A DNA stretch of 64,000 bases. Source: a virus. Made by a program: the position numbers and the translations under genes. The notes beneath the pieces are model-generated. The model was not told the origin of the DNA, did no database searches, and saw only the letters and a list, made by a program, of their open reading frames with translations. Within the stretch, counting starts at the first letter, position 1. Each line of letters opens with the position of its first letter. Location of the stretch: the UHGV virus genome UHGV-0286546, one strand, 5' to 3'. This document shows positions 1-64,000 of the stretch, in pieces.

Positions 1-200
1 CCAGGATAAGAAAAGGATGTACAGCGTAAACGTAAAGTCAACGCATCTGCCACTTTTTCATTACCAGATATTTTACCCGCTACTTTCTGTGTTAATTTAG
101 CTAACAATAAACCTGGGGTATCTGATATTATAAATTCAACTTGAGATTGCTTTAAAGGATCTTGTAATCCACGTATCTCGCTTAACTGTCGTAATGCCAT
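1..200 (-). CDS. Hypothetical protein, N-terminal part only; the gene starts at about 200 and runs off the window start
   Basis: The reverse complement of 1..200 reads as an open frame starting MALRQLSEIRGLQDPLK with no stop before position 1. It is absent from the ORF track because it is truncated. Confidence 0.3.
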   Translation of the reverse strand, partial: MALRQLSEIRGLQDPLKQSQVEFIISDTPGLLLAKLTQKVAGKISGNEKVADALTLRLRCTSFSYP

Positions 201-288
201 ATTATATATAAATAAAAAGGGAAAGATTACTAAATATATACTTACTATTTAGAACTAATTCCCTCTATAACAAGCAAAATAAATAAAA

Positions 289-654
289 TTAAATTATATA
301 AGGCAAATACCAATCATACTTAGAATAAAGTTTTGCTAATTGCTTTATATTTGTACATTTTCGATAGTCATTAAAAATTTTTTTGTTTATTATATCTACA
401 TCAGCATAAGCGTATTGACCTGTTATACGAATTAATGCATAACGCTTTTCTTTTATAAACAATTTAAATTCTGGATCTTTTTCATACTCGATGTCTATAA
501 ATTGCTCATCACTAGAAAAAATGGTGTACTTAGGAAAACCATACATTTTCGATATATCACTCACTTCTTCTAATTCTTCACCGTCTTCAAAAAATACTTT
601 AACATAAAAACACTTGTGATATTGATATATTGCAGATTTATTAACTTTGGCCAC
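289..654 (-). CDS. Hypothetical protein (121 aa)
   Basis: Six-frame ORF with protein-like composition. It is co-oriented with the leftward structural/late operon. Confidence 0.5.
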   Translation of the reverse strand: MAKVNKSAIYQYHKCFYVKVFFEDGEELEEVSDISKMYGFPKYTIFSSDEQFIDIEYEKDPEFKLFIKEKRYALIRITGQYAYADVDIINKKIFNDYRKCTNIKQLAKLYSKYDWYLPYII

Positions 655-738
655 GCTCTGCTCCTTTTCTCTACGTAATAAAAAATCCTACACTTTATTA
701 TGCAGGATTTTAATTTATTGTAAAGACATTATTTTCAA

Positions 739-1545
739 TTATGACCACTGAGCTTGATGTAATATACTGTGATTCTGTATACTTTCAACCTGTTCAGTTA
801 ATTTTTCAAGTCTACGCTGTAAAGCCTCAGTATGAATTTTGAAATCACCATCAAATTCTACACCATCACGAGCTTGAATAATGGACTCGATAAATCTCTT
901 AGAAATAAACTTACATAAAAAGTCTACTTTACTCATTTCGACATATTCTGGTGATGTAAATCCGATTGCGCCTTCTAACTCAATCTGACCAAAACCAAAT
1001 GGCGCCAATATTTCTAATCTATTCTGCGATCTATTTACCCAACATCTAGGCTGACCTGTAGAAAGATCGTCCATCGTATTACTTAAAATCGTATCCATAA
1101 TGTTGTAATTACTAAATCCTGCAGAACCAGTAATCTGAAAACCAAACATCTGTTTCTCGAATAATGATGGATTAGAGTAATTCGACCAGTATGGACGCTC
1201 TGCTCTAATGATACCAAGGAAGTAGGCGTTTTTTAGTTGATCTTCTGGTATTTTTGGAGAGCCACCTGTGAGGAAGGTATCGAAGGGAATATACATACCT
1301 CCGTTATCGAGCATTGGAGGAGTAAGACCTGCCCAGTCGAAGCTTGTTTTACCACCGCCGGAAGAGTTATAGGTAGTGCAATAGACGACTCTGAGAGGGA
1401 AGGACCTAAAGTAATCGAGGGTACCGAGTGCAATGGCATCTTCTTTGAGTAAGCCTTCTTTATCGGAAATAGACAGGTTAGGATTAGCAAGGTCTAAATT
1501 GATTGCTCTGTCTATGATTTCTCGGATTGGAGTGAAGTTTGCCAT
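739..1545 (-). CDS. Hypothetical phage late/structural protein (268 aa)
   Basis: Long ORF in the late operon with Gly/Ser/Thr/Asn-rich beta-type composition. I recognise no catalytic motif. Confidence 0.5.
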   Translation of the reverse strand: MANFTPIREIIDRAINLDLANPNLSISDKEGLLKEDAIALGTLDYFRSFPLRVVYCTTYNSSGGGKTSFDWAGLTPPMLDNGGMYIPFDTFLTGGSPKIPEDQLKNAYFLGIIRAERPYWSNYSNPSLFEKQMFGFQITGSAGFSNYNIMDTILSNTMDDLSTGQPRCWVNRSQNRLEILAPFGFGQIELEGAIGFTSPEYVEMSKVDFLCKFISKRFIESIIQARDGVEFDGDFKIHTEALQRRLEKLTEQVESIQNHSILHQAQWS

Positions 1546-1564
1546 ATCATGTTTTCCTTAATTA

Positions 1565-1990
1565 TTAGAGAACACTGTTATAATAGTCACTACGTAATTC
1601 AGCTTCCCAGTCAGCAGAAGATAAATCGAGAGGGTTTGACGAAGCATTTGATAAAGAAGTGATAAGATTTGTTTTATCAGCTTCTGTCATATAAGGTAAG
1701 ATGTCAAATTTAGCTTCATTATAATTTTCGAGTTGTACTAAATCTAAACTATCAATTTCTTCATCACCGTAATCATCAATTGTAGTTACTTCAACATAAA
1801 CATCGGATTCGAATCTTTGGATACCATCTTTAACATAAAAGTCATCTTCACTATATCCGTTGTCAAGTAAAAAGGTGCGTAATTGAACATGTTCTTCATC
1901 CATAGGAATATTTACAGTCCAAGTGCCACTTTTATGATCGTAGGTGTATTCTTTTAATGCTTTTTCAACCAGTGCTCTAAACTTACTCAT
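1565..1990 (-). CDS. Hypothetical acidic protein (141 aa)
   Basis: ORF directly upstream of the 739..1545 gene on the same strand. It is very Asp/Glu-rich. Confidence 0.5.
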   Translation of the reverse strand: MSKFRALVEKALKEYTYDHKSGTWTVNIPMDEEHVQLRTFLLDNGYSEDDFYVKDGIQRFESDVYVEVTTIDDYGDEEIDSLDLVQLENYNEAKFDILPYMTEADKTNLITSLSNASSNPLDLSSADWEAELRSDYYNSVL

Positions 1991-2008
1991 TATATATGTA
2001 CCTTGTTT

Positions 2009-3592
2009 TTAATTGTTAAACCAGTCGCGTGTAATTTGTTTATATGGATTTGAGAAGCGTAATCCTGTTGTACCAGGTTTTGTTCTTGGATTATCTTCAA
2101 ATGGAATAAAGATTTGATAAGAGATACCGTTAAATCCATTGCTTGTTCTAATGGCCTTTACTTGATATCTGGGGTCTACTGCCTTCAATGCCTTATCGAC
2201 TAATAGATTTCTCTTTTCGAATGACTGTGGGGCCAAAAAAAGTGCCTTTAAATCGATTCCTTCAAAGTCAGCAGAGTTAGTTCCTTCAATATAGCTCAAA
2301 GCGGCCAGAATTTCATCTTTTGTCAATGGATGGAATTTACCTGCACCACCAAGATTTGAACCCATATTTTGTTTACGAATTGAAGAGGCTTTATCCCATA
2401 AATCTAACTTAGGACTTTCGTTTTCTGGACGCATTAAAATATCAATTAAATGTTGTGTAGGAATTTGAATTACACGTCCACCTTCATCATAATCTCTTAT
2501 AAAGAAGTACTCAGGATTATCTAAGTTACCGTCTTGAACACCAACGATTAAGAATTTACGTGTTGGTTCTTTATCTTCTTCTGGTAAATCACTGTTATCT
2601 TGAACGATGAAAGGAAGACTCATAAACTCAGGATTCAAACCTAATTTAATAAGAGTTTCTCTAACATCTCTTGCATCCTTATTTATATCTAACTTTTCAG
2701 CTTCATCTAATTCCTCAATAGCTTCTTTTGCAGTTAAAGGTACTCTTTTCATTGCTTGAGGAATAGTATAACCTTTTTTAGTTAATTTATATACATCTTG
2801 AATCTTAAATTTATCATAAGAATCAAAATCATATAAATCTTTGTTTTCTTCATACCACTGAGCAAAGGCGGTTCTCATATTAGTTTTAGCAACGCCGTAT
2901 TTGAATGCCCAGTCTGCAGGGTCTTCCGATTCACCTTTTAATAAATGATCGTAAATGTTTCTGTTTAAAGGTGATTTAATAATTTCAAGAAAACGTTTGG
3001 CAGGCATTTCCATAATTTCGCCGTCTTTAATAAACTGTCTACCATCTTCTGTTTCATCTACTAATTTTGTAACTACTTTTACTTTACCACTATCTAAATT
3101 CTTTTTATCGATACCTTGCAGTTGGAAAACAATTTTATCACCGGCTTTTGTTTCATAACGCCAAAGTCTCTTGCTGTATAAAATGTTTGGATGAATACCA
3201 TATTTAATCAGTTGAGTTAATTCTTCATCACTGATTGCATTTTTATATCCATAATAAATAGAAGGGTCTGCAATATCTTGATGTCTTGGTAATTTGACAT
3301 TAGCTTCTATAATTTTATTACATTTTTCTCTAAAGCTCGTGTTTTTCTTAGATTCAATCATTTTTTCTAATCTATCCTTTGCAGAAGCTAAATATTCATG
3401 TGGTTTTTCATTATAACCATCTTTAGGCTTCATATAATTGTTTAAAGTACGTAAAGCCAATTCTTCGTCACCTTTACAATCTTTAACTAATCCATCAACA
3501 AAGCCTTCAACAGGAAGCTTAAATAAATCTCTAGAAATACCAAGAAATGCGTCTTTTCTTGTTTCTAATTCAGATTCTTTAGTTGTTTGCAT
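2009..3592 (-). CDS. Hypothetical phage late protein (527 aa)
   Basis: Long ORF overlapping the next gene by 1 nt, which suggests translational coupling. It has no Walker motifs, so it is not called a terminase. Confidence 0.55.
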   Translation of the reverse strand: MQTTKESELETRKDAFLGISRDLFKLPVEGFVDGLVKDCKGDEELALRTLNNYMKPKDGYNEKPHEYLASAKDRLEKMIESKKNTSFREKCNKIIEANVKLPRHQDIADPSIYYGYKNAISDEELTQLIKYGIHPNILYSKRLWRYETKAGDKIVFQLQGIDKKNLDSGKVKVVTKLVDETEDGRQFIKDGEIMEMPAKRFLEIIKSPLNRNIYDHLLKGESEDPADWAFKYGVAKTNMRTAFAQWYEENKDLYDFDSYDKFKIQDVYKLTKKGYTIPQAMKRVPLTAKEAIEELDEAEKLDINKDARDVRETLIKLGLNPEFMSLPFIVQDNSDLPEEDKEPTRKFLIVGVQDGNLDNPEYFFIRDYDEGGRVIQIPTQHLIDILMRPENESPKLDLWDKASSIRKQNMGSNLGGAGKFHPLTKDEILAALSYIEGTNSADFEGIDLKALFLAPQSFEKRNLLVDKALKAVDPRYQVKAIRTSNGFNGISYQIFIPFEDNPRTKPGTTGLRFSNPYKQITRDWFNN

Positions 3593-6126
3593 TAGTCAAT
3601 ATCCTCCAGAGATTCTAATGATAATTCTTTACTTGCACTGTTATAATAAGCATCTTTTAATCTTGTAAGAAAACCCATATTACGTAATTTTTTAAATAAG
3701 GCATTACCTGCACCAAATTCGCCTTCTTTGGCAAGACTATCTTTACGTAATTGACCTAAAAATTTCCATAATTCACCAATTACAGAAGAGTCTTTACTTT
3801 GAATAGCATTTTCAATTTTACTTGTTATACTATTGAAAACAGGCATGTCAGGATCAGCTATTTCAATTTCTGCATTATTCGGTTGTTTTACCCATTGATC
3901 TTTTAATACAGAATAAATACCAGATGTAACAAGTGGTTTATCTTTATTTTCTGCGCCTACTTCTACAGGAATACCTTTAATAGTAATCTTATAGTTGCTA
4001 TTAAATACTTTTTTCGCTGCCTGCAAATATTTTTCTACAATTTCAGCATGTATACCAACGTTTTCAAAATCATAAACTAAATGTAAATCAATATCGCTTT
4101 GATCATTGTAGTTATAATTAGCGCAACTACCTGTAAAATAAATATCAACAGGAGCAATAGGTAAATCTAAACTTTCTTCAAATTTATTAGCGACTTCGAG
4201 TAATGCAGCTTTAACGTCTTTTTTTAATTTATCGTTTTCGAATAAATTTGGGTTTAATTCAGAATGTGTATAAGCTTCTTCCATACTATCTTCTGTTATT
4301 TTACCACCAACAGACATAATTCCACCTCGAACCATAGTATCTTGATTTTGTGGAGTAGTAATGGCAGCACTTACAACATCGTTTACAGCCGCTTCAGTTT
4401 TTGTAGGTTTTTCATTTAGCTTTTCTTTTGCTGCGGCATCTAACTTTCTGTAATATTCACTAGGACGTGCATTATAATAAGCTCTTACATCAACAATACT
4501 TTCTAATTCAGGTTTCTCTTTCATTGTATTTTTGAAAATGTCAATATTCATTTTATTAACATCTTCTTCTGAAAAACCTTTATCCATATTTACAAGAAGT
4601 TGATTCATTGTACTTACAGCATCAGATTGTTTTATTGGATCGCTATGCCTACTGTTTACCTGTAAGTTATGTGTATCTAAATTATTTTTGCTTATATTTG
4701 CGTAGTTAGTACTTCTAGTAGGATTCAATCTGACTTGTTTTTGAGGATTAATTACTTTTACAGGCTCTTGTTTATTCATTTTTTGATAAAGTCTTTGTAA
4801 TTTAGCTTGATCTACATGTTTTTTATCCAATCTAGCTAAGAAAGAATCTTCAGAAGAACCACCGTGAATTGGATTACCTGGTACAGGAGTTCTGTTGTTT
4901 GAAATATCATTAAGTAATTTATCTTCGTAATTTTTCTGACCAAGAGGAGTATCTACATTATTTGTTTTAATGAGTTTACGTTCTTTTGCAGTCGCTTTAA
5001 TTTGATTTAACTCTTGGTTTAATTCTCTTTGCATGGATCTCTGTTCATCTGGAGTCCATCTATTAACATGTGCGTATGCTTCTAAGTCCCAAAGTTGCTG
5101 CTTGATTTCTTTCATTCTAACTTGTTCTTCGGGAGTATATTTTATTGTATTATCATCAACAACAACTTTTAATTGTTTTCTGAGTGTAGCAATTTTTTGG
5201 TTAAGTGCCGCAATCTGTGTATGAATACCGCGAATTTCTTCTGGACTTGCGCCTTGTTCTTTCTTTTCTTTGGCGAGGGCTAATAATTCTTTTACTTTAT
5301 CACCTGACGCACGAACTTGTGTTGCTAAACTATGTTGTAAATCACCACTATTAACAGTATCAACAAAATCAACATTTTTTACAACGTTTCTATAAATTGT
5401 ACCTAATTGTTCAGTTGTCATAATATCAGGATTATGCCTGTCATCATCCAAGAACAAAGCGAGAGCTGGATATTTATCACCAAAACCATTTGTTTTATAA
5501 TGATACCACAATTCACGAATAAATTTAGGATCGTTGAATTTTTTTAAACCTGTTGCACTATCTCTTGTTAAAATACTAGTAACAAATGGCTTATTTTTTC
5601 TTTTTTCTGGAATATTACCATTATAACCAACTGGGTAAACCTTTACTGTATGTTCTGTCGTATAATCTTCTTTACGAGCATTGTGTCTTCTTTCTAATTC
5701 TTCGTAATTAAAAGCTTCAATAAGTTTTTCGTTAGTCATAACAGATTCAAACCACCCATTAGTAGGCTTTCCTTTACTTTGCGGATCACCTTTTCTTGTT
5801 TCACGGTTGATACTAGGAATATCATTTAATAATTTTACATAATAGTCAGATAATACATTATTACCACGCCATTTTGAAAAAGCAGTACTGAACATTAAAT
5901 ATGTAGTAATATCATCTGGAGCATTGTCTTCAATCCACTCAAAGATAGAAGATTCAAAACATTTACGAAGAATCAAACCGCGCTTTTTAGCTTTTTCATA
6001 GAAATCTTTTTTATCTCGAAACATACCTTTAATAATTTTAAAAGCATTATTTTCTTTATCGAGAACTATACCTGTATAAGATTCAAAATTGGATTTATCT
6101 GAATATTCTAAAAGATTATTATTCAT
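3592..6126 (-). CDS. Large late protein (844 aa) with a C-terminal minimal nucleotidyltransferase-fold motif and a central coiled coil
   Basis: The segment TGSCANYNYNDQSDIDLHLVYDF fits the Pol-beta-type NTase signature G[SG]-x9-13-DhDh. The segment IAALNQKIATLRKQLK is coiled-coil-like. Confidence 0.55.
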   Translation of the reverse strand: MNNNLLEYSDKSNFESYTGIVLDKENNAFKIIKGMFRDKKDFYEKAKKRGLILRKCFESSIFEWIEDNAPDDITTYLMFSTAFSKWRGNNVLSDYYVKLLNDIPSINRETRKGDPQSKGKPTNGWFESVMTNEKLIEAFNYEELERRHNARKEDYTTEHTVKVYPVGYNGNIPEKRKNKPFVTSILTRDSATGLKKFNDPKFIRELWYHYKTNGFGDKYPALALFLDDDRHNPDIMTTEQLGTIYRNVVKNVDFVDTVNSGDLQHSLATQVRASGDKVKELLALAKEKKEQGASPEEIRGIHTQIAALNQKIATLRKQLKVVVDDNTIKYTPEEQVRMKEIKQQLWDLEAYAHVNRWTPDEQRSMQRELNQELNQIKATAKERKLIKTNNVDTPLGQKNYEDKLLNDISNNRTPVPGNPIHGGSSEDSFLARLDKKHVDQAKLQRLYQKMNKQEPVKVINPQKQVRLNPTRSTNYANISKNNLDTHNLQVNSRHSDPIKQSDAVSTMNQLLVNMDKGFSEEDVNKMNIDIFKNTMKEKPELESIVDVRAYYNARPSEYYRKLDAAAKEKLNEKPTKTEAAVNDVVSAAITTPQNQDTMVRGGIMSVGGKITEDSMEEAYTHSELNPNLFENDKLKKDVKAALLEVANKFEESLDLPIAPVDIYFTGSCANYNYNDQSDIDLHLVYDFENVGIHAEIVEKYLQAAKKVFNSNYKITIKGIPVEVGAENKDKPLVTSGIYSVLKDQWVKQPNNAEIEIADPDMPVFNSITSKIENAIQSKDSSVIGELWKFLGQLRKDSLAKEGEFGAGNALFKKLRNMGFLTRLKDAYYNSASKELSLESLEDID

Positions 6127-6202
6127 TGTAATATCGTTTCCTAGTATGCTTTTATAACTAGAACTTTATATTAATTTTTAGACTGATTTTTTAATATTTA
6201 TA

Positions 6203-6562
6203 TTATTCTTGAGTTAGTTTTTCAAGAGTAAGTACCGGAATTTTTAAGACAGAAAGAATAAAAGCCTTAACATCATCAGTTAAATTATTGTCAAAAATAC
6301 TTTCTACAGTCGATAAATAATTATAATCTTCTTCTGAAATATAGCCTTTTATTTTAGACAATGTAATTCTATCTAGTTTTAATCCACGAATAGTATTTGT
6401 CATTAAAAACTCTAACTTGGTTCTCGGTTTTTTCATAATATAACCGAAGGCTCTATTCCATGCTTTGCCTTCTTCTGCAGACTTTGTCTTTACTTTTACT
6501 TTTACGTTAATAGATACCTTTGGAATTTTTCTATCATCACCGAAAATATTTAAATGTCTCAT
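6203..6562 (-). CDS. Hypothetical protein (119 aa)
   Basis: ORF in the operon. Its start overlaps the stop of the upstream gene. Confidence 0.5.
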   Translation of the reverse strand: MRHLNIFGDDRKIPKVSINVKVKVKTKSAEEGKAWNRAFGYIMKKPRTKLEFLMTNTIRGLKLDRITLSKIKGYISEEDYNYLSTVESIFDNNLTDDVKAFILSVLKIPVLTLEKLTQE

Positions 6563-6918
6563 ATAAAATAGTCTCCTTTATCAATACCATATAATTTATT
6601 TTCAAAATCTATTTCTGTGTCTAACCAACCTTGAGCAGCTGCGGCACTAAAATATTTTGAAAAGTTATCTTCAAATTTTGGCTCTTTATCTACAATTTGT
6701 TTAACGATGTCTTTATCAAAATCAATTAAAAGCTTTTTTTCACTATTTAAAGCATTCAATATTTTTTTAATATAGTCTTCGTTAAAGCTTTGAAATAATA
6801 AATTGTGAAACTTAAAATAATCCATATACGTTTGTTTTTCTTCAAGTTTATTAGTCAAACGTATCTTTTCATATTTCTTTTCAACAATATATATGCCACG
6901 AATTACTTTATCAGTCAT
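6559..6918 (-). CDS. Hypothetical protein (119 aa)
   Basis: ORF with 4-nt and 8-nt overlaps to its neighbours, which suggests coupled translation. Confidence 0.5.
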   Translation of the reverse strand: MTDKVIRGIYIVEKKYEKIRLTNKLEEKQTYMDYFKFHNLLFQSFNEDYIKKILNALNSEKKLLIDFDKDIVKQIVDKEPKFEDNFSKYFSAAAAQGWLDTEIDFENKLYGIDKGDYFI

Positions 6919-8701
6919 TTTCTTTCAGATACTTCTTTTCACTTTTTAATACTGCTTCTTTTAATGACCTGTCTAAAGAAGTTGTCATTGTATTAAACAT
7001 TATCTGTAATCCTTTAGCATCAGCATAATTTTCTTTCAAGTATTGTTTAGAGGTAACAGAATATGCAACAGTCTCTTCTAATTCTGGTGCAGGTAGTGCA
7101 GTTTTAGATTTTAGTTTTTGACCTGTTAAGAATTTACCTAACTCTTCTGGTGAATCTAAGGTATTAATAGAAACTTTGCTAATAATGAGAGAAGCAATAT
7201 CTACTGGCATACCCATCTTAATTAAAAACTGGAATTTATTTATGTCAGTCATTTCATTGTTCAAATCACTCAAAGACTTAAGTAATTCACAAATATCATT
7301 ATACTTTGCAATAACATCAGCAGGAATTTGAATTGGTTCATTTAAGCTTACTTCTACATCCAATTTTGAAACATCATAACCCGCGTGTGTCAATACCTTT
7401 TCAACAAGATTCATAATACCATTGACTAAACCTTTTTTCAACGGAATCAAAGCACGACGTAATTTAAGATCTTGTGCATCTAAGGTCTGAGCTGTAGTAA
7501 TTACGTCTTCACCTACCAAATAACCTTTCGGTAAGTTAGAATTACGTAAGATTTTATCTAAGAAATACTGAACGTCTTCGACAGAGCTCAAATCAATGTT
7601 AGATTCAATGTGATCAACTTCAACTTTTTTACCATCGTGAGACATAGGTAAAGTAAGAATAGACATTGCACCCGGAACTTTACGCCCTGCTTTGTTACTA
7701 TTCATGTCTGTAAAGATAGAGTTTAAATATTGACCTCTAAATTCTTGTAAATAACTATAAGAATCTACAAGATTAATTCCATTTGGCATAGGAACATAAA
7801 ATACTAAACGCTGAATCTTACTTGCTCGAGAAATACCTAATAAAGCTTCAAGAGTTGTCAACTGATCAAAAGCAGAACGCATAGACCATAACATAGACTT
7901 TCCATAAGGTTCAGTAATTTCATCTGGCAATAACATGTGTACAAACTGCCAATTCTGCCAAATCTTATACTGTTCACGCGAACTCTTTCTAGTATTTACG
8001 TATGCACGTTTTTCAGTTGTTTTATAATTAATAGGATTTAAATATTCATCACAATTGACTTCAAAGTTTTTAGGATTAATAAAACTAATAACTAAGTCTT
8101 CTAATATATCTAAACGTGAAATATCAACTTCTTCATCATCCGTCATCCAATTTTCTAAATAAGGATAAGATAAGGTAAATCCATAATTACCATATTTAGC
8201 TAAGGATTTGGTAATATTCGGTAATTTCTGGTAAATTTTATTCTTATAAAAGACTTTTTCGATTAAAGTTTGTGCTTTTTGATTAGAAATACGAATATTT
8301 AACGGATTTTCTACGAATCCTTGTCCTAATACTTCTGCAACATATGTATCAAGAATAAGATCGATTTCTGATAAATTCTCTGCCATCAAATCAAATGTCT
8401 GATAAGCAGAAAGCATTGTATTATAATTACCATCATAGTAAGTATAGGTTGACATAAAATCGTCATAAATACTAAAATCTTCATTATTCAGATTATTATA
8501 TTTATAAGACAACGGAATACTAACATACTCGCCGTTTGCTGTACTACCTACACAGAAGTTATGTTTTTTAGCTAATCCTTTTAATACATCAAAGCTAATA
8601 CCGGGATTGGTTACAAACAAAATATCATTTTCTTTATCATGATAACTGTTCTCAACAATCCGTTTGGCTAAACTTTTAAACATTCTAGAGTCTCTATCCA
8701 T
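6911..8701 (-). CDS. Large virion-type protein (596 aa); portal or tail sheath are possible but unresolved
   Basis: Size and position in the late operon next to small tandem paralogs. I could not assign a diagnostic motif by eye. Confidence 0.45.
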   Translation of the reverse strand: MDRDSRMFKSLAKRIVENSYHDKENDILFVTNPGISFDVLKGLAKKHNFCVGSTANGEYVSIPLSYKYNNLNNEDFSIYDDFMSTYTYYDGNYNTMLSAYQTFDLMAENLSEIDLILDTYVAEVLGQGFVENPLNIRISNQKAQTLIEKVFYKNKIYQKLPNITKSLAKYGNYGFTLSYPYLENWMTDDEEVDISRLDILEDLVISFINPKNFEVNCDEYLNPINYKTTEKRAYVNTRKSSREQYKIWQNWQFVHMLLPDEITEPYGKSMLWSMRSAFDQLTTLEALLGISRASKIQRLVFYVPMPNGINLVDSYSYLQEFRGQYLNSIFTDMNSNKAGRKVPGAMSILTLPMSHDGKKVEVDHIESNIDLSSVEDVQYFLDKILRNSNLPKGYLVGEDVITTAQTLDAQDLKLRRALIPLKKGLVNGIMNLVEKVLTHAGYDVSKLDVEVSLNEPIQIPADVIAKYNDICELLKSLSDLNNEMTDINKFQFLIKMGMPVDIASLIISKVSINTLDSPEELGKFLTGQKLKSKTALPAPELEETVAYSVTSKQYLKENYADAKGLQIMFNTMTTSLDRSLKEAVLKSEKKYLKEND

Positions 8702-8708
8702 TGTCTTT

Positions 8709-9179
8709 TTATTCCCAATCTAAATGAATATGTACATCAAATACATTACCGGTTACTTTATCTACACAAGTAATCTTACCGGATTTATAAGCTAATACAA
8801 CAAAACCTATTGAATAATTTTCAGAAAGTATTTGTTCGATTTGTTTAATGATTTGTATACCTTCTGTTGCAGTACACTCAAAATTTGCCCATTTACTATA
8901 AATAAGTCTACCACTAATAAAATTTAATACCGGATAGCCTTCTTGCCATTCATCAATAAGAGTGGTTTCAATAAGTATGCCAGAAGCCGTCTCTTTTATA
9001 GCATCTATTTGTAAAGTATCTCCTCTTCCAAAAGGTTTATTACAAACGAGACGTGTTAGTTTACTTCTAGTCCAAAATTCATAACTATGTTTATTATCTA
9101 ATGCTGATTTATCACTGGCATAGTATGAAATACAACGAGTACCAATAATATTTTCTAAAGGTTCAAGATTAGTCGACAT
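8709..9179 (-). CDS. Hypothetical protein (156 aa)
   Basis: ORF in the late operon. Confidence 0.5.
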   Translation of the reverse strand: MSTNLEPLENIIGTRCISYYASDKSALDNKHSYEFWTRSKLTRLVCNKPFGRGDTLQIDAIKETASGILIETTLIDEWQEGYPVLNFISGRLIYSKWANFECTATEGIQIIKQIEQILSENYSIGFVVLAYKSGKITCVDKVTGNVFDVHIHLDWE

Positions 9180-9186
9180 ATTTTAT

Positions 9187-9363
9187 TTACCCATTCAATG
9201 ATCTACGGATTTTAACATCACCCTCTTTAGTAACAGTTGCTACACCTAATTTAGAGGCATTGACTTTTTCTAAGAGTTCTTCTTTTGTCATTTCTTCTAA
9301 TTCTTCATCTAATTTTTCTTCAATGAATTCTTTAGTCGATTCAGTAATTATAGTTTTCGTCAT
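9187..9363 (-). CDS. Small acidic hypothetical protein (58 aa; below the ORF-track cutoff)
   Basis: ATG preceded by AAAGGAGT at 8 nt spacing. It fills the gap between two track ORFs, and the product MTKTIITESTKEFIEEKLDEELEEMTKEELLEKV is protein-like. Confidence 0.35.
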   Translation of the reverse strand: MTKTIITESTKEFIEEKLDEELEEMTKEELLEKVNASKLGVATVTKEGDVKIRRSLNG

Positions 9364-9376
9364 TATTATTACTCCT

Positions 9377-9907
9377 TTATCTATTATTTAATCTCAATTG
9401 AATTGCATTAGCATTTAATACCATTTTCTCATTCATCAAAACTGTTTCAGCAGGAGCTAATGGTAATACTGCAATTAATTCGTAATTATACTTTGGTTCT
9501 TGGTCTTCATTAGATACGTCAGATTGAACTCTTGATTCAGATTCACTACCGGATTCCTCATCATAGAATCTATAATATAACCCAATGTATTTAATTTGGT
9601 CTGTACCGGTTGTCCAATCTTCAGTGGCTTTACTCCAAGAGATAGCATTTTTGTTTCTGATAATTCCGTTAATTGGTTCACTAAACTCTACAGGCTCTTC
9701 TAAAATTGTAAATCCTGTTGCTACAGGTTCTTTAGAAAATACAAAATTCTCGCGATCAAATTCAATACCTAAACCGACATAAATTTCTGAAGACTTATAA
9801 TTATCGTTAGGCATACCAAAACTATTATCTAAAATAGTATCAATAAGCTTAGGAGATAATTCAAAACGTACTACATTTGACATTATTTTTATTTCCTTAA
9901 ATATCAC
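9377..9907 (-). CDS. Small structural-type protein (176 aa), tandem paralog of 9897..10352; possibly tail-tube-like
   Basis: Shares the EIYVGLGL and ATEDWT..G...K motifs with its neighbour. The tube assignment is speculative. Confidence 0.4.
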   Translation of the reverse strand: MIFKEIKIMSNVVRFELSPKLIDTILDNSFGMPNDNYKSSEIYVGLGIEFDRENFVFSKEPVATGFTILEEPVEFSEPINGIIRNKNAISWSKATEDWTTGTDQIKYIGLYYRFYDEESGSESESRVQSDVSNEDQEPKYNYELIAVLPLAPAETVLMNEKMVLNANAIQLRLNNR

Positions 9908-10352
9908 TTAAACTCAATTCAATAGCGCCAGGAGATAAAATAATAGTCTCTCCTTTCAAAGCTGTTTCAAATCTAGGTAATTTTAATACAACCAAAGGCT
10001 TAACTAATTCACCTTCCTCAGTTTCATAATCTAATGTATCAAAAATTCCTAACATTTCGATTTTATGAGAAGCATCTGTCCAATCTTCAGTTGCAGTAGT
10101 AAATACGACTTCATTCTCATTTGAAATTACATTACCATCTGCTCTTCCAAAAATAACACGTGCTCTTTTATAATTACCTAAAGGTCTACCATTAAAAACT
10201 TCACTAAAATCTTCGCTGTTTACTAATACAGGAGTTTGTGTTAAACCTAATCCAACATATATTTCTTTAGCTTCAGTATTTGACATTTCAAAACCAAAGT
10301 ACTGTTTTAAAAGGCTATTCATAAAATCAATTTGCAATCCATATTTTGCCAT
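9897..10352 (-). CDS. Small structural-type protein (151 aa), tandem paralog of 9377..9907
   Basis: Shares the EIYVGLGL and ATEDWTD motifs with its neighbour. The two genes overlap by 11 nt. Confidence 0.4.
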   Translation of the reverse strand: MAKYGLQIDFMNSLLKQYFGFEMSNTEAKEIYVGLGLTQTPVLVNSEDFSEVFNGRPLGNYKRARVIFGRADGNVISNENEVVFTTATEDWTDASHKIEMLGIFDTLDYETEEGELVKPLVVLKLPRFETALKGETIILSPGAIELSLSDI

Positions 10353-10404
10353 TATCTAATTCCTAATCTTTATTTTAAATTCATATAGTAATTTTAACCA
10401 CTTA

Positions 10405-11538
10405 TTAATTTAGAACAGATACAGTAACCTTCTTAGAGGTAAATACTGTTTCCATTCTATAAGCATTAATATATTTTGGCTTAGAAATAACAGGAGTTTC
10501 AATCGTTTCTTGATATAAGTCTTCGGTCCAAGTTGTATATATTAATTTAATTGAAGCATCTCTTATATTTACAACTAATCCTTCGTCCTGATCACCCAAT
10601 TCAGTATAACCTTTATTTGTATTTAATTTATATTTAGTTATACTTCCATTCTTATCTACTTCTAATACAGTCATAGAAAGAATTACACTTTGGTCACCGT
10701 CTATGTCTGTTAAAATTTCAATAGGTTGATCATAATCATCTAATAATTCAAAGCTATCTCCAACCTTAAATCCAGATCCGCCATTTATAATATTCTTTGC
10801 TCTATCGTCATAATACAATAATGTAAAGATTTGTTCATCATAGCCAATCTGATCAAGCATTTGCTCTTGAACAACATCTTGATAAACTTTAGATACTTTA
10901 GACATATTAACACCAGAACGCAAAAACCAAAGTATACCTTGTGCTCTAATGTCATTGTGATTTATATAATTGTCTACATTGTAATCAAACCAAATCGTAC
11001 CAATACTAGGATTAGACGAATCAAATAATGATTGACGAGCAGGTACACAATTTGCAATACGAGTATATGTCTTACTTCCACTTAATTGTTTTTGTACTGT
11101 ACCTAAAACAACCCATTCTCTTGCAATTCTTTCTTCTCTTGCATTATATTCGCTTAAAATAATTCTACTGTTTCTAGGAAGATGTAATTTAGAAGGTATA
11201 AGAATCTCTAATGGATAAAGTCCGTCTGTTCCATCTGCACTCATTCCTTCTTCTGATACATTTTGACGATATTCATTAAATTTAGGTATTACAGTTTCCG
11301 TTGTATCTAACCATTCTGTATCCACAAAGTTTGAATATTCATCTACATTATTTTCTAATAAATCACCAAATTCAGTAACAGGAATTTTAATAAGAACTTT
11401 TATACCCCAATTACTAAATAATGCTTCATCACGCAAAGCTGCTACATACTCTGCCTGTGAACCAATATAAGCATCTCTCAGGTTAAAACTAGAAAAAGAA
11501 GTTTCTTTGAGTCTTGAATTATTTTTAATGTTTTTCAT
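10405..11538 (-). CDS. First gene of the leftward late operon (377 aa), function unknown
   Basis: ORF preceded by the shared upstream 16-mer AAGTTCTAAAGACTAT, and by a terminator of the upstream GroEL unit. Confidence 0.5.
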   Translation of the reverse strand: MKNIKNNSRLKETSFSSFNLRDAYIGSQAEYVAALRDEALFSNWGIKVLIKIPVTEFGDLLENNVDEYSNFVDTEWLDTTETVIPKFNEYRQNVSEEGMSADGTDGLYPLEILIPSKLHLPRNSRIILSEYNAREERIAREWVVLGTVQKQLSGSKTYTRIANCVPARQSLFDSSNPSIGTIWFDYNVDNYINHNDIRAQGILWFLRSGVNMSKVSKVYQDVVQEQMLDQIGYDEQIFTLLYYDDRAKNIINGGSGFKVGDSFELLDDYDQPIEILTDIDGDQSVILSMTVLEVDKNGSITKYKLNTNKGYTELGDQDEGLVVNIRDASIKLIYTTWTEDLYQETIETPVISKPKYINAYRMETVFTSKKVTVSVLN

Positions 11539-11562
11539 ATTAATTTTTCTTATAAAATGCTA

Positions 11563-11578
11563 ATAGTCTTTAGAACTT
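11563..11578 (-). promoter_or_regulatory. Conserved upstream element AAGTTCTAAAGACTAT (minus-strand reading), about 25 nt before the 10405..11538 start
   Basis: The identical 16-mer recurs at 53174..53189. Related AAGTTCTAAAC and AAGTTCTAG copies lie at about 56340 and about 29510. Confidence 0.4.
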
Positions 11579-11610
11579 AAATAATTAACCTTAAATTTTA
11601 TTAGCTTAAT

Positions 11611-11640
11611 AAAAAACCCCCGACAATTGCTCATCGGGGG
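11611..11640 (-). terminator. Rho-independent terminator after GroEL
   Basis: CCCCCGA, a 10-nt loop, TCGGGGG. On the minus-strand RNA the stem is followed by UUUUUU. Confidence 0.7.
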
Positions 11641-11667
11641 AAAATACTTTTCAACAAATAAAATAAT

Positions 11668-13314
11668 TTACATCATGCCGGGCATCATATTAAGGCTTAC
11701 ACCTTTACTCTCGACAGGATCAGTGCAAATCATAACACTAGAAGTTAAAATGACAGAAGCAATTGAAGAAGCAGCATAAACTGTACCTTTTACTACTTTA
11801 ACCGGATCAATAATTCCATCTTCTAATAAATTTACAACTTGCATTGTTTTTGCGTTGTATCCGATTTCAATATCATTTTTAGATACAACTTCTTTTACTA
11901 CATCATTGACATTTACACCAGCATTACTCAAGAGCGTTTTGAATGGAGCTTTCAATGATTTAGCAAAAATATCAATACCTACTTTTTCATCTGGATCAGC
12001 AGCTTCAACTTTATCTAAAATTCTATCAGACAAATAAAGCAATGTATTACCAGCACCTGGCAAATAACCTTCTTCAAGTGCAGCTTTTACAGCATACTGA
12101 GCATCATCTAATCTATCACGTAATTCTTTGATTTCCTCTTCAGAAGAACCACCAACTTGAATTACAGCAACACCAGTAGTCAAAGAAGCAAGACGTTTAC
12201 CAAGTTGTTCTCTTTCGTATGTATCATTTTCTTTAAGAGCACCAATTAAACCTTCGATTGCTTCTACACGAGCTGCAATACGTGCCGAATCACCTTTACC
12301 ACCACGAATAATTGTTTCATCTTTCTTAATGATAATTTTTTCGCAAGAACCAAAGGAAGCAGCAGACATTACTTCAAATTTAATTCCCATCGGATCATCA
12401 CCGACATCTGCACCGACATAAATACCCAAGTCACGCAAAATATCTAAACGACGGTCACCATAACCAGGAGCTTCAATACATGCCAACTTAATTTGACCGC
12501 CAGAACGAATAATGTTCATAGCCAAACCTTGTGTTACGCTGGTATCAAAAGACTCAGCAATAATAACTACTGGTTCACCCTTAGAAACAGGAGTCTGGAT
12601 AACATCAATTAAAGCAGACAAATTTGAAATTTTACCGTTACTCAAGATGATATGCGGATTATCAAATTCAGCTGTCTGATCTTCGTGATTATTAACAAAA
12701 AACTGAGAGGTCCAACCTTTATTAAGTGTCATACCTTCTTTGAAATCAAGACGAATTGTACGATCTTTTGTTTCTTCAACCAATACAACACCGGCTTTAC
12801 CAACCTTGCGATAGGCTTCTGCAACAATTTCACCAAGTTTTCTATCACCGTTAGCAGAAACAGTAGCAATGTTAACTAAATCTTCATCACTCTTGATTTC
12901 TTTAGCATAACTATCCAAAGCACCGATAACATAATCTTTAGCTTTTTCAATACCACGACGCATAGAAGTACGATTGACTTTGTTTTCACTCAATTCAATC
13001 ATTCTCATACCAGTATTTACAATTTCCTGACCCAAAACAGTAGCAGTAGTTGTACCATCACCGCAATTTGACATCTGTTTTTGTGCAATAGAGATAGCCA
13101 AGTCAGCACCGAGCTTAATACGTTCATCTTTCGGTTTAATTTCTTTTGCTACAGAAACTCCGTCTTTTGTAATTACAGGATTTTTATCTTCTCTTTGAAT
13201 AACTACTGTATTACCACGAGGTCCCAATGTGCTTTTTACAGCATTTGCAACAAGATTTAAACCATCTACCAAATACTTTTCTGTTTCTTTATCAAAATAT
13301 GTCGAAGTACTCAT
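11668..13314 (-). CDS. groEL: Chaperonin GroEL (Hsp60), full length (548 aa)
   Basis: Hallmark GroEL blocks: LGPRGNTVVIQ, KDGVSVAKEI and DGTTTATVLGQEIV. It has the C-terminal hydrophobic MMPGMM tail and typical length. Confidence 0.9.
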   Translation of the reverse strand: MSTSTYFDKETEKYLVDGLNLVANAVKSTLGPRGNTVVIQREDKNPVITKDGVSVAKEIKPKDERIKLGADLAISIAQKQMSNCGDGTTTATVLGQEIVNTGMRMIELSENKVNRTSMRRGIEKAKDYVIGALDSYAKEIKSDEDLVNIATVSANGDRKLGEIVAEAYRKVGKAGVVLVEETKDRTIRLDFKEGMTLNKGWTSQFFVNNHEDQTAEFDNPHIILSNGKISNLSALIDVIQTPVSKGEPVVIIAESFDTSVTQGLAMNIIRSGGQIKLACIEAPGYGDRRLDILRDLGIYVGADVGDDPMGIKFEVMSAASFGSCEKIIIKKDETIIRGGKGDSARIAARVEAIEGLIGALKENDTYEREQLGKRLASLTTGVAVIQVGGSSEEEIKELRDRLDDAQYAVKAALEEGYLPGAGNTLLYLSDRILDKVEAADPDEKVGIDIFAKSLKAPFKTLLSNAGVNVNDVVKEVVSKNDIEIGYNAKTMQVVNLLEDGIIDPVKVVKGTVYAASSIASVILTSSVMICTDPVESKGVSLNMMPGMM

Positions 13315-13341
13315 TTAAAATTCTTCCTTTTTTATTAAATG

Positions 13342-13677
13342 TTAGACTAAATTACCTGCGTCATCAGTTTCTTCAAGAATAGTAGCTTCGATTTCTTTTG
13401 CTACGATATCATTCATATAAACTCTGATTAACTTCTGATTATTAAATGTAACTTTTGTACCAGAAACTTTAGCAAATGCAACTTTATCACCAATTTTTAC
13501 GCTTGCAGGCACAAAATTACCATGATCAAAGTAACCTTCACTACAAGAAACTACCTCGCCAAATGTAAAATCTACATCCAAGGAATCAGGAATAATCCAA
13601 TCACCTTTCTTTACTTCTCTTTCTGCTTCTTTTACAAAAACATTAGCACCCAGAGCAGCATACATCTTATTAGCCAT
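13342..13677 (-). CDS. groES: GroES-like co-chaperonin (111 aa); start moved to the ATG after the AAGGAG RBS
   Basis: About 100 aa Cpn10-like protein directly upstream of GroEL. The RBS overlaps the glutaredoxin stop codon. The long track version (to 13725) would overlap the upstream gene. Confidence 0.65.
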   Translation of the reverse strand: MANKMYAALGANVFVKEAEREVKKGDWIIPDSLDVDFTFGEVVSCSEGYFDHGNFVPASVKIGDKVAFAKVSGTKVTFNNQKLIRVYMNDIVAKEIEATILEETDDAGNLV

Positions 13678-13684
13678 TATATAT

Positions 13685-13900
13685 TTACTCCTTGTTTTCA
13701 AAATATTCTTTAATGTTATCCGCACCTTTTATAACGGAATTGTCATCTAATACCAAAGTAGGTAAAATTCGAATACCTTTTTCTTTTGCCAAATCCATAT
13801 TATCTTCAGCAACAATTTGATTAACTTCAATATTGTTTTCTTTTAAATATGCTTTTAAATTCTTACACGGAATACAATTTTTACCAACAAATAAATCCAT
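13685..13900 (-). CDS. Glutaredoxin/NrdH-like small redoxin (71 aa)
   Basis: CIPC active-site motif near the N-terminus. Size and motif fit the thioredoxin fold. Confidence 0.6.
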   Translation of the reverse strand: MDLFVGKNCIPCKNLKAYLKENNIEVNQIVAEDNMDLAKEKGIRILPTLVLDDNSVIKGADNIKEYFENKE

Positions 13901-13912
13901 TATACTTTATCC

Positions 13913-14098
13913 TTAAAATCCTAAAAATTTTAACGCTTTTGAAAAGAAATTATTATTTTTATTCTTTTCGAATTTTGCAACAGGATGCCATTTTACAGTA
14001 GGTTTAGATTCTTGTTCTTCTTTTTCTGCGGCGTTTGTTGCAAATTGTTCTACTTCATTCTTAGTAATATCTTCATCTTTCTTCTTTTTAGTTGCCAT
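13913..14098 (-). CDS. Small Lys/Glu-rich protein (61 aa)
   Basis: ORF with a GGGGAT RBS-like element upstream. Its composition is like phage internal or DNA-associated proteins. Confidence 0.35.
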   Translation of the reverse strand: MATKKKKDEDITKNEVEQFATNAAEKEEQESKPTVKWHPVAKFEKNKNNNFFSKALKFLGF

Positions 14099-14134
14099 TT
14101 TTATATCCCCAATTGTTTATGTATACTTATAGAA

Positions 14135-15634
14135 TTAATATTGTGGTAAGAAAATCAATTGAAAACTTCCATTATGATGAATAATGCAGTTACAATGTGC
14201 CCAATTGGTTAAACCCTGCTGATTATAATTTAATTTAAGCTTAGATAACGTACCTACAACAACTACCTTTTCATAAATTTCAGGGGAATGGGTATGACCG
14301 TGAATTAAACTATCAAAACCTCTATTGAAGCTTCGTACACTACCTTTTGCTCCTGCTATTCCACAATCTCCGTGCTCATTTACCTCAAACCCATTTATTT
14401 TACAACTAGTATTCTTTTCTAATTGTATAAAGTTTTCTGGTAATACATCTGTTAAAATAGTTTCTCCATCCAAGTATTTAATAAAGAGCTGAGCTGCTAA
14501 CCTTGCATTTGGTGTATCTTTATTAAAATCTTTTTCTAAATACTTTCTGACAAATTCATCGTGATTACTACTTATAATACAGAAAGTAGTCTTAGGACAT
14601 TTTTCAGAAATAATATTTAATCTTTCTTCTACAATATTTAATTCTGTCTCTAAGTCTTGATTTGAATTATTTCTATTTTTAGCTCTTGTAAAAGGTAAAT
14701 TAAACTCATGATGTGATATACTATTCCAAGAAGCCACATCATGAATAAATACATATTGTGGTTTGTATTTATTTACCATATTTAATGAATCCATCAATGC
14801 AGACGGACTTTCTTCTGGTAAATGTAAATCTCCTAATACCATACTCGCAATAGTATCTTCTTTGTATTCATTTTCTTTATCATATTTTTTATTTAAATCG
14901 TAGATAAAACCTTCCTTAAAGATAAGGTTTCTACTTACATAGCGTTGTGCATTATCATCATAATCAAGTAAAACTGCACCTAAAGTATGGTTTTTTTCAT
15001 CCAACGCACCACTTACAGTTGTTTTATATTCTACATCTGAAATCGTACCTGTTGAATATGCAATTCTGTAATCTTCATATTGTTTATAAGGCAAGATTTT
15101 CATATATTGTTTACATGATCCAACAATAACCGTAGTATATCCAGTTGTTAATCTATCTAAATTTACTAATGGATTCTTTTGTGTATTTGGAATAAGAAAA
15201 TCTTTAACTAAACATTTCTTATCTTTTTCAAAAATTACTTCTGTAGCCAAATAAGGACGTAAAAGATTAAACGTACTACTATCAAATAACTTATTTCTTT
15301 TTACGTTTTTACCCCAAAGAATAACTAAATCTGCTTTATTTCTATCACAATAGTTTTCAAGAGTATAAAAGCATTCAAGATTTACATCTGCTCCATCTGG
15401 TACATGAGTAATTACAACTTTTTTATTTTTTAAAGTTTTTACAATGTCTGTACGATTAACCAAAAGAGATTTTTCTGCCTCTTCTGTAAAATTAGACCAA
15501 CTACCCCAAACTTTTTCAATAAAACCTGATGAATATCCAGTATTTGCTTTTCTATATTCATCTCTACTTATTTTTTTATCATAAGCACTACATAAATCTT
15601 TGTATGTTTGTATAATTTCTCTAATATTAGTCAT
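14135..15634 (-). CDS. Calcineurin-like metallophosphoesterase (499 aa; catalytic domain in the C-terminal half)
   Basis: Ordered motifs GDLHL, SNHDEF (GNHE-like) and HGHTH (GHxH). Confidence 0.55.
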   Translation of the reverse strand: MTNIREIIQTYKDLCSAYDKKISRDEYRKANTGYSSGFIEKVWGSWSNFTEEAEKSLLVNRTDIVKTLKNKKVVITHVPDGADVNLECFYTLENYCDRNKADLVILWGKNVKRNKLFDSSTFNLLRPYLATEVIFEKDKKCLVKDFLIPNTQKNPLVNLDRLTTGYTTVIVGSCKQYMKILPYKQYEDYRIAYSTGTISDVEYKTTVSGALDEKNHTLGAVLLDYDDNAQRYVSRNLIFKEGFIYDLNKKYDKENEYKEDTIASMVLGDLHLPEESPSALMDSLNMVNKYKPQYVFIHDVASWNSISHHEFNLPFTRAKNRNNSNQDLETELNIVEERLNIISEKCPKTTFCIISSNHDEFVRKYLEKDFNKDTPNARLAAQLFIKYLDGETILTDVLPENFIQLEKNTSCKINGFEVNEHGDCGIAGAKGSVRSFNRGFDSLIHGHTHSPEIYEKVVVVGTLSKLKLNYNQQGLTNWAHCNCIIHHNGSFQLIFLPQY

Positions 15635-15640
15635 ATATAC

Positions 15641-16384
15641 CTACTTCTTTTTACTTTTTGTACTATTTTTGGATTTATTTTTCTTTGAATACTTATTTTT
15701 TAACCAACTATCAAAACCTTTTTCATATTCTGCAAAATCTTGTTCAGTTTTAAGTTTTTCTTGTAAATCGTTTTCAATAACAACGTCTGCTAAGCCGTAT
15801 TTAAGACAATCTGCGGCGTTTAAATAGCCTCTTTCGTCTGCTTGTATCTCTAATAATTTTTCTCTTTTCAATTTGCCATCACAAGCATTCAAATATAAGT
15901 TTATAATATTTTCAGCGTGCTCTTTATTTTGAATATATACTTTTTCTATTTCACTATGCTTTTGTGTAATGTCAAATATACAACCAAAATGAATAAAATG
16001 TTTAGAAAGACTATTAATAAATCTTTGATCACCATTTGCTGCAAGAATAGAAGCAGCGCTACCTGCACTACCTAAAACAAAAGTATAAATTTCTATGTTA
16101 TTTAATCTTGCCATATTCATTAATCCAAGCAACGTAATCATAACACTAACATCACCACCCGGACTATTAATGATAAACATTAACTTTTTACGCACATTTT
16201 GTTCATTTAAAACATATTGAGTCAAATCACCTATCAAATATGCACAATTATCTGCTGTAATCTCATCTAAAATAAAAACTTTGTCATTATACATGTAATT
16301 TTTATAACAATTCAAAGTCAATGCATCATTATTACCATTCCAAGACATGTTTTGTAGTTCTACCTTCAAAAAATTAAATAACAT
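15641..16384 (-). CDS. ClpP-family (S14) serine protease, possibly the prohead maturation protease
   Basis: INSPGGDV, the Ser-containing GSAGSAASIL block and a downstream His-containing FIHFG block fit the ClpP catalytic core. It ends in a Lys-rich tail. Confidence 0.7.
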   Translation of the reverse strand: MLFNFLKVELQNMSWNGNNDALTLNCYKNYMYNDKVFILDEITADNCAYLIGDLTQYVLNEQNVRKKLMFIINSPGGDVSVMITLLGLMNMARLNNIEIYTFVLGSAGSAASILAANGDQRFINSLSKHFIHFGCIFDITQKHSEIEKVYIQNKEHAENIINLYLNACDGKLKREKLLEIQADERGYLNAADCLKYGLADVVIENDLQEKLKTEQDFAEYEKGFDSWLKNKYSKKNKSKNSTKSKKK

Positions 16385-16446
16385 ATATCATTGAATCCTA
16401 ATTAAAGGGCTCTATTTTAATAAATATTTCCGTTTCTGGTTCAAAA

Positions 16447-16460
16447 TGTTCTAATATACA
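16447..16460 (+). promoter_or_regulatory. Conserved element TGTTCTAATATACA, about 40 nt upstream of 16497
   Basis: The identical 14-mer recurs at 33978..33991. Both sit in divergent intergenic regions. Confidence 0.35.
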
Positions 16461-16496
16461 AATAGTTTTCTCAAAAAATTAAAGGATTTTTAATAA

Positions 16497-16961
16497 ATGT
16501 CTCCGGAAGAATTAGATGAATTAGTCAATGAATATTTTATTATGACTTTTATGGATATTTATGGCTTAGTTGACTTATCAAACCATACTACTTATCATAA
16601 TATTGTAAAAACTCTAACTAAGAAAGATAAAAAATTTCAAAACATTGTTAATGATGTTAATTCTTTCGTTAACAGCAGTAAAAATAAATTCCCGCCTGAG
16701 ATAATTAAAAAAGCGTTAATTCGTAATTTAGTCAAAAAAGGTGTAGATAAAAATATTTTAGTTCGTGCAGAAAATACTTTTAACAGAGAAGAATTACATA
16801 ATAATGATTCAGTCACAGAAGCAAATGAAGAAGATTGGATGATTGTATGGCAAAATTCTAAAAATAAAAAGAATTTCGATTATTTAAAAGCTAAAGAAAA
16901 CGAAAGTTTTAGTGATTATTTACACAGAATCAGAGACGAATATAACAAAGGTCAAATCTAA
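16497..16961 (+). CDS. Hypothetical protein (154 aa)
   Basis: ORF that is the first gene of a rightward unit. It has a TAATG stop/start overlap with the next gene. Confidence 0.5.
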   Translation: MSPEELDELVNEYFIMTFMDIYGLVDLSNHTTYHNIVKTLTKKDKKFQNIVNDVNSFVNSSKNKFPPEIIKKALIRNLVKKGVDKNILVRAENTFNREELHNNDSVTEANEEDWMIVWQNSKNKKNFDYLKAKENESFSDYLHRIRDEYNKGQI

Positions 16962-19192
16962 TGAAAAAAGAAAACGATATTAAATTGCTCAACGAAGCAG
17001 ATGATACTTATACTTCTGTTGCGAATGCTCCAAAACCGTTTAATCCATCTAAACCAGATTTAAATTTTGATGATAGTACAGAAAACCAATCTGCCGATAA
17101 AACTAAATTAACAAAGATGGCATTAGATAAAATCACTCAATCTTTAGAAGTATCTGATGAATTACAATCTATTCTTAACCAAATTAAAAAGTTAAACACT
17201 GAAGAAGGTTCAAACGAATGGAAAATTAACGAAGAAGGTAATACTGCAACATTAAAAAATAAAAACGCTAGAATCTTTAAACAAAATAATAATCTCTGCT
17301 TGTCTTACAACGACAAAGTAGAATTGTTTAACTCAGTAGCAGAATTACACTCTTGGTTAAAATCTCATAATATGCCTCTTCCTAAAGGTATACAATTACA
17401 TGAAGCAAAAGGTGGATTTAATATTCTTCCTGATAGTCCTTGGTATAATATCTTAAATAATAAAACTACTGCTGATGGAATGAAAATCGGTGATAAAACG
17501 ACTTGGACTAAAGATGATGCTGATGAATTAAAATTACAAAATAGAAAACCCGTTGTAAAAATGGGAAGAACTGCCTATAAAAATGCTACACAGTTCATGA
17601 AGCAAAGCGAATTAGATCCTTCGAAATGGCATCAAACCAAAACAAAAGAATTTCCAGAATCAATAAACGAAGAAAACCAATTAGATAAAGATATGTTGTG
17701 GTACTTAGAATATCAAGACAAAAATCACGAGTCTTCATTATATTTAAATCAAGACTGGCAAGAAAGTAATTTGTTAACAGATAACCTCGATCATGCTGCA
17801 GTATTTCCAACAAGAGAAACTGCGATGCAAGAAGTTAGAATCGTTTATGCACTTCATGACACAGATGCTCCATTTAAACCAATTCAAAATTCTACGTTAG
17901 GTGAATGCTTTGGAGGGGAAATTACAACAGGTACATTAGGTTCTGCTGTTACATATACTGCTGATAAAGATAAAAAAGAAGCCTTAGACGAAGAAACAGA
18001 ATTAAAAGAAGTCATGGGTTTCCCTGGTACTCCATTTGAAAACGTAAAATATGCAAAAGCTGTAACTAGAGCTAAAGAATATTTGAAATGGTTAGCAGGT
18101 AAAGATGAGTATGGTCGTCATAACTTAGCTTTAGATCCTAATCATGAAGAACATGAGCAGCAAGCTATAGCAGACTATAACAAAGAAATGATGACTAATG
18201 CTATTTATTGGGATTGGGATGCCTTGTTTAAAAAATATCTTGACCCTAAAACAGGACGCCCTCTCAATAAAGAAGAATTTAGAAAGTACATCTTAGACAC
18301 AGTTAATCCAAAATACGGCATTGACATTAACCCAGATGAAGATATTTTAACTAAAAACTATGTACAGGACCCAAATAGACCTAATTTAACAAAAGCAGAC
18401 TTTGCAGTACGTTCTCCACATAATACTGCTCAATTTAAAGCTTTCGGTGACTGGTATAGAGCAAATAAGTATGATTCAATCGGTAATCCTATTTGGAAGA
18501 AAGACTTAGATGCTGCTAAAAGTGAATATCAAAAAACTTTAAACAATCCATCAAGTGATTCTCAAACTAATATCACAGGTATAATCAATAACTTAAGTCA
18601 ACTGATTGATAATAACTTACCTGATGATCAAGTTATGAATGAAATTGTCAAATATAAAAGTAAATTATCTCCAACCGATTTCAATTTATTAGTTGATCAA
18701 ATTGTTACAGCAGGTAAAAATGGACAATTAGACTTAAATGATACTATGTTAATGATGTTGCCTTATGTAAAAACATCTACACAAACCGAATCAATCTTCA
18801 ATAAAACTAAAAATACAGAATTAAAAGAAGACGATTCTCCGGCTGATTTTGCTACTGGTCCAGCTCCTGATAACAACAATACAACAGTAAATGTATCTCA
18901 GGACTCACCAGAAGCTCCAGAATCAACAAATGACACTCCTGATATGGGTATGAATACTCCGGAAGGAAACAGTGCTCCTGCCGCTAGTTTTGGAGACATA
19001 AACATAGGAGGAGGTTCTGGTGGATATGGACCTGAAGAAGATATACCTGCTGCTCCTATGCTAAATGAGCCTGAATATCAAATTATAGACGTCTTAGTAA
19101 ACGATCAAGATGATACAGATGTAAAGGTAAAAGTTAAAAATCTTGATACAGGTAAAATAGAAACAAAAAACCTAAATGAAATAGACGTATAA
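16961..19192 (+). CDS. Large Asn/Asp-rich hypothetical protein (743 aa)
   Basis: Long ORF with a Gly-rich acidic C-terminal region. No motif was recognised. Confidence 0.55.
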   Translation: MKKENDIKLLNEADDTYTSVANAPKPFNPSKPDLNFDDSTENQSADKTKLTKMALDKITQSLEVSDELQSILNQIKKLNTEEGSNEWKINEEGNTATLKNKNARIFKQNNNLCLSYNDKVELFNSVAELHSWLKSHNMPLPKGIQLHEAKGGFNILPDSPWYNILNNKTTADGMKIGDKTTWTKDDADELKLQNRKPVVKMGRTAYKNATQFMKQSELDPSKWHQTKTKEFPESINEENQLDKDMLWYLEYQDKNHESSLYLNQDWQESNLLTDNLDHAAVFPTRETAMQEVRIVYALHDTDAPFKPIQNSTLGECFGGEITTGTLGSAVTYTADKDKKEALDEETELKEVMGFPGTPFENVKYAKAVTRAKEYLKWLAGKDEYGRHNLALDPNHEEHEQQAIADYNKEMMTNAIYWDWDALFKKYLDPKTGRPLNKEEFRKYILDTVNPKYGIDINPDEDILTKNYVQDPNRPNLTKADFAVRSPHNTAQFKAFGDWYRANKYDSIGNPIWKKDLDAAKSEYQKTLNNPSSDSQTNITGIINNLSQLIDNNLPDDQVMNEIVKYKSKLSPTDFNLLVDQIVTAGKNGQLDLNDTMLMMLPYVKTSTQTESIFNKTKNTELKEDDSPADFATGPAPDNNNTTVNVSQDSPEAPESTNDTPDMGMNTPEGNSAPAASFGDINIGGGSGGYGPEEDIPAAPMLNEPEYQIIDVLVNDQDDTDVKVKVKNLDTGKIETKNLNEIDV

Positions 19193-19200
19193 AATTAATT

Positions 19201-19234
19201 AAGGGTTAGAAATAAAAACTAACCCTTCTTTTTT
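19201..19234 (+). terminator. Rho-independent terminator, partly bidirectional
   Basis: AAGGGTTAG, a 9-nt loop, CTAACCCTT, then TTTTTT. Confidence 0.65.
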
Positions 19235-19520
19235 ACTTTGTTAATTCAGCTTCAATCAATTGTACTAACGCTGATACTTCTGATTTATTAATACCTAATA
19301 CCTTATTTGTTGTCATATTACGAATATATAAAAACTTATCATTAAAATTTACTTTAAATAAGGGAGAACTGTTTTTAAATCTTCCACAAATAAAATCATG
19401 AAGTACATTATATAAACTTAAAAGATTTTTCTTATTACCAATATTTAAGTAATAGTAATTAGAATAAAGTAAATAATCTTGTGTCAAACCATTGATTGTT
19501 TTTACTTCAATTTTTAACAT
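19233..19520 (-). CDS. Hypothetical protein (95 aa from the ATG; the track uses an upstream GTG at 19547)
   Basis: ORF with GAGGAT 9 nt upstream of the ATG. Confidence 0.45.
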   Translation of the reverse strand: MLKIEVKTINGLTQDYLLYSNYYYLNIGNKKNLLSLYNVLHDFICGRFKNSSPLFKVNFNDKFLYIRNMTTNKVLGINKSEVSALVQLIEAELTK

Positions 19521-19822
19521 TTTATAAAATCCTCGCGTCGCGCACACGTTAATATATATTTTATATATGTAATAGAAACTATAAAATGTAAAACAATTAT
19601 TAAAGATATTTAGGATTATTGTAAGATTATTAAATTTTAAAAGTATTAAATATTATTGGTATTTAATAGGTATTCTTCGTCATATGGACAAGTAATGTAC
19701 GATTTAGATATTTTATTATATATAATAGAAGTATAAGTCAAATAAAAAATTTTAAATTAAATTTCCAAATAGTATATTTTTACTATTAAATTATTGAAAT
19801 ATAAAGATAAAAAAATTTAAAA

Positions 19823-20800
19823 TTAATCTAAAATATAACTATAAATACTTTTCATTCCTGGACATCCTGTTTCATCAAAAATTAACTGAAAGCAATCTCC
19901 ATTACAGTATTTAAAAAATTTACAAGTTAAACAATTTATAGATCTTTGTTTTTCTAAGTTTATTAAATTTTCTTTTATTTTTGTATCTATTTTGTCTAAA
20001 TTACCATATTTTTTATCACAAGTATTAGGACATCCTGCTATTGTACCGTCTGGATTTATAGTAATTACATCATTCATACAAGATCTATTTCTACAACCTA
20101 AGAAAATACCATTGATAGATTGTTTAATCCCTTCAAATAAAGGTATTTTAAGTTTATTATTCTTTTCGTATAGTTTATAAGCTTTTAATAACCAATTTTG
20201 TAAATCTATATTATATGGTCTTAAGTTATTATCTAAGGCTCTACCCGTATTAGTTATTCTTTCAAAATTAAAATTATATATATCTTTATCTGTAAAATAT
20301 TTAAAGATTTCTTCAGGTTCTTTTTCTTTTATTAAAATATTAGTAAGACATATAATAGGTTGTACATTTATATTATTTTCTTTTAATAACCTAACATTAT
20401 TTTCCCAAAGTTCTTGTTGATCATCTTTAAAACGTATTTTATAATCCCAAGATGTTAAAATAAAAGGATTATTATCAAAAGGTAACATCTGTTTAAAAAT
20501 ATCTAAATGTTCTTTTGTTATTTCATATATTAAGTTTGTAGTAATTGTCCATTTAAAGTTTAAATTTTTAGTTTTATATAAAAGATATTGGATATTAGAT
20601 ATATCATACATAAAAGGTTCACCTCCATGTAAATGTATATCTATTTCTTCATTATTAGTATTTAATGATTTTAAATAAATAATTACTTTTTCTAATATAT
20701 TTTTTGACATATTACTATGATTATGTAAAATTTCATTATAACAATGCTTACATTTTAAATTACAAGCGTTTGTTAATTTTATATATATAGTTTTAGTCAT
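19823..20800 (-). CDS. Radical SAM enzyme with C-terminal SPASM-type Cys clusters (325 aa)
   Basis: CNLKCKHCY (CxxxCxxC), HGGEP, TSWDYKIRF and the C-terminal clusters CRNRSC...GCPNTC...CLTCKFFKYCNGDC...GCPG. Confidence 0.8.
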   Translation of the reverse strand: MTKTIYIKLTNACNLKCKHCYNEILHNHSNMSKNILEKVIIYLKSLNTNNEEIDIHLHGGEPFMYDISNIQYLLYKTKNLNFKWTITTNLIYEITKEHLDIFKQMLPFDNNPFILTSWDYKIRFKDDQQELWENNVRLLKENNINVQPIICLTNILIKEKEPEEIFKYFTDKDIYNFNFERITNTGRALDNNLRPYNIDLQNWLLKAYKLYEKNNKLKIPLFEGIKQSINGIFLGCRNRSCMNDVITINPDGTIAGCPNTCDKKYGNLDKIDTKIKENLINLEKQRSINCLTCKFFKYCNGDCFQLIFDETGCPGMKSIYSYILD

Positions 20801-21830
20801 TATTTAATAAAAAGTAAGGTTTTAAAAATTCTTTAGTTTTTTCTAAGTCAATATCTTTTTTCTTAAATATAAAAAAATCATATAAGGTAAAGGGATCAAC
20901 AATAATACACACTGGAATACTAGGATAACCAATATAAAGAGAAGATAGTAATTGTTTATAAGATAAGCTACAAACAAAATGTCCATCGTTTGTTAATTTT
21001 AAAACGATTACTTCTCTGGGTAAATTTTCAGCCATATCTTTACAACAAAAGTTTAAATTTGTTTGATTTAATTCAACATGGCCTATAAATGCTTTGTTTG
21101 TAATATTGTAGTGTAATATCTTATTTTCAATTATAATGTTTCTATATAATTCTTTAGGTAAATTAGTATAAAGAGCATAATGTTCAAAATATCCTTCTTT
21201 TTCCGGAGGAGGAATTAAAGTATAATATTCTTTTTTTAAAATTGACCAAATAGCTTTTTCTGGTAAGTATTTAAATTCTAATTTTGGAATTTCAAAATCT
21301 TTTTTACATTTATTTAAACAAGGAGGTATATTTTCACACAAATCCATATTAAATAATAATATAGTTACATCTAATTCTCCTCTTATTTGTAAAAAATGTT
21401 TTATTACTTGAGGAAGTTGTAACGTATCTTTATTTCCATAATAATTTAATCCACATTCTTGTCTGCTTAATAATTCATTTAACGCTTCTTCTGTAATCGG
21501 TTCATATTCAGTTATATTTATATTTTTAAATTGTTTTAAATCTTCATATTTTAAAGTAATTGATAAATATTCAGATTTTGAACACCAATCCAATAGATCA
21601 TTTTTAGCAATATTTATTTTTTTGTATGAAAAGTCTAAATTATCTAAATCTAAAGCTAGTTTTCTAACTAAGTATTTTAAATAATTTATTTGATTTGAAT
21701 ATGTTTCAACAGTCCAATCTTTAGGTTCCGCATAAATATCATCTCCTTCTTCATATGAAATAGAAGGATTGTATCTTAAATTTTTATCTTCTAATATTGA
21801 AATAGGTAAAGCTTTTGCTATTTTAAGCAT
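20793..21830 (-). CDS. Hypothetical protein (345 aa) within the rSAM operon
   Basis: ORF with 8-nt and 2-nt junctions to its neighbours. Confidence 0.5.
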   Translation of the reverse strand: MLKIAKALPISILEDKNLRYNPSISYEEGDDIYAEPKDWTVETYSNQINYLKYLVRKLALDLDNLDFSYKKINIAKNDLLDWCSKSEYLSITLKYEDLKQFKNINITEYEPITEEALNELLSRQECGLNYYGNKDTLQLPQVIKHFLQIRGELDVTILLFNMDLCENIPPCLNKCKKDFEIPKLEFKYLPEKAIWSILKKEYYTLIPPPEKEGYFEHYALYTNLPKELYRNIIIENKILHYNITNKAFIGHVELNQTNLNFCCKDMAENLPREVIVLKLTNDGHFVCSLSYKQLLSSLYIGYPSIPVCIIVDPFTLYDFFIFKKKDIDLEKTKEFLKPYFLLNND

Positions 21831-21832
21831 GG

Positions 21833-22588
21833 TTATTTCTCAGTAATTAAATTTTCTACATCTGATACAAATTCTGACCAGTTTTCTTGACCCATTCCGT
21901 ATAATAACACCGAAAAAGGAGTAAATTTAAGAATAGTATCAAATAATTCGTTGTTATCTTCTGTAAAAATACTTTTATAAAAAACAGGAGTATCGTTTTC
22001 TAAAGTATCATAAATAAACATGAAGTATTGGTTACGTATAATATCACATATTGAATTATTAAAGAGTTTATCCTCAACCGTTTCTATTTCATTAAAATCT
22101 AATTTTTCATTTTTATTAAAATCTAATCTAGAAATAGGATATAAAGGTAATGAAATAATAAATCGATTGATTTCTTTTAAATAATCTTTATTGTTTTTTA
22201 TAAAGTTTTCAATTTCTTCGTTTGTTAAAATACTTTCAATTGGAAAATCTTGTTGATTATAAAAACCTATAATTTTTATCCAAGTGTTAGTACATTCTTC
22301 AAATATATATTCTATATCCCCTTTCAAATAATACAATAAAAATTGTTCTTTAAAAGAATATTCAGTATTTGAAAAATCTAAATCTATATTTGAATATCCA
22401 GTGTTCCTTAAATAAATATATGTAACTCTAATATTATCCTCTTCGTTTATATTTGGATAATTGAGGTTAGACATATCTATAATGGCACCATGTTCAGAAA
22501 TATCTGTCATTTGATTTATATCGTAAGGTAACCCTGTTTTAATTTGCATAATATTATCTACGTCCTCTATTTGAATAACAACTTCCAT
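21833..22588 (-). CDS. Hypothetical acidic protein (251 aa) within the rSAM operon
   Basis: ORF tightly packed in the operon. Confidence 0.5.
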   Translation of the reverse strand: MEVVIQIEDVDNIMQIKTGLPYDINQMTDISEHGAIIDMSNLNYPNINEEDNIRVTYIYLRNTGYSNIDLDFSNTEYSFKEQFLLYYLKGDIEYIFEECTNTWIKIIGFYNQQDFPIESILTNEEIENFIKNNKDYLKEINRFIISLPLYPISRLDFNKNEKLDFNEIETVEDKLFNNSICDIIRNQYFMFIYDTLENDTPVFYKSIFTEDNNELFDTILKFTPFSVLLYGMGQENWSEFVSDVENLITEK

Positions 22589-23246
22589 GACAATTATTAT
22601 GACATGTATAGAAATTATAAACTAATCCTCCCGCACTAAAACATTGTGATTGCCAGGTGTTATAACAGTTTGAAATTGTATTGTTCATTGAATTAGCAGA
22701 AGCTAGACCTTCTTTTACAATTTCAGTAGGAGGTGTAACATTAGGAGCTGTATTACCTTTTCTTTCCCAAAATTCCGTTTTAGATTGATTACCATCAGCA
22801 CCACCAGGAACAGCAGGAAAAGCAGTATTAAAAATACCACCACCACTTATACTTTGGATTAAATTTCTTGTACCTTCAGTTTTATGATACCAGTTTGTAG
22901 TAAAATAACGAATTTTACTTAAGGTTCGTACTATTCTTAGCATATTATCCCAAAGAGTAGAAGCTGTAATAATTTGATCAGAAATAGTCCAAGTTGGTTG
23001 TGCATCTATAGCAGCTAATTGATTACCAGGCATTGCAACAGGATTAGTCCAGCCTAATGTTGCCCAGTTTCCATTGTTACCTGTTTTACCATAATAAGCA
23101 GTACCTGTAAAATAAGGAATGTTACCACTATGATATTGAATTTTACTATAAATAGTTGCTGTAACTCTAGTATTGAATTCGTTAATAGCACCGATTAAAT
23201 TATCTCTAGAAACTTTTACAATAAGTTGTTGTGCTGGAATTGTCAT
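22554..23246 (-). CDS. Thr/Asn/Gly-rich protein (230 aa) with a Cys-rich C-terminal tail; candidate rSAM substrate
   Basis: The last 40 residues, NCYNTWQSQCFSAGGLVYNFYTCHNNCHGSCYSNRGRR, contain 6 Cys. The gene lies between rSAM genes. Confidence 0.55.
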   Translation of the reverse strand: MTIPAQQLIVKVSRDNLIGAINEFNTRVTATIYSKIQYHSGNIPYFTGTAYYGKTGNNGNWATLGWTNPVAMPGNQLAAIDAQPTWTISDQIITASTLWDNMLRIVRTLSKIRYFTTNWYHKTEGTRNLIQSISGGGIFNTAFPAVPGGADGNQSKTEFWERKGNTAPNVTPPTEIVKEGLASANSMNNTISNCYNTWQSQCFSAGGLVYNFYTCHNNCHGSCYSNRGRR

Positions 23247-23247
23247 T

Positions 23248-24171
23248 TTAATTAACCTTCATTTTATTTAACAAATAATATAGCCCTGAACAATACGGTT
23301 TATCGATTTCAATTAGATGCTCTGCTTTACATTTAGTGAAATATTTACAGTCTTTACAATTTTTATTATACCAAATCTTTTCTTCGTTACAAAAATCTTT
23401 CCACTGCTGCAAGGTTTGAAATTCAACCGGATACTCTATACTTTCTTTATATTTAATTGAACTGAAATTGCCGTTTGGATTAAGAAAAACGAAACTATCT
23501 GCTAAAGGTGAATACTTTGAATCTCTTAGAATTATTTCATTACAAATAGTAAATTTATAATTATGTTTATTCTTTTCATGTATAATTTTATCTAAAAATA
23601 AAATATAATCCTTTGTAGTAATATTATAAACTTTTTTTGAATAAATTGAAGGATGATACTGTATAAAATTTACATCAAAACCCAATTCTTCATACATGTC
23701 TAGCAAAGTAAAAATGTTTTCGTTGAGTAATGACGGTAAAACGACAACAGATAAACTAATTATTGGTAAATGTTTAAAGTTTTTTAAATTTAACAATGTT
23801 TTTTCATAAAAAGGTCTTTCCTTATTTAAGGATATACCACAATTACAATTATTTAATAAACAGAATTCTAAAATTTTAGTATTAGAAAAATTTGTAATAA
23901 AGGTAGGTTTTATATTTTTTATTAATTGATACAAATCATATAAATACGAATCATCTAATAAAGATATTTCTCCACCATATATTGTAGAGCTTTCAATTAT
24001 ATATTCTTTTTGTAATTCAGTTAATCTAGTTGATAATTTTTCCAAAGATAATAAATTTTTATTTTTTGTTAAATTACCTAAATAACAGTATTCACAACTG
24101 TAATTACAATAAAAAGAAGGCATAATAGAAATATTACTTAATGTTTTTAGCATTTTTATATTCTTCGACAA
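23248..24171 (-). CDS. Radical SAM enzyme (307 aa) with a twitch/SPASM-like C-terminus
   Basis: CNYSCEYC, YGGEISLL and C-terminal CKDCKYFTKCKAEH...CSG. Confidence 0.75.
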   Translation of the reverse strand: MSKNIKMLKTLSNISIMPSFYCNYSCEYCYLGNLTKNKNLLSLEKLSTRLTELQKEYIIESSTIYGGEISLLDDSYLYDLYQLIKNIKPTFITNFSNTKILEFCLLNNCNCGISLNKERPFYEKTLLNLKNFKHLPIISLSVVVLPSLLNENIFTLLDMYEELGFDVNFIQYHPSIYSKKVYNITTKDYILFLDKIIHEKNKHNYKFTICNEIILRDSKYSPLADSFVFLNPNGNFSSIKYKESIEYPVEFQTLQQWKDFCNEEKIWYNKNCKDCKYFTKCKAEHLIEIDKPYCSGLYYLLNKMKVN

Positions 24172-25219
24172 AATTATTGTTGTTTTCTAAAAATTCGTAC
24201 AATTGTTTAAAAGGACAATTTGTAGTTTTATAATTTTTGTATAGAATAGAAGTCCAACAAAAGCGTGGACATTGCATAAAGTATTTACAGTAGACGCATC
24301 CTCTTTTATTTTTACCTAAATTTGCTTTTATTTGTGAAACATTGTCTTCTGATATTTTTAAATTTCCATAAAAGTCTTCGTTTGGTAAAATAGATGATGT
24401 TTTTACACAGTTATATGTTACGCAATCTTTACACGCAGAAAGATGCTTATGACAACCACATATAAATTCTTTTTCTCTTTCTGGAAAACAAAAACTGTTT
24501 AAAATTTTTTGTAAATCTAATATATTATAAAATTTATTGATTAAACAGGTTTTAAAGAATAAGAAAAGATCATCGTCACTAGGTAAGAGAGTTTTCCAGT
24601 TTATATTTGGAATGTAATAATTAATGTCTATTTTTTGTGTAAATTGTAAGTTTTGTAAATGGGTTAAATTATTACAATATTCAAGTATATTAGGTTTTGT
24701 AAGTGTAATTGATATTTCTTCCAATAGATTAAGAGAATTAAAGTACTTTGCATTTGTTAGCATTAAATTTTTTTGTTCTTCTGTTTTAAATCTATCTATT
24801 GGATCGTAACTTATATTTAATTTACTGTTTGTATCGTGTAATAGTTTTAAAACTCTATCAGTCTTTTTATATACACCATTAGATACCCATAAAAAGATTA
24901 AAGTAATATCTGGAAAGACTTCTTTGAATACTTTTTTGAAATTTGAAATTAGTTTCCTATATTCATCAAAAAGGGTATCCGGTAAAGCATCATAAAATAG
25001 TTCACCACCCCACATTCTAATAGCAATCTCTTTTGTATTTGGATATTTTTTATATTCTTCTTTAAATCTATCCACTAAAAGTTGAGGTATAGAATGAATC
25101 CAATTTAAATCTATTTTAGTATTTTCATGCGCTTCTAAACAAAATTTGCATCTTAAATTACAAGCTTCGAATAAAATACAATCAAAACCAAAACGTATAT
25201 CTTGAGAACTAGTAACCAT
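24134..25219 (-). CDS. Radical SAM enzyme (361 aa), CNLxCxFC subfamily
   Basis: CNLRCKFC, WGGELF, ISYDPIDRF and C-terminal clusters CGCHKHLSACKDC...CVYCKYFMQCPRFC. Confidence 0.75.
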   Translation of the reverse strand: MVTSSQDIRFGFDCILFEACNLRCKFCLEAHENTKIDLNWIHSIPQLLVDRFKEEYKKYPNTKEIAIRMWGGELFYDALPDTLFDEYRKLISNFKKVFKEVFPDITLIFLWVSNGVYKKTDRVLKLLHDTNSKLNISYDPIDRFKTEEQKNLMLTNAKYFNSLNLLEEISITLTKPNILEYCNNLTHLQNLQFTQKIDINYYIPNINWKTLLPSDDDLFLFFKTCLINKFYNILDLQKILNSFCFPEREKEFICGCHKHLSACKDCVTYNCVKTSSILPNEDFYGNLKISEDNVSQIKANLGKNKRGCVYCKYFMQCPRFCWTSILYKNYKTTNCPFKQLYEFLENNNNFVEEYKNAKNIK

Positions 25220-26321
25220 TTCGCCAATCCAAATAATCTATTAAAACTTCTTTATTGTTTTCAATATACTCATAAACTCTTTTATAAGGACAAATCGTAG
25301 GTTTAAACTTATTAAAAACAATTGCAATCCAACAAAACATTTGACATCTGTTGTAATACTTACATGTTAAGCATCCTCTTTTTTGTAAACCTAGGGTTGC
25401 TTTTATCTTATTTGTATTTTCTTCTGTAATGTTTTGTGTATATTCACCATAAAAACTTTCGCGTGGTAATAAAGAACTGCAAGTTGCACAATCTACACTC
25501 CATTCACCGTGTGTAATTTGAGAACAATATTGACAATCACAATATTTCGAAATGTTATCTTTACAGAAATATTGGAATAGCCTTTCTAATACTTTAATTT
25601 CATATAATTTGTTTTTAATAGCCCATTCAAAAAAGCTAAATATCTCTTCGTCAGTTGGCAGCAATTCTTCCCAGTTTGGATTTGCGATATAATAATTTAA
25701 ATCTATATTATATCCGAGTTCTTTGAAATACTTTAAATGTGATTTATCATTTATAAAAGCTTGAATTGAAGATTTTGTTAAAGTAATTGATATTTTCTTA
25801 CCAACATTATTTTCTTTAAAATATTTAGCAGATTCTAGCATAGTATTCAATTGAGTTTTAGTTTTAAATCTATTACAAGGATCATAACTCAAATTGATTA
25901 TACCTTTTGAATAATTTACTAGATCTAATACTCTTTTTCTTTTATTGAATACTCCGTTAGAAAGCCAAGAGAACAGAATATTAAGTTTAGAGAAATGTAA
26001 TTTAAAAAGAGAATTTATATTATCAACAAATTTATAATAACTATTAAAAATTTCATCCGATAAAGAATCGAAAAAGATTTCTCCTCCCCATAACATTAAA
26101 TATACAGTTTTTATAGAAGGATATTTTTCATATTCTTTTCTAAAATTATCATAAATAATGGTATGTAAATTTTCAATGTATTTAGTATCTATCTTTTTGT
26201 TTATGTGTGATTCAAAACAAAAATTACATTTTAGATTACAATTTTCAAAAAACATACAGGCAATTTCATATGATTCTGGCTCTTTGTAAAAAGGTATAAT
26301 TGGAGGAGTTACTTTTTCCAT
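25209..26321 (-). CDS. Radical SAM enzyme (370 aa), CNLxCxFC subfamily
   Basis: CNLKCNFC, WGGEIF, LSYDPCNRF and a Cys-rich C-terminus. Confidence 0.75.
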   Translation of the reverse strand: MEKVTPPIIPFYKEPESYEIACMFFENCNLKCNFCFESHINKKIDTKYIENLHTIIYDNFRKEYEKYPSIKTVYLMLWGGEIFFDSLSDEIFNSYYKFVDNINSLFKLHFSKLNILFSWLSNGVFNKRKRVLDLVNYSKGIINLSYDPCNRFKTKTQLNTMLESAKYFKENNVGKKISITLTKSSIQAFINDKSHLKYFKELGYNIDLNYYIANPNWEELLPTDEEIFSFFEWAIKNKLYEIKVLERLFQYFCKDNISKYCDCQYCSQITHGEWSVDCATCSSLLPRESFYGEYTQNITEENTNKIKATLGLQKRGCLTCKYYNRCQMFCWIAIVFNKFKPTICPYKRVYEYIENNKEVLIDYLDWRNGY

Positions 26322-27385
26322 TGTAAATACCTCTTAATAATATCTGGATTATTCTTTATATACTGTCTTATTTTTCTATGCGGGCATTCTTGTAAAATGT
26401 AATCTTCATGACAAAGCTGCATCCAACAGTACATACTACAATTATTATAATGTTCACATAAAAAACAATTTCTTTTTGTCATACCTTTCTTAGTTATATA
26501 TTCTACTGCATCTTCTTCTTTTATATGTTTAAAATCTTTTCCATAAAATTGAATTAAATCTAAAGAAGGAATATAAACATTACAGCTATAATGTAATTTA
26601 TTTTCATAAAAAATGACTGTATTTTTACAATTACATGCTTTCGTTATTTTTTTATTTGAGTCTAAAGTATTTTCAAGTAAACTTTGTAAATAAATACAAT
26701 TAAAAATGTCATTATCTAATAAAGTCTTAAAGAATATAAAAATATCTTCGTCTGTCGGTAGTAAAAAATCTTTATTTTTTGTTGGTACATAGTTATTGAT
26801 ATCTAAGTTTATATTTTCAAATACTTTTAGCTGTTTTGGATCTTCAACATAGTTTTTTATTGCAGGTTTTGTTAAGGTAATAGCAACGTTTTCGATTAAA
26901 TTGTTATTTTTTAATTCATTGAAGTTATTTATAAATAATGATCTTTGTTTTTTTGAAGTAAAGCGTCCAAAGGAATCATAAGATAGGGTTATCTTAGAAT
27001 TTATATCTTTTAAAAAGTTTATTACTCTTTCTATATTATTATAAATACCATTTGACATTACATGACATTGTATTTTAATTTTATGAGTAGAGTACTGAGA
27101 TAAAATGATATCTTTGTAGGCATTTATAAATTCATCAGAAATGCTATCTTGAAATAGTTCGCCACCTCGAATAGAAAGTTTTAAGATTTTAGTGTTTGGA
27201 TGTTTTTTTAAGAGTGCTGATATAAGTAAATTTAGCCTATTAGGTAAACTCTTTAAATAATCTATACTTATTTCTTTTTGTGTATGATTTTGAAAACAAT
27301 GTAGACAATTTAAATTACATTTTTCTAACAGTACACAATCTATTGAAAGAGTATTATTTTTTAATGTTTCGTAATCTATATTCAT
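26309..27385 (-). CDS. Radical SAM enzyme (358 aa), CNLxCxxC subfamily
   Basis: CNLNCLHC, RGGELF, LSYDSFGRF and C-terminal CFLCEHYNNCSMYC. Confidence 0.75.
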   Translation of the reverse strand: MNIDYETLKNNTLSIDCVLLEKCNLNCLHCFQNHTQKEISIDYLKSLPNRLNLLISALLKKHPNTKILKLSIRGGELFQDSISDEFINAYKDIILSQYSTHKIKIQCHVMSNGIYNNIERVINFLKDINSKITLSYDSFGRFTSKKQRSLFINNFNELKNNNLIENVAITLTKPAIKNYVEDPKQLKVFENINLDINNYVPTKNKDFLLPTDEDIFIFFKTLLDNDIFNCIYLQSLLENTLDSNKKITKACNCKNTVIFYENKLHYSCNVYIPSLDLIQFYGKDFKHIKEEDAVEYITKKGMTKRNCFLCEHYNNCSMYCWMQLCHEDYILQECPHRKIRQYIKNNPDIIKRYLQWKK

Positions 27386-28172
27386 GATAAAGTGTTTTTG
27401 GAAAACTACATTCTTTTTGTAAAATGCAAGGCTTACAAATATTTGCCAGCTTACAACTTAAACATTGTTGTAAAACATTAGTTTGTGTATATTGGGGACA
27501 TCCCTTTTTCAATATTCCACTCGGTGTTAAGGTATATGTTTTAGAACAATCACAATTCCAATCAATTAAATTTTCGAATAAAAGATTTTTAAATGAAAAC
27601 GACCAATCTTTAGATATTTTACATAACCAATTATCAACTCTTTCGTAAAATTCAGCTTTTTTAGAATTATCAACTAATTGTTCAAATTTTACACCAGTTA
27701 TAGACTTTATCTTATCCAGTTTACTCAATATTGTTAAAAAGGTATTATAATCACAATTTATTAAGTCTTCCGTTAAAGTAATTAAAATAATACAAGAAAG
27801 GTTGTATTGTTCCAATAGTTTTAAATTGTCTATCCAAATATCAAATTGTTTCGGGGTGAATCTAGTTTGATTCCAAGAGGTAGCAATATCTAAATCATAA
27901 TCTTTTATTAATTTTAGAGAAGTTGCATTTAATAATAATAGATTGGTTGAAATAGAGCTTATTTTTTTTGTTTCTAGGATAGGTATTAATTTTTCTTGTA
28001 GTAACAACGGTTCTCCACCAAACAGTATCCCACGGTCGAAAAAAAGTGTCTTTAATTGTGATATAAATACAGATTCATTATATCTTTCTACTTTTTTATG
28101 TAATTCGCAGTGTGGACAGTCTAAATTACAAGAGTATGTTGGAATGATGTATAATTCTTTTATAGTTTCCAT
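27354..28172 (-). CDS. Radical SAM enzyme (272 aa)
   Basis: CNLDCPHC, FGGEPLL, TSWNQTRF and C-terminal CDCS...GCPQ...CLSCKLANICKPC. Confidence 0.75.
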   Translation of the reverse strand: METIKELYIIPTYSCNLDCPHCELHKKVERYNESVFISQLKTLFFDRGILFGGEPLLLQEKLIPILETKKISSISTNLLLLNATSLKLIKDYDLDIATSWNQTRFTPKQFDIWIDNLKLLEQYNLSCIILITLTEDLINCDYNTFLTILSKLDKIKSITGVKFEQLVDNSKKAEFYERVDNWLCKISKDWSFSFKNLLFENLIDWNCDCSKTYTLTPSGILKKGCPQYTQTNVLQQCLSCKLANICKPCILQKECSFPKTLYHEYRLRNIKK

Positions 28173-29116
28173 CCTGTCCTCATAATTATTTCTTTTCTTT
28201 TGAGCATTTCTGCGCAGTGATTTTTAGTTTGCTTGTTTGTGTTTCTTAAAGAGGTACAGGCATTACACAAATTACACAATTCACAGGTCAAGCATTTTTC
28301 ACTTAATAAAGTATTTATATCTAATTTTTCTTTAGTTGGTATTACTTTTTTTGTGTCGAGTGGTAAAGTCAAGCCAGAAGTTCCACAATCTTCACACCAA
28401 CTGTATGTAATTTCATTTGTATTAGATAGCCAAAATGCTCGAATGGTTGATTTACAGGAGAGATTGGTATTAAAGTTACATCCTCCATTATAAAATTGTA
28501 TTTTGGTATCTTGATATTTATCTAATCCTAATTCTTTAGCTTTTAACCATATATCAATCATTTTATATAAAGGATAAAAATTTTTTGATTTACCAAGAGC
28601 TAACGTCATGTTTAATTTACATTTGGTGTTTAATTTTTTGGCTAAATGTAAGTGATCTAATGCTTGTTTTTCGTTTGCATTGTTTATAAGACTGATAAAA
28701 GGTGGTACATATCCAATTCTTTCTTTGAACATAGTCATGACTTTAATAAACATTTCTTCGGTATATGGTGTATTTTTATCCCACAATCTATCATTACCAT
28801 ATTGAAAAGAAGTACCAATGCCTAACCTTTTATTTTTAAATAGATTTTCCCATTTCTCGGGATAAAAATAAAAATCCTTTAAATTCGTTGTAAAAGCAAT
28901 GTTAAATTCACCGAGTGTTAGTATTTCTTCGTAATAACTTGGATTAACACATAAAGGATCACCACCAGTAAATATTAATCCATCTGGTTTTATAGTATTA
29001 ATTACTTTTTTTAATTCTTCTGGAACTTTTGTCTGATGTTTTATATTAAGAAGACCAGCACTACAGAAAGTACAATTAAAGTTACAGCGACCAGTCGGTT
29101 TTATTATTAGTTCCAT
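28160..29116 (-). CDS. Radical SAM enzyme (318 aa)
   Basis: CNFNCTFC, FTGGDPL and C-terminal CEDCGTSG...CLTCELCNLCNAC. Confidence 0.75.
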   Translation of the reverse strand: MELIIKPTGRCNFNCTFCSAGLLNIKHQTKVPEELKKVINTIKPDGLIFTGGDPLCVNPSYYEEILTLGEFNIAFTTNLKDFYFYPEKWENLFKNKRLGIGTSFQYGNDRLWDKNTPYTEEMFIKVMTMFKERIGYVPPFISLINNANEKQALDHLHLAKKLNTKCKLNMTLALGKSKNFYPLYKMIDIWLKAKELGLDKYQDTKIQFYNGGCNFNTNLSCKSTIRAFWLSNTNEITYSWCEDCGTSGLTLPLDTKKVIPTKEKLDINTLLSEKCLTCELCNLCNACTSLRNTNKQTKNHCAEMLKRKEIIMRTGWKL

Positions 29117-29501
29117 CGATTAGAAATTCCTTTTTAAAGTAATTTATTGTCTTAAGTATAGAGTTATATTGCCAGATGTTTCCTATTTTTAGGAGAATTT
29201 TGTCATATTCTTTTTTATATTTACTGTATTTGTAGTCTTTAAAATATTTATCATCTGGTAGTAAGTCGTCATCATCTAATGCTTCATAAAAAGGTACTTT
29301 AAAAAATTCTTCTAAACATTTAGCATAAATAATGGCTACAAATATAGTTTTTGCTGGATAGACTAATTTAGATTCTGTTTTAAAAAATTTAATTACTTGA
29401 TTAGGTATGTTTTTATAATTAACCGTATAAGGTAAATTTATATCATCCCACTCATGTAATAAATATGATAATTGTCTTTTTTCTAATAGAGTTTTATTCA
29501 T
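29082..29501 (-). CDS. Hypothetical protein and first gene of the leftward rSAM operon (about 139 aa from the ATG at 29501; the track extends to a TTG at 29567)
   Basis: ORF. The ATG choice leaves about 70 nt of divergent intergenic space containing TAAAGTTCTAG and TATAAT-like elements. Confidence 0.45.
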   Translation of the reverse strand: MNKTLLEKRQLSYLLHEWDDINLPYTVNYKNIPNQVIKFFKTESKLVYPAKTIFVAIIYAKCLEEFFKVPFYEALDDDDLLPDDKYFKDYKYSKYKKEYDKILLKIGNIWQYNSILKTINYFKKEFLIDGTNNKTDWSL

Positions 29502-29523
29502 GTTTACTAGAACTTTAGAGTTT

Positions 29524-29540
29524 AGTTCTATTATAATAAG
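29524..29540 (+). promoter_or_regulatory. Promoter-like element AGTTCTATTATAATAAG, containing TATAAT, about 35 nt upstream of 29572
   Basis: The TTCT-WW-TATA pattern recurs upstream of other first genes of units (16497, 31390, 34045, 43476, 45474, 48498). Confidence 0.3.
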
Positions 29541-29571
29541 ATCTTTAAAATATATTGGGATATACAAATAA

Positions 29572-38697: not shown

Positions 38698-39650
38698 GAC
38701 ATCATCTTTTCAATCATTTGTTTATCACAAATTACACAACCGTCACAATCACTATATGCATGATAGTTTTTAAGATGACCGCATTCTGCTAATTCTGTTT
38801 CACTAGAGATATGATCTAATTCTACTTCTGCATTTGAATCTTTGTGGCGTGTATTTAATTGCATGGAAGTATCTTCACTATTACCATTACGATAAAGGGT
38901 ATCTGCTCTATATTTAATATTAAAAAGTTTATCCCACATTATTGGAGATTCTTCTGTTCTGAATTTTTTAAGAAATTGTAAGAATTTTTTTCTAGGAGGT
39001 ACAAAACCAGGTAATTTCTTATTCATTTCCTGTAAAGTAATATTACTGGCTCCGCATTGTTTAAAGAAAAACGAGGTATGATATTCTTCCATCATCTTTT
39101 TGAAGGATAGCTCACCAGAAAGATATTTATCGATACAATCTTCTGATAAAATTGTTGTAGTATTAAATAAAATTTCTGGATATAATTTATGGATATTTTT
39201 CATGTGATAACTCCAATTCTCTTCCATTTTTGGAGTATGAAATCTACCTAGTGTATCATAAGAAGTTAATACCCACAATTCACCTTTATGACCTTCAAAT
39301 AAATCTAGTGTTTCATATAAATCTTTTTGATCACCAATAGTAAGTGTAGCATAAATCCAAACGTGTGAAACAATTCCTTCTTTTAATAATTCAGCGGTCT
39401 TTTTCATCAGATTCATAAAAGCTTTTTTGACTTCTGGATTAGACATTTGACCTTGAAAGAATTCACCTCCCAAATAGGAAAGTGTATCATATTCTGGATA
39501 TAAGGATAAATCAGAAATTTTTTCGAGTGCTTTTTCGCAGGCTTTAATTTTAAGATGGTCTGGTGTAAATCTGTTTTCTGTACCTAAATAACAAAATTTA
39601 CACAACGAATTACACTGTTCCCATAGTTCGAATTGTAATTGTTTTTGCAT
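38694..39650 (-). CDS. Radical SAM enzyme (318 aa), LWxDC subfamily
   Basis: FELWEQCNSLCKFC, LGGEFF, TSYDTLGRF and C-terminal CGHLKNYHAYSDCDGCVICD. Confidence 0.75.
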   Translation of the reverse strand: MQKQLQFELWEQCNSLCKFCYLGTENRFTPDHLKIKACEKALEKISDLSLYPEYDTLSYLGGEFFQGQMSNPEVKKAFMNLMKKTAELLKEGIVSHVWIYATLTIGDQKDLYETLDLFEGHKGELWVLTSYDTLGRFHTPKMEENWSYHMKNIHKLYPEILFNTTTILSEDCIDKYLSGELSFKKMMEEYHTSFFFKQCGASNITLQEMNKKLPGFVPPRKKFLQFLKKFRTEESPIMWDKLFNIKYRADTLYRNGNSEDTSMQLNTRHKDSNAEVELDHISSETELAECGHLKNYHAYSDCDGCVICDKQMIEKMMS

Positions 39651-39663
39651 TGAATTCCCCTCA

Positions 39664-40509
39664 TTAATTTTTGTAATCGATTAAAGATAATTTTTCGATT
39701 TTTCCTGTCGATAATAATTTAATATTTTCTTTTAACATTCTTTTTTCATTAGATTCTAATAAATCTAAACTGGGTAAGTTTGCTTCATTTGTAAAGATAT
39801 TCCATTTTGTTATATCTTCGTTCAATATAGTTTTTATTGGTACATTTTGAGGTTCAATCTCTAAGGGAGCAAAGTAAGATTCTCCTACAAGAGAAATGGT
39901 ATTTTTAATGATTGGTTTTTTAGAAAGCCAATTACCATCTTTGTCAACCATCGCTAAAAACCAATCTGAATCGTCTAATAAAACAATATCGTTGTTTCTA
40001 TTTATAGCATAATCCGAAAATTTATTAATACAATCTCTAATTACTTTTAAATCATAAACGTCTGGATAAGTTTCTTGGATTTGTTTAATAATAAGCTTTA
40101 ATTTTAATTTACTTTCCAAAATTTTTAATGTTTTTCCCCAATTTAGTAACAATTCTTCAAACGATAAGTCTTCTGGTGAGCAAACTTTTAAAATTTCTCT
40201 TTGTTCTACTTGGTATAAGATTCCATCGTTTTCTATTGTTTTAACATACCAATGAATATTAAAAACTTCTCTGTATATTTCTGCTAATTTCTCTCGTATT
40301 TTTTCAAAAAATCTACCCGAATGTCTATCGATAGTGTATACTTTATAGAAATAATCTTTTGTTCCTATGACTAATTGATGTTCGTAATCTTTCCATTTTA
40401 CTGATAATTCTGGATGAACATTCTCATCTAAAGATCGAATAATACTAAAAAATTTTTTAGTCGATGTTTCTTTTAAATCGAGTTTTTTCCAAGAAATTAA
40501 TTCATTCAC
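39664..40509 (-). CDS. Hypothetical protein (281 aa)
   Basis: ORF between two rSAM genes. It overlaps the upstream gene by 4 nt. Confidence 0.5.
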   Translation of the reverse strand: MNELISWKKLDLKETSTKKFFSIIRSLDENVHPELSVKWKDYEHQLVIGTKDYFYKVYTIDRHSGRFFEKIREKLAEIYREVFNIHWYVKTIENDGILYQVEQREILKVCSPEDLSFEELLLNWGKTLKILESKLKLKLIIKQIQETYPDVYDLKVIRDCINKFSDYAINRNNDIVLLDDSDWFLAMVDKDGNWLSKKPIIKNTISLVGESYFAPLEIEPQNVPIKTILNEDITKWNIFTNEANLPSLDLLESNEKRMLKENIKLLSTGKIEKLSLIDYKN

Positions 40510-41432
40510 AAAAAGGCTTCTCCATCTAAATTTTCTAAATCACAAAGCATGCATTTATCTGAATCTGTATAACATTTATATAGAACAGAATGTCCACATT
40601 TAGGATTTATATCTTCTTTTCCGTCTGTTAGTTTTGGTGCTTCTGTATAATCATTTGATCCTCGTTCTTTTACACCTGTATATTTAAAAACACATGAATT
40701 TTTTGTAGATTGTAAAAATGATAGATATACAACCGGATTTGCACTTTTTAAGTATCTAATAAATCGTAAGAAGTCAGAACGTTTGAAATTAAAATCAGGA
40801 AGTGTATAACCTGTTTCGATTGGGTGTGGATATAAAAAGCATAATTGATTGCCCGGAATGTTTTCTTCAATAAACTTATTTACATCAAAGTTATTATTTT
40901 TCCATTCATCTATAACGTACTGGGTGAGTATCATTTGAACACCAACGCTATAATTATACTTTTTATGAAAGTCGTTGATATTCTTTAAACAGAGTAATCT
41001 AGCTTTTTCGTCTTTGAATCTGTATTTTAAATCATAAGAAAAGTTAATATCTACTTTTTGTATACCAACTGCATTAACAATTTTATCAATTACTTTATAT
41101 AAAAACTCCGGATTATAAAGTCCGTTCGTAACAGTCGAATATCTACACTCTGGATTTTTTGATACTTTTAAAACTTTTTCGATAATAAGATCAATTAATT
41201 CTAAAAAGGAATCTTGTACTTCTTTATCTTGAATGAAATATAATTCACCGCCGAGAAGTGAAATACCATAACTAAATTGATTTTCCCAATCTACATAATC
41301 TAAGTTTTTCTTAATTTTATTTAATTGCCAGAGCTGTTTTTCTTTAGAATATGGAATTCTTTCTCGGCGTAAACAAAACTTACATTCGTTGCAGCAATTA
41401 GACCAAACCGCATATTGAACCATATTTCCCAT
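40506..41432 (-). CDS. Radical SAM enzyme (308 aa), LWxDC subfamily
   Basis: YAVWSNCCNECKFC, LGGELYF, FSYDLKYRF and C-terminal CGHSVLYKCYTDSDKCMLCD. Confidence 0.75.
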   Translation of the reverse strand: MGNMVQYAVWSNCCNECKFCLRRERIPYSKEKQLWQLNKIKKNLDYVDWENQFSYGISLLGGELYFIQDKEVQDSFLELIDLIIEKVLKVSKNPECRYSTVTNGLYNPEFLYKVIDKIVNAVGIQKVDINFSYDLKYRFKDEKARLLCLKNINDFHKKYNYSVGVQMILTQYVIDEWKNNNFDVNKFIEENIPGNQLCFLYPHPIETGYTLPDFNFKRSDFLRFIRYLKSANPVVYLSFLQSTKNSCVFKYTGVKERGSNDYTEAPKLTDGKEDINPKCGHSVLYKCYTDSDKCMLCDLENLDGEAFL

Positions 41433-41451
41433 CTTTTTAGTATTTTCCTTT

Positions 41452-42006
41452 TTATGATAATGTATATGATATTTTTACCGGAACTACACGTATATATCCT
41501 TCATTTCTAACCATAATAGAAATTAAATTTTCAATAATAAGTTTAGTATCTGAAACATCTATCATTTTTTCAACAGAAGGTACGTTTTTAATCCAATCTG
41601 ATTCGTTTGCCCAATATATTAAGTATTTGACTAGTGAAGAAGTATCTTTATTATAGCGTGAAGATACAAAAGCCAATTTGGTTGCAGCGAAACATGCCAA
41701 ATTGTTTAAATACGGATAAAAATCTTCTGGTGCTATTATTCCAGAAGGTGAACCAATAACTTGTAAAAACGCAGTCATATCTGTATCTACTTTTGATGTA
41801 GGAATAGCAAATTTAACAGGACTACTAACAATACCAGTTACTTTTTCAACATATGCCCCACTACCAGAAGAGGCGGCTTCAAATTTAAAACCGTCTTTAA
41901 CACAAGCATGCATACCACCATAATTAGCAATGTTTGCGCAATTGGTTTTCATCCAATTTTTTACAAGGTCACTCAAAGACTGATAGGTTATCGTTGGTAA
42001 CGGCAT
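41452..42006 (-). CDS. Protein Q2 (184 aa), paralog of 30253..30804
   Basis: Its start lies 1 nt after the P2 stop (the same TAAATG junction). It has the shared N-terminal motif and ends in SYTLS. Confidence 0.55.
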   Translation of the reverse strand: MPLPTITYQSLSDLVKNWMKTNCANIANYGGMHACVKDGFKFEAASSGSGAYVEKVTGIVSSPVKFAIPTSKVDTDMTAFLQVIGSPSGIIAPEDFYPYLNNLACFAATKLAFVSSRYNKDTSSLVKYLIYWANESDWIKNVPSVEKMIDVSDTKLIIENLISIMVRNEGYIRVVPVKISYTLS

Positions 42007-42753
42007 TTAAATATCCATATATGCTATAAAACTTGAAGATGATGATGAACTACTTGATGAACTACTAGAAGAAGACGAGCTTGAAGATGAACTACTAGAA
42101 GAACAAATATAAGATAAAACAGTAGAAATCAAATGAGTATTATTTGTTGTACCTAATGCATTTAATAGATCTGTCAAAGAACTATTTACTTCTGAAGGTG
42201 AAATGTCAATAGAAGTAGAATTTAGACTACACGTCGGAAAAGATGTTGCTTTTGAATTATAAAATATACGCGTTTCACCAGTAATAGCGCTTGTGACATA
42301 AACTAATTTTATAGACATAAAAGATGCTAAGTTATTATAAAATGCTAACATAGTTTTATATGAAACCGGTGTATTTGACTTTTCATATATAGCACGCGAC
42401 TTTAAAAATGATAATAATTGATTTTCAACTGTTGAAGCTGGAACAGCAATAAGTAAAGAATCATTTATTGTTTCTTTAACAGTTGAAGTATGTGCACTCC
42501 TTGCAACATTTCGAAATCCTGTTGCTGACATTTTTGTTTCGGAATAGGTTTTGCTTATTCTATTAATAATTTGACCATTCTTAAAAGTTGTTGGTAAATT
42601 AGGATTTAAGCTATCTAAGTTTACACAACTCGTTTTTAAAACTTTAAGTGCATGTTTGATTAAGTCGTCATAGGTTACTACGGTGTTTTCATTCAGCATC
42701 TTTGCTTTCCTTGATAGTTTCAGTATCTTTAATCTCTTTAGCAAAATTTTCAA
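42007..42753 (-). CDS. Poly-Ser-tailed protein P2 (248 aa): 24 consecutive Ser, then FIAYMDI
   Basis: Translation; Ser codons span about 42031..42102. It is a paralog of P1 and the Ser tract is preceded by YIC. Confidence 0.6.
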   Translation of the reverse strand: MKILLKRLKILKLSRKAKMLNENTVVTYDDLIKHALKVLKTSCVNLDSLNPNLPTTFKNGQIINRISKTYSETKMSATGFRNVARSAHTSTVKETINDSLLIAVPASTVENQLLSFLKSRAIYEKSNTPVSYKTMLAFYNNLASFMSIKLVYVTSAITGETRIFYNSKATSFPTCSLNSTSIDISPSEVNSSLTDLLNALGTTNNTHLISTVLSYICSSSSSSSSSSSSSSSSSSSSSSSSFIAYMDI

Positions 42754-43393
42754 ATAAATTTAAACCGACTGAATTCTTTAAGAACAAAGCGCTTAAGCAT
42801 TCCATAGCATCAATTATATATGGACAGCTCGCTGTATCAAATTGTTCACCTGCAGCAAAAATACCAGATAATGTATAAAAATCTGTACTTAAAATAATTG
42901 ATTTGTATGCAGCAGGCAAGGATATATATTCGTCGGTTGGTAAAAAAGTGGTCTTGCTATAAGATTTAATTAAAGAAATAAAATACATTGATAATTGTTT
43001 AGAAAATATATTTAATTCATCTCGTACTTCTAACCTAACGTCGATTAGATCATCTATTTCATTAAAGTAAATATTTTCATCTTCAAAAAAGGAATCTTCT
43101 AAGGTATTATATACTTTAACTAAATTTATGATGTTAAGGAGCATTAAAGGATCTTTTAATGTTTCTCTACTTAACGAAATACGTAAAGCTTCAATAATTA
43201 AATCAATATTTAAATTTTTTAACCTTGTAAGAATAATATCTTTGAACTCATCAGACTCTTCTAAAGTATAGATTTTATTCAAATTGTCTAAGAGTTCGTC
43301 GGTTGTAATATTTTTATCAAAAGAAATAGTATATTCAGTTTGTTCTTCTAGTGATTTTTTTGTAATGTTTGCTTTTACAAGGTTTAAATTCAT
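42689..43393 (-). CDS. Acidic protein R2 (234 aa), paralog of 33282..33947
   Basis: Shared blocks with R1. It overlaps P2 by 65 nt in a different frame. Confidence 0.55.
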   Translation of the reverse strand: MNLNLVKANITKKSLEEQTEYTISFDKNITTDELLDNLNKIYTLEESDEFKDIILTRLKNLNIDLIIEALRISLSRETLKDPLMLLNIINLVKVYNTLEDSFFEDENIYFNEIDDLIDVRLEVRDELNIFSKQLSMYFISLIKSYSKTTFLPTDEYISLPAAYKSIILSTDFYTLSGIFAAGEQFDTASCPYIIDAMECLSALFLKNSVGLNLFENFAKEIKDTETIKESKDAE

Positions 43394-43416
43394 AACAAAT
43401 ACCGTCCTTTTTGGGT

Positions 43417-43444
43417 TGTTCTTATAGATATATTATATTGAACT
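43417..43444. promoter_or_regulatory. Palindromic AT-rich element TTGTTCTTATAGATATATTATATTGAAC in a divergent promoter region
   Basis: GTTC and GAAC form inverted ends around a TATA-rich core. It lies about 50 nt upstream of 43476 and about 25 nt upstream of the 43393 start. Confidence 0.3.
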
Positions 43445-43475
43445 AAAAAACGAAAGTAATCCTAAGTAGATTTTA

Positions 43476-44387
43476 ATGAAAACAGCAATTCGTATTGAAC
43501 TCATACCACTATATCGTTGTAATGAAAATTGTAATTTTTGTTTATATCAGCATGAAAAAAATAACAAAAATACAGCAGATTTAGCATGGATAGATTCAAC
43601 CTTAACTTCATTGCACTTTAAGTATGATATTCTTCAAATAAAAATTACTGGAGGTGAAATATCTTTACTTTCAGACTTTTACTTTGAGATGCTATTTAAC
43701 TTATTAAAAATACATTGCAAAAAAATCATTGTAGAAACCAATTTCGTTGAATTTAAGAAGGCTTTAATTAACAACTGTGATATAATAAACATAGGATATA
43801 ATTTCAATAATAATCCTTTACAACAGCAGATTTTTAATAATATTAAAGCGGCTACAGCAACTGGAAAAAGTATAAATATAAAGTCCTTAGATATTTTTTG
43901 TAAAATAAATCATAATCAAATTATAAATCATTTAAATTCACTTAAAATTAAATCCTGGGAGATTATACCTTTTCATCAGACACCATTTACATTATATAAA
44001 TTTAGAGGATATTCAGAGTATGAAAAGATTGTTGCTGAATATCTTAAATTGTCAAACAAGATGAAATTTGCTTTTCAAAATAAATTACAACTAGAGAATA
44101 TTTTAAATCTTGATAACTATAACGTTAAAACAGTATATTTAACTCCTAATAATAAACTTGCTCTACAAAATTTTGATAATGATAACAACTTTTTCTTAGA
44201 AGAATTTGATAATGTTGAAGATTTATCTAAAAAAATGAAAGAAACGGAAAAAAAGAAAGATAAATTTTGTGAAAAGTGCACTTCTAAATTACAGTGTATG
44301 GCAAATAGTTTTATGAATTTGAATTATACCGGACTCTCATGTAGTGGATTTAAAGATTTAATAAATAAGCATAAAGGTGGGCTGTAA
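43476..44387 (+). CDS. Radical SAM enzyme (303 aa), divergent member
   Basis: YRCNENCNFC, TGGEISLL and C-terminal CEKCTSKLQCMANS...CSGF. Confidence 0.7.
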   Translation: MKTAIRIELIPLYRCNENCNFCLYQHEKNNKNTADLAWIDSTLTSLHFKYDILQIKITGGEISLLSDFYFEMLFNLLKIHCKKIIVETNFVEFKKALINNCDIINIGYNFNNNPLQQQIFNNIKAATATGKSINIKSLDIFCKINHNQIINHLNSLKIKSWEIIPFHQTPFTLYKFRGYSEYEKIVAEYLKLSNKMKFAFQNKLQLENILNLDNYNVKTVYLTPNNKLALQNFDNDNNFFLEEFDNVEDLSKKMKETEKKKDKFCEKCTSKLQCMANSFMNLNYTGLSCSGFKDLINKHKGGL

Positions 44388-44388
44388 T

Positions 44389-44952
44389 ATGAATTTAATG
44401 TATGTTATAATGTCACAAGTTAATTTTACAAACAAAAATAATAAGCTGGTAAAAAAAGTAAATAAACTTAAAGAAGAATTAAAAAACGAAAAGATTAAAG
44501 TAGATAGTAAGTGTGTAAAATTAGGTAACACAGATTACTATAATAATACTTTACCATTAATAACCAAAGATAGAGATGTTCTTAAAAAGCCAAATGGTAT
44601 TTGTAAGATGCGTGTCAATTGGAAAAAGAAAACTTTTGAAGGTATGTCTACAAATGAAATCGCTAATCAACTCAAAGAACAATATGGTTGGAATATAACT
44701 ACCGTTGATGCGGATCATACTCGTAATAAGTATAAAAATAAAACAGACGCATGGGTAGTATTCGATACAAAAGAAGAAGCAGAAAGAAATATGAAGTTAT
44801 TTAATTCAATGTTTATTACAGCTATTGAATTAGATGCGATTGAAGAATATAAGCGATTTAAAGAAAATCCAGCAAAAAGACCTTTGACTTTTGATAAACT
44901 GGTTGAAAACGCTTATGAATTGTATGAAGCCGTTGATCAAGGAGAAATTTAA
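44389..44952 (+). CDS. Hypothetical protein (about 187 aa from the ATG; the track starts at a GTG at 44377)
   Basis: AAAGGTGGG RBS before the ATG that opens MNLMYV. It is Lys-rich. Confidence 0.45.
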   Translation: MNLMYVIMSQVNFTNKNNKLVKKVNKLKEELKNEKIKVDSKCVKLGNTDYYNNTLPLITKDRDVLKKPNGICKMRVNWKKKTFEGMSTNEIANQLKEQYGWNITTVDADHTRNKYKNKTDAWVVFDTKEEAERNMKLFNSMFITAIELDAIEEYKRFKENPAKRPLTFDKLVENAYELYEAVDQGEI

Positions 44953-44954
44953 AT

Positions 44955-45203
44955 ATGTCAACTAGGGAAGTAATGATTCCAACAAATAAACATTTTTGTG
45001 ACATTTGTGGAAAAGAAATTGAAGGTGTAACGTGGACATCTGCGTGCGGTTATATTTTATCTTATGAAAATGAAGATTATGCATTAGATTTAGATATTTG
45101 TCCTGATTGTAAAAAGAAATATGAAAATTTAATCAAAGGCGAATTACGAGCAAAATTAGTAGAAGTATTCAAAAAGTTAAAGGAAAAACACGATGCAGAA
45201 TGA
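44955..45203 (+). CDS. Small zinc-ribbon protein (82 aa)
   Basis: CDICG...CPDC, two CxxC pairs. Confidence 0.5.
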   Translation: MSTREVMIPTNKHFCDICGKEIEGVTWTSACGYILSYENEDYALDLDICPDCKKKYENLIKGELRAKLVEVFKKLKEKHDAE

Positions 45204-45414
45204 ATTACAGAATAGAAAACTTAGAATTACGGTTTCCGGCGCACTAGGAGCTGGTAAGACAACCTTGTTAGGAATTATTAAAGAATGTTTAGAAAGAGAT
45301 TATAAATTCAGAACAATGTTTGCTGGAGCAGAAATCTCTATGGCAGAAGTAATTGAAGACCTTCCAGATAGAGCTGACGAAGAAAAACGAGAAAAAGAAA
45401 ATAAATCTGAGTAG
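45193..45414 (+). CDS. Mini P-loop protein (73 aa); too short for a complete NTPase domain, possibly a truncated or split remnant
   Basis: Walker A GALGAGKTT near the N-terminus. No room for the rest of a kinase or ATPase fold. Confidence 0.35.
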   Translation: MQNELQNRKLRITVSGALGAGKTTLLGIIKECLERDYKFRTMFAGAEISMAEVIEDLPDRADEEKREKENKSE

Positions 45415-45473
45415 AATTGATTTAATTTGCATTTCTATATTATACAAGTTTACTTTAATTTGGGTAATTAGAT

Positions 45474-47336
45474 ATGCAATTTAATATTAAGAAAATCGAA
45501 ATTCAGAATTTTAGAAGTATTCAGTCTAAAGTAACCTTGGAAATAAAACCAGGGTTATTTTCTATTGAAGGAATAAATATGGACGAACCTTCTTCAAAAA
45601 ACGGAGCAGGCAAAAGTTCAATTGTTTCGGCTTTATATTGGTGTTTGACTGGTAATACTCTTACGAACGAAGTACTAGCAGATGAAGTAGTAAATCTTAA
45701 AACTGGAAAAGATTGTCGAGTTACAGTATATATTGATTCTGATCGGGGTGAGATTAAAGTTGTTAGAAGTCGTAAAGATTCAGAATTAGGCAATAACCTT
45801 TTGTTGGAAATAGCTAATCAAGATTTAACTTGTCATAAAATAGCAGAAACCCAACAGAGAATTAATCAATTGTTAAAAATTCCTGTCGATTTGTTGCATA
45901 GTACAATTATGATGACTTGTGATATTAAATCTGCGTTTTCAGACCTTACTCCTCAACAGCGTATTCAAACTCTTGAAAGTATACGTGACTATAGTCTTTG
46001 GGATAGAGTGCGTGACGAAGCAAATAAAGATATGAAAGAAATTGCTAAAGACATCCAGGAATCAAGATTAAAACTCAGTAGTGCAGAAGGGAGTTTAAAG
46101 ACTTATGAACAGATGTATAATCGTCAATTAGGAGCTCTAGAAACGCTAAAAATCAATTTCGATATAAAACGTATTGAAAATGAAATTGTATCGCTCACAG
46201 ACCAAAAAACGGTCATAGATACACAGTTAGTAAAGTTAAAAGAAGAAATCGAAAAATATAATAAAGTAACTAAAACTGACACTAGTGAATATCTTCAAAA
46301 TTTACGTAAAATTGAAGAAGAAGCAAATGTAATAACTAGTGAAAAACAAAAAATCGAATTTGAAAATAAACAATTAGATGTCGATATAAATACGATTGAT
46401 AAATGGTTTAAAAATGATACTTGTCCTACTTGTAAAAGACCATTAGAAAGAAGTAATGAACTAATTGTTGAAAAGACACAAGAAAAAGAAAGTTTACTTG
46501 CTTCAAAAACTAAAAATATAGAAATTATAGCAGGCTTAGACGTTAAATTAAATGAAAAACGTGTAGAATGGTCTAATTTAAATAAAGAATTGACAAAATT
46601 AACACAAGAAAGCAAAGATGTTGACGAAAAAATTAGAAAGTTAAACGAAGAAAATACTCAAGCATTACATAAATTAAATCTTGTCATGAAAACCATTACA
46701 GAGTATGAAAATAAAAAAGAAAATCATGATAAAGAAGTTGATACTATAAACAATACACTTGCTGAATACAAAGTAGAGATAGAAAAGATTAATAAACAGA
46801 TAACTGCAGAACAAGAAGTAGTAACAAAACTAGAATATGAGCGTTCTCTTGCGGATTACTTTTATAAACTACTTGGTGCAAAAGGTGAATTACGTCCATA
46901 TCTGTTAAATCGTGATATTATCTTTTTAAATCAATGTATGCAGAAATATATAAATAGATTTTTCGCAAATACAACTGTTGCTTTGACTTTGAATGGAGCA
47001 AATATTGATATTGTAATTGAAACTGCAGGAATTAAGAAATCGGTATCTAGTTTATCAGGTGGTGAAAAGAAGCGTTTAAATCTTGCTATTCAATTAGCAT
47101 TGTATGATTTAATTAAAACAACCTCTAGAATTAATTTTAATGTATTATGGTTAGATGAGGTAGAATCACAATTAGATCCACTCGGTTGTCAACAGTTAAT
47201 TGAAATAATTGAAGATAAAAGTGACGAGATCGAAAGTGTATTTTGGATTACAAATAATGCAATGGTAAGCGAAAACATTCCAAATAAAATCGTATGTAAA
47301 AAAATTATGGGTAAAACGGAGATTATAGAGCAATGA
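45474..47336 (+). CDS. SbcC/Rad50-like recombination ATPase (T4 gp46 analogue), 620 aa
   Basis: Walker A GAGKSS, the ABC signature LSGGEKKRL, Walker B LWLDEVESQLD, a central coiled coil and a CPTC zinc-hook motif. Confidence 0.8.
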   Translation: MQFNIKKIEIQNFRSIQSKVTLEIKPGLFSIEGINMDEPSSKNGAGKSSIVSALYWCLTGNTLTNEVLADEVVNLKTGKDCRVTVYIDSDRGEIKVVRSRKDSELGNNLLLEIANQDLTCHKIAETQQRINQLLKIPVDLLHSTIMMTCDIKSAFSDLTPQQRIQTLESIRDYSLWDRVRDEANKDMKEIAKDIQESRLKLSSAEGSLKTYEQMYNRQLGALETLKINFDIKRIENEIVSLTDQKTVIDTQLVKLKEEIEKYNKVTKTDTSEYLQNLRKIEEEANVITSEKQKIEFENKQLDVDINTIDKWFKNDTCPTCKRPLERSNELIVEKTQEKESLLASKTKNIEIIAGLDVKLNEKRVEWSNLNKELTKLTQESKDVDEKIRKLNEENTQALHKLNLVMKTITEYENKKENHDKEVDTINNTLAEYKVEIEKINKQITAEQEVVTKLEYERSLADYFYKLLGAKGELRPYLLNRDIIFLNQCMQKYINRFFANTTVALTLNGANIDIVIETAGIKKSVSSLSGGEKKRLNLAIQLALYDLIKTTSRINFNVLWLDEVESQLDPLGCQQLIEIIEDKSDEIESVFWITNNAMVSENIPNKIVCKKIMGKTEIIEQ

Positions 47337-48364
47337 GAATTTTATTTTTTAGTGATATACATTTTCATCATACACACCGCTTTTCGCATATTACTCCAGA
47401 AGGATATACGATTAGAGAGTTAGAGCATTTATCTTGTGCAGATACTATTGTTGATATTTGTAATAAAGAAAATATTGATAAAATAGTATTTGGCGGAGAT
47501 GCTTGGGGTCCAGTTACTGATACTATGTCTTGTCAAACTTTAAATGCAATGATTGATTTTTTTAAGAAAATTAGTGATTGTAAACCAGTTGATATTATCG
47601 TAGGTAATCATGATTTGAGCGGTAATACAAACAATAAATATGCACATAAATTAGCAACCTTTAAATATTGGAATAATATAAATGTATACGAGTATCCTAC
47701 TGTTGTTGGCGATTTTATATATATGCCTTATTGTGATAACGATGAGACAGCTGAATCGTTTTTAAAGAAAATAGAAAATAAGCAAGATAAAATTGTTTTT
47801 TCACACCTAGAAATAAATAACACTGATTTAGGTAATAATATTTTTACAACAAGAGGTGTAGATTTAGATGTATTAAAGCAATTTAAGATGACCTTACAAG
47901 GACATTATCATTCAGCTGTTAATCCTGCCAAAAATGTACAAATTTCTGGTTCAACACAAAGACTTTCATTTAAAGATAAAGGCGTCGCAAGAAAGAATAT
48001 AATTATCTACGATACTGAAACAAATAAAGTGAAGCGCGAATCGTTTAATTGTCCAGATTGGTTAACGTTTACAGACGATAATATAGAAAGTATCTTAAAC
48101 TATTCTAATGACAATTACTTTAAAGTTGATATTACAACAGATATTCTTTTGACAGATGAAATTCGTAATAAATTAAATAATGTAAAAGGTAAAGAAATTC
48201 ATATTGATTTAATGCGTATTTCAACTAATAAAAAAGTAGAAGAAGAGATAACTGTAGAAAACAATTCAGATATTTTAATTCAATTTATCAATAAGTCAAA
48301 TAATGACACTTTACAAAAGGAGGACTTAATTAAAAAAGGAAATGATTTATTAGAAAGAGTATAA
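47333..48364 (+). CDS. SbcD/Mre11-like nuclease (T4 gp47 analogue), 343 aa
   Basis: Phosphoesterase motifs FFSDIHF, GGDAWG, VGNHDL and GHYH. The start overlaps the SbcC-like stop (ATGA). Confidence 0.75.
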   Translation: MRILFFSDIHFHHTHRFSHITPEGYTIRELEHLSCADTIVDICNKENIDKIVFGGDAWGPVTDTMSCQTLNAMIDFFKKISDCKPVDIIVGNHDLSGNTNNKYAHKLATFKYWNNINVYEYPTVVGDFIYMPYCDNDETAESFLKKIENKQDKIVFSHLEINNTDLGNNIFTTRGVDLDVLKQFKMTLQGHYHSAVNPAKNVQISGSTQRLSFKDKGVARKNIIIYDTETNKVKRESFNCPDWLTFTDDNIESILNYSNDNYFKVDITTDILLTDEIRNKLNNVKGKEIHIDLMRISTNKKVEEEITVENNSDILIQFINKSNNDTLQKEDLIKKGNDLLERV

Positions 48365-48497
48365 TAATAGATTTGTTCTATATACTGTTTGGAAAATTAA
48401 TTTATTAGAATCCAAATTATATTTACTTCTATTTTATATGACAGATGTAATGTCACTGTATAAAACATACTTACTTTAACTTTTAGGAAATACTGAA

Positions 48498-49316
48498 ATG
48501 AATAAAAAAATTAATTTAGAATGGACAACAGCAATGTTAAATGATAACAGTAGTAAAATCGAAGCCGCAAGCGAATTGCCTCGTATTGATTGGGTTTCTA
48601 ACAATAGAGGTTTTAAAAGAGGTGTACAATTTAAAGTTGTTGCCGCAAATAGTAAAGAGAATGATATTTTTAGTTGGGTTGTTGGTACACACTGGCTCAA
48701 TCAGGTTGTAGAAGGTTCAACGGCTCGTTTTGTTTGCCCGGAACAAACTATGCATCTTAAAAAAGCTGGTGTTAAATGCCCAATCTGTGAAGCAAAACGT
48801 CAGTTGTTGGCTATGGGTTTCAAAGAAGAAGAATTGACAACACAAGGTAAGTTTGGTCCTCTTCCTATGTTTGATCCGCAAATTACTTCGAACGTAAAAG
48901 TAGTTGTTGTTGATTCAGACACCAAACAAGATTGGGATAAAGCACATATTTCTGTTTTGCAACAGAAAGGTTCATTCTTAACAAGATGGTTGATTGAACG
49001 TTATGTTGATAAAGACACTCCAGACTTGTTAGAATGGGAAAGAAGTAACACTATTAAATTCTCACGTCAGAGTGAAAATGGTCGTTGGGACAGAGAAATT
49101 TCATTTGCAACCTATAATCCTACAATGGATATTATTGAAAAACTCAAAGAAGAAAATGAAGCATTAGTTATGCCTGATTTGTGGAAAATGCCTAGTGATC
49201 AAGAGTTTGTACAGATGAAAATGCTGATGGATAAGAAAGTAGAAGAATTTAAATCTGCTCGTGATGTATTAAGATCTGTTACTGCTCCTGCGGTTGATGA
49301 TAGTATTCCGTTCTAA
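48498..49316 (+). CDS. gp32-like single-stranded DNA-binding protein (272 aa)
   Basis: The H-x13-C-x14-C-x2-C zinc-site spacing (THWLN...VCPEQ...KCPIC) resembles the T4 gp32 His64/Cys77/Cys87/Cys90 site. It also has an acidic C-terminal tail and lies next to the gp46/47 module. Confidence 0.55.
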   Translation: MNKKINLEWTTAMLNDNSSKIEAASELPRIDWVSNNRGFKRGVQFKVVAANSKENDIFSWVVGTHWLNQVVEGSTARFVCPEQTMHLKKAGVKCPICEAKRQLLAMGFKEEELTTQGKFGPLPMFDPQITSNVKVVVVDSDTKQDWDKAHISVLQQKGSFLTRWLIERYVDKDTPDLLEWERSNTIKFSRQSENGRWDREISFATYNPTMDIIEKLKEENEALVMPDLWKMPSDQEFVQMKMLMDKKVEEFKSARDVLRSVTAPAVDDSIPF

Positions 49317-49336
49317 ATTAATACTTGCAGAAAGGA

Positions 49337-49367
49337 TAGGAGAGCCCAAAAACTCTCCTATTTTTAT
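49337..49367 (+). terminator. Rho-independent terminator
   Basis: TAGGAGAG, an 8-nt loop, CTCTCCTA, then TTTTTAT. Confidence 0.65.
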
Positions 49368-49370
49368 ATC

Positions 49371-49838
49371 ATGAAAAAAACACCACTCAAAGCAAAATCA
49401 CAATTAAAAGCTAAAACCGGTTTAAAAAGTAAATCTGGTCTTAAGAAAACTACTACTTTGAAAGCAAAATCTTCGTTATGCTCATTTTCGGCTTTAAAAA
49501 ATTCAGGAACAGCATTAAAGAAAACAATATTGAATAAACAGAATAAAGAAGCTAAAGACAAATGGGAAGAAACAAGACAAAAAGTTATTCAAAGAGATAA
49601 AGGTAAATGCCAAATTTGTGGAAAACCAGGTACACAAGTTCATCATATTCATATGAGAAGTAAAAGAAAGGATTTATTATATAATATGAATAATTTAATC
49701 TTATTGTGTGACGAACACCATTTTCACAAAGCAACAGAAAAATATTTTGAACAAACACAGTTAATTGCGAATTCTAAAGGTATTACTGTAGAAGAATTAT
49801 TAAAGCAGGCTGAACAAAAGAAGGAAAAAGAAGAATGA
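49371..49838 (+). CDS. HNH endonuclease (155 aa), likely a free-standing homing endonuclease
   Basis: CQICG...HHIH...N...LCDEHHFH, an HNH/zinc motif. The N-terminal basic region has KAKS/KSKS repeats. The gene starts directly after a terminator. Confidence 0.7.
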   Translation: MKKTPLKAKSQLKAKTGLKSKSGLKKTTTLKAKSSLCSFSALKNSGTALKKTILNKQNKEAKDKWEETRQKVIQRDKGKCQICGKPGTQVHHIHMRSKRKDLLYNMNNLILLCDEHHFHKATEKYFEQTQLIANSKGITVEELLKQAEQKKEKEE

Positions 49839-50242
49839 ATATTAAAAAGTATTTAGATATGTCAAATTATAAAAGAAAACTACGGCGCTGGATTATAAAT
49901 TGGTTAGCTCCTACTGAATTCGAATATGCAAATTCTCCTTTTCAGTCAGGGGATAATATTATGATAGTTGTACGTGACAATTATTATGAGGGTGAAGGTT
50001 TAGTTGTGAGATGGGGTAGAAACGGTTCGGATTGGTATAGAGAGGGATATTTTACTAAGAAGTCTGTATGTAAGTTGTATAGTGAACTTCATAATATTCA
50101 ACCGAAATATATCCTTATTATAAAAGAGCAAGATCAAAGTACAGAAGCTATCGAAGAGTTTATAAAAGAAGTTAGAAATACTTGTGAATATACTAAAATT
50201 GAAGTAAAAAATAATAACGGTAAAGTCAGAATGTTTAATTGA
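49835..50242 (+). CDS. Hypothetical protein (135 aa)
   Basis: ORF with an ATGA overlap with the HNH gene. Confidence 0.45.
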   Translation: MNIKKYLDMSNYKRKLRRWIINWLAPTEFEYANSPFQSGDNIMIVVRDNYYEGEGLVVRWGRNGSDWYREGYFTKKSVCKLYSELHNIQPKYILIIKEQDQSTEAIEEFIKEVRNTCEYTKIEVKNNNGKVRMFN

Positions 50243-50709
50243 AAGGAAATAACATGACAGACCTCGAATTTGATATAGAAAAAGTTGAAAGTTTAGATTT
50301 TGATGATTTAGCTAAACAATTAAAATATATCTTCAAAACAGAACAAGATATAGTTAATTTTGTAAATTTCTTAAAAAACATTCAAAAATTCGTTAATCTT
50401 TCTAATGATAAAAGACATATGACACTTATTCAGCTTGGATATTTTAAAAGTCAAATTCAGAAATATGAAAAGCAAATAAAAAATCTTTTAGATAAGAAAA
50501 AGAATCAGCAAGTAAAAGAAGCCATTAAAAAAGCCAAATGCTGTGGTGAAAAAGTTACAGAAAATATTATTCAATACTACGCAGAAGAAGATAATGTTAT
50601 TGAAGGATTAGAAGATCTATATATTTTAGTTACCGCTTGGACAAGTTATATGCAAGATTTATATTATTTAACTGGTCAGACAAATAAAAATATTGGCGGA
50701 ATATATTAG
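50239..50709 (+). CDS. Hypothetical protein (156 aa)
   Basis: ORF overlapping the previous gene by 4 nt. Confidence 0.45.
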   Translation: MKGNNMTDLEFDIEKVESLDFDDLAKQLKYIFKTEQDIVNFVNFLKNIQKFVNLSNDKRHMTLIQLGYFKSQIQKYEKQIKNLLDKKKNQQVKEAIKKAKCCGEKVTENIIQYYAEEDNVIEGLEDLYILVTAWTSYMQDLYYLTGQTNKNIGGIY

Positions 50710-50811
50710 AATTGGAAATTTATATTGTATATTTTTTGTTTTTGGTTTTCGTTTTTATTTTATTTATGATTATAATTGATTTATAATAATTGATAAAAAG
50801 GAGAAAGCGTT

Positions 50812-51843
50812 TTGGTTAAGCAAATAAAAAAAGCTCGTATCGAAAAAAGAGTAAATAGAAAACAAAGTCTAAAAAAGTTCTTTGATTCTAATTGTACTGA
50901 TGAGCAATCTTTTTTTAATGCCTGTAAAGGTGATGAAAATCTTTTAATTTATACCTGTTTAACTAAAGAAGAACGGGAAGTATATTTTGAAAAACTTCGT
51001 GAATTAGAAGATACTCCTGCAAAAATCGATTATCTTTTAACGAATCAACCTTTTGCTAATGAAACAGTTGAAAGGTATGATAGAGTTACTAAAGCCATTG
51101 CCAAATATTTAAAAGGTTATATTGAATACAATGGTTTTAGAATGAGTAATGCAGAAGGTACCTATGAAGATTGGACTTCTGAGTTTTGGGCAAAGTATTG
51201 TAAGGTATGTGATTTTTATCGTACAAGATGGTTTTTTCCTGAAAAGTTAAAAAAGACTAGTACAGTTTCGCATTCTCCTATGCTGCTTAAAGAAATTGTT
51301 TATATCATTCGTTTATCGATTAGTGGTGAACGCAAGCATCGTGCATTCTTGGCAACTCAAAATATGGAAGATTCTGTATTTAAGTTATCATTAGATACAA
51401 CATTAGAAGTTGGTGATAATGAAAAAACTTTAGCAGATGTAATACCAGATGAAGAACACGATGTTGATTATATTCTGGACCAAGCAAGTACAAATAAAAT
51501 TTTAGATAAAGCTTTATCAATTTGTAAAGAATATCCAGACGCGGTTAAATATTATGAAAGAATTAAAGATTTTTATGAGAAACAGGATCCGATTGGGTTT
51601 GATAAGAAAACAATTATCCTAGGTAAAATCTTTTTGTATAAAGCGGGTTTAGTGTCAGCAAAAATATTAGCGTTTGTAAAAGCCTTATCAGCAACATACA
51701 AAGCTAAATATAATTTAAGTAATGCTAAAATAAATAGTCAATTAGCCGAATATAAAAATAAAAAAGTCATTAAATATAAAAAACCGACTAATGAAAATTT
51801 AGGTTGGCGTGATTTAATTTTAAGAAAACGAGGAGAGTTGTAA
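50812..51843 (+). CDS. Hypothetical protein (343 aa), TTG start with a strong AAGGAG RBS
   Basis: The TTG is preceded by AAAAGGAGAAAGCG. The ORF is protein-like. Its function was not recognised. Confidence 0.45.
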   Translation: MVKQIKKARIEKRVNRKQSLKKFFDSNCTDEQSFFNACKGDENLLIYTCLTKEEREVYFEKLRELEDTPAKIDYLLTNQPFANETVERYDRVTKAIAKYLKGYIEYNGFRMSNAEGTYEDWTSEFWAKYCKVCDFYRTRWFFPEKLKKTSTVSHSPMLLKEIVYIIRLSISGERKHRAFLATQNMEDSVFKLSLDTTLEVGDNEKTLADVIPDEEHDVDYILDQASTNKILDKALSICKEYPDAVKYYERIKDFYEKQDPIGFDKKTIILGKIFLYKAGLVSAKILAFVKALSATYKAKYNLSNAKINSQLAEYKNKKVIKYKKPTNENLGWRDLILRKRGEL

Positions 51844-52094
51844 TGAATACTAATGCTGATTCTGATAATTCTGGTTATTTGGAAGGTATCGGTGTTTTTT
51901 GTATTATACTTGCGATTATTGGAATGTTGTGTATTCCTGGTGCAATTGTATATCAATATAATAAAATATCACTCGGAGCTGAAATCATCAATGAACTATG
52001 TAACGCTGGTAATGGAAAGTATGAATTTTGTGAATTGAAAGAAACTACTTTTCATTATGAAGAAGCTGCTAAAAAAGAAAAAGGAACAAAATAA
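51843..52094 (+). CDS. Small membrane protein (83 aa)
   Basis: One clear hydrophobic helix, IGVFCIILAIIGMLCIPGAIVY. Confidence 0.45.
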   Translation: MNTNADSDNSGYLEGIGVFCIILAIIGMLCIPGAIVYQYNKISLGAEIINELCNAGNGKYEFCELKETTFHYEEAAKKEKGTK

Positions 52095-52703
52095 ATGACA
52101 GAGATTGCTTTAATTACTGCGATTGGACCAAATGGAATAATTGGAGTTGGTAATAAGTTACCTTGGCATTCAAAACAAGATTTTTATAATTTTAAAACCA
52201 TAACTAAAGGTTATCCGTGTATTTTTGGTGATAAAACTTTTTTTGGATTACCTAAATATCCATTAAAGAATAGAGTTAATATTGTAGTTAATCCAGAATA
52301 TAAAGAAGAAGGCGAAAATATTGTTTGCTCTGCATTTAATACTAAGGTTGAACCAGTAGAGCATTATTATACTGGATCTTTTTTAAAACTAAACAGTATT
52401 GAGAATGCTATTAAAACAAGTATGAATTATGATAAGATTTTTATTTGTGGCGGAGCAGGTGTATATAAATATTGTTTAGAAAATAACTTAGTTAATACAG
52501 TATATCTTACTAAAATTATATCTCCGACATTACAAAACGATTCGGTTAAAAATCCAGACAGATATGTATTCTTTCCTATTGATTTTAATGAATACTTTAA
52601 AAAAGATTGGGTAAGAGTTCCATTTGAATATAAAGAAGAATTACCTGAAGAAAATGAAGATATTACTGTATTATTTCAAAAATGGATTAAACTTAAAAAC
52701 TGA
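52095..52703 (+). CDS. frd: Dihydrofolate reductase (202 aa)
   Basis: IALITAIGPNGIIGVGNKLPW matches the DHFR N-terminal substrate/NADPH-binding block. Size is appropriate. Confidence 0.75.
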   Translation: MTEIALITAIGPNGIIGVGNKLPWHSKQDFYNFKTITKGYPCIFGDKTFFGLPKYPLKNRVNIVVNPEYKEEGENIVCSAFNTKVEPVEHYYTGSFLKLNSIENAIKTSMNYDKIFICGGAGVYKYCLENNLVNTVYLTKIISPTLQNDSVKNPDRYVFFPIDFNEYFKKDWVRVPFEYKEELPEENEDITVLFQKWIKLKN

Positions 52704-52740
52704 GTTGTTCTAAATATTGTCACAAAGGCATAGCCGTGAC

Positions 52741-52787
52741 GAGAGTAGCTAAGGTTTCCCCCTCCTTTTCCTGGCTACTCTTTTTTT
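52741..52787 (+). terminator. Rho-independent terminator after frd, preceded by a second short hairpin (GTCAC...GTGAC at about 52709..52730)
   Basis: GAGAGTAGC, a structured 24-nt loop, GCTACTCT, then TTTTTTT. Confidence 0.6.
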
Positions 52788-53142
52788 ATTGTCCTTCTGC
52801 AGGATCAAATGTTGGAGTTAGTCTTAAATTTATACCTGTATTTACCCATAACTCAGTATCTGGATTATCCGCTTCAAAGGCAATCCAAGATGTTAAACAA
52901 TTCATAGGGTGTACACAATCTTTTTGCAACCAGTCATCCCAAATTAAAATAAGATCTTTAAACTCAGGTATGATTATCTTTTTGCTTCCATTTTTATTTA
53001 CATATCTTGTTACATTAGACCCATATAACTGTACATTGCCATTAACAGGTTGAAAAATGACAAGTCCCAAATTAGTCATATCAGTAGCATAAACTTTATT
53101 AGGTTTTAAACAGAATCCCAATTTAATATTCCCTTTATACAA
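52786..53142 (-). CDS. Hypothetical protein (118 aa), convergent with frd
   Basis: More protein-like than the overlapping plus-strand ORF 52736..53053. Its stop abuts the terminator hairpin. Confidence 0.4.
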   Translation of the reverse strand: MYKGNIKLGFCLKPNKVYATDMTNLGLVIFQPVNGNVQLYGSNVTRYVNKNGSKKIIIPEFKDLILIWDDWLQKDCVHPMNCLTSWIAFEADNPDTELWVNTGINLRLTPTFDPAEGQ

Positions 53143-53173
53143 TTTTGGTTTGCTTTTTATAATTAGAACAACA

Positions 53174-53189
53174 AAGTTCTAAAGACTAT
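53174..53189 (+). promoter_or_regulatory. Conserved element AAGTTCTAAAGACTAT immediately 5' of, and overlapping, the start codon of 53188..53631; it is embedded in the palindrome TTAGAAC-N6-GTTCTAA
   Basis: Exact 16-mer match to minus-strand 11563..11578. Confidence 0.4.
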
Positions 53190-53631
53190 GAAACACAGAA
53201 TATTCCAAACAAATTCATTAAGATTGAATCGTTTAATTGGTTGTGGAGATCATACACATGGACCACATCCAGAATGGTTTTATAATGGATCTTTAAAATT
53301 TGAAGAAGATGAAAACGGACCTAGAGTTTTTCAAAGCTTATCTGGGGCAGTAGCTTATTTTACAGAAAAAAGTTATGAATGTGAAAGATCAAGAGGTCAA
53401 TACGTCACTTGGGCAGAAGCAACTGCAAATAACTGGGTTTTATACGTATATATCGGACCAGATACTTCAGATGCTAATTACAGTAATCCAAAAAACTGGT
53501 GGCCATTCGGTGAAGCTAGACCAGAACCGTATTCTCATATAAGCGAAGCAATTAATGCTGATAAAGCTTTTGTTGAAAAATTAGATGCGCATTATACAAT
53601 AGAAGAAAACTTAGAAGTTAAGCAGGACTAA
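53188..53631 (+). CDS. Hypothetical protein (147 aa) preceding the tail-fiber genes
   Basis: ORF with a CGDHTHGPHPEW His/Cys-rich segment. Confidence 0.45.
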   Translation: MKHRIFQTNSLRLNRLIGCGDHTHGPHPEWFYNGSLKFEEDENGPRVFQSLSGAVAYFTEKSYECERSRGQYVTWAEATANNWVLYVYIGPDTSDANYSNPKNWWPFGEARPEPYSHISEAINADKAFVEKLDAHYTIEENLEVKQD

Positions 53632-53635
53632 TACA

Positions 53636-56308
53636 ATGGAATTAAAAGAAGATAGAATTATACATCGTTTTATTAGAGATATTTCTGAATATGAATCTGG
53701 CGGAGAGTATTATAATCAAGTAATTCCTGCTGATACACAGGCTTATGCAATTTATTCTAGTGGTGAAAAAACTGGATTATACTATGTACTAGGTGATGAT
53801 GCTCATACATATACAGAAATCAGAGATGGATACGGTAGTAAAAAAAGCGCAAAAGAATATCCAGTTTTCACATCCGATCACGTTAATACAATTAATAGAA
53901 AAGCCGACAAATCATATGTAGATGCAGAATTTGTTAATGCAGAAACTGAATGGACAGCACAAATAAAAGCAGAAGAATCTAGAGCAACAGGTTCTGAAAA
54001 TACAATTACTGTAGCATTGAATGATGAAACTGCTCGTGCTGTATTAGAAGAAGATAAATTAAATAAAAAAATCGATACTGAAACGAATCGTGCTACAACT
54101 AAAGAAAATACAATTACTTCCAATTTAAATGCACATATTAATAATAAAAATAATCCACACACTGTTACAAAAGCTCAAGTTGGTTTAGGAAATTGCGATA
54201 ATACTTCAGACGCTAATAAACCTATATCTATTGCTACTCAATCTGCTTTAGATATATTAACAAGTGGATTAGAAACTGAAACAAATAGAGCTACTACTCG
54301 TGAAAATAGTATAAATAATGCATTGACAGCCGAAGTAACTCGTGCAACAAATAGAGAAAGTGTAATAGAAGAAGATTTGAATGCCCATTCTACTTCTACG
54401 ACAAATCCACACAATGTCACAAAGTCTCAAGTAGGATTAGGTAACTGTGACAATACTTCAGATGTTAATAAACCTGTTAGTAAGGCCACACAAGAAGAAT
54501 TAAATACAATTACTAATAACCTAGAAGCAGAAGTCACAAGAGCTACTACTGCAGAAACAACGATTAGTAATAATCTAAATAATGAAATTACTAGAGCAGA
54601 AAGTAAGGAAACTGCAATAGAAACTTCTTTAAATACTCATATAGCAAATAAAACTAATCCGCACGAAGTAACAAAAACTCAAATTGGATTAGGAAATTGT
54701 GATAATACGGCTGACCTCGATAAACCAATTTCAAGGGCAGTACAAGTAGTTTTAGACAAAAAAGCAGATAAAGCTACAACTTTACAAGGTTATAACATTT
54801 CGGATGCATATACAAAAGCAGAAATTGATAACAAATTAACTGCAGTATATAAATTCAAAGGATCAGTAGATACTTATAATGATTTACCTAATAAAGATTT
54901 GACTGTCGGTGATGTATATAACATATTAGATACTGGCGCAAATTATGGTTGGACAGGAAGTGTTTGGGATAAACTTGGTGAAAATATTGACTTGTCTCCA
55001 TATGCTTTAAAATCTGAATTGCCAACTAAAGTATCAGAATTACAAAACGATGCAGGTTATCTAACAGAAATTCCAGAAGAATATCTAACTGTTGAAGAAG
55101 CAGCTAGAGTATATGCTACGAATGCAGACGTTGCAGAAAAAGCAAACACTGCAGATTTAGCTGCTGTTGCAACATCAGGTAATTATAATGATCTAGAAAA
55201 CAAACCGACGAAAGTATCTGAATTTACAAATGATAGTGGATATTTAACTGAACATCAAGATATTTCTGATAAAGCAGATATTACGTATGTAAATGAACAA
55301 GTTGCTGTTAAGCAGGATATCTTATCTGGTGCAAAAGGTGAAGTATTTTATAGTAACGGCAATAGTGTATTTTCACAAACAATATTAAACGAAAGTAAAG
55401 TCGTTACAACAACTGCCGATTTAAATGCTTGTAAAAATAGTGCACCGTCCTTTGAAGAAGTATTTAATACATGGACAAAGTTTTCACATTTAAATGGTAA
55501 TGATAATGCTGTAGCCAGCGAATTATCTGCTTGGACATATGATTCATCTAAAGATACAATTGTTCAACCGCAGAATACTACATCGTATTGCGGCTTTATT
55601 TCACCAAATACATATTCCGAATATGATATTACTGTAAGATTATATTCTACAGGTTCAGATAACGATACAATCGGTTTAGTCGCTGCTTTTGCGACAGATC
55701 CTAGTGGTAAACAGCACACTTTATCGTTTTTAAGAAGTCCGGGTGGTACAGACGCTAAATGGATATGTAAAGTTGATTATTGTACATTCGCAATGACTCA
55801 AACTACTTATAATCAAATAACATTAGCTGATAAATCTTCTACGATTACCGGTTCAGATGCCAACTGGAGTACTTCGATTATTGGAACAGGAACGATTGTT
55901 AATATGAAACGTAATGGAAACGTATTTACTGCTAAATGTTCACAATTTAATTCTTCAGTATTAGACGATAATACTACAATTACAATTGATTTAGATGCTT
56001 TATCGAGTACATATCCAGTTTTGAATTACTTTAAAGGTTCTGCTGCTTGGGGGTATAGTACATTTTCACAACCATATTCAATGTATGAAAATATTTCGGT
56101 TACTGATCCGTCAGGATATATTTTAGATGTTAAAAATAATCAAACCTTACAATATGATTCGTCTAGTTCTTCGTGGAAAGTAATTAAAGGTTTAGTTCCA
56201 GCAGAAGTAATAGGAGCAGGCCGATTATCATATAATAAAATTACAGGTAAGTTATTTTATTGTACTGGTTCGACTATTTTTCAAATCGCTACCAATGCAA
56301 ATATTTGA
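53636..56308 (+). CDS. Long tail fiber protein (890 aa) with T4-type fiber repeats
   Basis: Three 84-aa repeats containing NPH.VTK.Q.GLGNCDNT.D..KP.S. It shares its N-terminal domain with the next gene. Confidence 0.7.
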   Translation: MELKEDRIIHRFIRDISEYESGGEYYNQVIPADTQAYAIYSSGEKTGLYYVLGDDAHTYTEIRDGYGSKKSAKEYPVFTSDHVNTINRKADKSYVDAEFVNAETEWTAQIKAEESRATGSENTITVALNDETARAVLEEDKLNKKIDTETNRATTKENTITSNLNAHINNKNNPHTVTKAQVGLGNCDNTSDANKPISIATQSALDILTSGLETETNRATTRENSINNALTAEVTRATNRESVIEEDLNAHSTSTTNPHNVTKSQVGLGNCDNTSDVNKPVSKATQEELNTITNNLEAEVTRATTAETTISNNLNNEITRAESKETAIETSLNTHIANKTNPHEVTKTQIGLGNCDNTADLDKPISRAVQVVLDKKADKATTLQGYNISDAYTKAEIDNKLTAVYKFKGSVDTYNDLPNKDLTVGDVYNILDTGANYGWTGSVWDKLGENIDLSPYALKSELPTKVSELQNDAGYLTEIPEEYLTVEEAARVYATNADVAEKANTADLAAVATSGNYNDLENKPTKVSEFTNDSGYLTEHQDISDKADITYVNEQVAVKQDILSGAKGEVFYSNGNSVFSQTILNESKVVTTTADLNACKNSAPSFEEVFNTWTKFSHLNGNDNAVASELSAWTYDSSKDTIVQPQNTTSYCGFISPNTYSEYDITVRLYSTGSDNDTIGLVAAFATDPSGKQHTLSFLRSPGGTDAKWICKVDYCTFAMTQTTYNQITLADKSSTITGSDANWSTSIIGTGTIVNMKRNGNVFTAKCSQFNSSVLDDNTTITIDLDALSSTYPVLNYFKGSAAWGYSTFSQPYSMYENISVTDPSGYILDVKNNQTLQYDSSSSSWKVIKGLVPAEVIGAGRLSYNKITGKLFYCTGSTIFQIATNANI
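54070..54760 (+). repeat. Three tandem copies of an approximately 252-nt (84-aa) coding repeat inside the fiber gene
   Basis: NPHTVTKAQVGLGNCDNTSDANKPIS, NPHNVTKSQVGLGNCDNTSDVNKPVS and NPHEVTKTQIGLGNCDNTADLDKPIS lie at 252-nt spacing. Each is preceded by TETNRATT-type segments. Confidence 0.65.
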
Positions 56309-56339
56309 TAGTATTGTAACCTTATAATTATTTAGTTAT

Positions 56340-56352
56340 CAAAGTTCTAAAC
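56340..56352 (+). promoter_or_regulatory. Element CAAAGTTCTAAAC, about 60 nt upstream of the second fiber gene
   Basis: Shares AAGTTCTAAA with the 16-mer pair. Confidence 0.3.
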
Positions 56353-56411
56353 ATAAGATAATTTCATAAGGTTTTAATAAAAACCTATTAAACAGGTTAA
56401 ATAAGAATAAA

Positions 56412-64000: not shown

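Follow-up and report, generated by a model that had tools for sequence, protein, structure and literature searches.

The region between positions 19823 and 44387 of the 64,000-nucleotide stretch of the viral genome UHGV-0286546 analysed here (the window) is probably, although with only modest confidence on our part, an expanded radical-SAM maturation system, with the cross-linking of virion-protein tails as its candidate function. The genes for radical-SAM enzymes are interleaved with families of non-enzymatic proteins, as a first-pass annotation made from the sequence had noticed, and these families look like substrates, with tails of the form (CHxS)n-RGRR or poly-Ser-FIAYMDI. The tail families show a tight and widespread co-occurrence with radical-SAM genes. 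We found no description of the cassette in the searchable literature.

The fifteen CxxxCxxC ORFs that the first-pass annotation had reported were recovered exactly: within the region, 15 of the 30 ORFs with a length of 100 aa or more have the motif, against none of the 37 ORFs elsewhere in the window, and the cysteine content is 2.9% inside versus 1.0% outside. The size range of 270–370 aa given for all but one of them also held (272–370 aa, with ORF 36890 at 436 aa). These motifs, together with profile matches and paralogy, confirm that all fifteen are radical-SAM enzymes; thirteen of them are paralogs that form a single divergent clade, another stands apart as a separate radical-SAM enzyme, and the last is RimO/MiaB-like. 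A profile of the module-2 clade (A5) matches solved radical-SAM/viperin chains (E about 5e-6), with C20/C24/C27 and G63-G64-E65 invariant, and the Cys triads, whose conservation in homologous phages had been raised as a check, are kept by every orthologue in the related contigs L001, L003, L006, L008 and L010. A GGE block had been described after every triad; it was found in 13 of 15 ORFs, GGE or GGD being present in 14 (GGD in 28160) and neither in 36890. In the proposed profile check, Pfam PF04055 scored above its gathering score for three ORFs (19823, 28160 and 36890) and below threshold for ten, but 34045 and 38694 had no match and are placed among the radical-SAM enzymes because of their paralogy.

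The statement that most of these ORFs have SPASM/twitch-like C termini was overstated and only about half true, because a clear pattern is present in about six: the canonical SPASM arrangement CX2CX5CX3C...C in five (19823, 35877, 24134, 25209 and 26309) and a variant in 27354. The SPASM model TIGR04085 was passed by 35877 but by none of the other ORFs; the Cys pattern is partial in 23248 and 43476, and the remaining ORFs have other Cys patterns. Since most paralogs fall below curated family cutoffs, no single enzyme can be assigned to a reaction. Same-strand neighbours in the region overlap by 4–38 nt or abut, in agreement with the four operons of overlapping genes first described, except that the rightward run is broken by the minus-strand gene at 33282–33947.

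Module 1 (19.8–29.5 kb) lies entirely on the minus strand and is a rich version of a cassette common to many phages and predatory Bdellovibrionota, although no oxygenase genes are present in it. Its candidate substrate is the CH-tail protein (22554..23246), a 230-aa protein in which a novel alpha/beta domain is combined with TCHNNCHGSCYSNRGRR as the C-terminal tail. The radical-SAM/SPASM enzyme of 325 aa at 19823..20800 (PF04055 41.5 bits, above the gathering score; CX2CX5CX3C...C) is the conserved partner of this protein: in the cultured phages Atu_ph07 (gp171), SURPRISE13 (gp71), RSL2 and RSF1, the CH-tail gene is immediately preceded by an orthologue that is 29–32% identical to it along its entire length (E 1e-31 to 1e-41). 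The enzyme aligned along its full length to the DynA (E 4e-18), PapB, anSME and YhhB models, all below cutoffs, and GrrM and DarE were also among the peptide-modifying SPASM maturases aligned end to end; its nearest solved relative is the thioether-forming CteB (5wgg). With several SPASM-type enzymes in the region, these alignments bear out the resemblance to peptide and protein maturases suggested initially. A conserved acidic protein of about 250 aa (21833..22588, family c19), always found after the CH-tail gene, is a candidate chaperone or scaffold. No solved-structure relatives were found for it, and its family is homologous to clusters c3 (hhalign probability 99.1) and c16 (97.1); there are 70 loci with c3, 13 with c16 and 9 with c19, and the inspected gene maps place the member immediately after the CH-tail gene.

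A conserved 345-aa protein with nine cysteines (20793..21830), whose orthologues occupy the same place in L001, L003, L006 and L010, has no Pfam, NCBIfam or PHROG match, and its interpretation as a degenerate radical-SAM enzyme was rejected by hhalign. The other enzymes of module 1 are a 307-aa radical-SAM enzyme of c6 type (23248..24171; partial CX2CX5C...C), whose cluster is represented in 34 loci, frequently as a pair with a c9 protein; three radical-SAM/SPASM paralogs of 361, 370 and 358 aa (24134..25219, 25209..26321 and 26309..27385), recognized by CxxxCxxC, paralogy and the SPASM Cys pattern; a 272-aa paralog with a variant SPASM-like Cys pattern (27354..28172); and a distinct 318-aa enzyme (28160..29116; PF04055 60 bits; GGD; C-terminal CX2CX2CX2CX2C) without a BLAST link to the window's other radical-SAM paralogs. 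Among the 94 metagenomic homologues of 24134..25219, none carries a functional name. The small conserved partner protein (29082..29501, about 139 aa; assigned to phrog_20737, cluster c9) is encoded in an ORF spanning 29082–29567, the start of which is probably at 29501 because the L002 orthologue was called at 139 aa; members of its family were found in 22 viral loci as well as in Bdellovibrionota cassettes, and it matched no HxsD model.

Members of the CH-tail family end exactly at (C-H-x-S)2-4-R-G-R-R-COOH, and in 88 of 94 family clusters the tail is confined strictly to the C terminus. When (CHxx)3-RxRR-stop was used as a DNA pattern, at least 120 viral contigs matched, 118 of them at true ORF ends, with only about 9 chance matches in 596 Gb of genomes; conservation extended to positions that the pattern did not specify, 112–128 of 141 tails having Ser at -13, -9 and -5 and Gly at -3. 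A CxxxCxxC ORF lies near 105 of the 120 viral CH-tail loci, and the tail protein (112 loci), radical-SAM genes (104 loci) and the 21833 and 29082 families cluster together. The tail was also found in the cultured jumbo phages Atu_ph07, RSL2/RSF1 and SURPRISE13 and in about 27 loci of Bdellovibrionota genomes. The N-terminal domains are folded and diverse (124–364 aa), and the AF2 model of the CH-tail protein is confident for the domain and not for the tail, which fits an exposed, flexible peptide.

The virion location of the CH-tail protein is suggested by a single distant homologue, Atu_ph07 gp170, which is related to 22554–23246 mainly through the tail and the fold (BFVD match). Proteomics of purified virions detected this 31.89-kDa protein, ending in CHSSCHASCHNSRSRR, through 8 peptides that cover 35% of it, whereas the enzymes gp169, gp171 and gp172 are absent from the virion list (PMC6102473 Table S5). 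In the same table, gp170 is most abundant in gel slice 1 at the top of the gel, where proteins of 127–137 kDa run; this high apparent mass, taken from one published gel-slice table, could alternatively reflect aggregation or carry-over.

Module 2 (29.6–38.2 and 43.4–38.2 kb) contains the second candidate substrate, a Family A-long protein ending in 29 consecutive serines followed by TFIAYMDI-COOH (29572..30252, plus strand), and a second A-long protein with 24 serines followed by FIAYMDI-COOH (42007..42753, minus). All six serine codons are mixed in the poly-Ser tracts, indicating that selection acts at the protein level, and the poly-Ser-FIAYMDI tail is also present in 9 other low-GC jumbo-phage contigs, beside two radical-SAM genes. 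Paralogs of the A-long proteins that lack the serine tail (Family A-short) are encoded at 30253..30804 (plus) and 41452..42006 (minus), and the Family B acidic proteins, which share 53% identity, at 33282..33947 (221 aa, minus; missing from the near-identical contig L010) and 42689..43393 (234 aa, minus). Five enzymes belong to the module-2 radical-SAM clade according to CxxxCxxC, paralogy or the clade profile: 31390..32268 (plus, 292 aa, without the SPASM pattern), 34045..34971 (plus, 308 aa, 50% identical to 34964), 34964..35875 (plus, 303 aa), 38694..39650 (minus, 318 aa) and 40506..41432 (minus, 308 aa). They are accompanied by a 338-aa radical-SAM/SPASM enzyme (35877..36893, plus; TIGR04085 29.4 against a cutoff of 27), which is 30% identical to 19823 across its full length, and by the RimO/MiaB-like methylthiotransferase-type enzyme of 436 aa (36890..38200, plus). 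The top solved relatives of the latter are the RimO structures 2qgq and 4jc0 (E 4e-17). Its radical-SAM core resembles those of RimO and MiaB, and its nearest structure is that of a protein modifier; in contrast to these families, it remains below the TIGR00089 cutoff (165 against 251 bits), and the C-terminal TRAM domain is unmatched. Four further proteins of the module are a 172-aa protein conserved in L002 and L010 (30816..31334, plus), a 337-aa protein with no Pfam, NCBIfam, PHROGs or PDB-sequence match (32272..33285, plus), and proteins of 166 aa (38197..38697, minus) and 281 aa (39664..40509, minus); no family match was obtained for the 172-, 166- and 281-aa proteins. The gene at 43.5 kb (43476..44387, plus) encodes a 303-aa radical-SAM enzyme of c6 type, identified by CxxxCxxC and paralogy.

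The region is surrounded by phage-like genes (portal, GroEL, SbcC/SbcD and tail-fibre-like), and the window belongs to an uncultured AT-rich large-phage lineage with contigs of up to ~240–280 kb. Campylobacter phages of the CP220 group had been named as carriers of many radical-SAM genes, and this was correct: there are 11 in CP220 and 12 in CPt10, of unknown role and some in an exchangeable module, in AT-rich large myovirus-type phages like the present one (PMC2853527). However, the possible membership of the window in that group did not hold, as no DNA or protein relationship was detected: megablast of the window against 50,697 phage records gave zero matches, the portal matched best those of Xanthomonas and Pseudomonas phages and cyanophages (23–25% identity), and Campylobacter phages were absent among the tblastn matches of 24134 and 19823. 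Between the window and a contig with 96–100% identical flanks, the central cassette showed only 41–83% protein identity, a divergence that fits an arms-race or host-recognition role; in pelagimyophages, radical-SAM cassettes sit in a 'host recognition cluster' (PMC7029224).

We infer that the tails are the substrates, and what is proposed here about the chemistry, cross-linking and biological role is likewise conditional. In module 1, 22554–23246 has a fast-evolving folded N-terminal domain and a flexible tail that stops exactly at (Cys-His-x-Ser)n-Arg-Gly-Arg-Arg. With their 5'-deoxyadenosyl radicals, 19823 and other radical-SAM paralogs would abstract hydrogen atoms from this tail and so create covalent links in it. 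Each CHxS unit might receive one such link, either a Cys thioether or a His-to-C-beta bond of the cyclophane type, and the remaining radical-SAM enzymes would tailor the product further. After maturation the protein would become part of the virion, where the tail, the baseplate or the host-recognition apparatus is its probable place, and covalent bonds may attach it to partners. No RRE/PqqD-like recognition domain was detected, nor a protease or exporter, which counts against this reading. Both copies of module 2 may do a similar job on the proteins ending in 24–29 serines plus FIAYMDI, using a non-SPASM radical-SAM clade and the RimO-like methylthiotransferase. A precedent for the radical-SAM maturation of a whole protein with basic His-x-Ser repeats is the bacterial HXS system (HxsA/B/C/D; Nat Commun 2026, PMC13128918).

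Among the alternatives, a non-protein target for the enzymes, such as phage DNA bases, tRNA, a cofactor or a sugar, with the tail proteins as mere structural or metal-binding neighbours, is unlikely. Radical-SAM enzymes do participate in phage DNA hypermodification (PMC8989533, PMC10516641), ORF 36890 resembles tRNA as well as protein methylthiotransferases, most of the paralogs fit no family, and the tail, being rich in the classic metal ligands cysteine and histidine, might be no more than a binding site for a metal or Fe-S cluster; but no QueC/D/E, transglycosylase, kinase, glycosyltransferase or nucleotide-metabolism family matched among the scanned ORFs of the region, the closest family similarities are to peptide maturases, and the tail protein and 19823-type enzymes are adjacent from Agrobacterium jumbo phages to the AT-rich phage to Bdellovibrionota. 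A classical RiPP or cofactor pathway, in which the C-terminal 16 residues would be a multi-core peptide that is modified and cleaved off as a bioactive molecule or redox/metal cofactor (compare PQQ and mycofactocin), appears very doubtful. The C-terminal motif with its 2–4 repeats, the many tailoring enzymes (with cupins and 2OG oxygenases in most versions of the cassette) and the likeness of the SPASM enzymes to RiPP maturases would suit such a pathway, yet neither a protease nor an exporter was found, the long, folded and diverse N-terminal domains are the opposite of the arrangement in which the leader is conserved and the core varies, and the whole gp170 protein is found in virions. The SPASM maturases themselves (PapB/CteB for thioethers; DynA, DarE, YhhB and FxsB for cyclophanes; anSME) resemble 19823 and 35877 in full-length alignment and in the seven-Cys SPASM pattern, and their substrates, like the tail, are repeated short motifs with Cys or an aromatic residue; in contrast, the scores are 25–65 bits, far below the equivalog cutoffs of 340–650, and the candidate substrate here is folded and about 230 aa long, with no recognizable RRE domain or leader peptide.

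The tail might also be matured as proposed and the protein serve as an HXS-like effector that blocks DNA entry by competing phages (superinfection exclusion) or, in Bdellovibrionota, provides antiphage defence, which we regard as quite improbable. HxsA, with five basic HxS repeats, is matured by two radical-SAM enzymes and a small protein and stops phage DNA entry; its modification is +8 Da on SHRSS, the chemistry of which is still undefined (PMC13128918). The two systems share a whole-protein rather than short-peptide substrate, tandem His-x-Ser units joined to basic residues, two or more radical-SAM enzymes and a small partner protein (here 29082), and the variation of the cassette between near-identical phages would also fit. 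However, there is no sequence membership, since every Hxs model (HxsA, HxsB, HxsC and HxsD) was missed or far below its cutoff (best 15–25 bits against 268–370); the repeat is C-H-x-S with a period of 4 at the extreme C terminus, ending in RGRR; and up to 15 radical-SAM genes occur here instead of two. The CH-tail protein has no signal peptide-like N terminus or peptidoglycan-binding domain, its cassette, which phages and predatory bacteria encode, is in most cases surrounded by genes for the tail and baseplate, and its Atu_ph07 homologue is a virion protein, unlike the periplasmic HXS defence effector. That the genes are auxiliary metabolic genes boosting the anaerobic metabolism or Fe-S enzyme capacity of the host, as proposed for CP220 (PMC2853527) and as might be supposed from marine phages in which 12 radical-SAM genes accompany Fe-S assembly genes (PMC5332604), is extremely improbable: none of the 15 ORFs reaches any metabolic radical-SAM equivalog cutoff, and the paralogs are phage-specific and tied to dedicated non-enzyme proteins.

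Cupin/radical-SAM/2OG-oxygenase clusters are annotated in the jumbo phages RSL2/RSF1/FLC/SURPRISE13 and Atu_ph07, where the tail protein is named only as hypothetical. The jumbo-phage versions have 3–4 radical-SAM genes together with cupin and 2OG-Fe(II) oxygenases, whereas the window has 15, no oxygenase, and the additional poly-Ser module. Radical-SAM and oxygenase counts show a Spearman rho of ~0, which makes it a weak notion that the additional radical-SAM genes stand in for oxygenases in an anaerobic host. The jumbo-phage clusters share orthologues of 19823, the CH-tail protein and the 21833 and 29082 families in a similar order, indicating that they are the same cassette as module 1.

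A motif count confirmed the fifteen triad-bearing ORFs that the first-pass annotation had described at 19823-44387 as radical-SAM paralogs: the CxxxCxxC triad occurs there in half of the ORFs (15 of 30, counting those of at least 100 aa) and in 0 of the 37 elsewhere in the window, and Cys content is 2.9% within the array region versus 1.0% outside it. The triad is kept in all orthologues, and the ORFs measure 272-370 aa, as described, with a single exception of 436 aa. The GGE block credited to every member was found in 13 of the 15, whereas ORF 28160 (ORFs are named by start coordinate) carries GGD instead and the MTTase-like ORF 36890 carries neither. Adjacent genes on one strand either abut or share 4-38 nt; the stretch described as a rightward operon contains gene 33282-33947 on the opposite strand. 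PF04055 was matched at or above the gathering score by 19823, 28160 and 36890; ten further ORFs were sub-threshold (E 2e-6 to 6e-3), and 34045 and 38694 gave no match. All-against-all BLASTP joined 13 ORFs in one paralog network, with 28160 and 36890 outside it, and the profile of the weakest clade (A5, plus relatives from other contigs), in which C20/C24/C27 and G63-G64-E65 are invariant, matched solved radical-SAM/viperin chains at an E value of about 5e-6. Most members had been thought to carry SPASM/twitch-like C-termini; the canonical CX2CX5CX3C...C pattern is present in five (19823, 35877, 24134, 25209 and 26309), with a variant in 27354 and a partial form in 23248 and 43476, whereas seven ORFs show other Cys patterns, and the TIGR04085 cutoff was passed by 35877 only. 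ORF 19823 is most similar to thioether- and cyclophane-forming SPASM maturases. Judged from its sequence, 36890 is RimO/MiaB-like, its nearest solved structure being RimO; it differs from MiaB/RimO in scoring 165 bits against the TIGR00089 cutoff of 251 and in not showing the UPF0004/radical-SAM/TRAM architecture, as the alignment stops at profile position 364 of 429 and leaves the TRAM domain uncovered.

The window has a GC content of about 22-34%, with the minimum over the radical-SAM array, and the array is flanked by genes for a portal, a chaperonin, SbcC/SbcD and tail-fibre-like proteins. The full-length GroEL-like chaperonin (11668-13314, minus strand; phrog_5725, E 2e-127) lies within the structural region, and just upstream of the array are a 499-aa protein (14135-15634, minus strand) matching phrog_1745 and a metallophosphoesterase family, and a ClpP-like protease (15641-16384, minus strand), whose orthologue on the related contig L002 matches Pfam CLP_protease. 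Just after the last radical-SAM gene comes an 82-aa, zinc-ribbon-like ORF with two CxxC pairs (44955-45203, plus strand); the SbcC-like/SbcD-like nuclease pair (45474-48364, plus strand) lies immediately downstream of the array, and the two tail-fibre-like proteins of 890 and 923 aa (53636-59183, plus strand) contain repeat motifs common to many PHROG tail-fibre families. Close relatives of the window came from metagenomes only: a 100.7-kb contig that is 98% identical, a mosaic relative of 239.8 kb (L010) and others of 62-280 kb. The tentative assignment to the CP220 lineage proved wrong, because tblastn with 24134 and 19823 recovered no Campylobacter phage, only jumbo phages of Agrobacterium, Sinorhizobium, Ralstonia, Burkholderia and Pseudomonas and a few faecal contigs. 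Megablast of the array region against 50,697 phage records gave no match, and the portal had its best matches, of 23-25% identity, in proteins of Xanthomonas and Pseudomonas phages and in portals of cyanophages. With no nucleotide or core-protein similarity to the CP220 group, a Campylobacter-phage (Eucampyvirinae) origin was rejected; this group does carry many radical-SAM genes, 11-12 in CP220/CPt10 (PMC2853527).

Within the array, ORF 22554-23246 encodes a 230-aa protein with the C-terminus TCHNNCHGSCYSNRGRR, and its orthologues retain Y-x3-T-C-H-x2-C-H ... R-x-R-R at the extreme C-terminus. A profile search among 1.84 billion representative proteins yielded 94 clusters of this CH-tail family, 88 of which finish with 2-4 C-H-x-x units followed by R-[GS]-R-R. 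Since conserved blocks are lacking, alignment-based locus searches gave nothing, and tail loci were located by DNA patterns instead. The pattern (CHxx)3-RxRR-stop was found in at least 120 viral contigs and was a genuine ORF end in 118 of the 120 matches listed (ORFs of 124-364 aa), whereas only about nine chance matches, all in high-GC DNA, occurred in 596 Gb of genome sequence. Among the matches listed, positions that the pattern leaves free are also conserved (Ser at -13/-9/-5 and Gly at -3 in 112-128 of 141 tails), giving the consensus V-C-H-x-S-C-H-x-S-C-H-x-S-R-G-R-R. Structure prediction for 22554 reached a pLDDT of 33 with a 5-sequence alignment and succeeded only with 68 sequences. 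In many viral contigs (L016, L050, L083, L102, L103 and others; GC 0.35-0.39), two tandem tail-protein genes of 124-140 aa, with an N-domain unlike that of 22554, precede up to 5-8 radical-SAM genes in a stretch of 13 kb; tblastn with the 126-aa tandem type found no match in cultured phages.

The tail gene is regularly accompanied by radical-SAM genes: among the matches listed, 105 of 120 tail loci had one or more CxxxCxxC ORFs in the few available kb. When all ORFs of the fetched tail loci were clustered, the tail family spanned 112 loci and the main radical-SAM cluster, which includes 12 of the window enzymes, 104 loci, again among the matches listed. Two further clusters held radical-SAM proteins, and others held proteins of about 365 aa, members of the 29082 family, a Cupin_2 protein and several 2OG-Fe(II) oxygenases; the window encodes neither a cupin nor an oxygenase homologue. 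Loci without oxygenases average 4.6 radical-SAM genes versus 2.7, a difference to be read with a nil rank correlation and unequal locus lengths, and it hints only weakly that extra radical-SAM genes replace oxygenases in anaerobes. The 21833 family is homologous to the clusters c3 and c16 (hhalign probability 97-99), and in the inspected gene maps its gene directly follows the tail gene. The window itself carries the whole combination by which we define the cassette, namely a (CHxS)2-4-R-[GS]-R-R end adjoining a 19823-type SPASM enzyme and 21833- and 29082-family proteins. In cultured phages, the 19823 orthologue is immediately upstream of the tail gene (SURPRISE13 gp71/gp72, Atu_ph07 gp171/gp170, RSL2 and RSF1). 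The cassette genes are already known as annotations in cultured jumbo phages, where they are described only as accessory or hypothetical (PMC11898562, PMC5468394).

Gene order in related contigs is kept as 29082-like, 28160-like, 27354-like, SPASM paralogs of about 360 aa, 23248-like, 22554-like, 21833-like, 20793-like and 19823-like. When window 20793-27385 was compared with L010 10001-16686, the central genes from 26309 to 20793 were only 41-83% identical at the protein level, as against 96-100% for the flanking genes, which suggests cassette exchange or rapid diversification in 20793-27385. In the related contig L006, an IS605-type element (14324-16058; a resolvase/MerR-like ORF plus OrfB/TnpB, Cas12f-like) lies between the 21833-like and 20793-like genes, and a Thg1-like gene (tRNA-His guanylyltransferase family) is located near the cassette in L003 (17914-18723, on a contig of about 280 kb) as well as in L004 and L005. 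Searches of Pfam, NCBIfam and PHROGs found no curated family for the non-enzyme ORFs except phrog_20737 and, weakly, phrog_35144, both families of unknown function; the 21833- and 29082-family profiles matched nothing meaningful among PDB sequences, and 32272 matched none. Two assignments of ORF 20793, to degenerate radical-SAM enzymes and to the c5/c14 families (about 365 aa), were considered and rejected.

The virion proteome of Atu_ph07 includes a CH-tail protein. Gp170 is listed there as a hypothetical protein of 31.89 kDa, with 8 unique peptides and 35.16% coverage (PMC6102473, Table S5), and our translation of FDI40_gp170 gave 296 aa, 31.89 kDa and the C-terminus FCHSSCHASCHNSRSRR; the masses computed for gp176 and gp177 likewise agree with that table. 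Gp170 was detected in gel slices 1-9, with its abundance peak in slice 1, whereas proteins of 127-137 kDa are in slices 1-2 and those of 66, 41 and 28 kDa peak in slices 4, 5 and 7, respectively (PMC6102473), which places the tail protein in the particle and shows it migrating, after SDS at 95 C, at a mass far above that of the monomer. Covalent cross-linking of Gp170 would be one explanation of this high apparent mass. The enzymes gp169, gp171 and gp172 are absent from the same table (PMC6102473). In addition, the cassette is frequently located beside tail, baseplate or large structural genes, and the radical-SAM cassettes of pelagimyophages lie inside a hypervariable 'host recognition cluster' (PMC7029224).

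We also found the cassette in cellular genomes. A scan of 596 Gb of genome sequence gave about 38 true cassettes, about 27 of them in Bdellovibrionota (L148, L151, L154-L160, L164-L166, L168-L170, L173, L174, L176, L179-L181, L183, L184, L186, L187 and L189), carried by Bdellovibrio, Bacteriovorax, Halobacteriovoraceae and Pseudobdellovibrionaceae and including contigs of 1.3-2.8 Mb. Besides the tail protein and radical-SAM genes, these loci encode members of the c3, c5 and c9 families, a cupin and oxygenases; ordinary bacterial genes adjoin them, for example lipoprotein genes and signal-peptidase-II-like and prepilin-like genes. Some versions add an ORF of about 600 aa resembling a B12-binding radical-SAM enzyme. 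The other matches, on MAG contigs, may be mis-binned phages; one of them (L177, a 249-kb contig of GC 0.28 in a Bacilli MAG bin), with a gene order nearly identical to that of the window's 19.8-29.5 kb module, may give a clue to the host group, or may itself be a jumbo phage placed in the wrong bin.

From co-occurrence, tail accessibility and analogy, we propose that the tail is the substrate of the radical-SAM enzymes; the chemistry of its modification and its biological role are what we infer. In function, the closest precedent comes from HXS, a bacterial defence system: there, two radical-SAM enzymes act with a small partner to mature an entire protein bearing five basic His-x-Ser repeats, with a change of +8 Da on SHRSS plus cleavage (PMC13128918). 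Given this precedent and the closest resemblance of 19823 to SPASM maturases, the enzymes would cross-link or tailor the exposed CH-tail, with one event per CHxS unit, and the modified protein would then be incorporated into the virion. A rival reading makes the tail protein an HXS-like blocker of DNA entry: the tail shares with HXS tandem H-x-S units and basic residues (three C-H-x-S units, then RGRR), but the period and position of the CHxS repeat are unlike those of HxsA. The best scores for HxsB (TIGR03978) and HxsC (TIGR03977) were 25 and 20 bits, their cutoffs being 370 and 268, and the HxsA/HxsD models showed no NCBIfam match to 22554 at E values up to 0.1, nor to 29082 at E values up to 0.01. 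The product could also be a cleaved RiPP or a cofactor; no PqqD, protease or transporter family of a classical RiPP architecture was found in the array region, and the candidate substrates, at 183-248 aa with folded domains, differ from short leader-core precursors. In two further rival readings, the enzymes would act on something other than a protein, the tail being a metal site, or would serve auxiliary metabolism. As for viperin-type enzymes, pVip aligned over only about the first 90 of 257 profile positions, and PADLOC returned only a generic pVip similarity of the radical-SAM core.

A more specific form of the tail-substrate proposal, which we think doubtful, is that radical-SAM enzymes (with cupin/2OG oxygenases in aerobic hosts) put a covalent staple of a novel kind on the (CHxS)n-RGRR tail and so weld a variable recognition/penetration protein into the tail or baseplate, and that Bdellovibrionota would use the same device for prey entry. 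If true, a virus particle would for the first time be shown to contain a radical cross-link made by an enzyme, and phages and bacterial predators would have a 'cell-entry' module in common. Phages with many radical-SAM genes have been known since 2010 (CP220, marine T4-like genomes and pelagimyophages; PMC2853527, PMC5332604, PMC7029224), with no substrate proposed. The literature covered, mostly outside subscription journals, gave no account of the CHxS-RGRR or poly-Ser tails, of their link to the enzymes or of their occurrence in Bdellovibrionota, and nothing on a Bdellovibrio radical-SAM system or radical-SAM virion cross-links. The CHxS-tail family, encoded beside the enzymes in cultured phages and detected in purified virions, now offers a testable candidate substrate. 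Were the tail modified, the reach of radical-SAM maturation, now small peptides and a single bacterial defence effector, would come to include proteins of virus particles, new cross-link chemistry would be possible, and the recurrent hypervariable cassette in host-recognition regions would be explained. Its presence in chromosomes of predatory bacteria was unexpected and connects two ways of attacking bacterial cells.

The array contains a second tail type. ORFs 29572-30252 and 42007-42753 end with 29 and 24 Ser residues followed by (T)FIAYMDI, and in both Ser tracts (30136-30222 and 42031-42102) all six Ser codons are interleaved in mixed order, avoiding a DNA repeat, which indicates selection for the Ser run at the protein level rather than an origin by slippage. 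Homology between this family and the CH-tail family was rejected (hhalign probability 0.9). The poly-Ser proteins would be handled by a second enzyme clade together with the RimO-like enzyme. ORFs 29572, 30253 and 33282 are missing from L010, relative to which window 29570-30717 (the long and short poly-Ser-family genes) and about 33367-33873 (one gene of the acidic family B) are insertions; L010 retains the radical-SAM genes adjacent to the insertion sites without the poly-Ser and family-B genes. Nine other low-GC contigs (38-287 kb) carry the tail C-S(n)-[MIV]FIAY[MQ]xx. In the seven with the exact FIAYM[DE]I, the poly-Ser gene comes after a family-B protein and before a tail-less paralog and 31390/34045-type radical-SAM genes, whereas in L014 and L015 a tandem pair of poly-Ser genes precedes two radical-SAM genes.

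Follow-up and report, generated by a model that had tools for sequence, protein, structure and literature searches.

A phage protein with a C-terminal Cys-His tail encoded among radical SAM genes: a probable protein-sized substrate of radical SAM/SPASM enzymes

Genes at the locus

The stretch of DNA analysed here (the window) comprises 64,000 nucleotides of the virus genome UHGV-0286546, and in it a co-directional gene array runs without interruption from position 29567 down to 19823. The array contains an ORF at 22554..23246 (minus strand), which starts with ATG and encodes a protein of 230 aa ending in ...NCYNTWQSQCFSAGGLVYNFYTCHNNCHGSCYSNRGRR, referred to below as the tail protein. The stop codon of a radical SAM gene (23248..24171, minus strand) is followed after 1 nt by the start of the tail-protein gene, and the last gene of the array is another radical SAM gene with a full SPASM cysteine pattern (19823..20800, minus strand). 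The initial annotation was exact in the coordinates of the 230-aa ORF, which has the ATG start and lies on the minus strand, and it was right to place one radical SAM gene directly upstream and the SPASM gene in the same array. It had also described a Thr/Asn/Gly-rich body, and this enrichment is real and moderate (12.6/10.0/8.9 % vs 6.7/8.3/4.8 % in 16 other proteins of the window). Its count of six cysteines in the last 40 residues has to be corrected to five, namely C194, C202, C215, C219 and C223, with zero cysteines elsewhere in the protein; if residues were placed at random, all five would fall within the last 37 of 230 residues with a probability of about 1e-4.

In the predicted structure residues 14-215, approximately, form a globular alpha/beta body, which is followed by the C-terminal Cys-His tail. 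The codons of residues 215-230 (CHNNCHGSCYSNRGRR; 22557..22604, minus strand) hold the family-defining Cys-His-x-x repeats and the Arg-x-Arg-Arg end, and they are proposed to encode the site of modification. Two extra, clade-specific cysteines (C194 to C202, NCYNTWQSQC; 22641..22667, minus strand) fall in helix 184-204, the last helix of the body. The tail is the sole low-confidence stretch of an otherwise confident model and is thus predicted to be disordered and flexible, as would be expected because a segment to be modified has to enter the active site of an enzyme. No signal peptide is apparent by eye at the N-terminus, no peptidoglycan-binding or other domain was found in Pfam, PHROG and NCBIfam scans, and no relative of the globular body was found among solved structures. 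In the AT-rich DNA of this region a promoter and terminator scan gave signals no better than those of shuffled background.

Downstream of the tail-protein gene lies the gene of a partner protein of the 238-aa type (21833..22588, minus strand), which belongs to the phrog_20767 family and matches the HMM of the partner at E=1.4e-24; its true start is likely the ATG at 22549, 4 nt past the stop codon of the tail-protein gene. A 345-aa ORF follows (20793..21830, minus strand), occupying the slot which in other loci is taken by a conserved 370-aa protein. This ORF has no match in Pfam, PHROG, NCBIfam or PADLOC, the HMM of the 370-aa family (F370) does not match it, so that homology to that family was not detected, and it is common only to the syntenic contig L001. 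The tail protein and the 238-aa partner likewise have no match in Pfam, NCBIfam and PADLOC, and among PHROGs only unannotated families were found for the module proteins (phrog_35144, weakly, and phrog_20767).

Radical SAM enzymes

There are 14 radical SAM genes in the window. The product of 19823..20800 scores 41.5 bits with Pfam Radical_SAM PF04055 (cut-off 29.5) and carries the CxxxCxxC motif as CNLKCKHC at residue 13. Its translation contains the SPASM cysteine pattern CMNDVITINPDGTIAGC ... CLTCKFFKYCNGDC ... GC, with the motifs C-x10-G-x4-C and C-x2-C-x5-C-x3-C, where a SPASM domain was defined as C-x9-15-G-x4-C ... C-x2-C-x5-C-x3-C ... C. An orthologue on another contig (L137:6532-7620) passes the SPASM model TIGR04085 (28.2 vs a cut-off of 27), and a second module enzyme of that contig (2725-3801) just misses it (26.2 vs 27). 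The enzyme encoded at 19823..20800 aligns over its full length with the DynA, PapB and anSME models, and module enzymes taken together do so with the SPASM maturases DynA, PapB, anSME, DarE and CbpB. An N-terminal peptide-recognition domain is absent from it, because the CxxxCxxC motif starts at residue 13 and leaves no room; alignments to the SCIFF, CcpM, DarE and QhpD models start at profile positions 76-97.

Among the top 20 matches of this enzyme, 18 are enzymes encoded immediately upstream of a tail-protein gene, a type which is placed downstream of it here. Since it is the orthologue of the enzyme found directly upstream in most other loci, comparison of the sequences makes it the most likely dedicated maturase of the tail protein. 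The gene that is directly upstream in the window (23248..24171) encodes an enzyme just under the Pfam Radical_SAM cut-off (28.6 vs 29.5 bits), with CNYSCEYC at residue 22, a match to the rSAM_A HMM at E=3e-23 and six C-terminal cysteines including C-x2-C-x5-C, a partial pattern compatible with a twitch or a reduced SPASM domain; in other loci its type sits 5-7 genes downstream. The tail protein had initially been paired with both enzymes; as judged from positional class, the canonical partner is of the 19823 type and not of the type encoded by the adjacent gene.

Five more radical SAM genes (24134..25219, 25209..26321, 26309..27385, 27354..28172 and 28160..29116, all on the minus strand) fill the interval 24134..29116; they are co-directional and overlapping and their products have Cys-rich C-termini. 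The product of 27354..28172 likewise resembles the type encoded immediately upstream of the tail-protein gene in other loci. The same radical-SAM-rich island contains two poly-Ser-tailed paralogues (29572..30252 and 42007..42753), which form a second case of candidate substrates. A common origin of these proteins with the tail-protein family was considered, and profile comparison found no homology.

Conservation of the tail

Related loci were collected by a back-translated DNA pattern. The resulting family comprises 91 cluster representatives and was found on more than 120 contigs of viruses and on about 30 of Bdellovibrionota. From these sequences it appears to be unannotated and widespread in both groups, and its body is a novel fold of about 125-300 aa. 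Its hallmark is a C-terminal run of Cys-His-x-Ser/Asn units, in 2-4 copies and rarely more, followed by Arg-x-Arg-Arg-COOH. The ORF of the window matches the HMM of viral family members at E=4.7e-31 and has the features by which members are recognised, that is at least two Cys-His units in the last 30 residues, the Arg-x-Arg-Arg end and a homologous body, and its neighbourhood holds the expected 238-aa partner and a radical SAM/SPASM enzyme of the immediately upstream type. In its own tail the His-x-Ser/Asn element is represented only by H220-G-S; H216 gives H-N-N with Asn as the third residue.

All five cysteines are invariant across five homologues of 65-99 % identity. Across 62-64 diverse sequences no exchange occurs at C215, R227, R229 or R230, and conservation reaches 90 % or more at H216, C219 and H220, whereas C194 and C202 are missing from most of the family and are kept in a subclade which includes the close homologues. 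Of the cysteines, whose spacing the initial annotation had proposed to check in homologues, the last three thus belong to the family-defining tail, and C194 and C202 are conserved in the subclade only. The Arg-x-Arg-Arg C-terminus is present in 86/91 representatives, and 71 of the 86 carry three or more Cys-His/Tyr units. Of about 250 units, 215 (~86 %) have Ser or Asn at position 4, two residues past His, and the variable positions of the units are confined to small or polar residues. Because all five cysteines are invariant in close homologues, and a large family is defined by the last three together with the Arg-x-Arg-Arg C-terminus, the Cys-rich tail can be regarded as no chance feature of this ORF. 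Some members are down to one or two cysteines and keep His-Ser-Asn/Asp units, and in one Dysosmobacter homologue the repeat array is expanded to about 10 units.

Neither megablast with the 10-kb region nor tblastn with the whole tail protein matched any of 50,697 phage records. The last 62 residues, which include the tail, gave weak matches to cultured-phage records that proved to be true family members; Klebsiella matches to the same segment were set aside as chance. The tail motif strings were not found in the literature.

A repeat of this composition could also be read as a metal- or Fe-S-binding appendage, acting as a metallochaperone, as a cluster donor or redox partner, or as a metal-stabilised oligomeric tip. 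Cys and His are classical metal ligands and alternate here with a 4-residue period, the tail is predicted to be unstructured without a ligand, and radical SAM/SPASM enzymes, with 14 radical SAM genes in this window, each need two or three 4Fe-4S clusters. His/Cys-rich tails are known in the metallochaperones UreE and HypB and in PAAR/spike apexes, and spike and fibre proteins have oligomeric tips stabilised by metal at His or Cys sites; in many phages the genes described here adjoin fibre-like genes. A pure ligand role leaves unexplained, however, the invariant Arg-x-Arg-Arg-COOH and the restriction to Ser, Gly or Asn at two non-ligand positions, members with one or two cysteines still keep the His-Ser-Asn/Asp units, and no similarity of the body to known Fe-S scaffolds or ferredoxins was found. 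Metal binding as the purpose of the tail is accordingly held to be unlikely.

The conserved gene module

The tail-protein gene belongs to a module of fixed order, in which a radical SAM/SPASM enzyme, the tail protein, the 238-aa protein and further radical SAM enzymes follow one another. In about 100 viral loci the fuller order is cupin, radical SAM, tail protein, 238-aa protein, 370-aa protein, radical SAM, and the module includes several radical SAM enzymes as well as cupins and 2OG oxygenases. Radical SAM neighbours of the tail-protein gene were found in 97/104 viral loci, the 7 exceptions being truncated by the end of the locus, and in 16/16 viral loci with at least 4 kb on each side; these 16 also contain both partners of the tail protein. 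Of the 50,697 cultured-phage records, 15 contain the 19823-type SPASM enzyme, and exactly these 15 contain the 238-aa partner too. The presence of a tail gene between these two partners was checked in four cultured-phage lineages, and in each of them a tail-bearing gene is flanked by both.

The module recurs in the unrelated jumbo phages RSL2 (Ralstonia), Atu_ph07 (Agrobacterium; AUZ94952), Phosso and pPa_SNUABM_DT01 (Pseudomonas), and Ralstonia RSF1 (ORF068) and Burkholderia FLC6 carry it as well. The phages that have it measure between about 20 kb and 490 kb. It is also found in Bdellovibrionota, on contigs as long as 2.8 Mb, where the phage structural genes are missing. In other phages it follows tail-fibre-like and virion structural genes, which is not so in this window. 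PADLOC gave no match for the module. Papers on RSL2-like phages go no further than naming radical SAM, cupin and oxygenase genes, their main texts yielded no proteomic evidence for the tail protein in virions, and no publication was found that connects radical SAM genes of phages with tail fibres or with RiPP precursors.

Strict co-occurrence of this kind bears on the proposal that the radical SAM enzymes have their targets elsewhere (fibres, poly-Ser-tailed proteins, nucleotides or DNA), while the unmodified tail binds DNA, RNA or the envelope. Phage radical SAM enzymes reportedly take part in DNA hypermodification, further candidate substrates are present in the window, and a basic Arg-x-Arg-Arg end would suit a binding role, given that the basic repeats of HxsA bind DNA (PMC13128918). 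Yet the tail protein, the 238-aa partner and the 19823-type enzyme are strictly co-occurring and adjacent, also where fibre genes and poly-Ser proteins are absent (Bdellovibrionota, RSL2), and the enzymes are of the SPASM type, closest to protein and peptide maturases. Such a division of labour seems decidedly improbable.

Another reading is that the tail is a RiPP core and the body its unusually large leader, and that the tail, as a peptide of ~15 residues, is cleaved off to serve as metallophore, signal or toxin. Large leaders are known in RiPPs (NHLP, Nif11), and the placing of a short repeat core C-terminal to a recognition domain, the resemblance of the enzymes to RiPP maturases and the one homologue with expanded repeats would all be in keeping with it. 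Against it stand the well conserved and confidently folded body of 125-300 aa, the lytic-type phages that carry the module beside virion genes, and the module itself, in which no conserved protease or exporter was found. Release of a peptide is for these reasons regarded as very improbable.

Comparison with known systems

The tail had initially been called SCIFF-like. The resemblance is genuine insofar as a Cys-rich C-terminal segment is encoded beside radical SAM/SPASM enzymes, as in SCIFF and ranthipeptide systems, but the pattern of Cys-His-x-Ser/Asn units and Arg-x-Arg-Arg is a different one and no curated SCIFF or ranthipeptide model was matched. A SCIFF precursor is a six-Cys peptide of about 45-50 aa, whereas a 230-aa folded protein with five cysteines is encountered here, and this protein matched no NCBIfam family, the SCIFF precursor TIGR03973 included, at E<=0.01. 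The enzyme encoded at 19823..20800 reaches 32.3 bits with the SCIFF maturase TIGR03974 (cut-off 425), over residues 3-98 only, and 52.4 bits with the PapB model (cut-off 340), though the latter alignment is end-to-end. Judged by these profile comparisons the tail protein is not a member of the SCIFF or ranthipeptide families. With PapA it shares the Cys-X3 spacing, having a cysteine at every fourth residue, but the acidic acceptor residues of the Cys-X3-Asp thioethers made by PapB are absent. The spacing of C215, C219 and C223 also fits the CXXX-repeat peptides (TIGR04114/TIGR04115), whose precursors are small in comparison with 230 aa; TIGR04114 gave no match, and with TIGR04115 the highest score reached within the family was 19.3 bits vs a cut-off of 350. 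None of the curated RiPP precursor or maturase models reached its cut-off with the tail protein or the module enzymes.

By analogy, the nearest precedent in function is offered by HXS, an antiphage system in which the radical SAM enzymes HxsB and HxsC, with HxsD as a further component, mature HxsA, a protein of 214 aa that contains His-x-Ser repeats; the modified repeat SHRSS includes a basic residue (PMC13128918). In both systems short repeats, of His-x-Ser or a similar motif, sit on a folded protein of about 200 aa instead of a short peptide, and both clusters combine more than one radical SAM enzyme with small proteins of unknown fold. A basic element accompanies the repeats in both, as a residue inside the repeat of HXS and as the Arg-x-Arg-Arg after the last repeat of the tail protein. 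The tail protein differs in that an obligatory Cys precedes His, the repeats are extremely C-terminal, the Arg-x-Arg-Arg end is invariant and neither a signal peptide (by eye) nor a peptidoglycan-binding domain (in the scans) was seen; HXS is a host defence island, whereas the present module is carried by phages and predatory bacteria. The HxsA and HxsD models had no match in the window, and the HxsC model gave 19.8 bits with 28160..29116 and 15.2 bits with 27354..28172 vs a cut-off of 267.9. The His-x-Ser likeness is a resemblance of motifs and not homology.

Three-residue cyclophane (triceptide) systems and FxSxx-COOH/FxsB offer a further comparison. Their precursors share with the tail repeated aromatic-x-polar units (His-x-Ser/Asn here) and the importance of position relative to the C-terminus, but they lack an obligatory Cys or Arg-x-Arg-Arg end, and the precursor here is protein-sized; the SPASM enzyme scored weakly with the YhhB, GrrM/OscB, AmcB and FxsB models (about 28-43 bits vs cut-offs of 310-445). 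Radical SAM/SPASM enzymes that act on Cys or Ser of proteins include the anaerobic sulfatase maturase anSME and QhpD, the latter on QhpC of quinohemoprotein amine dehydrogenase. Like anSME, the enzymes of the module align from their N-termini and have no leader-peptide recognition domain, and the 19823..20800 product and its Bdellovibrionota orthologues match the anSME model over the full length, with 45-64 bits, well under the cut-off of 349; in distinction from the anSME and QhpD systems, a sulfatase or dehydrogenase subunit gene is absent nearby. Formylglycine formation of the anSME type is unlikely because the C/S-x-P/A-x-R motif is absent from the tail. Attachment of c-type haem, suggested by overlapping C-x3-C-H units which resemble variant haem-binding sites, was rejected because no export signal is apparent and the partner enzymes are SPASM maturases and not haem lyases.

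Proposed maturation of the tail

It is proposed that the tail is a substrate of the co-encoded radical SAM/SPASM enzymes, so that the protein would be a protein-sized analogue of a RiPP precursor with its product left attached, a reading to which a probability of roughly 60 % is assigned. The idea of a protein-sized substrate for rSAM-SPASM maturases, already at the core of the initial annotation, is well supported by comparative genomics, that is by the fixed module order and the co-occurrence of its genes. Since the tail is almost always found beside radical SAM genes, in phages as in predatory bacteria, it is probably rebuilt chemically by the neighbouring enzymes in a pathway not described before. 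The support is of the guilt-by-association type, and from it we infer the substrate role of the tail, its chemistry and its mature function; the pairing of enzymes and substrates is ambiguous, given that the window has 14 radical SAM genes and more than one candidate substrate.

The modifying enzymes would above all be those of the 19823..20800 type. As the enzymes have no N-terminal peptide-recognition domain, recognition may be provided by the folded body and the Arg-x-Arg-Arg end, perhaps with the 238-aa partner. The covalent changes would fall on the Cys/His/Ser units and might be thioether or carbon-carbon cross-links, or oxidation, and the mature product would probably stay on the protein with no release of a peptide. 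A role at the virion or cell-envelope interface is suggested by the module adjoining tail-fibre and virion genes in many phages. The virion structural role and the protease-resistant knot put forward in the initial annotation are hypothetical on this evidence.

More tentatively, and with somewhat less confidence than in the substrate role, a maturation pathway of phages and Bdellovibrionota may be envisaged, in which batteries of enzymes produce a heavily cross-linked or cofactor-like tail at the interface of the virion, or of the predator, with the envelope of its prey. These batteries would comprise three to seven or more radical SAM/SPASM enzymes per locus, often with cupin, 2OG-Fe(II) and B12-radical-SAM enzymes. 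Several such pathways in this genome, one for the Cys-His tail and others for the poly-Ser-tailed proteins, would explain the 14 radical SAM genes.

Significance

Much new chemistry has come from peptides modified by radical SAM enzymes (RiPPs). To our knowledge, whole folded proteins are rare as substrates of these enzymes, and those described so far are cellular only, namely sulfatases, QhpC and, very recently, HxsA. The present finding points to a large unannotated family of substrates in phages and predatory bacteria, which has a simple and testable sequence signature, and four culturable phage lineages carry the module. If the proposal is true, there would for the first time be a rationale for the puzzling numbers of radical SAM genes that some large phages have accumulated. 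New chemistry of cross-links on Cys-His-Ser motifs may come to light, as may a new way in which virions, or predators, harden or functionalise a protein.

The tail protein, its gene and its surroundings

The 230-aa tail protein is encoded exactly where the initial annotation had placed it, at 22554..23246 on the minus strand, with an ATG start. It ends in ...NCYNTWQSQCFSAGGLVYNFYTCHNNCHGSCYSNRGRR and contains five cysteines (C194, C202, C215, C219 and C223), all confined to the final 37 residues, so that residues 1-193 are free of cysteine; random placement would produce this with p ~1e-4. The cysteine-rich tail noticed earlier is real, but the six cysteines counted in the last 40 residues are in fact five. 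The description of the body as rich in Thr, Asn and Gly holds moderately (12.6, 10.0 and 8.9 % as compared to 6.7, 8.3 and 4.8 % in 16 other window proteins). An AlphaFold2 model based on a 64-sequence alignment is confident (pLDDT 86.8, pTM 0.82) and presents a globular alpha/beta body at approximately residues 14-215; confidence drops through the last 15 residues, therefore the Cys-His tail is predicted to be a flexible appendage beyond the last strand of the body. Foldseek comparison with viral models returned only unannotated family members, including a protein of phage Atu_ph07, and a profile search of PDB sequences with the tail protein gave no match.

The radical SAM gene 23248..24171 ends one base before the start of the tail gene, and the stop of the latter is followed after 4 nt by the probable start of the next gene, an ATG at 22549. 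The tail gene belongs to an unbroken, overlapping, co-directional array running from 29567 down to 19823, in which seven radical SAM genes are found. The window (GC ~27 %) comes from a phage, as it encodes a portal (6911..8701), a ClpP-like prohead protease (15641..16384), a GroEL homologue (11668..13314), SbcCD and tail-fibre proteins; no close cultured relative of this phage was found. It also encodes a T5 A1-like "DNA transfer" metallophosphoesterase (14135..15634). A GroES gene is also present on the syntenic contig L001. On the opposite strand, the head and radical SAM region is interrupted by a 743-aa ORF (16961..19192, plus), the C-terminal part of which is acidic and of low complexity and for which PHROGs, the sole library searched with that ORF, gave no family match.

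The Cys-His tail family

A word-indexed search revealed five close homologues with 65-99 % identity, one of them on a 160-kb contig that shares the gene order of the window, and an exhaustive profile search yielded 91 cluster representatives, nearly all of 180-260 aa, with the profile match extending to the very C-terminus. The family is nameless in current libraries: Pfam, NCBIfam and PADLOC gave no match, and PHROGs only a weak one to the unannotated phrog_35144. Conservation was assessed by inspecting the C-termini of the representatives and by aligning 62-64 sequences. C215, R227, R229 and R230 never vary, conservation of H216, C219 and H220 reaches 90 % or more, and C223 is kept in most. 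All five cysteines are preserved in the five close homologues; C194 and C202 are restricted to the subclade of the window protein. The hallmark of the family is Tyr-Thr/Ser followed by two to four Cys-His-x-x units and x-Ser-Arg-x-Arg-Arg-COOH. The R-x-R-R end occurs in 86 of the 91 representatives (the remaining five being fragmentary or doubtful), and 71 of these 86 have at least three Cys-His/Tyr units; small or polar residues nearly always fill the two variable positions of the unit, Ser or Asn taking position 4 in about 86 % of units. An expanded form of the tail was noticed at the end of a Dysosmobacter segnis contig (L152:3907-4266). There, a partial ORF (119 aa or more) has around ten Cys-His-x-Ser/Asp units ahead of an ARGRR end, with a 370-aa-type protein and a pair of radical SAM enzymes encoded next to it.

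The most economical reading is that the radical SAM/SPASM enzymes encoded alongside act on the tail as their substrate. Its main, though less probable, rival is that the alternating Cys and His residues serve only as ligands of a metal or an Fe-S cluster, the protein acting, for example, as chaperone to the many enzymes that depend on such clusters, or having a metal-stabilised tip. Such binding fits the alternation itself, however it leaves both the invariant basic end and the constrained non-ligand positions unexplained.

A conserved module in viral genomes

The back-translated pattern Cys-His-x-x-Cys-His-x-x-Cys-His-x-x-Arg-x-Arg-Arg-stop was found in more than 120 viral contigs of 5 to 490 kb among the matches listed. 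When all ORFs neighbouring the tail gene were clustered, one co-directional order stood out as strikingly fixed. It begins, in some loci, with a DUF4815/phrog_358 virion protein, and continues with a 79-aa protein and a 519-aa protein that resembles tail fibres, followed by a cupin, a radical SAM enzyme and the tail-bearing protein itself; next come the 238-aa protein (phrog_20767), a 370-aa protein, one more radical SAM enzyme, and further radical SAM, 2OG-Fe(II) oxygenase and B12-radical-SAM genes. In smaller phages the module takes another form, in which the fibre-like protein comes with a tandem pair of tail-bearing proteins (126-140 aa) and a second family of radical SAM enzymes. In these loci (L003, L028, L037, L041, L046, L056, L068, L070 and others, on viral contigs of 20-66 kb) the tandem genes lie directly 3' of the fibre-like gene and are followed by the different radical SAM family (~385 aa) and a 366-aa protein.

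The proposed tie between the tail and radical SAM/SPASM enzymes proved to be strong and general. Radical SAM genes lie within 5 kb of the tail gene in 97 of 104 viral loci, the remaining seven all being cut by the locus end, and all 16 loci that extend 4 kb or more to each side carry radical SAM genes (median three) together with the 238-aa partner. In the window this partner is encoded at 21833..22588, downstream of the tail gene (HMM E = 1.4e-24), and the cupin, oxygenase, 370-aa and fibre families of the module were not detected there. In many phages the module is found 3' of tail-fibre-like and giant virion structural genes, which only suggests a virion role for the tail protein; the arrangement differs in the window, where head genes flank the module on one side and further radical SAM genes on the other. 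In the jumbo phages Atu_ph07 (L123) and Phosso (L171), of ~470-490 kb, it is located a few genes downstream of the gene of a giant virion structural protein (~4,450 and ~4,560 aa, respectively).

Cultured phages and bacterial homologues

Weak tblastn matches of the tail led to the Ralstonia jumbo phage RSL2, where the 186-aa ORF068 (C-terminus CHSSCHTSCHGSRGRR) directly follows the radical SAM ORF067 and a cupin, with another radical SAM gene nearby. The 238-aa partner was detected in 15 of 50,697 phage records, corresponding to 12 phages: RSL2, RSF1, FLC phages, RsoM3USA, SURPRISE13, Atu_ph07, Phosso and pPa_SNUABM_DT01. A search with the enzyme 19823..20800 (E <= 1e-8) recovered exactly the same 15 records, and in the four lineages checked by coordinates (RSL2, Atu_ph07, Phosso and pPa_SNUABM_DT01) its match is the radical SAM gene that directly precedes a tail-bearing gene. 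The product of the Phosso gene, gp289, ends in YCHTSCHASCHSSRSRR. Published accounts of these module-bearing phages go no further than naming the radical SAM, cupin and oxygenase genes, and no description of the tail motif or the module was found in the literature searched.

In bacterial genomes the pattern occurs in 47 stretches; about 30 of these belong to the predatory Bdellovibrionota, with contigs as long as 2.8 Mb. The Bdellovibrionota loci combine the tail protein with its 238-aa and 370-aa partners and with radical SAM genes of both families, but lack the phage structural genes; the module is therefore self-contained. In three or four of them (L128, L134, L137, L169) the module is adjoined by a pilin-like protein of ~395 aa and a ~200-aa partner; the former has a pilin-like N-terminus and, judged by eye, a putative fibre-type chaperone-like C-terminus, and the arrangement echoes the tail-fibre neighbourhood of the phages. 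A 249-kb contig that was binned with a Bacilli genome probably represents a related jumbo phage; on it, six radical SAM genes precede the gene of a close relative of the window protein.

The radical SAM enzymes

With 41.5 bits, the product of 19823..20800 scores above the threshold of the Pfam Radical_SAM model. It carries CxxxCxxC at residue 13, its cysteines form a complete SPASM pattern, and it can be aligned over its whole length with the DynA, PapB and anSME models. Among its Bdellovibrionota orthologues, which align with the anSME, DynA, DarE and CbpB models, one scores above the cut-off of the SPASM domain model; none of these proteins comes near an equivalog cut-off. Alignments to the SCIFF, CcpM, DarE and QhpD maturase models begin at profile positions 76-97, hence the module enzymes lack the N-terminal recognition domain and recognition must come from elsewhere, plausibly from the folded body of the substrate, its Arg-x-Arg-Arg end or the partner proteins.

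In a BLAST census, 18 of the 20 top matches of 19823..20800 were the "immediately upstream" enzymes of other loci, of which it is the orthologue, and 27354..28172 gave the same pattern. The enzyme adjoining the tail gene (23248..24171) is of the type found 5-7 genes downstream elsewhere. The gene order of the window is therefore rearranged, and of the two partner enzymes proposed initially, 19823..20800 is the canonical one.

All 14 radical-SAM-like ORFs of the window match the radical SAM HMM of the module. They are 272-370 aa long with an N-terminal CxxxCxxC, start at 19823, 23248, 24134, 25209, 26309, 27354, 28160, 31390, 34045, 34964, 35877, 38694, 40506 and 43476, and form an island (19823..44387) that is unusually dense for a phage. 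The island also contains the paralogues 29572..30252 (plus) and 42007..42753 (minus), of 226 and 248 aa and 44 % identity, which have terminal runs of 33 and 25 serines and a shared FIAYMDI carboxy-terminus; homologues elsewhere end in ...VYTC-S7-C-S8-C-S5-MFIAYMDI. They are a second kind of tail-bearing protein and a candidate for a further substrate; homology to the Cys-His tail family was not detected.

Relation to known systems

The SCIFF label given initially was rejected, as size, cysteine count and model matches all fail, and no curated model supports membership of the PapB-type ranthipeptides, CXXX-repeat peptides or triceptides. The closest functional precedent found is the HXS antiphage system, where two radical SAM enzymes mature a 214-aa protein bearing five His-x-Ser repeats, which is modified site-specifically on an SHRSS motif (PMC13128918). 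The likeness lies in architecture and motif flavour (His-x-Ser units near basic residues), not in homology.

The family, its tail, the module and the co-occurrence are established by the analysis, and the substrate relationship, the chemistry and the role of the protein are inferred. As a substrate of its co-encoded enzymes, the tail protein would be a protein-sized analogue of a RiPP precursor. The chemistry at the tail could be thioether formation, as proposed initially, His-centred carbon-carbon cross-links as in three-residue cyclophanes, or Cys or Ser oxidation. Radical-SAM-matured substrates are a known kind, and the tail protein would add to them a family with a clear signature and a wide distribution which can be tested in cultured phages.
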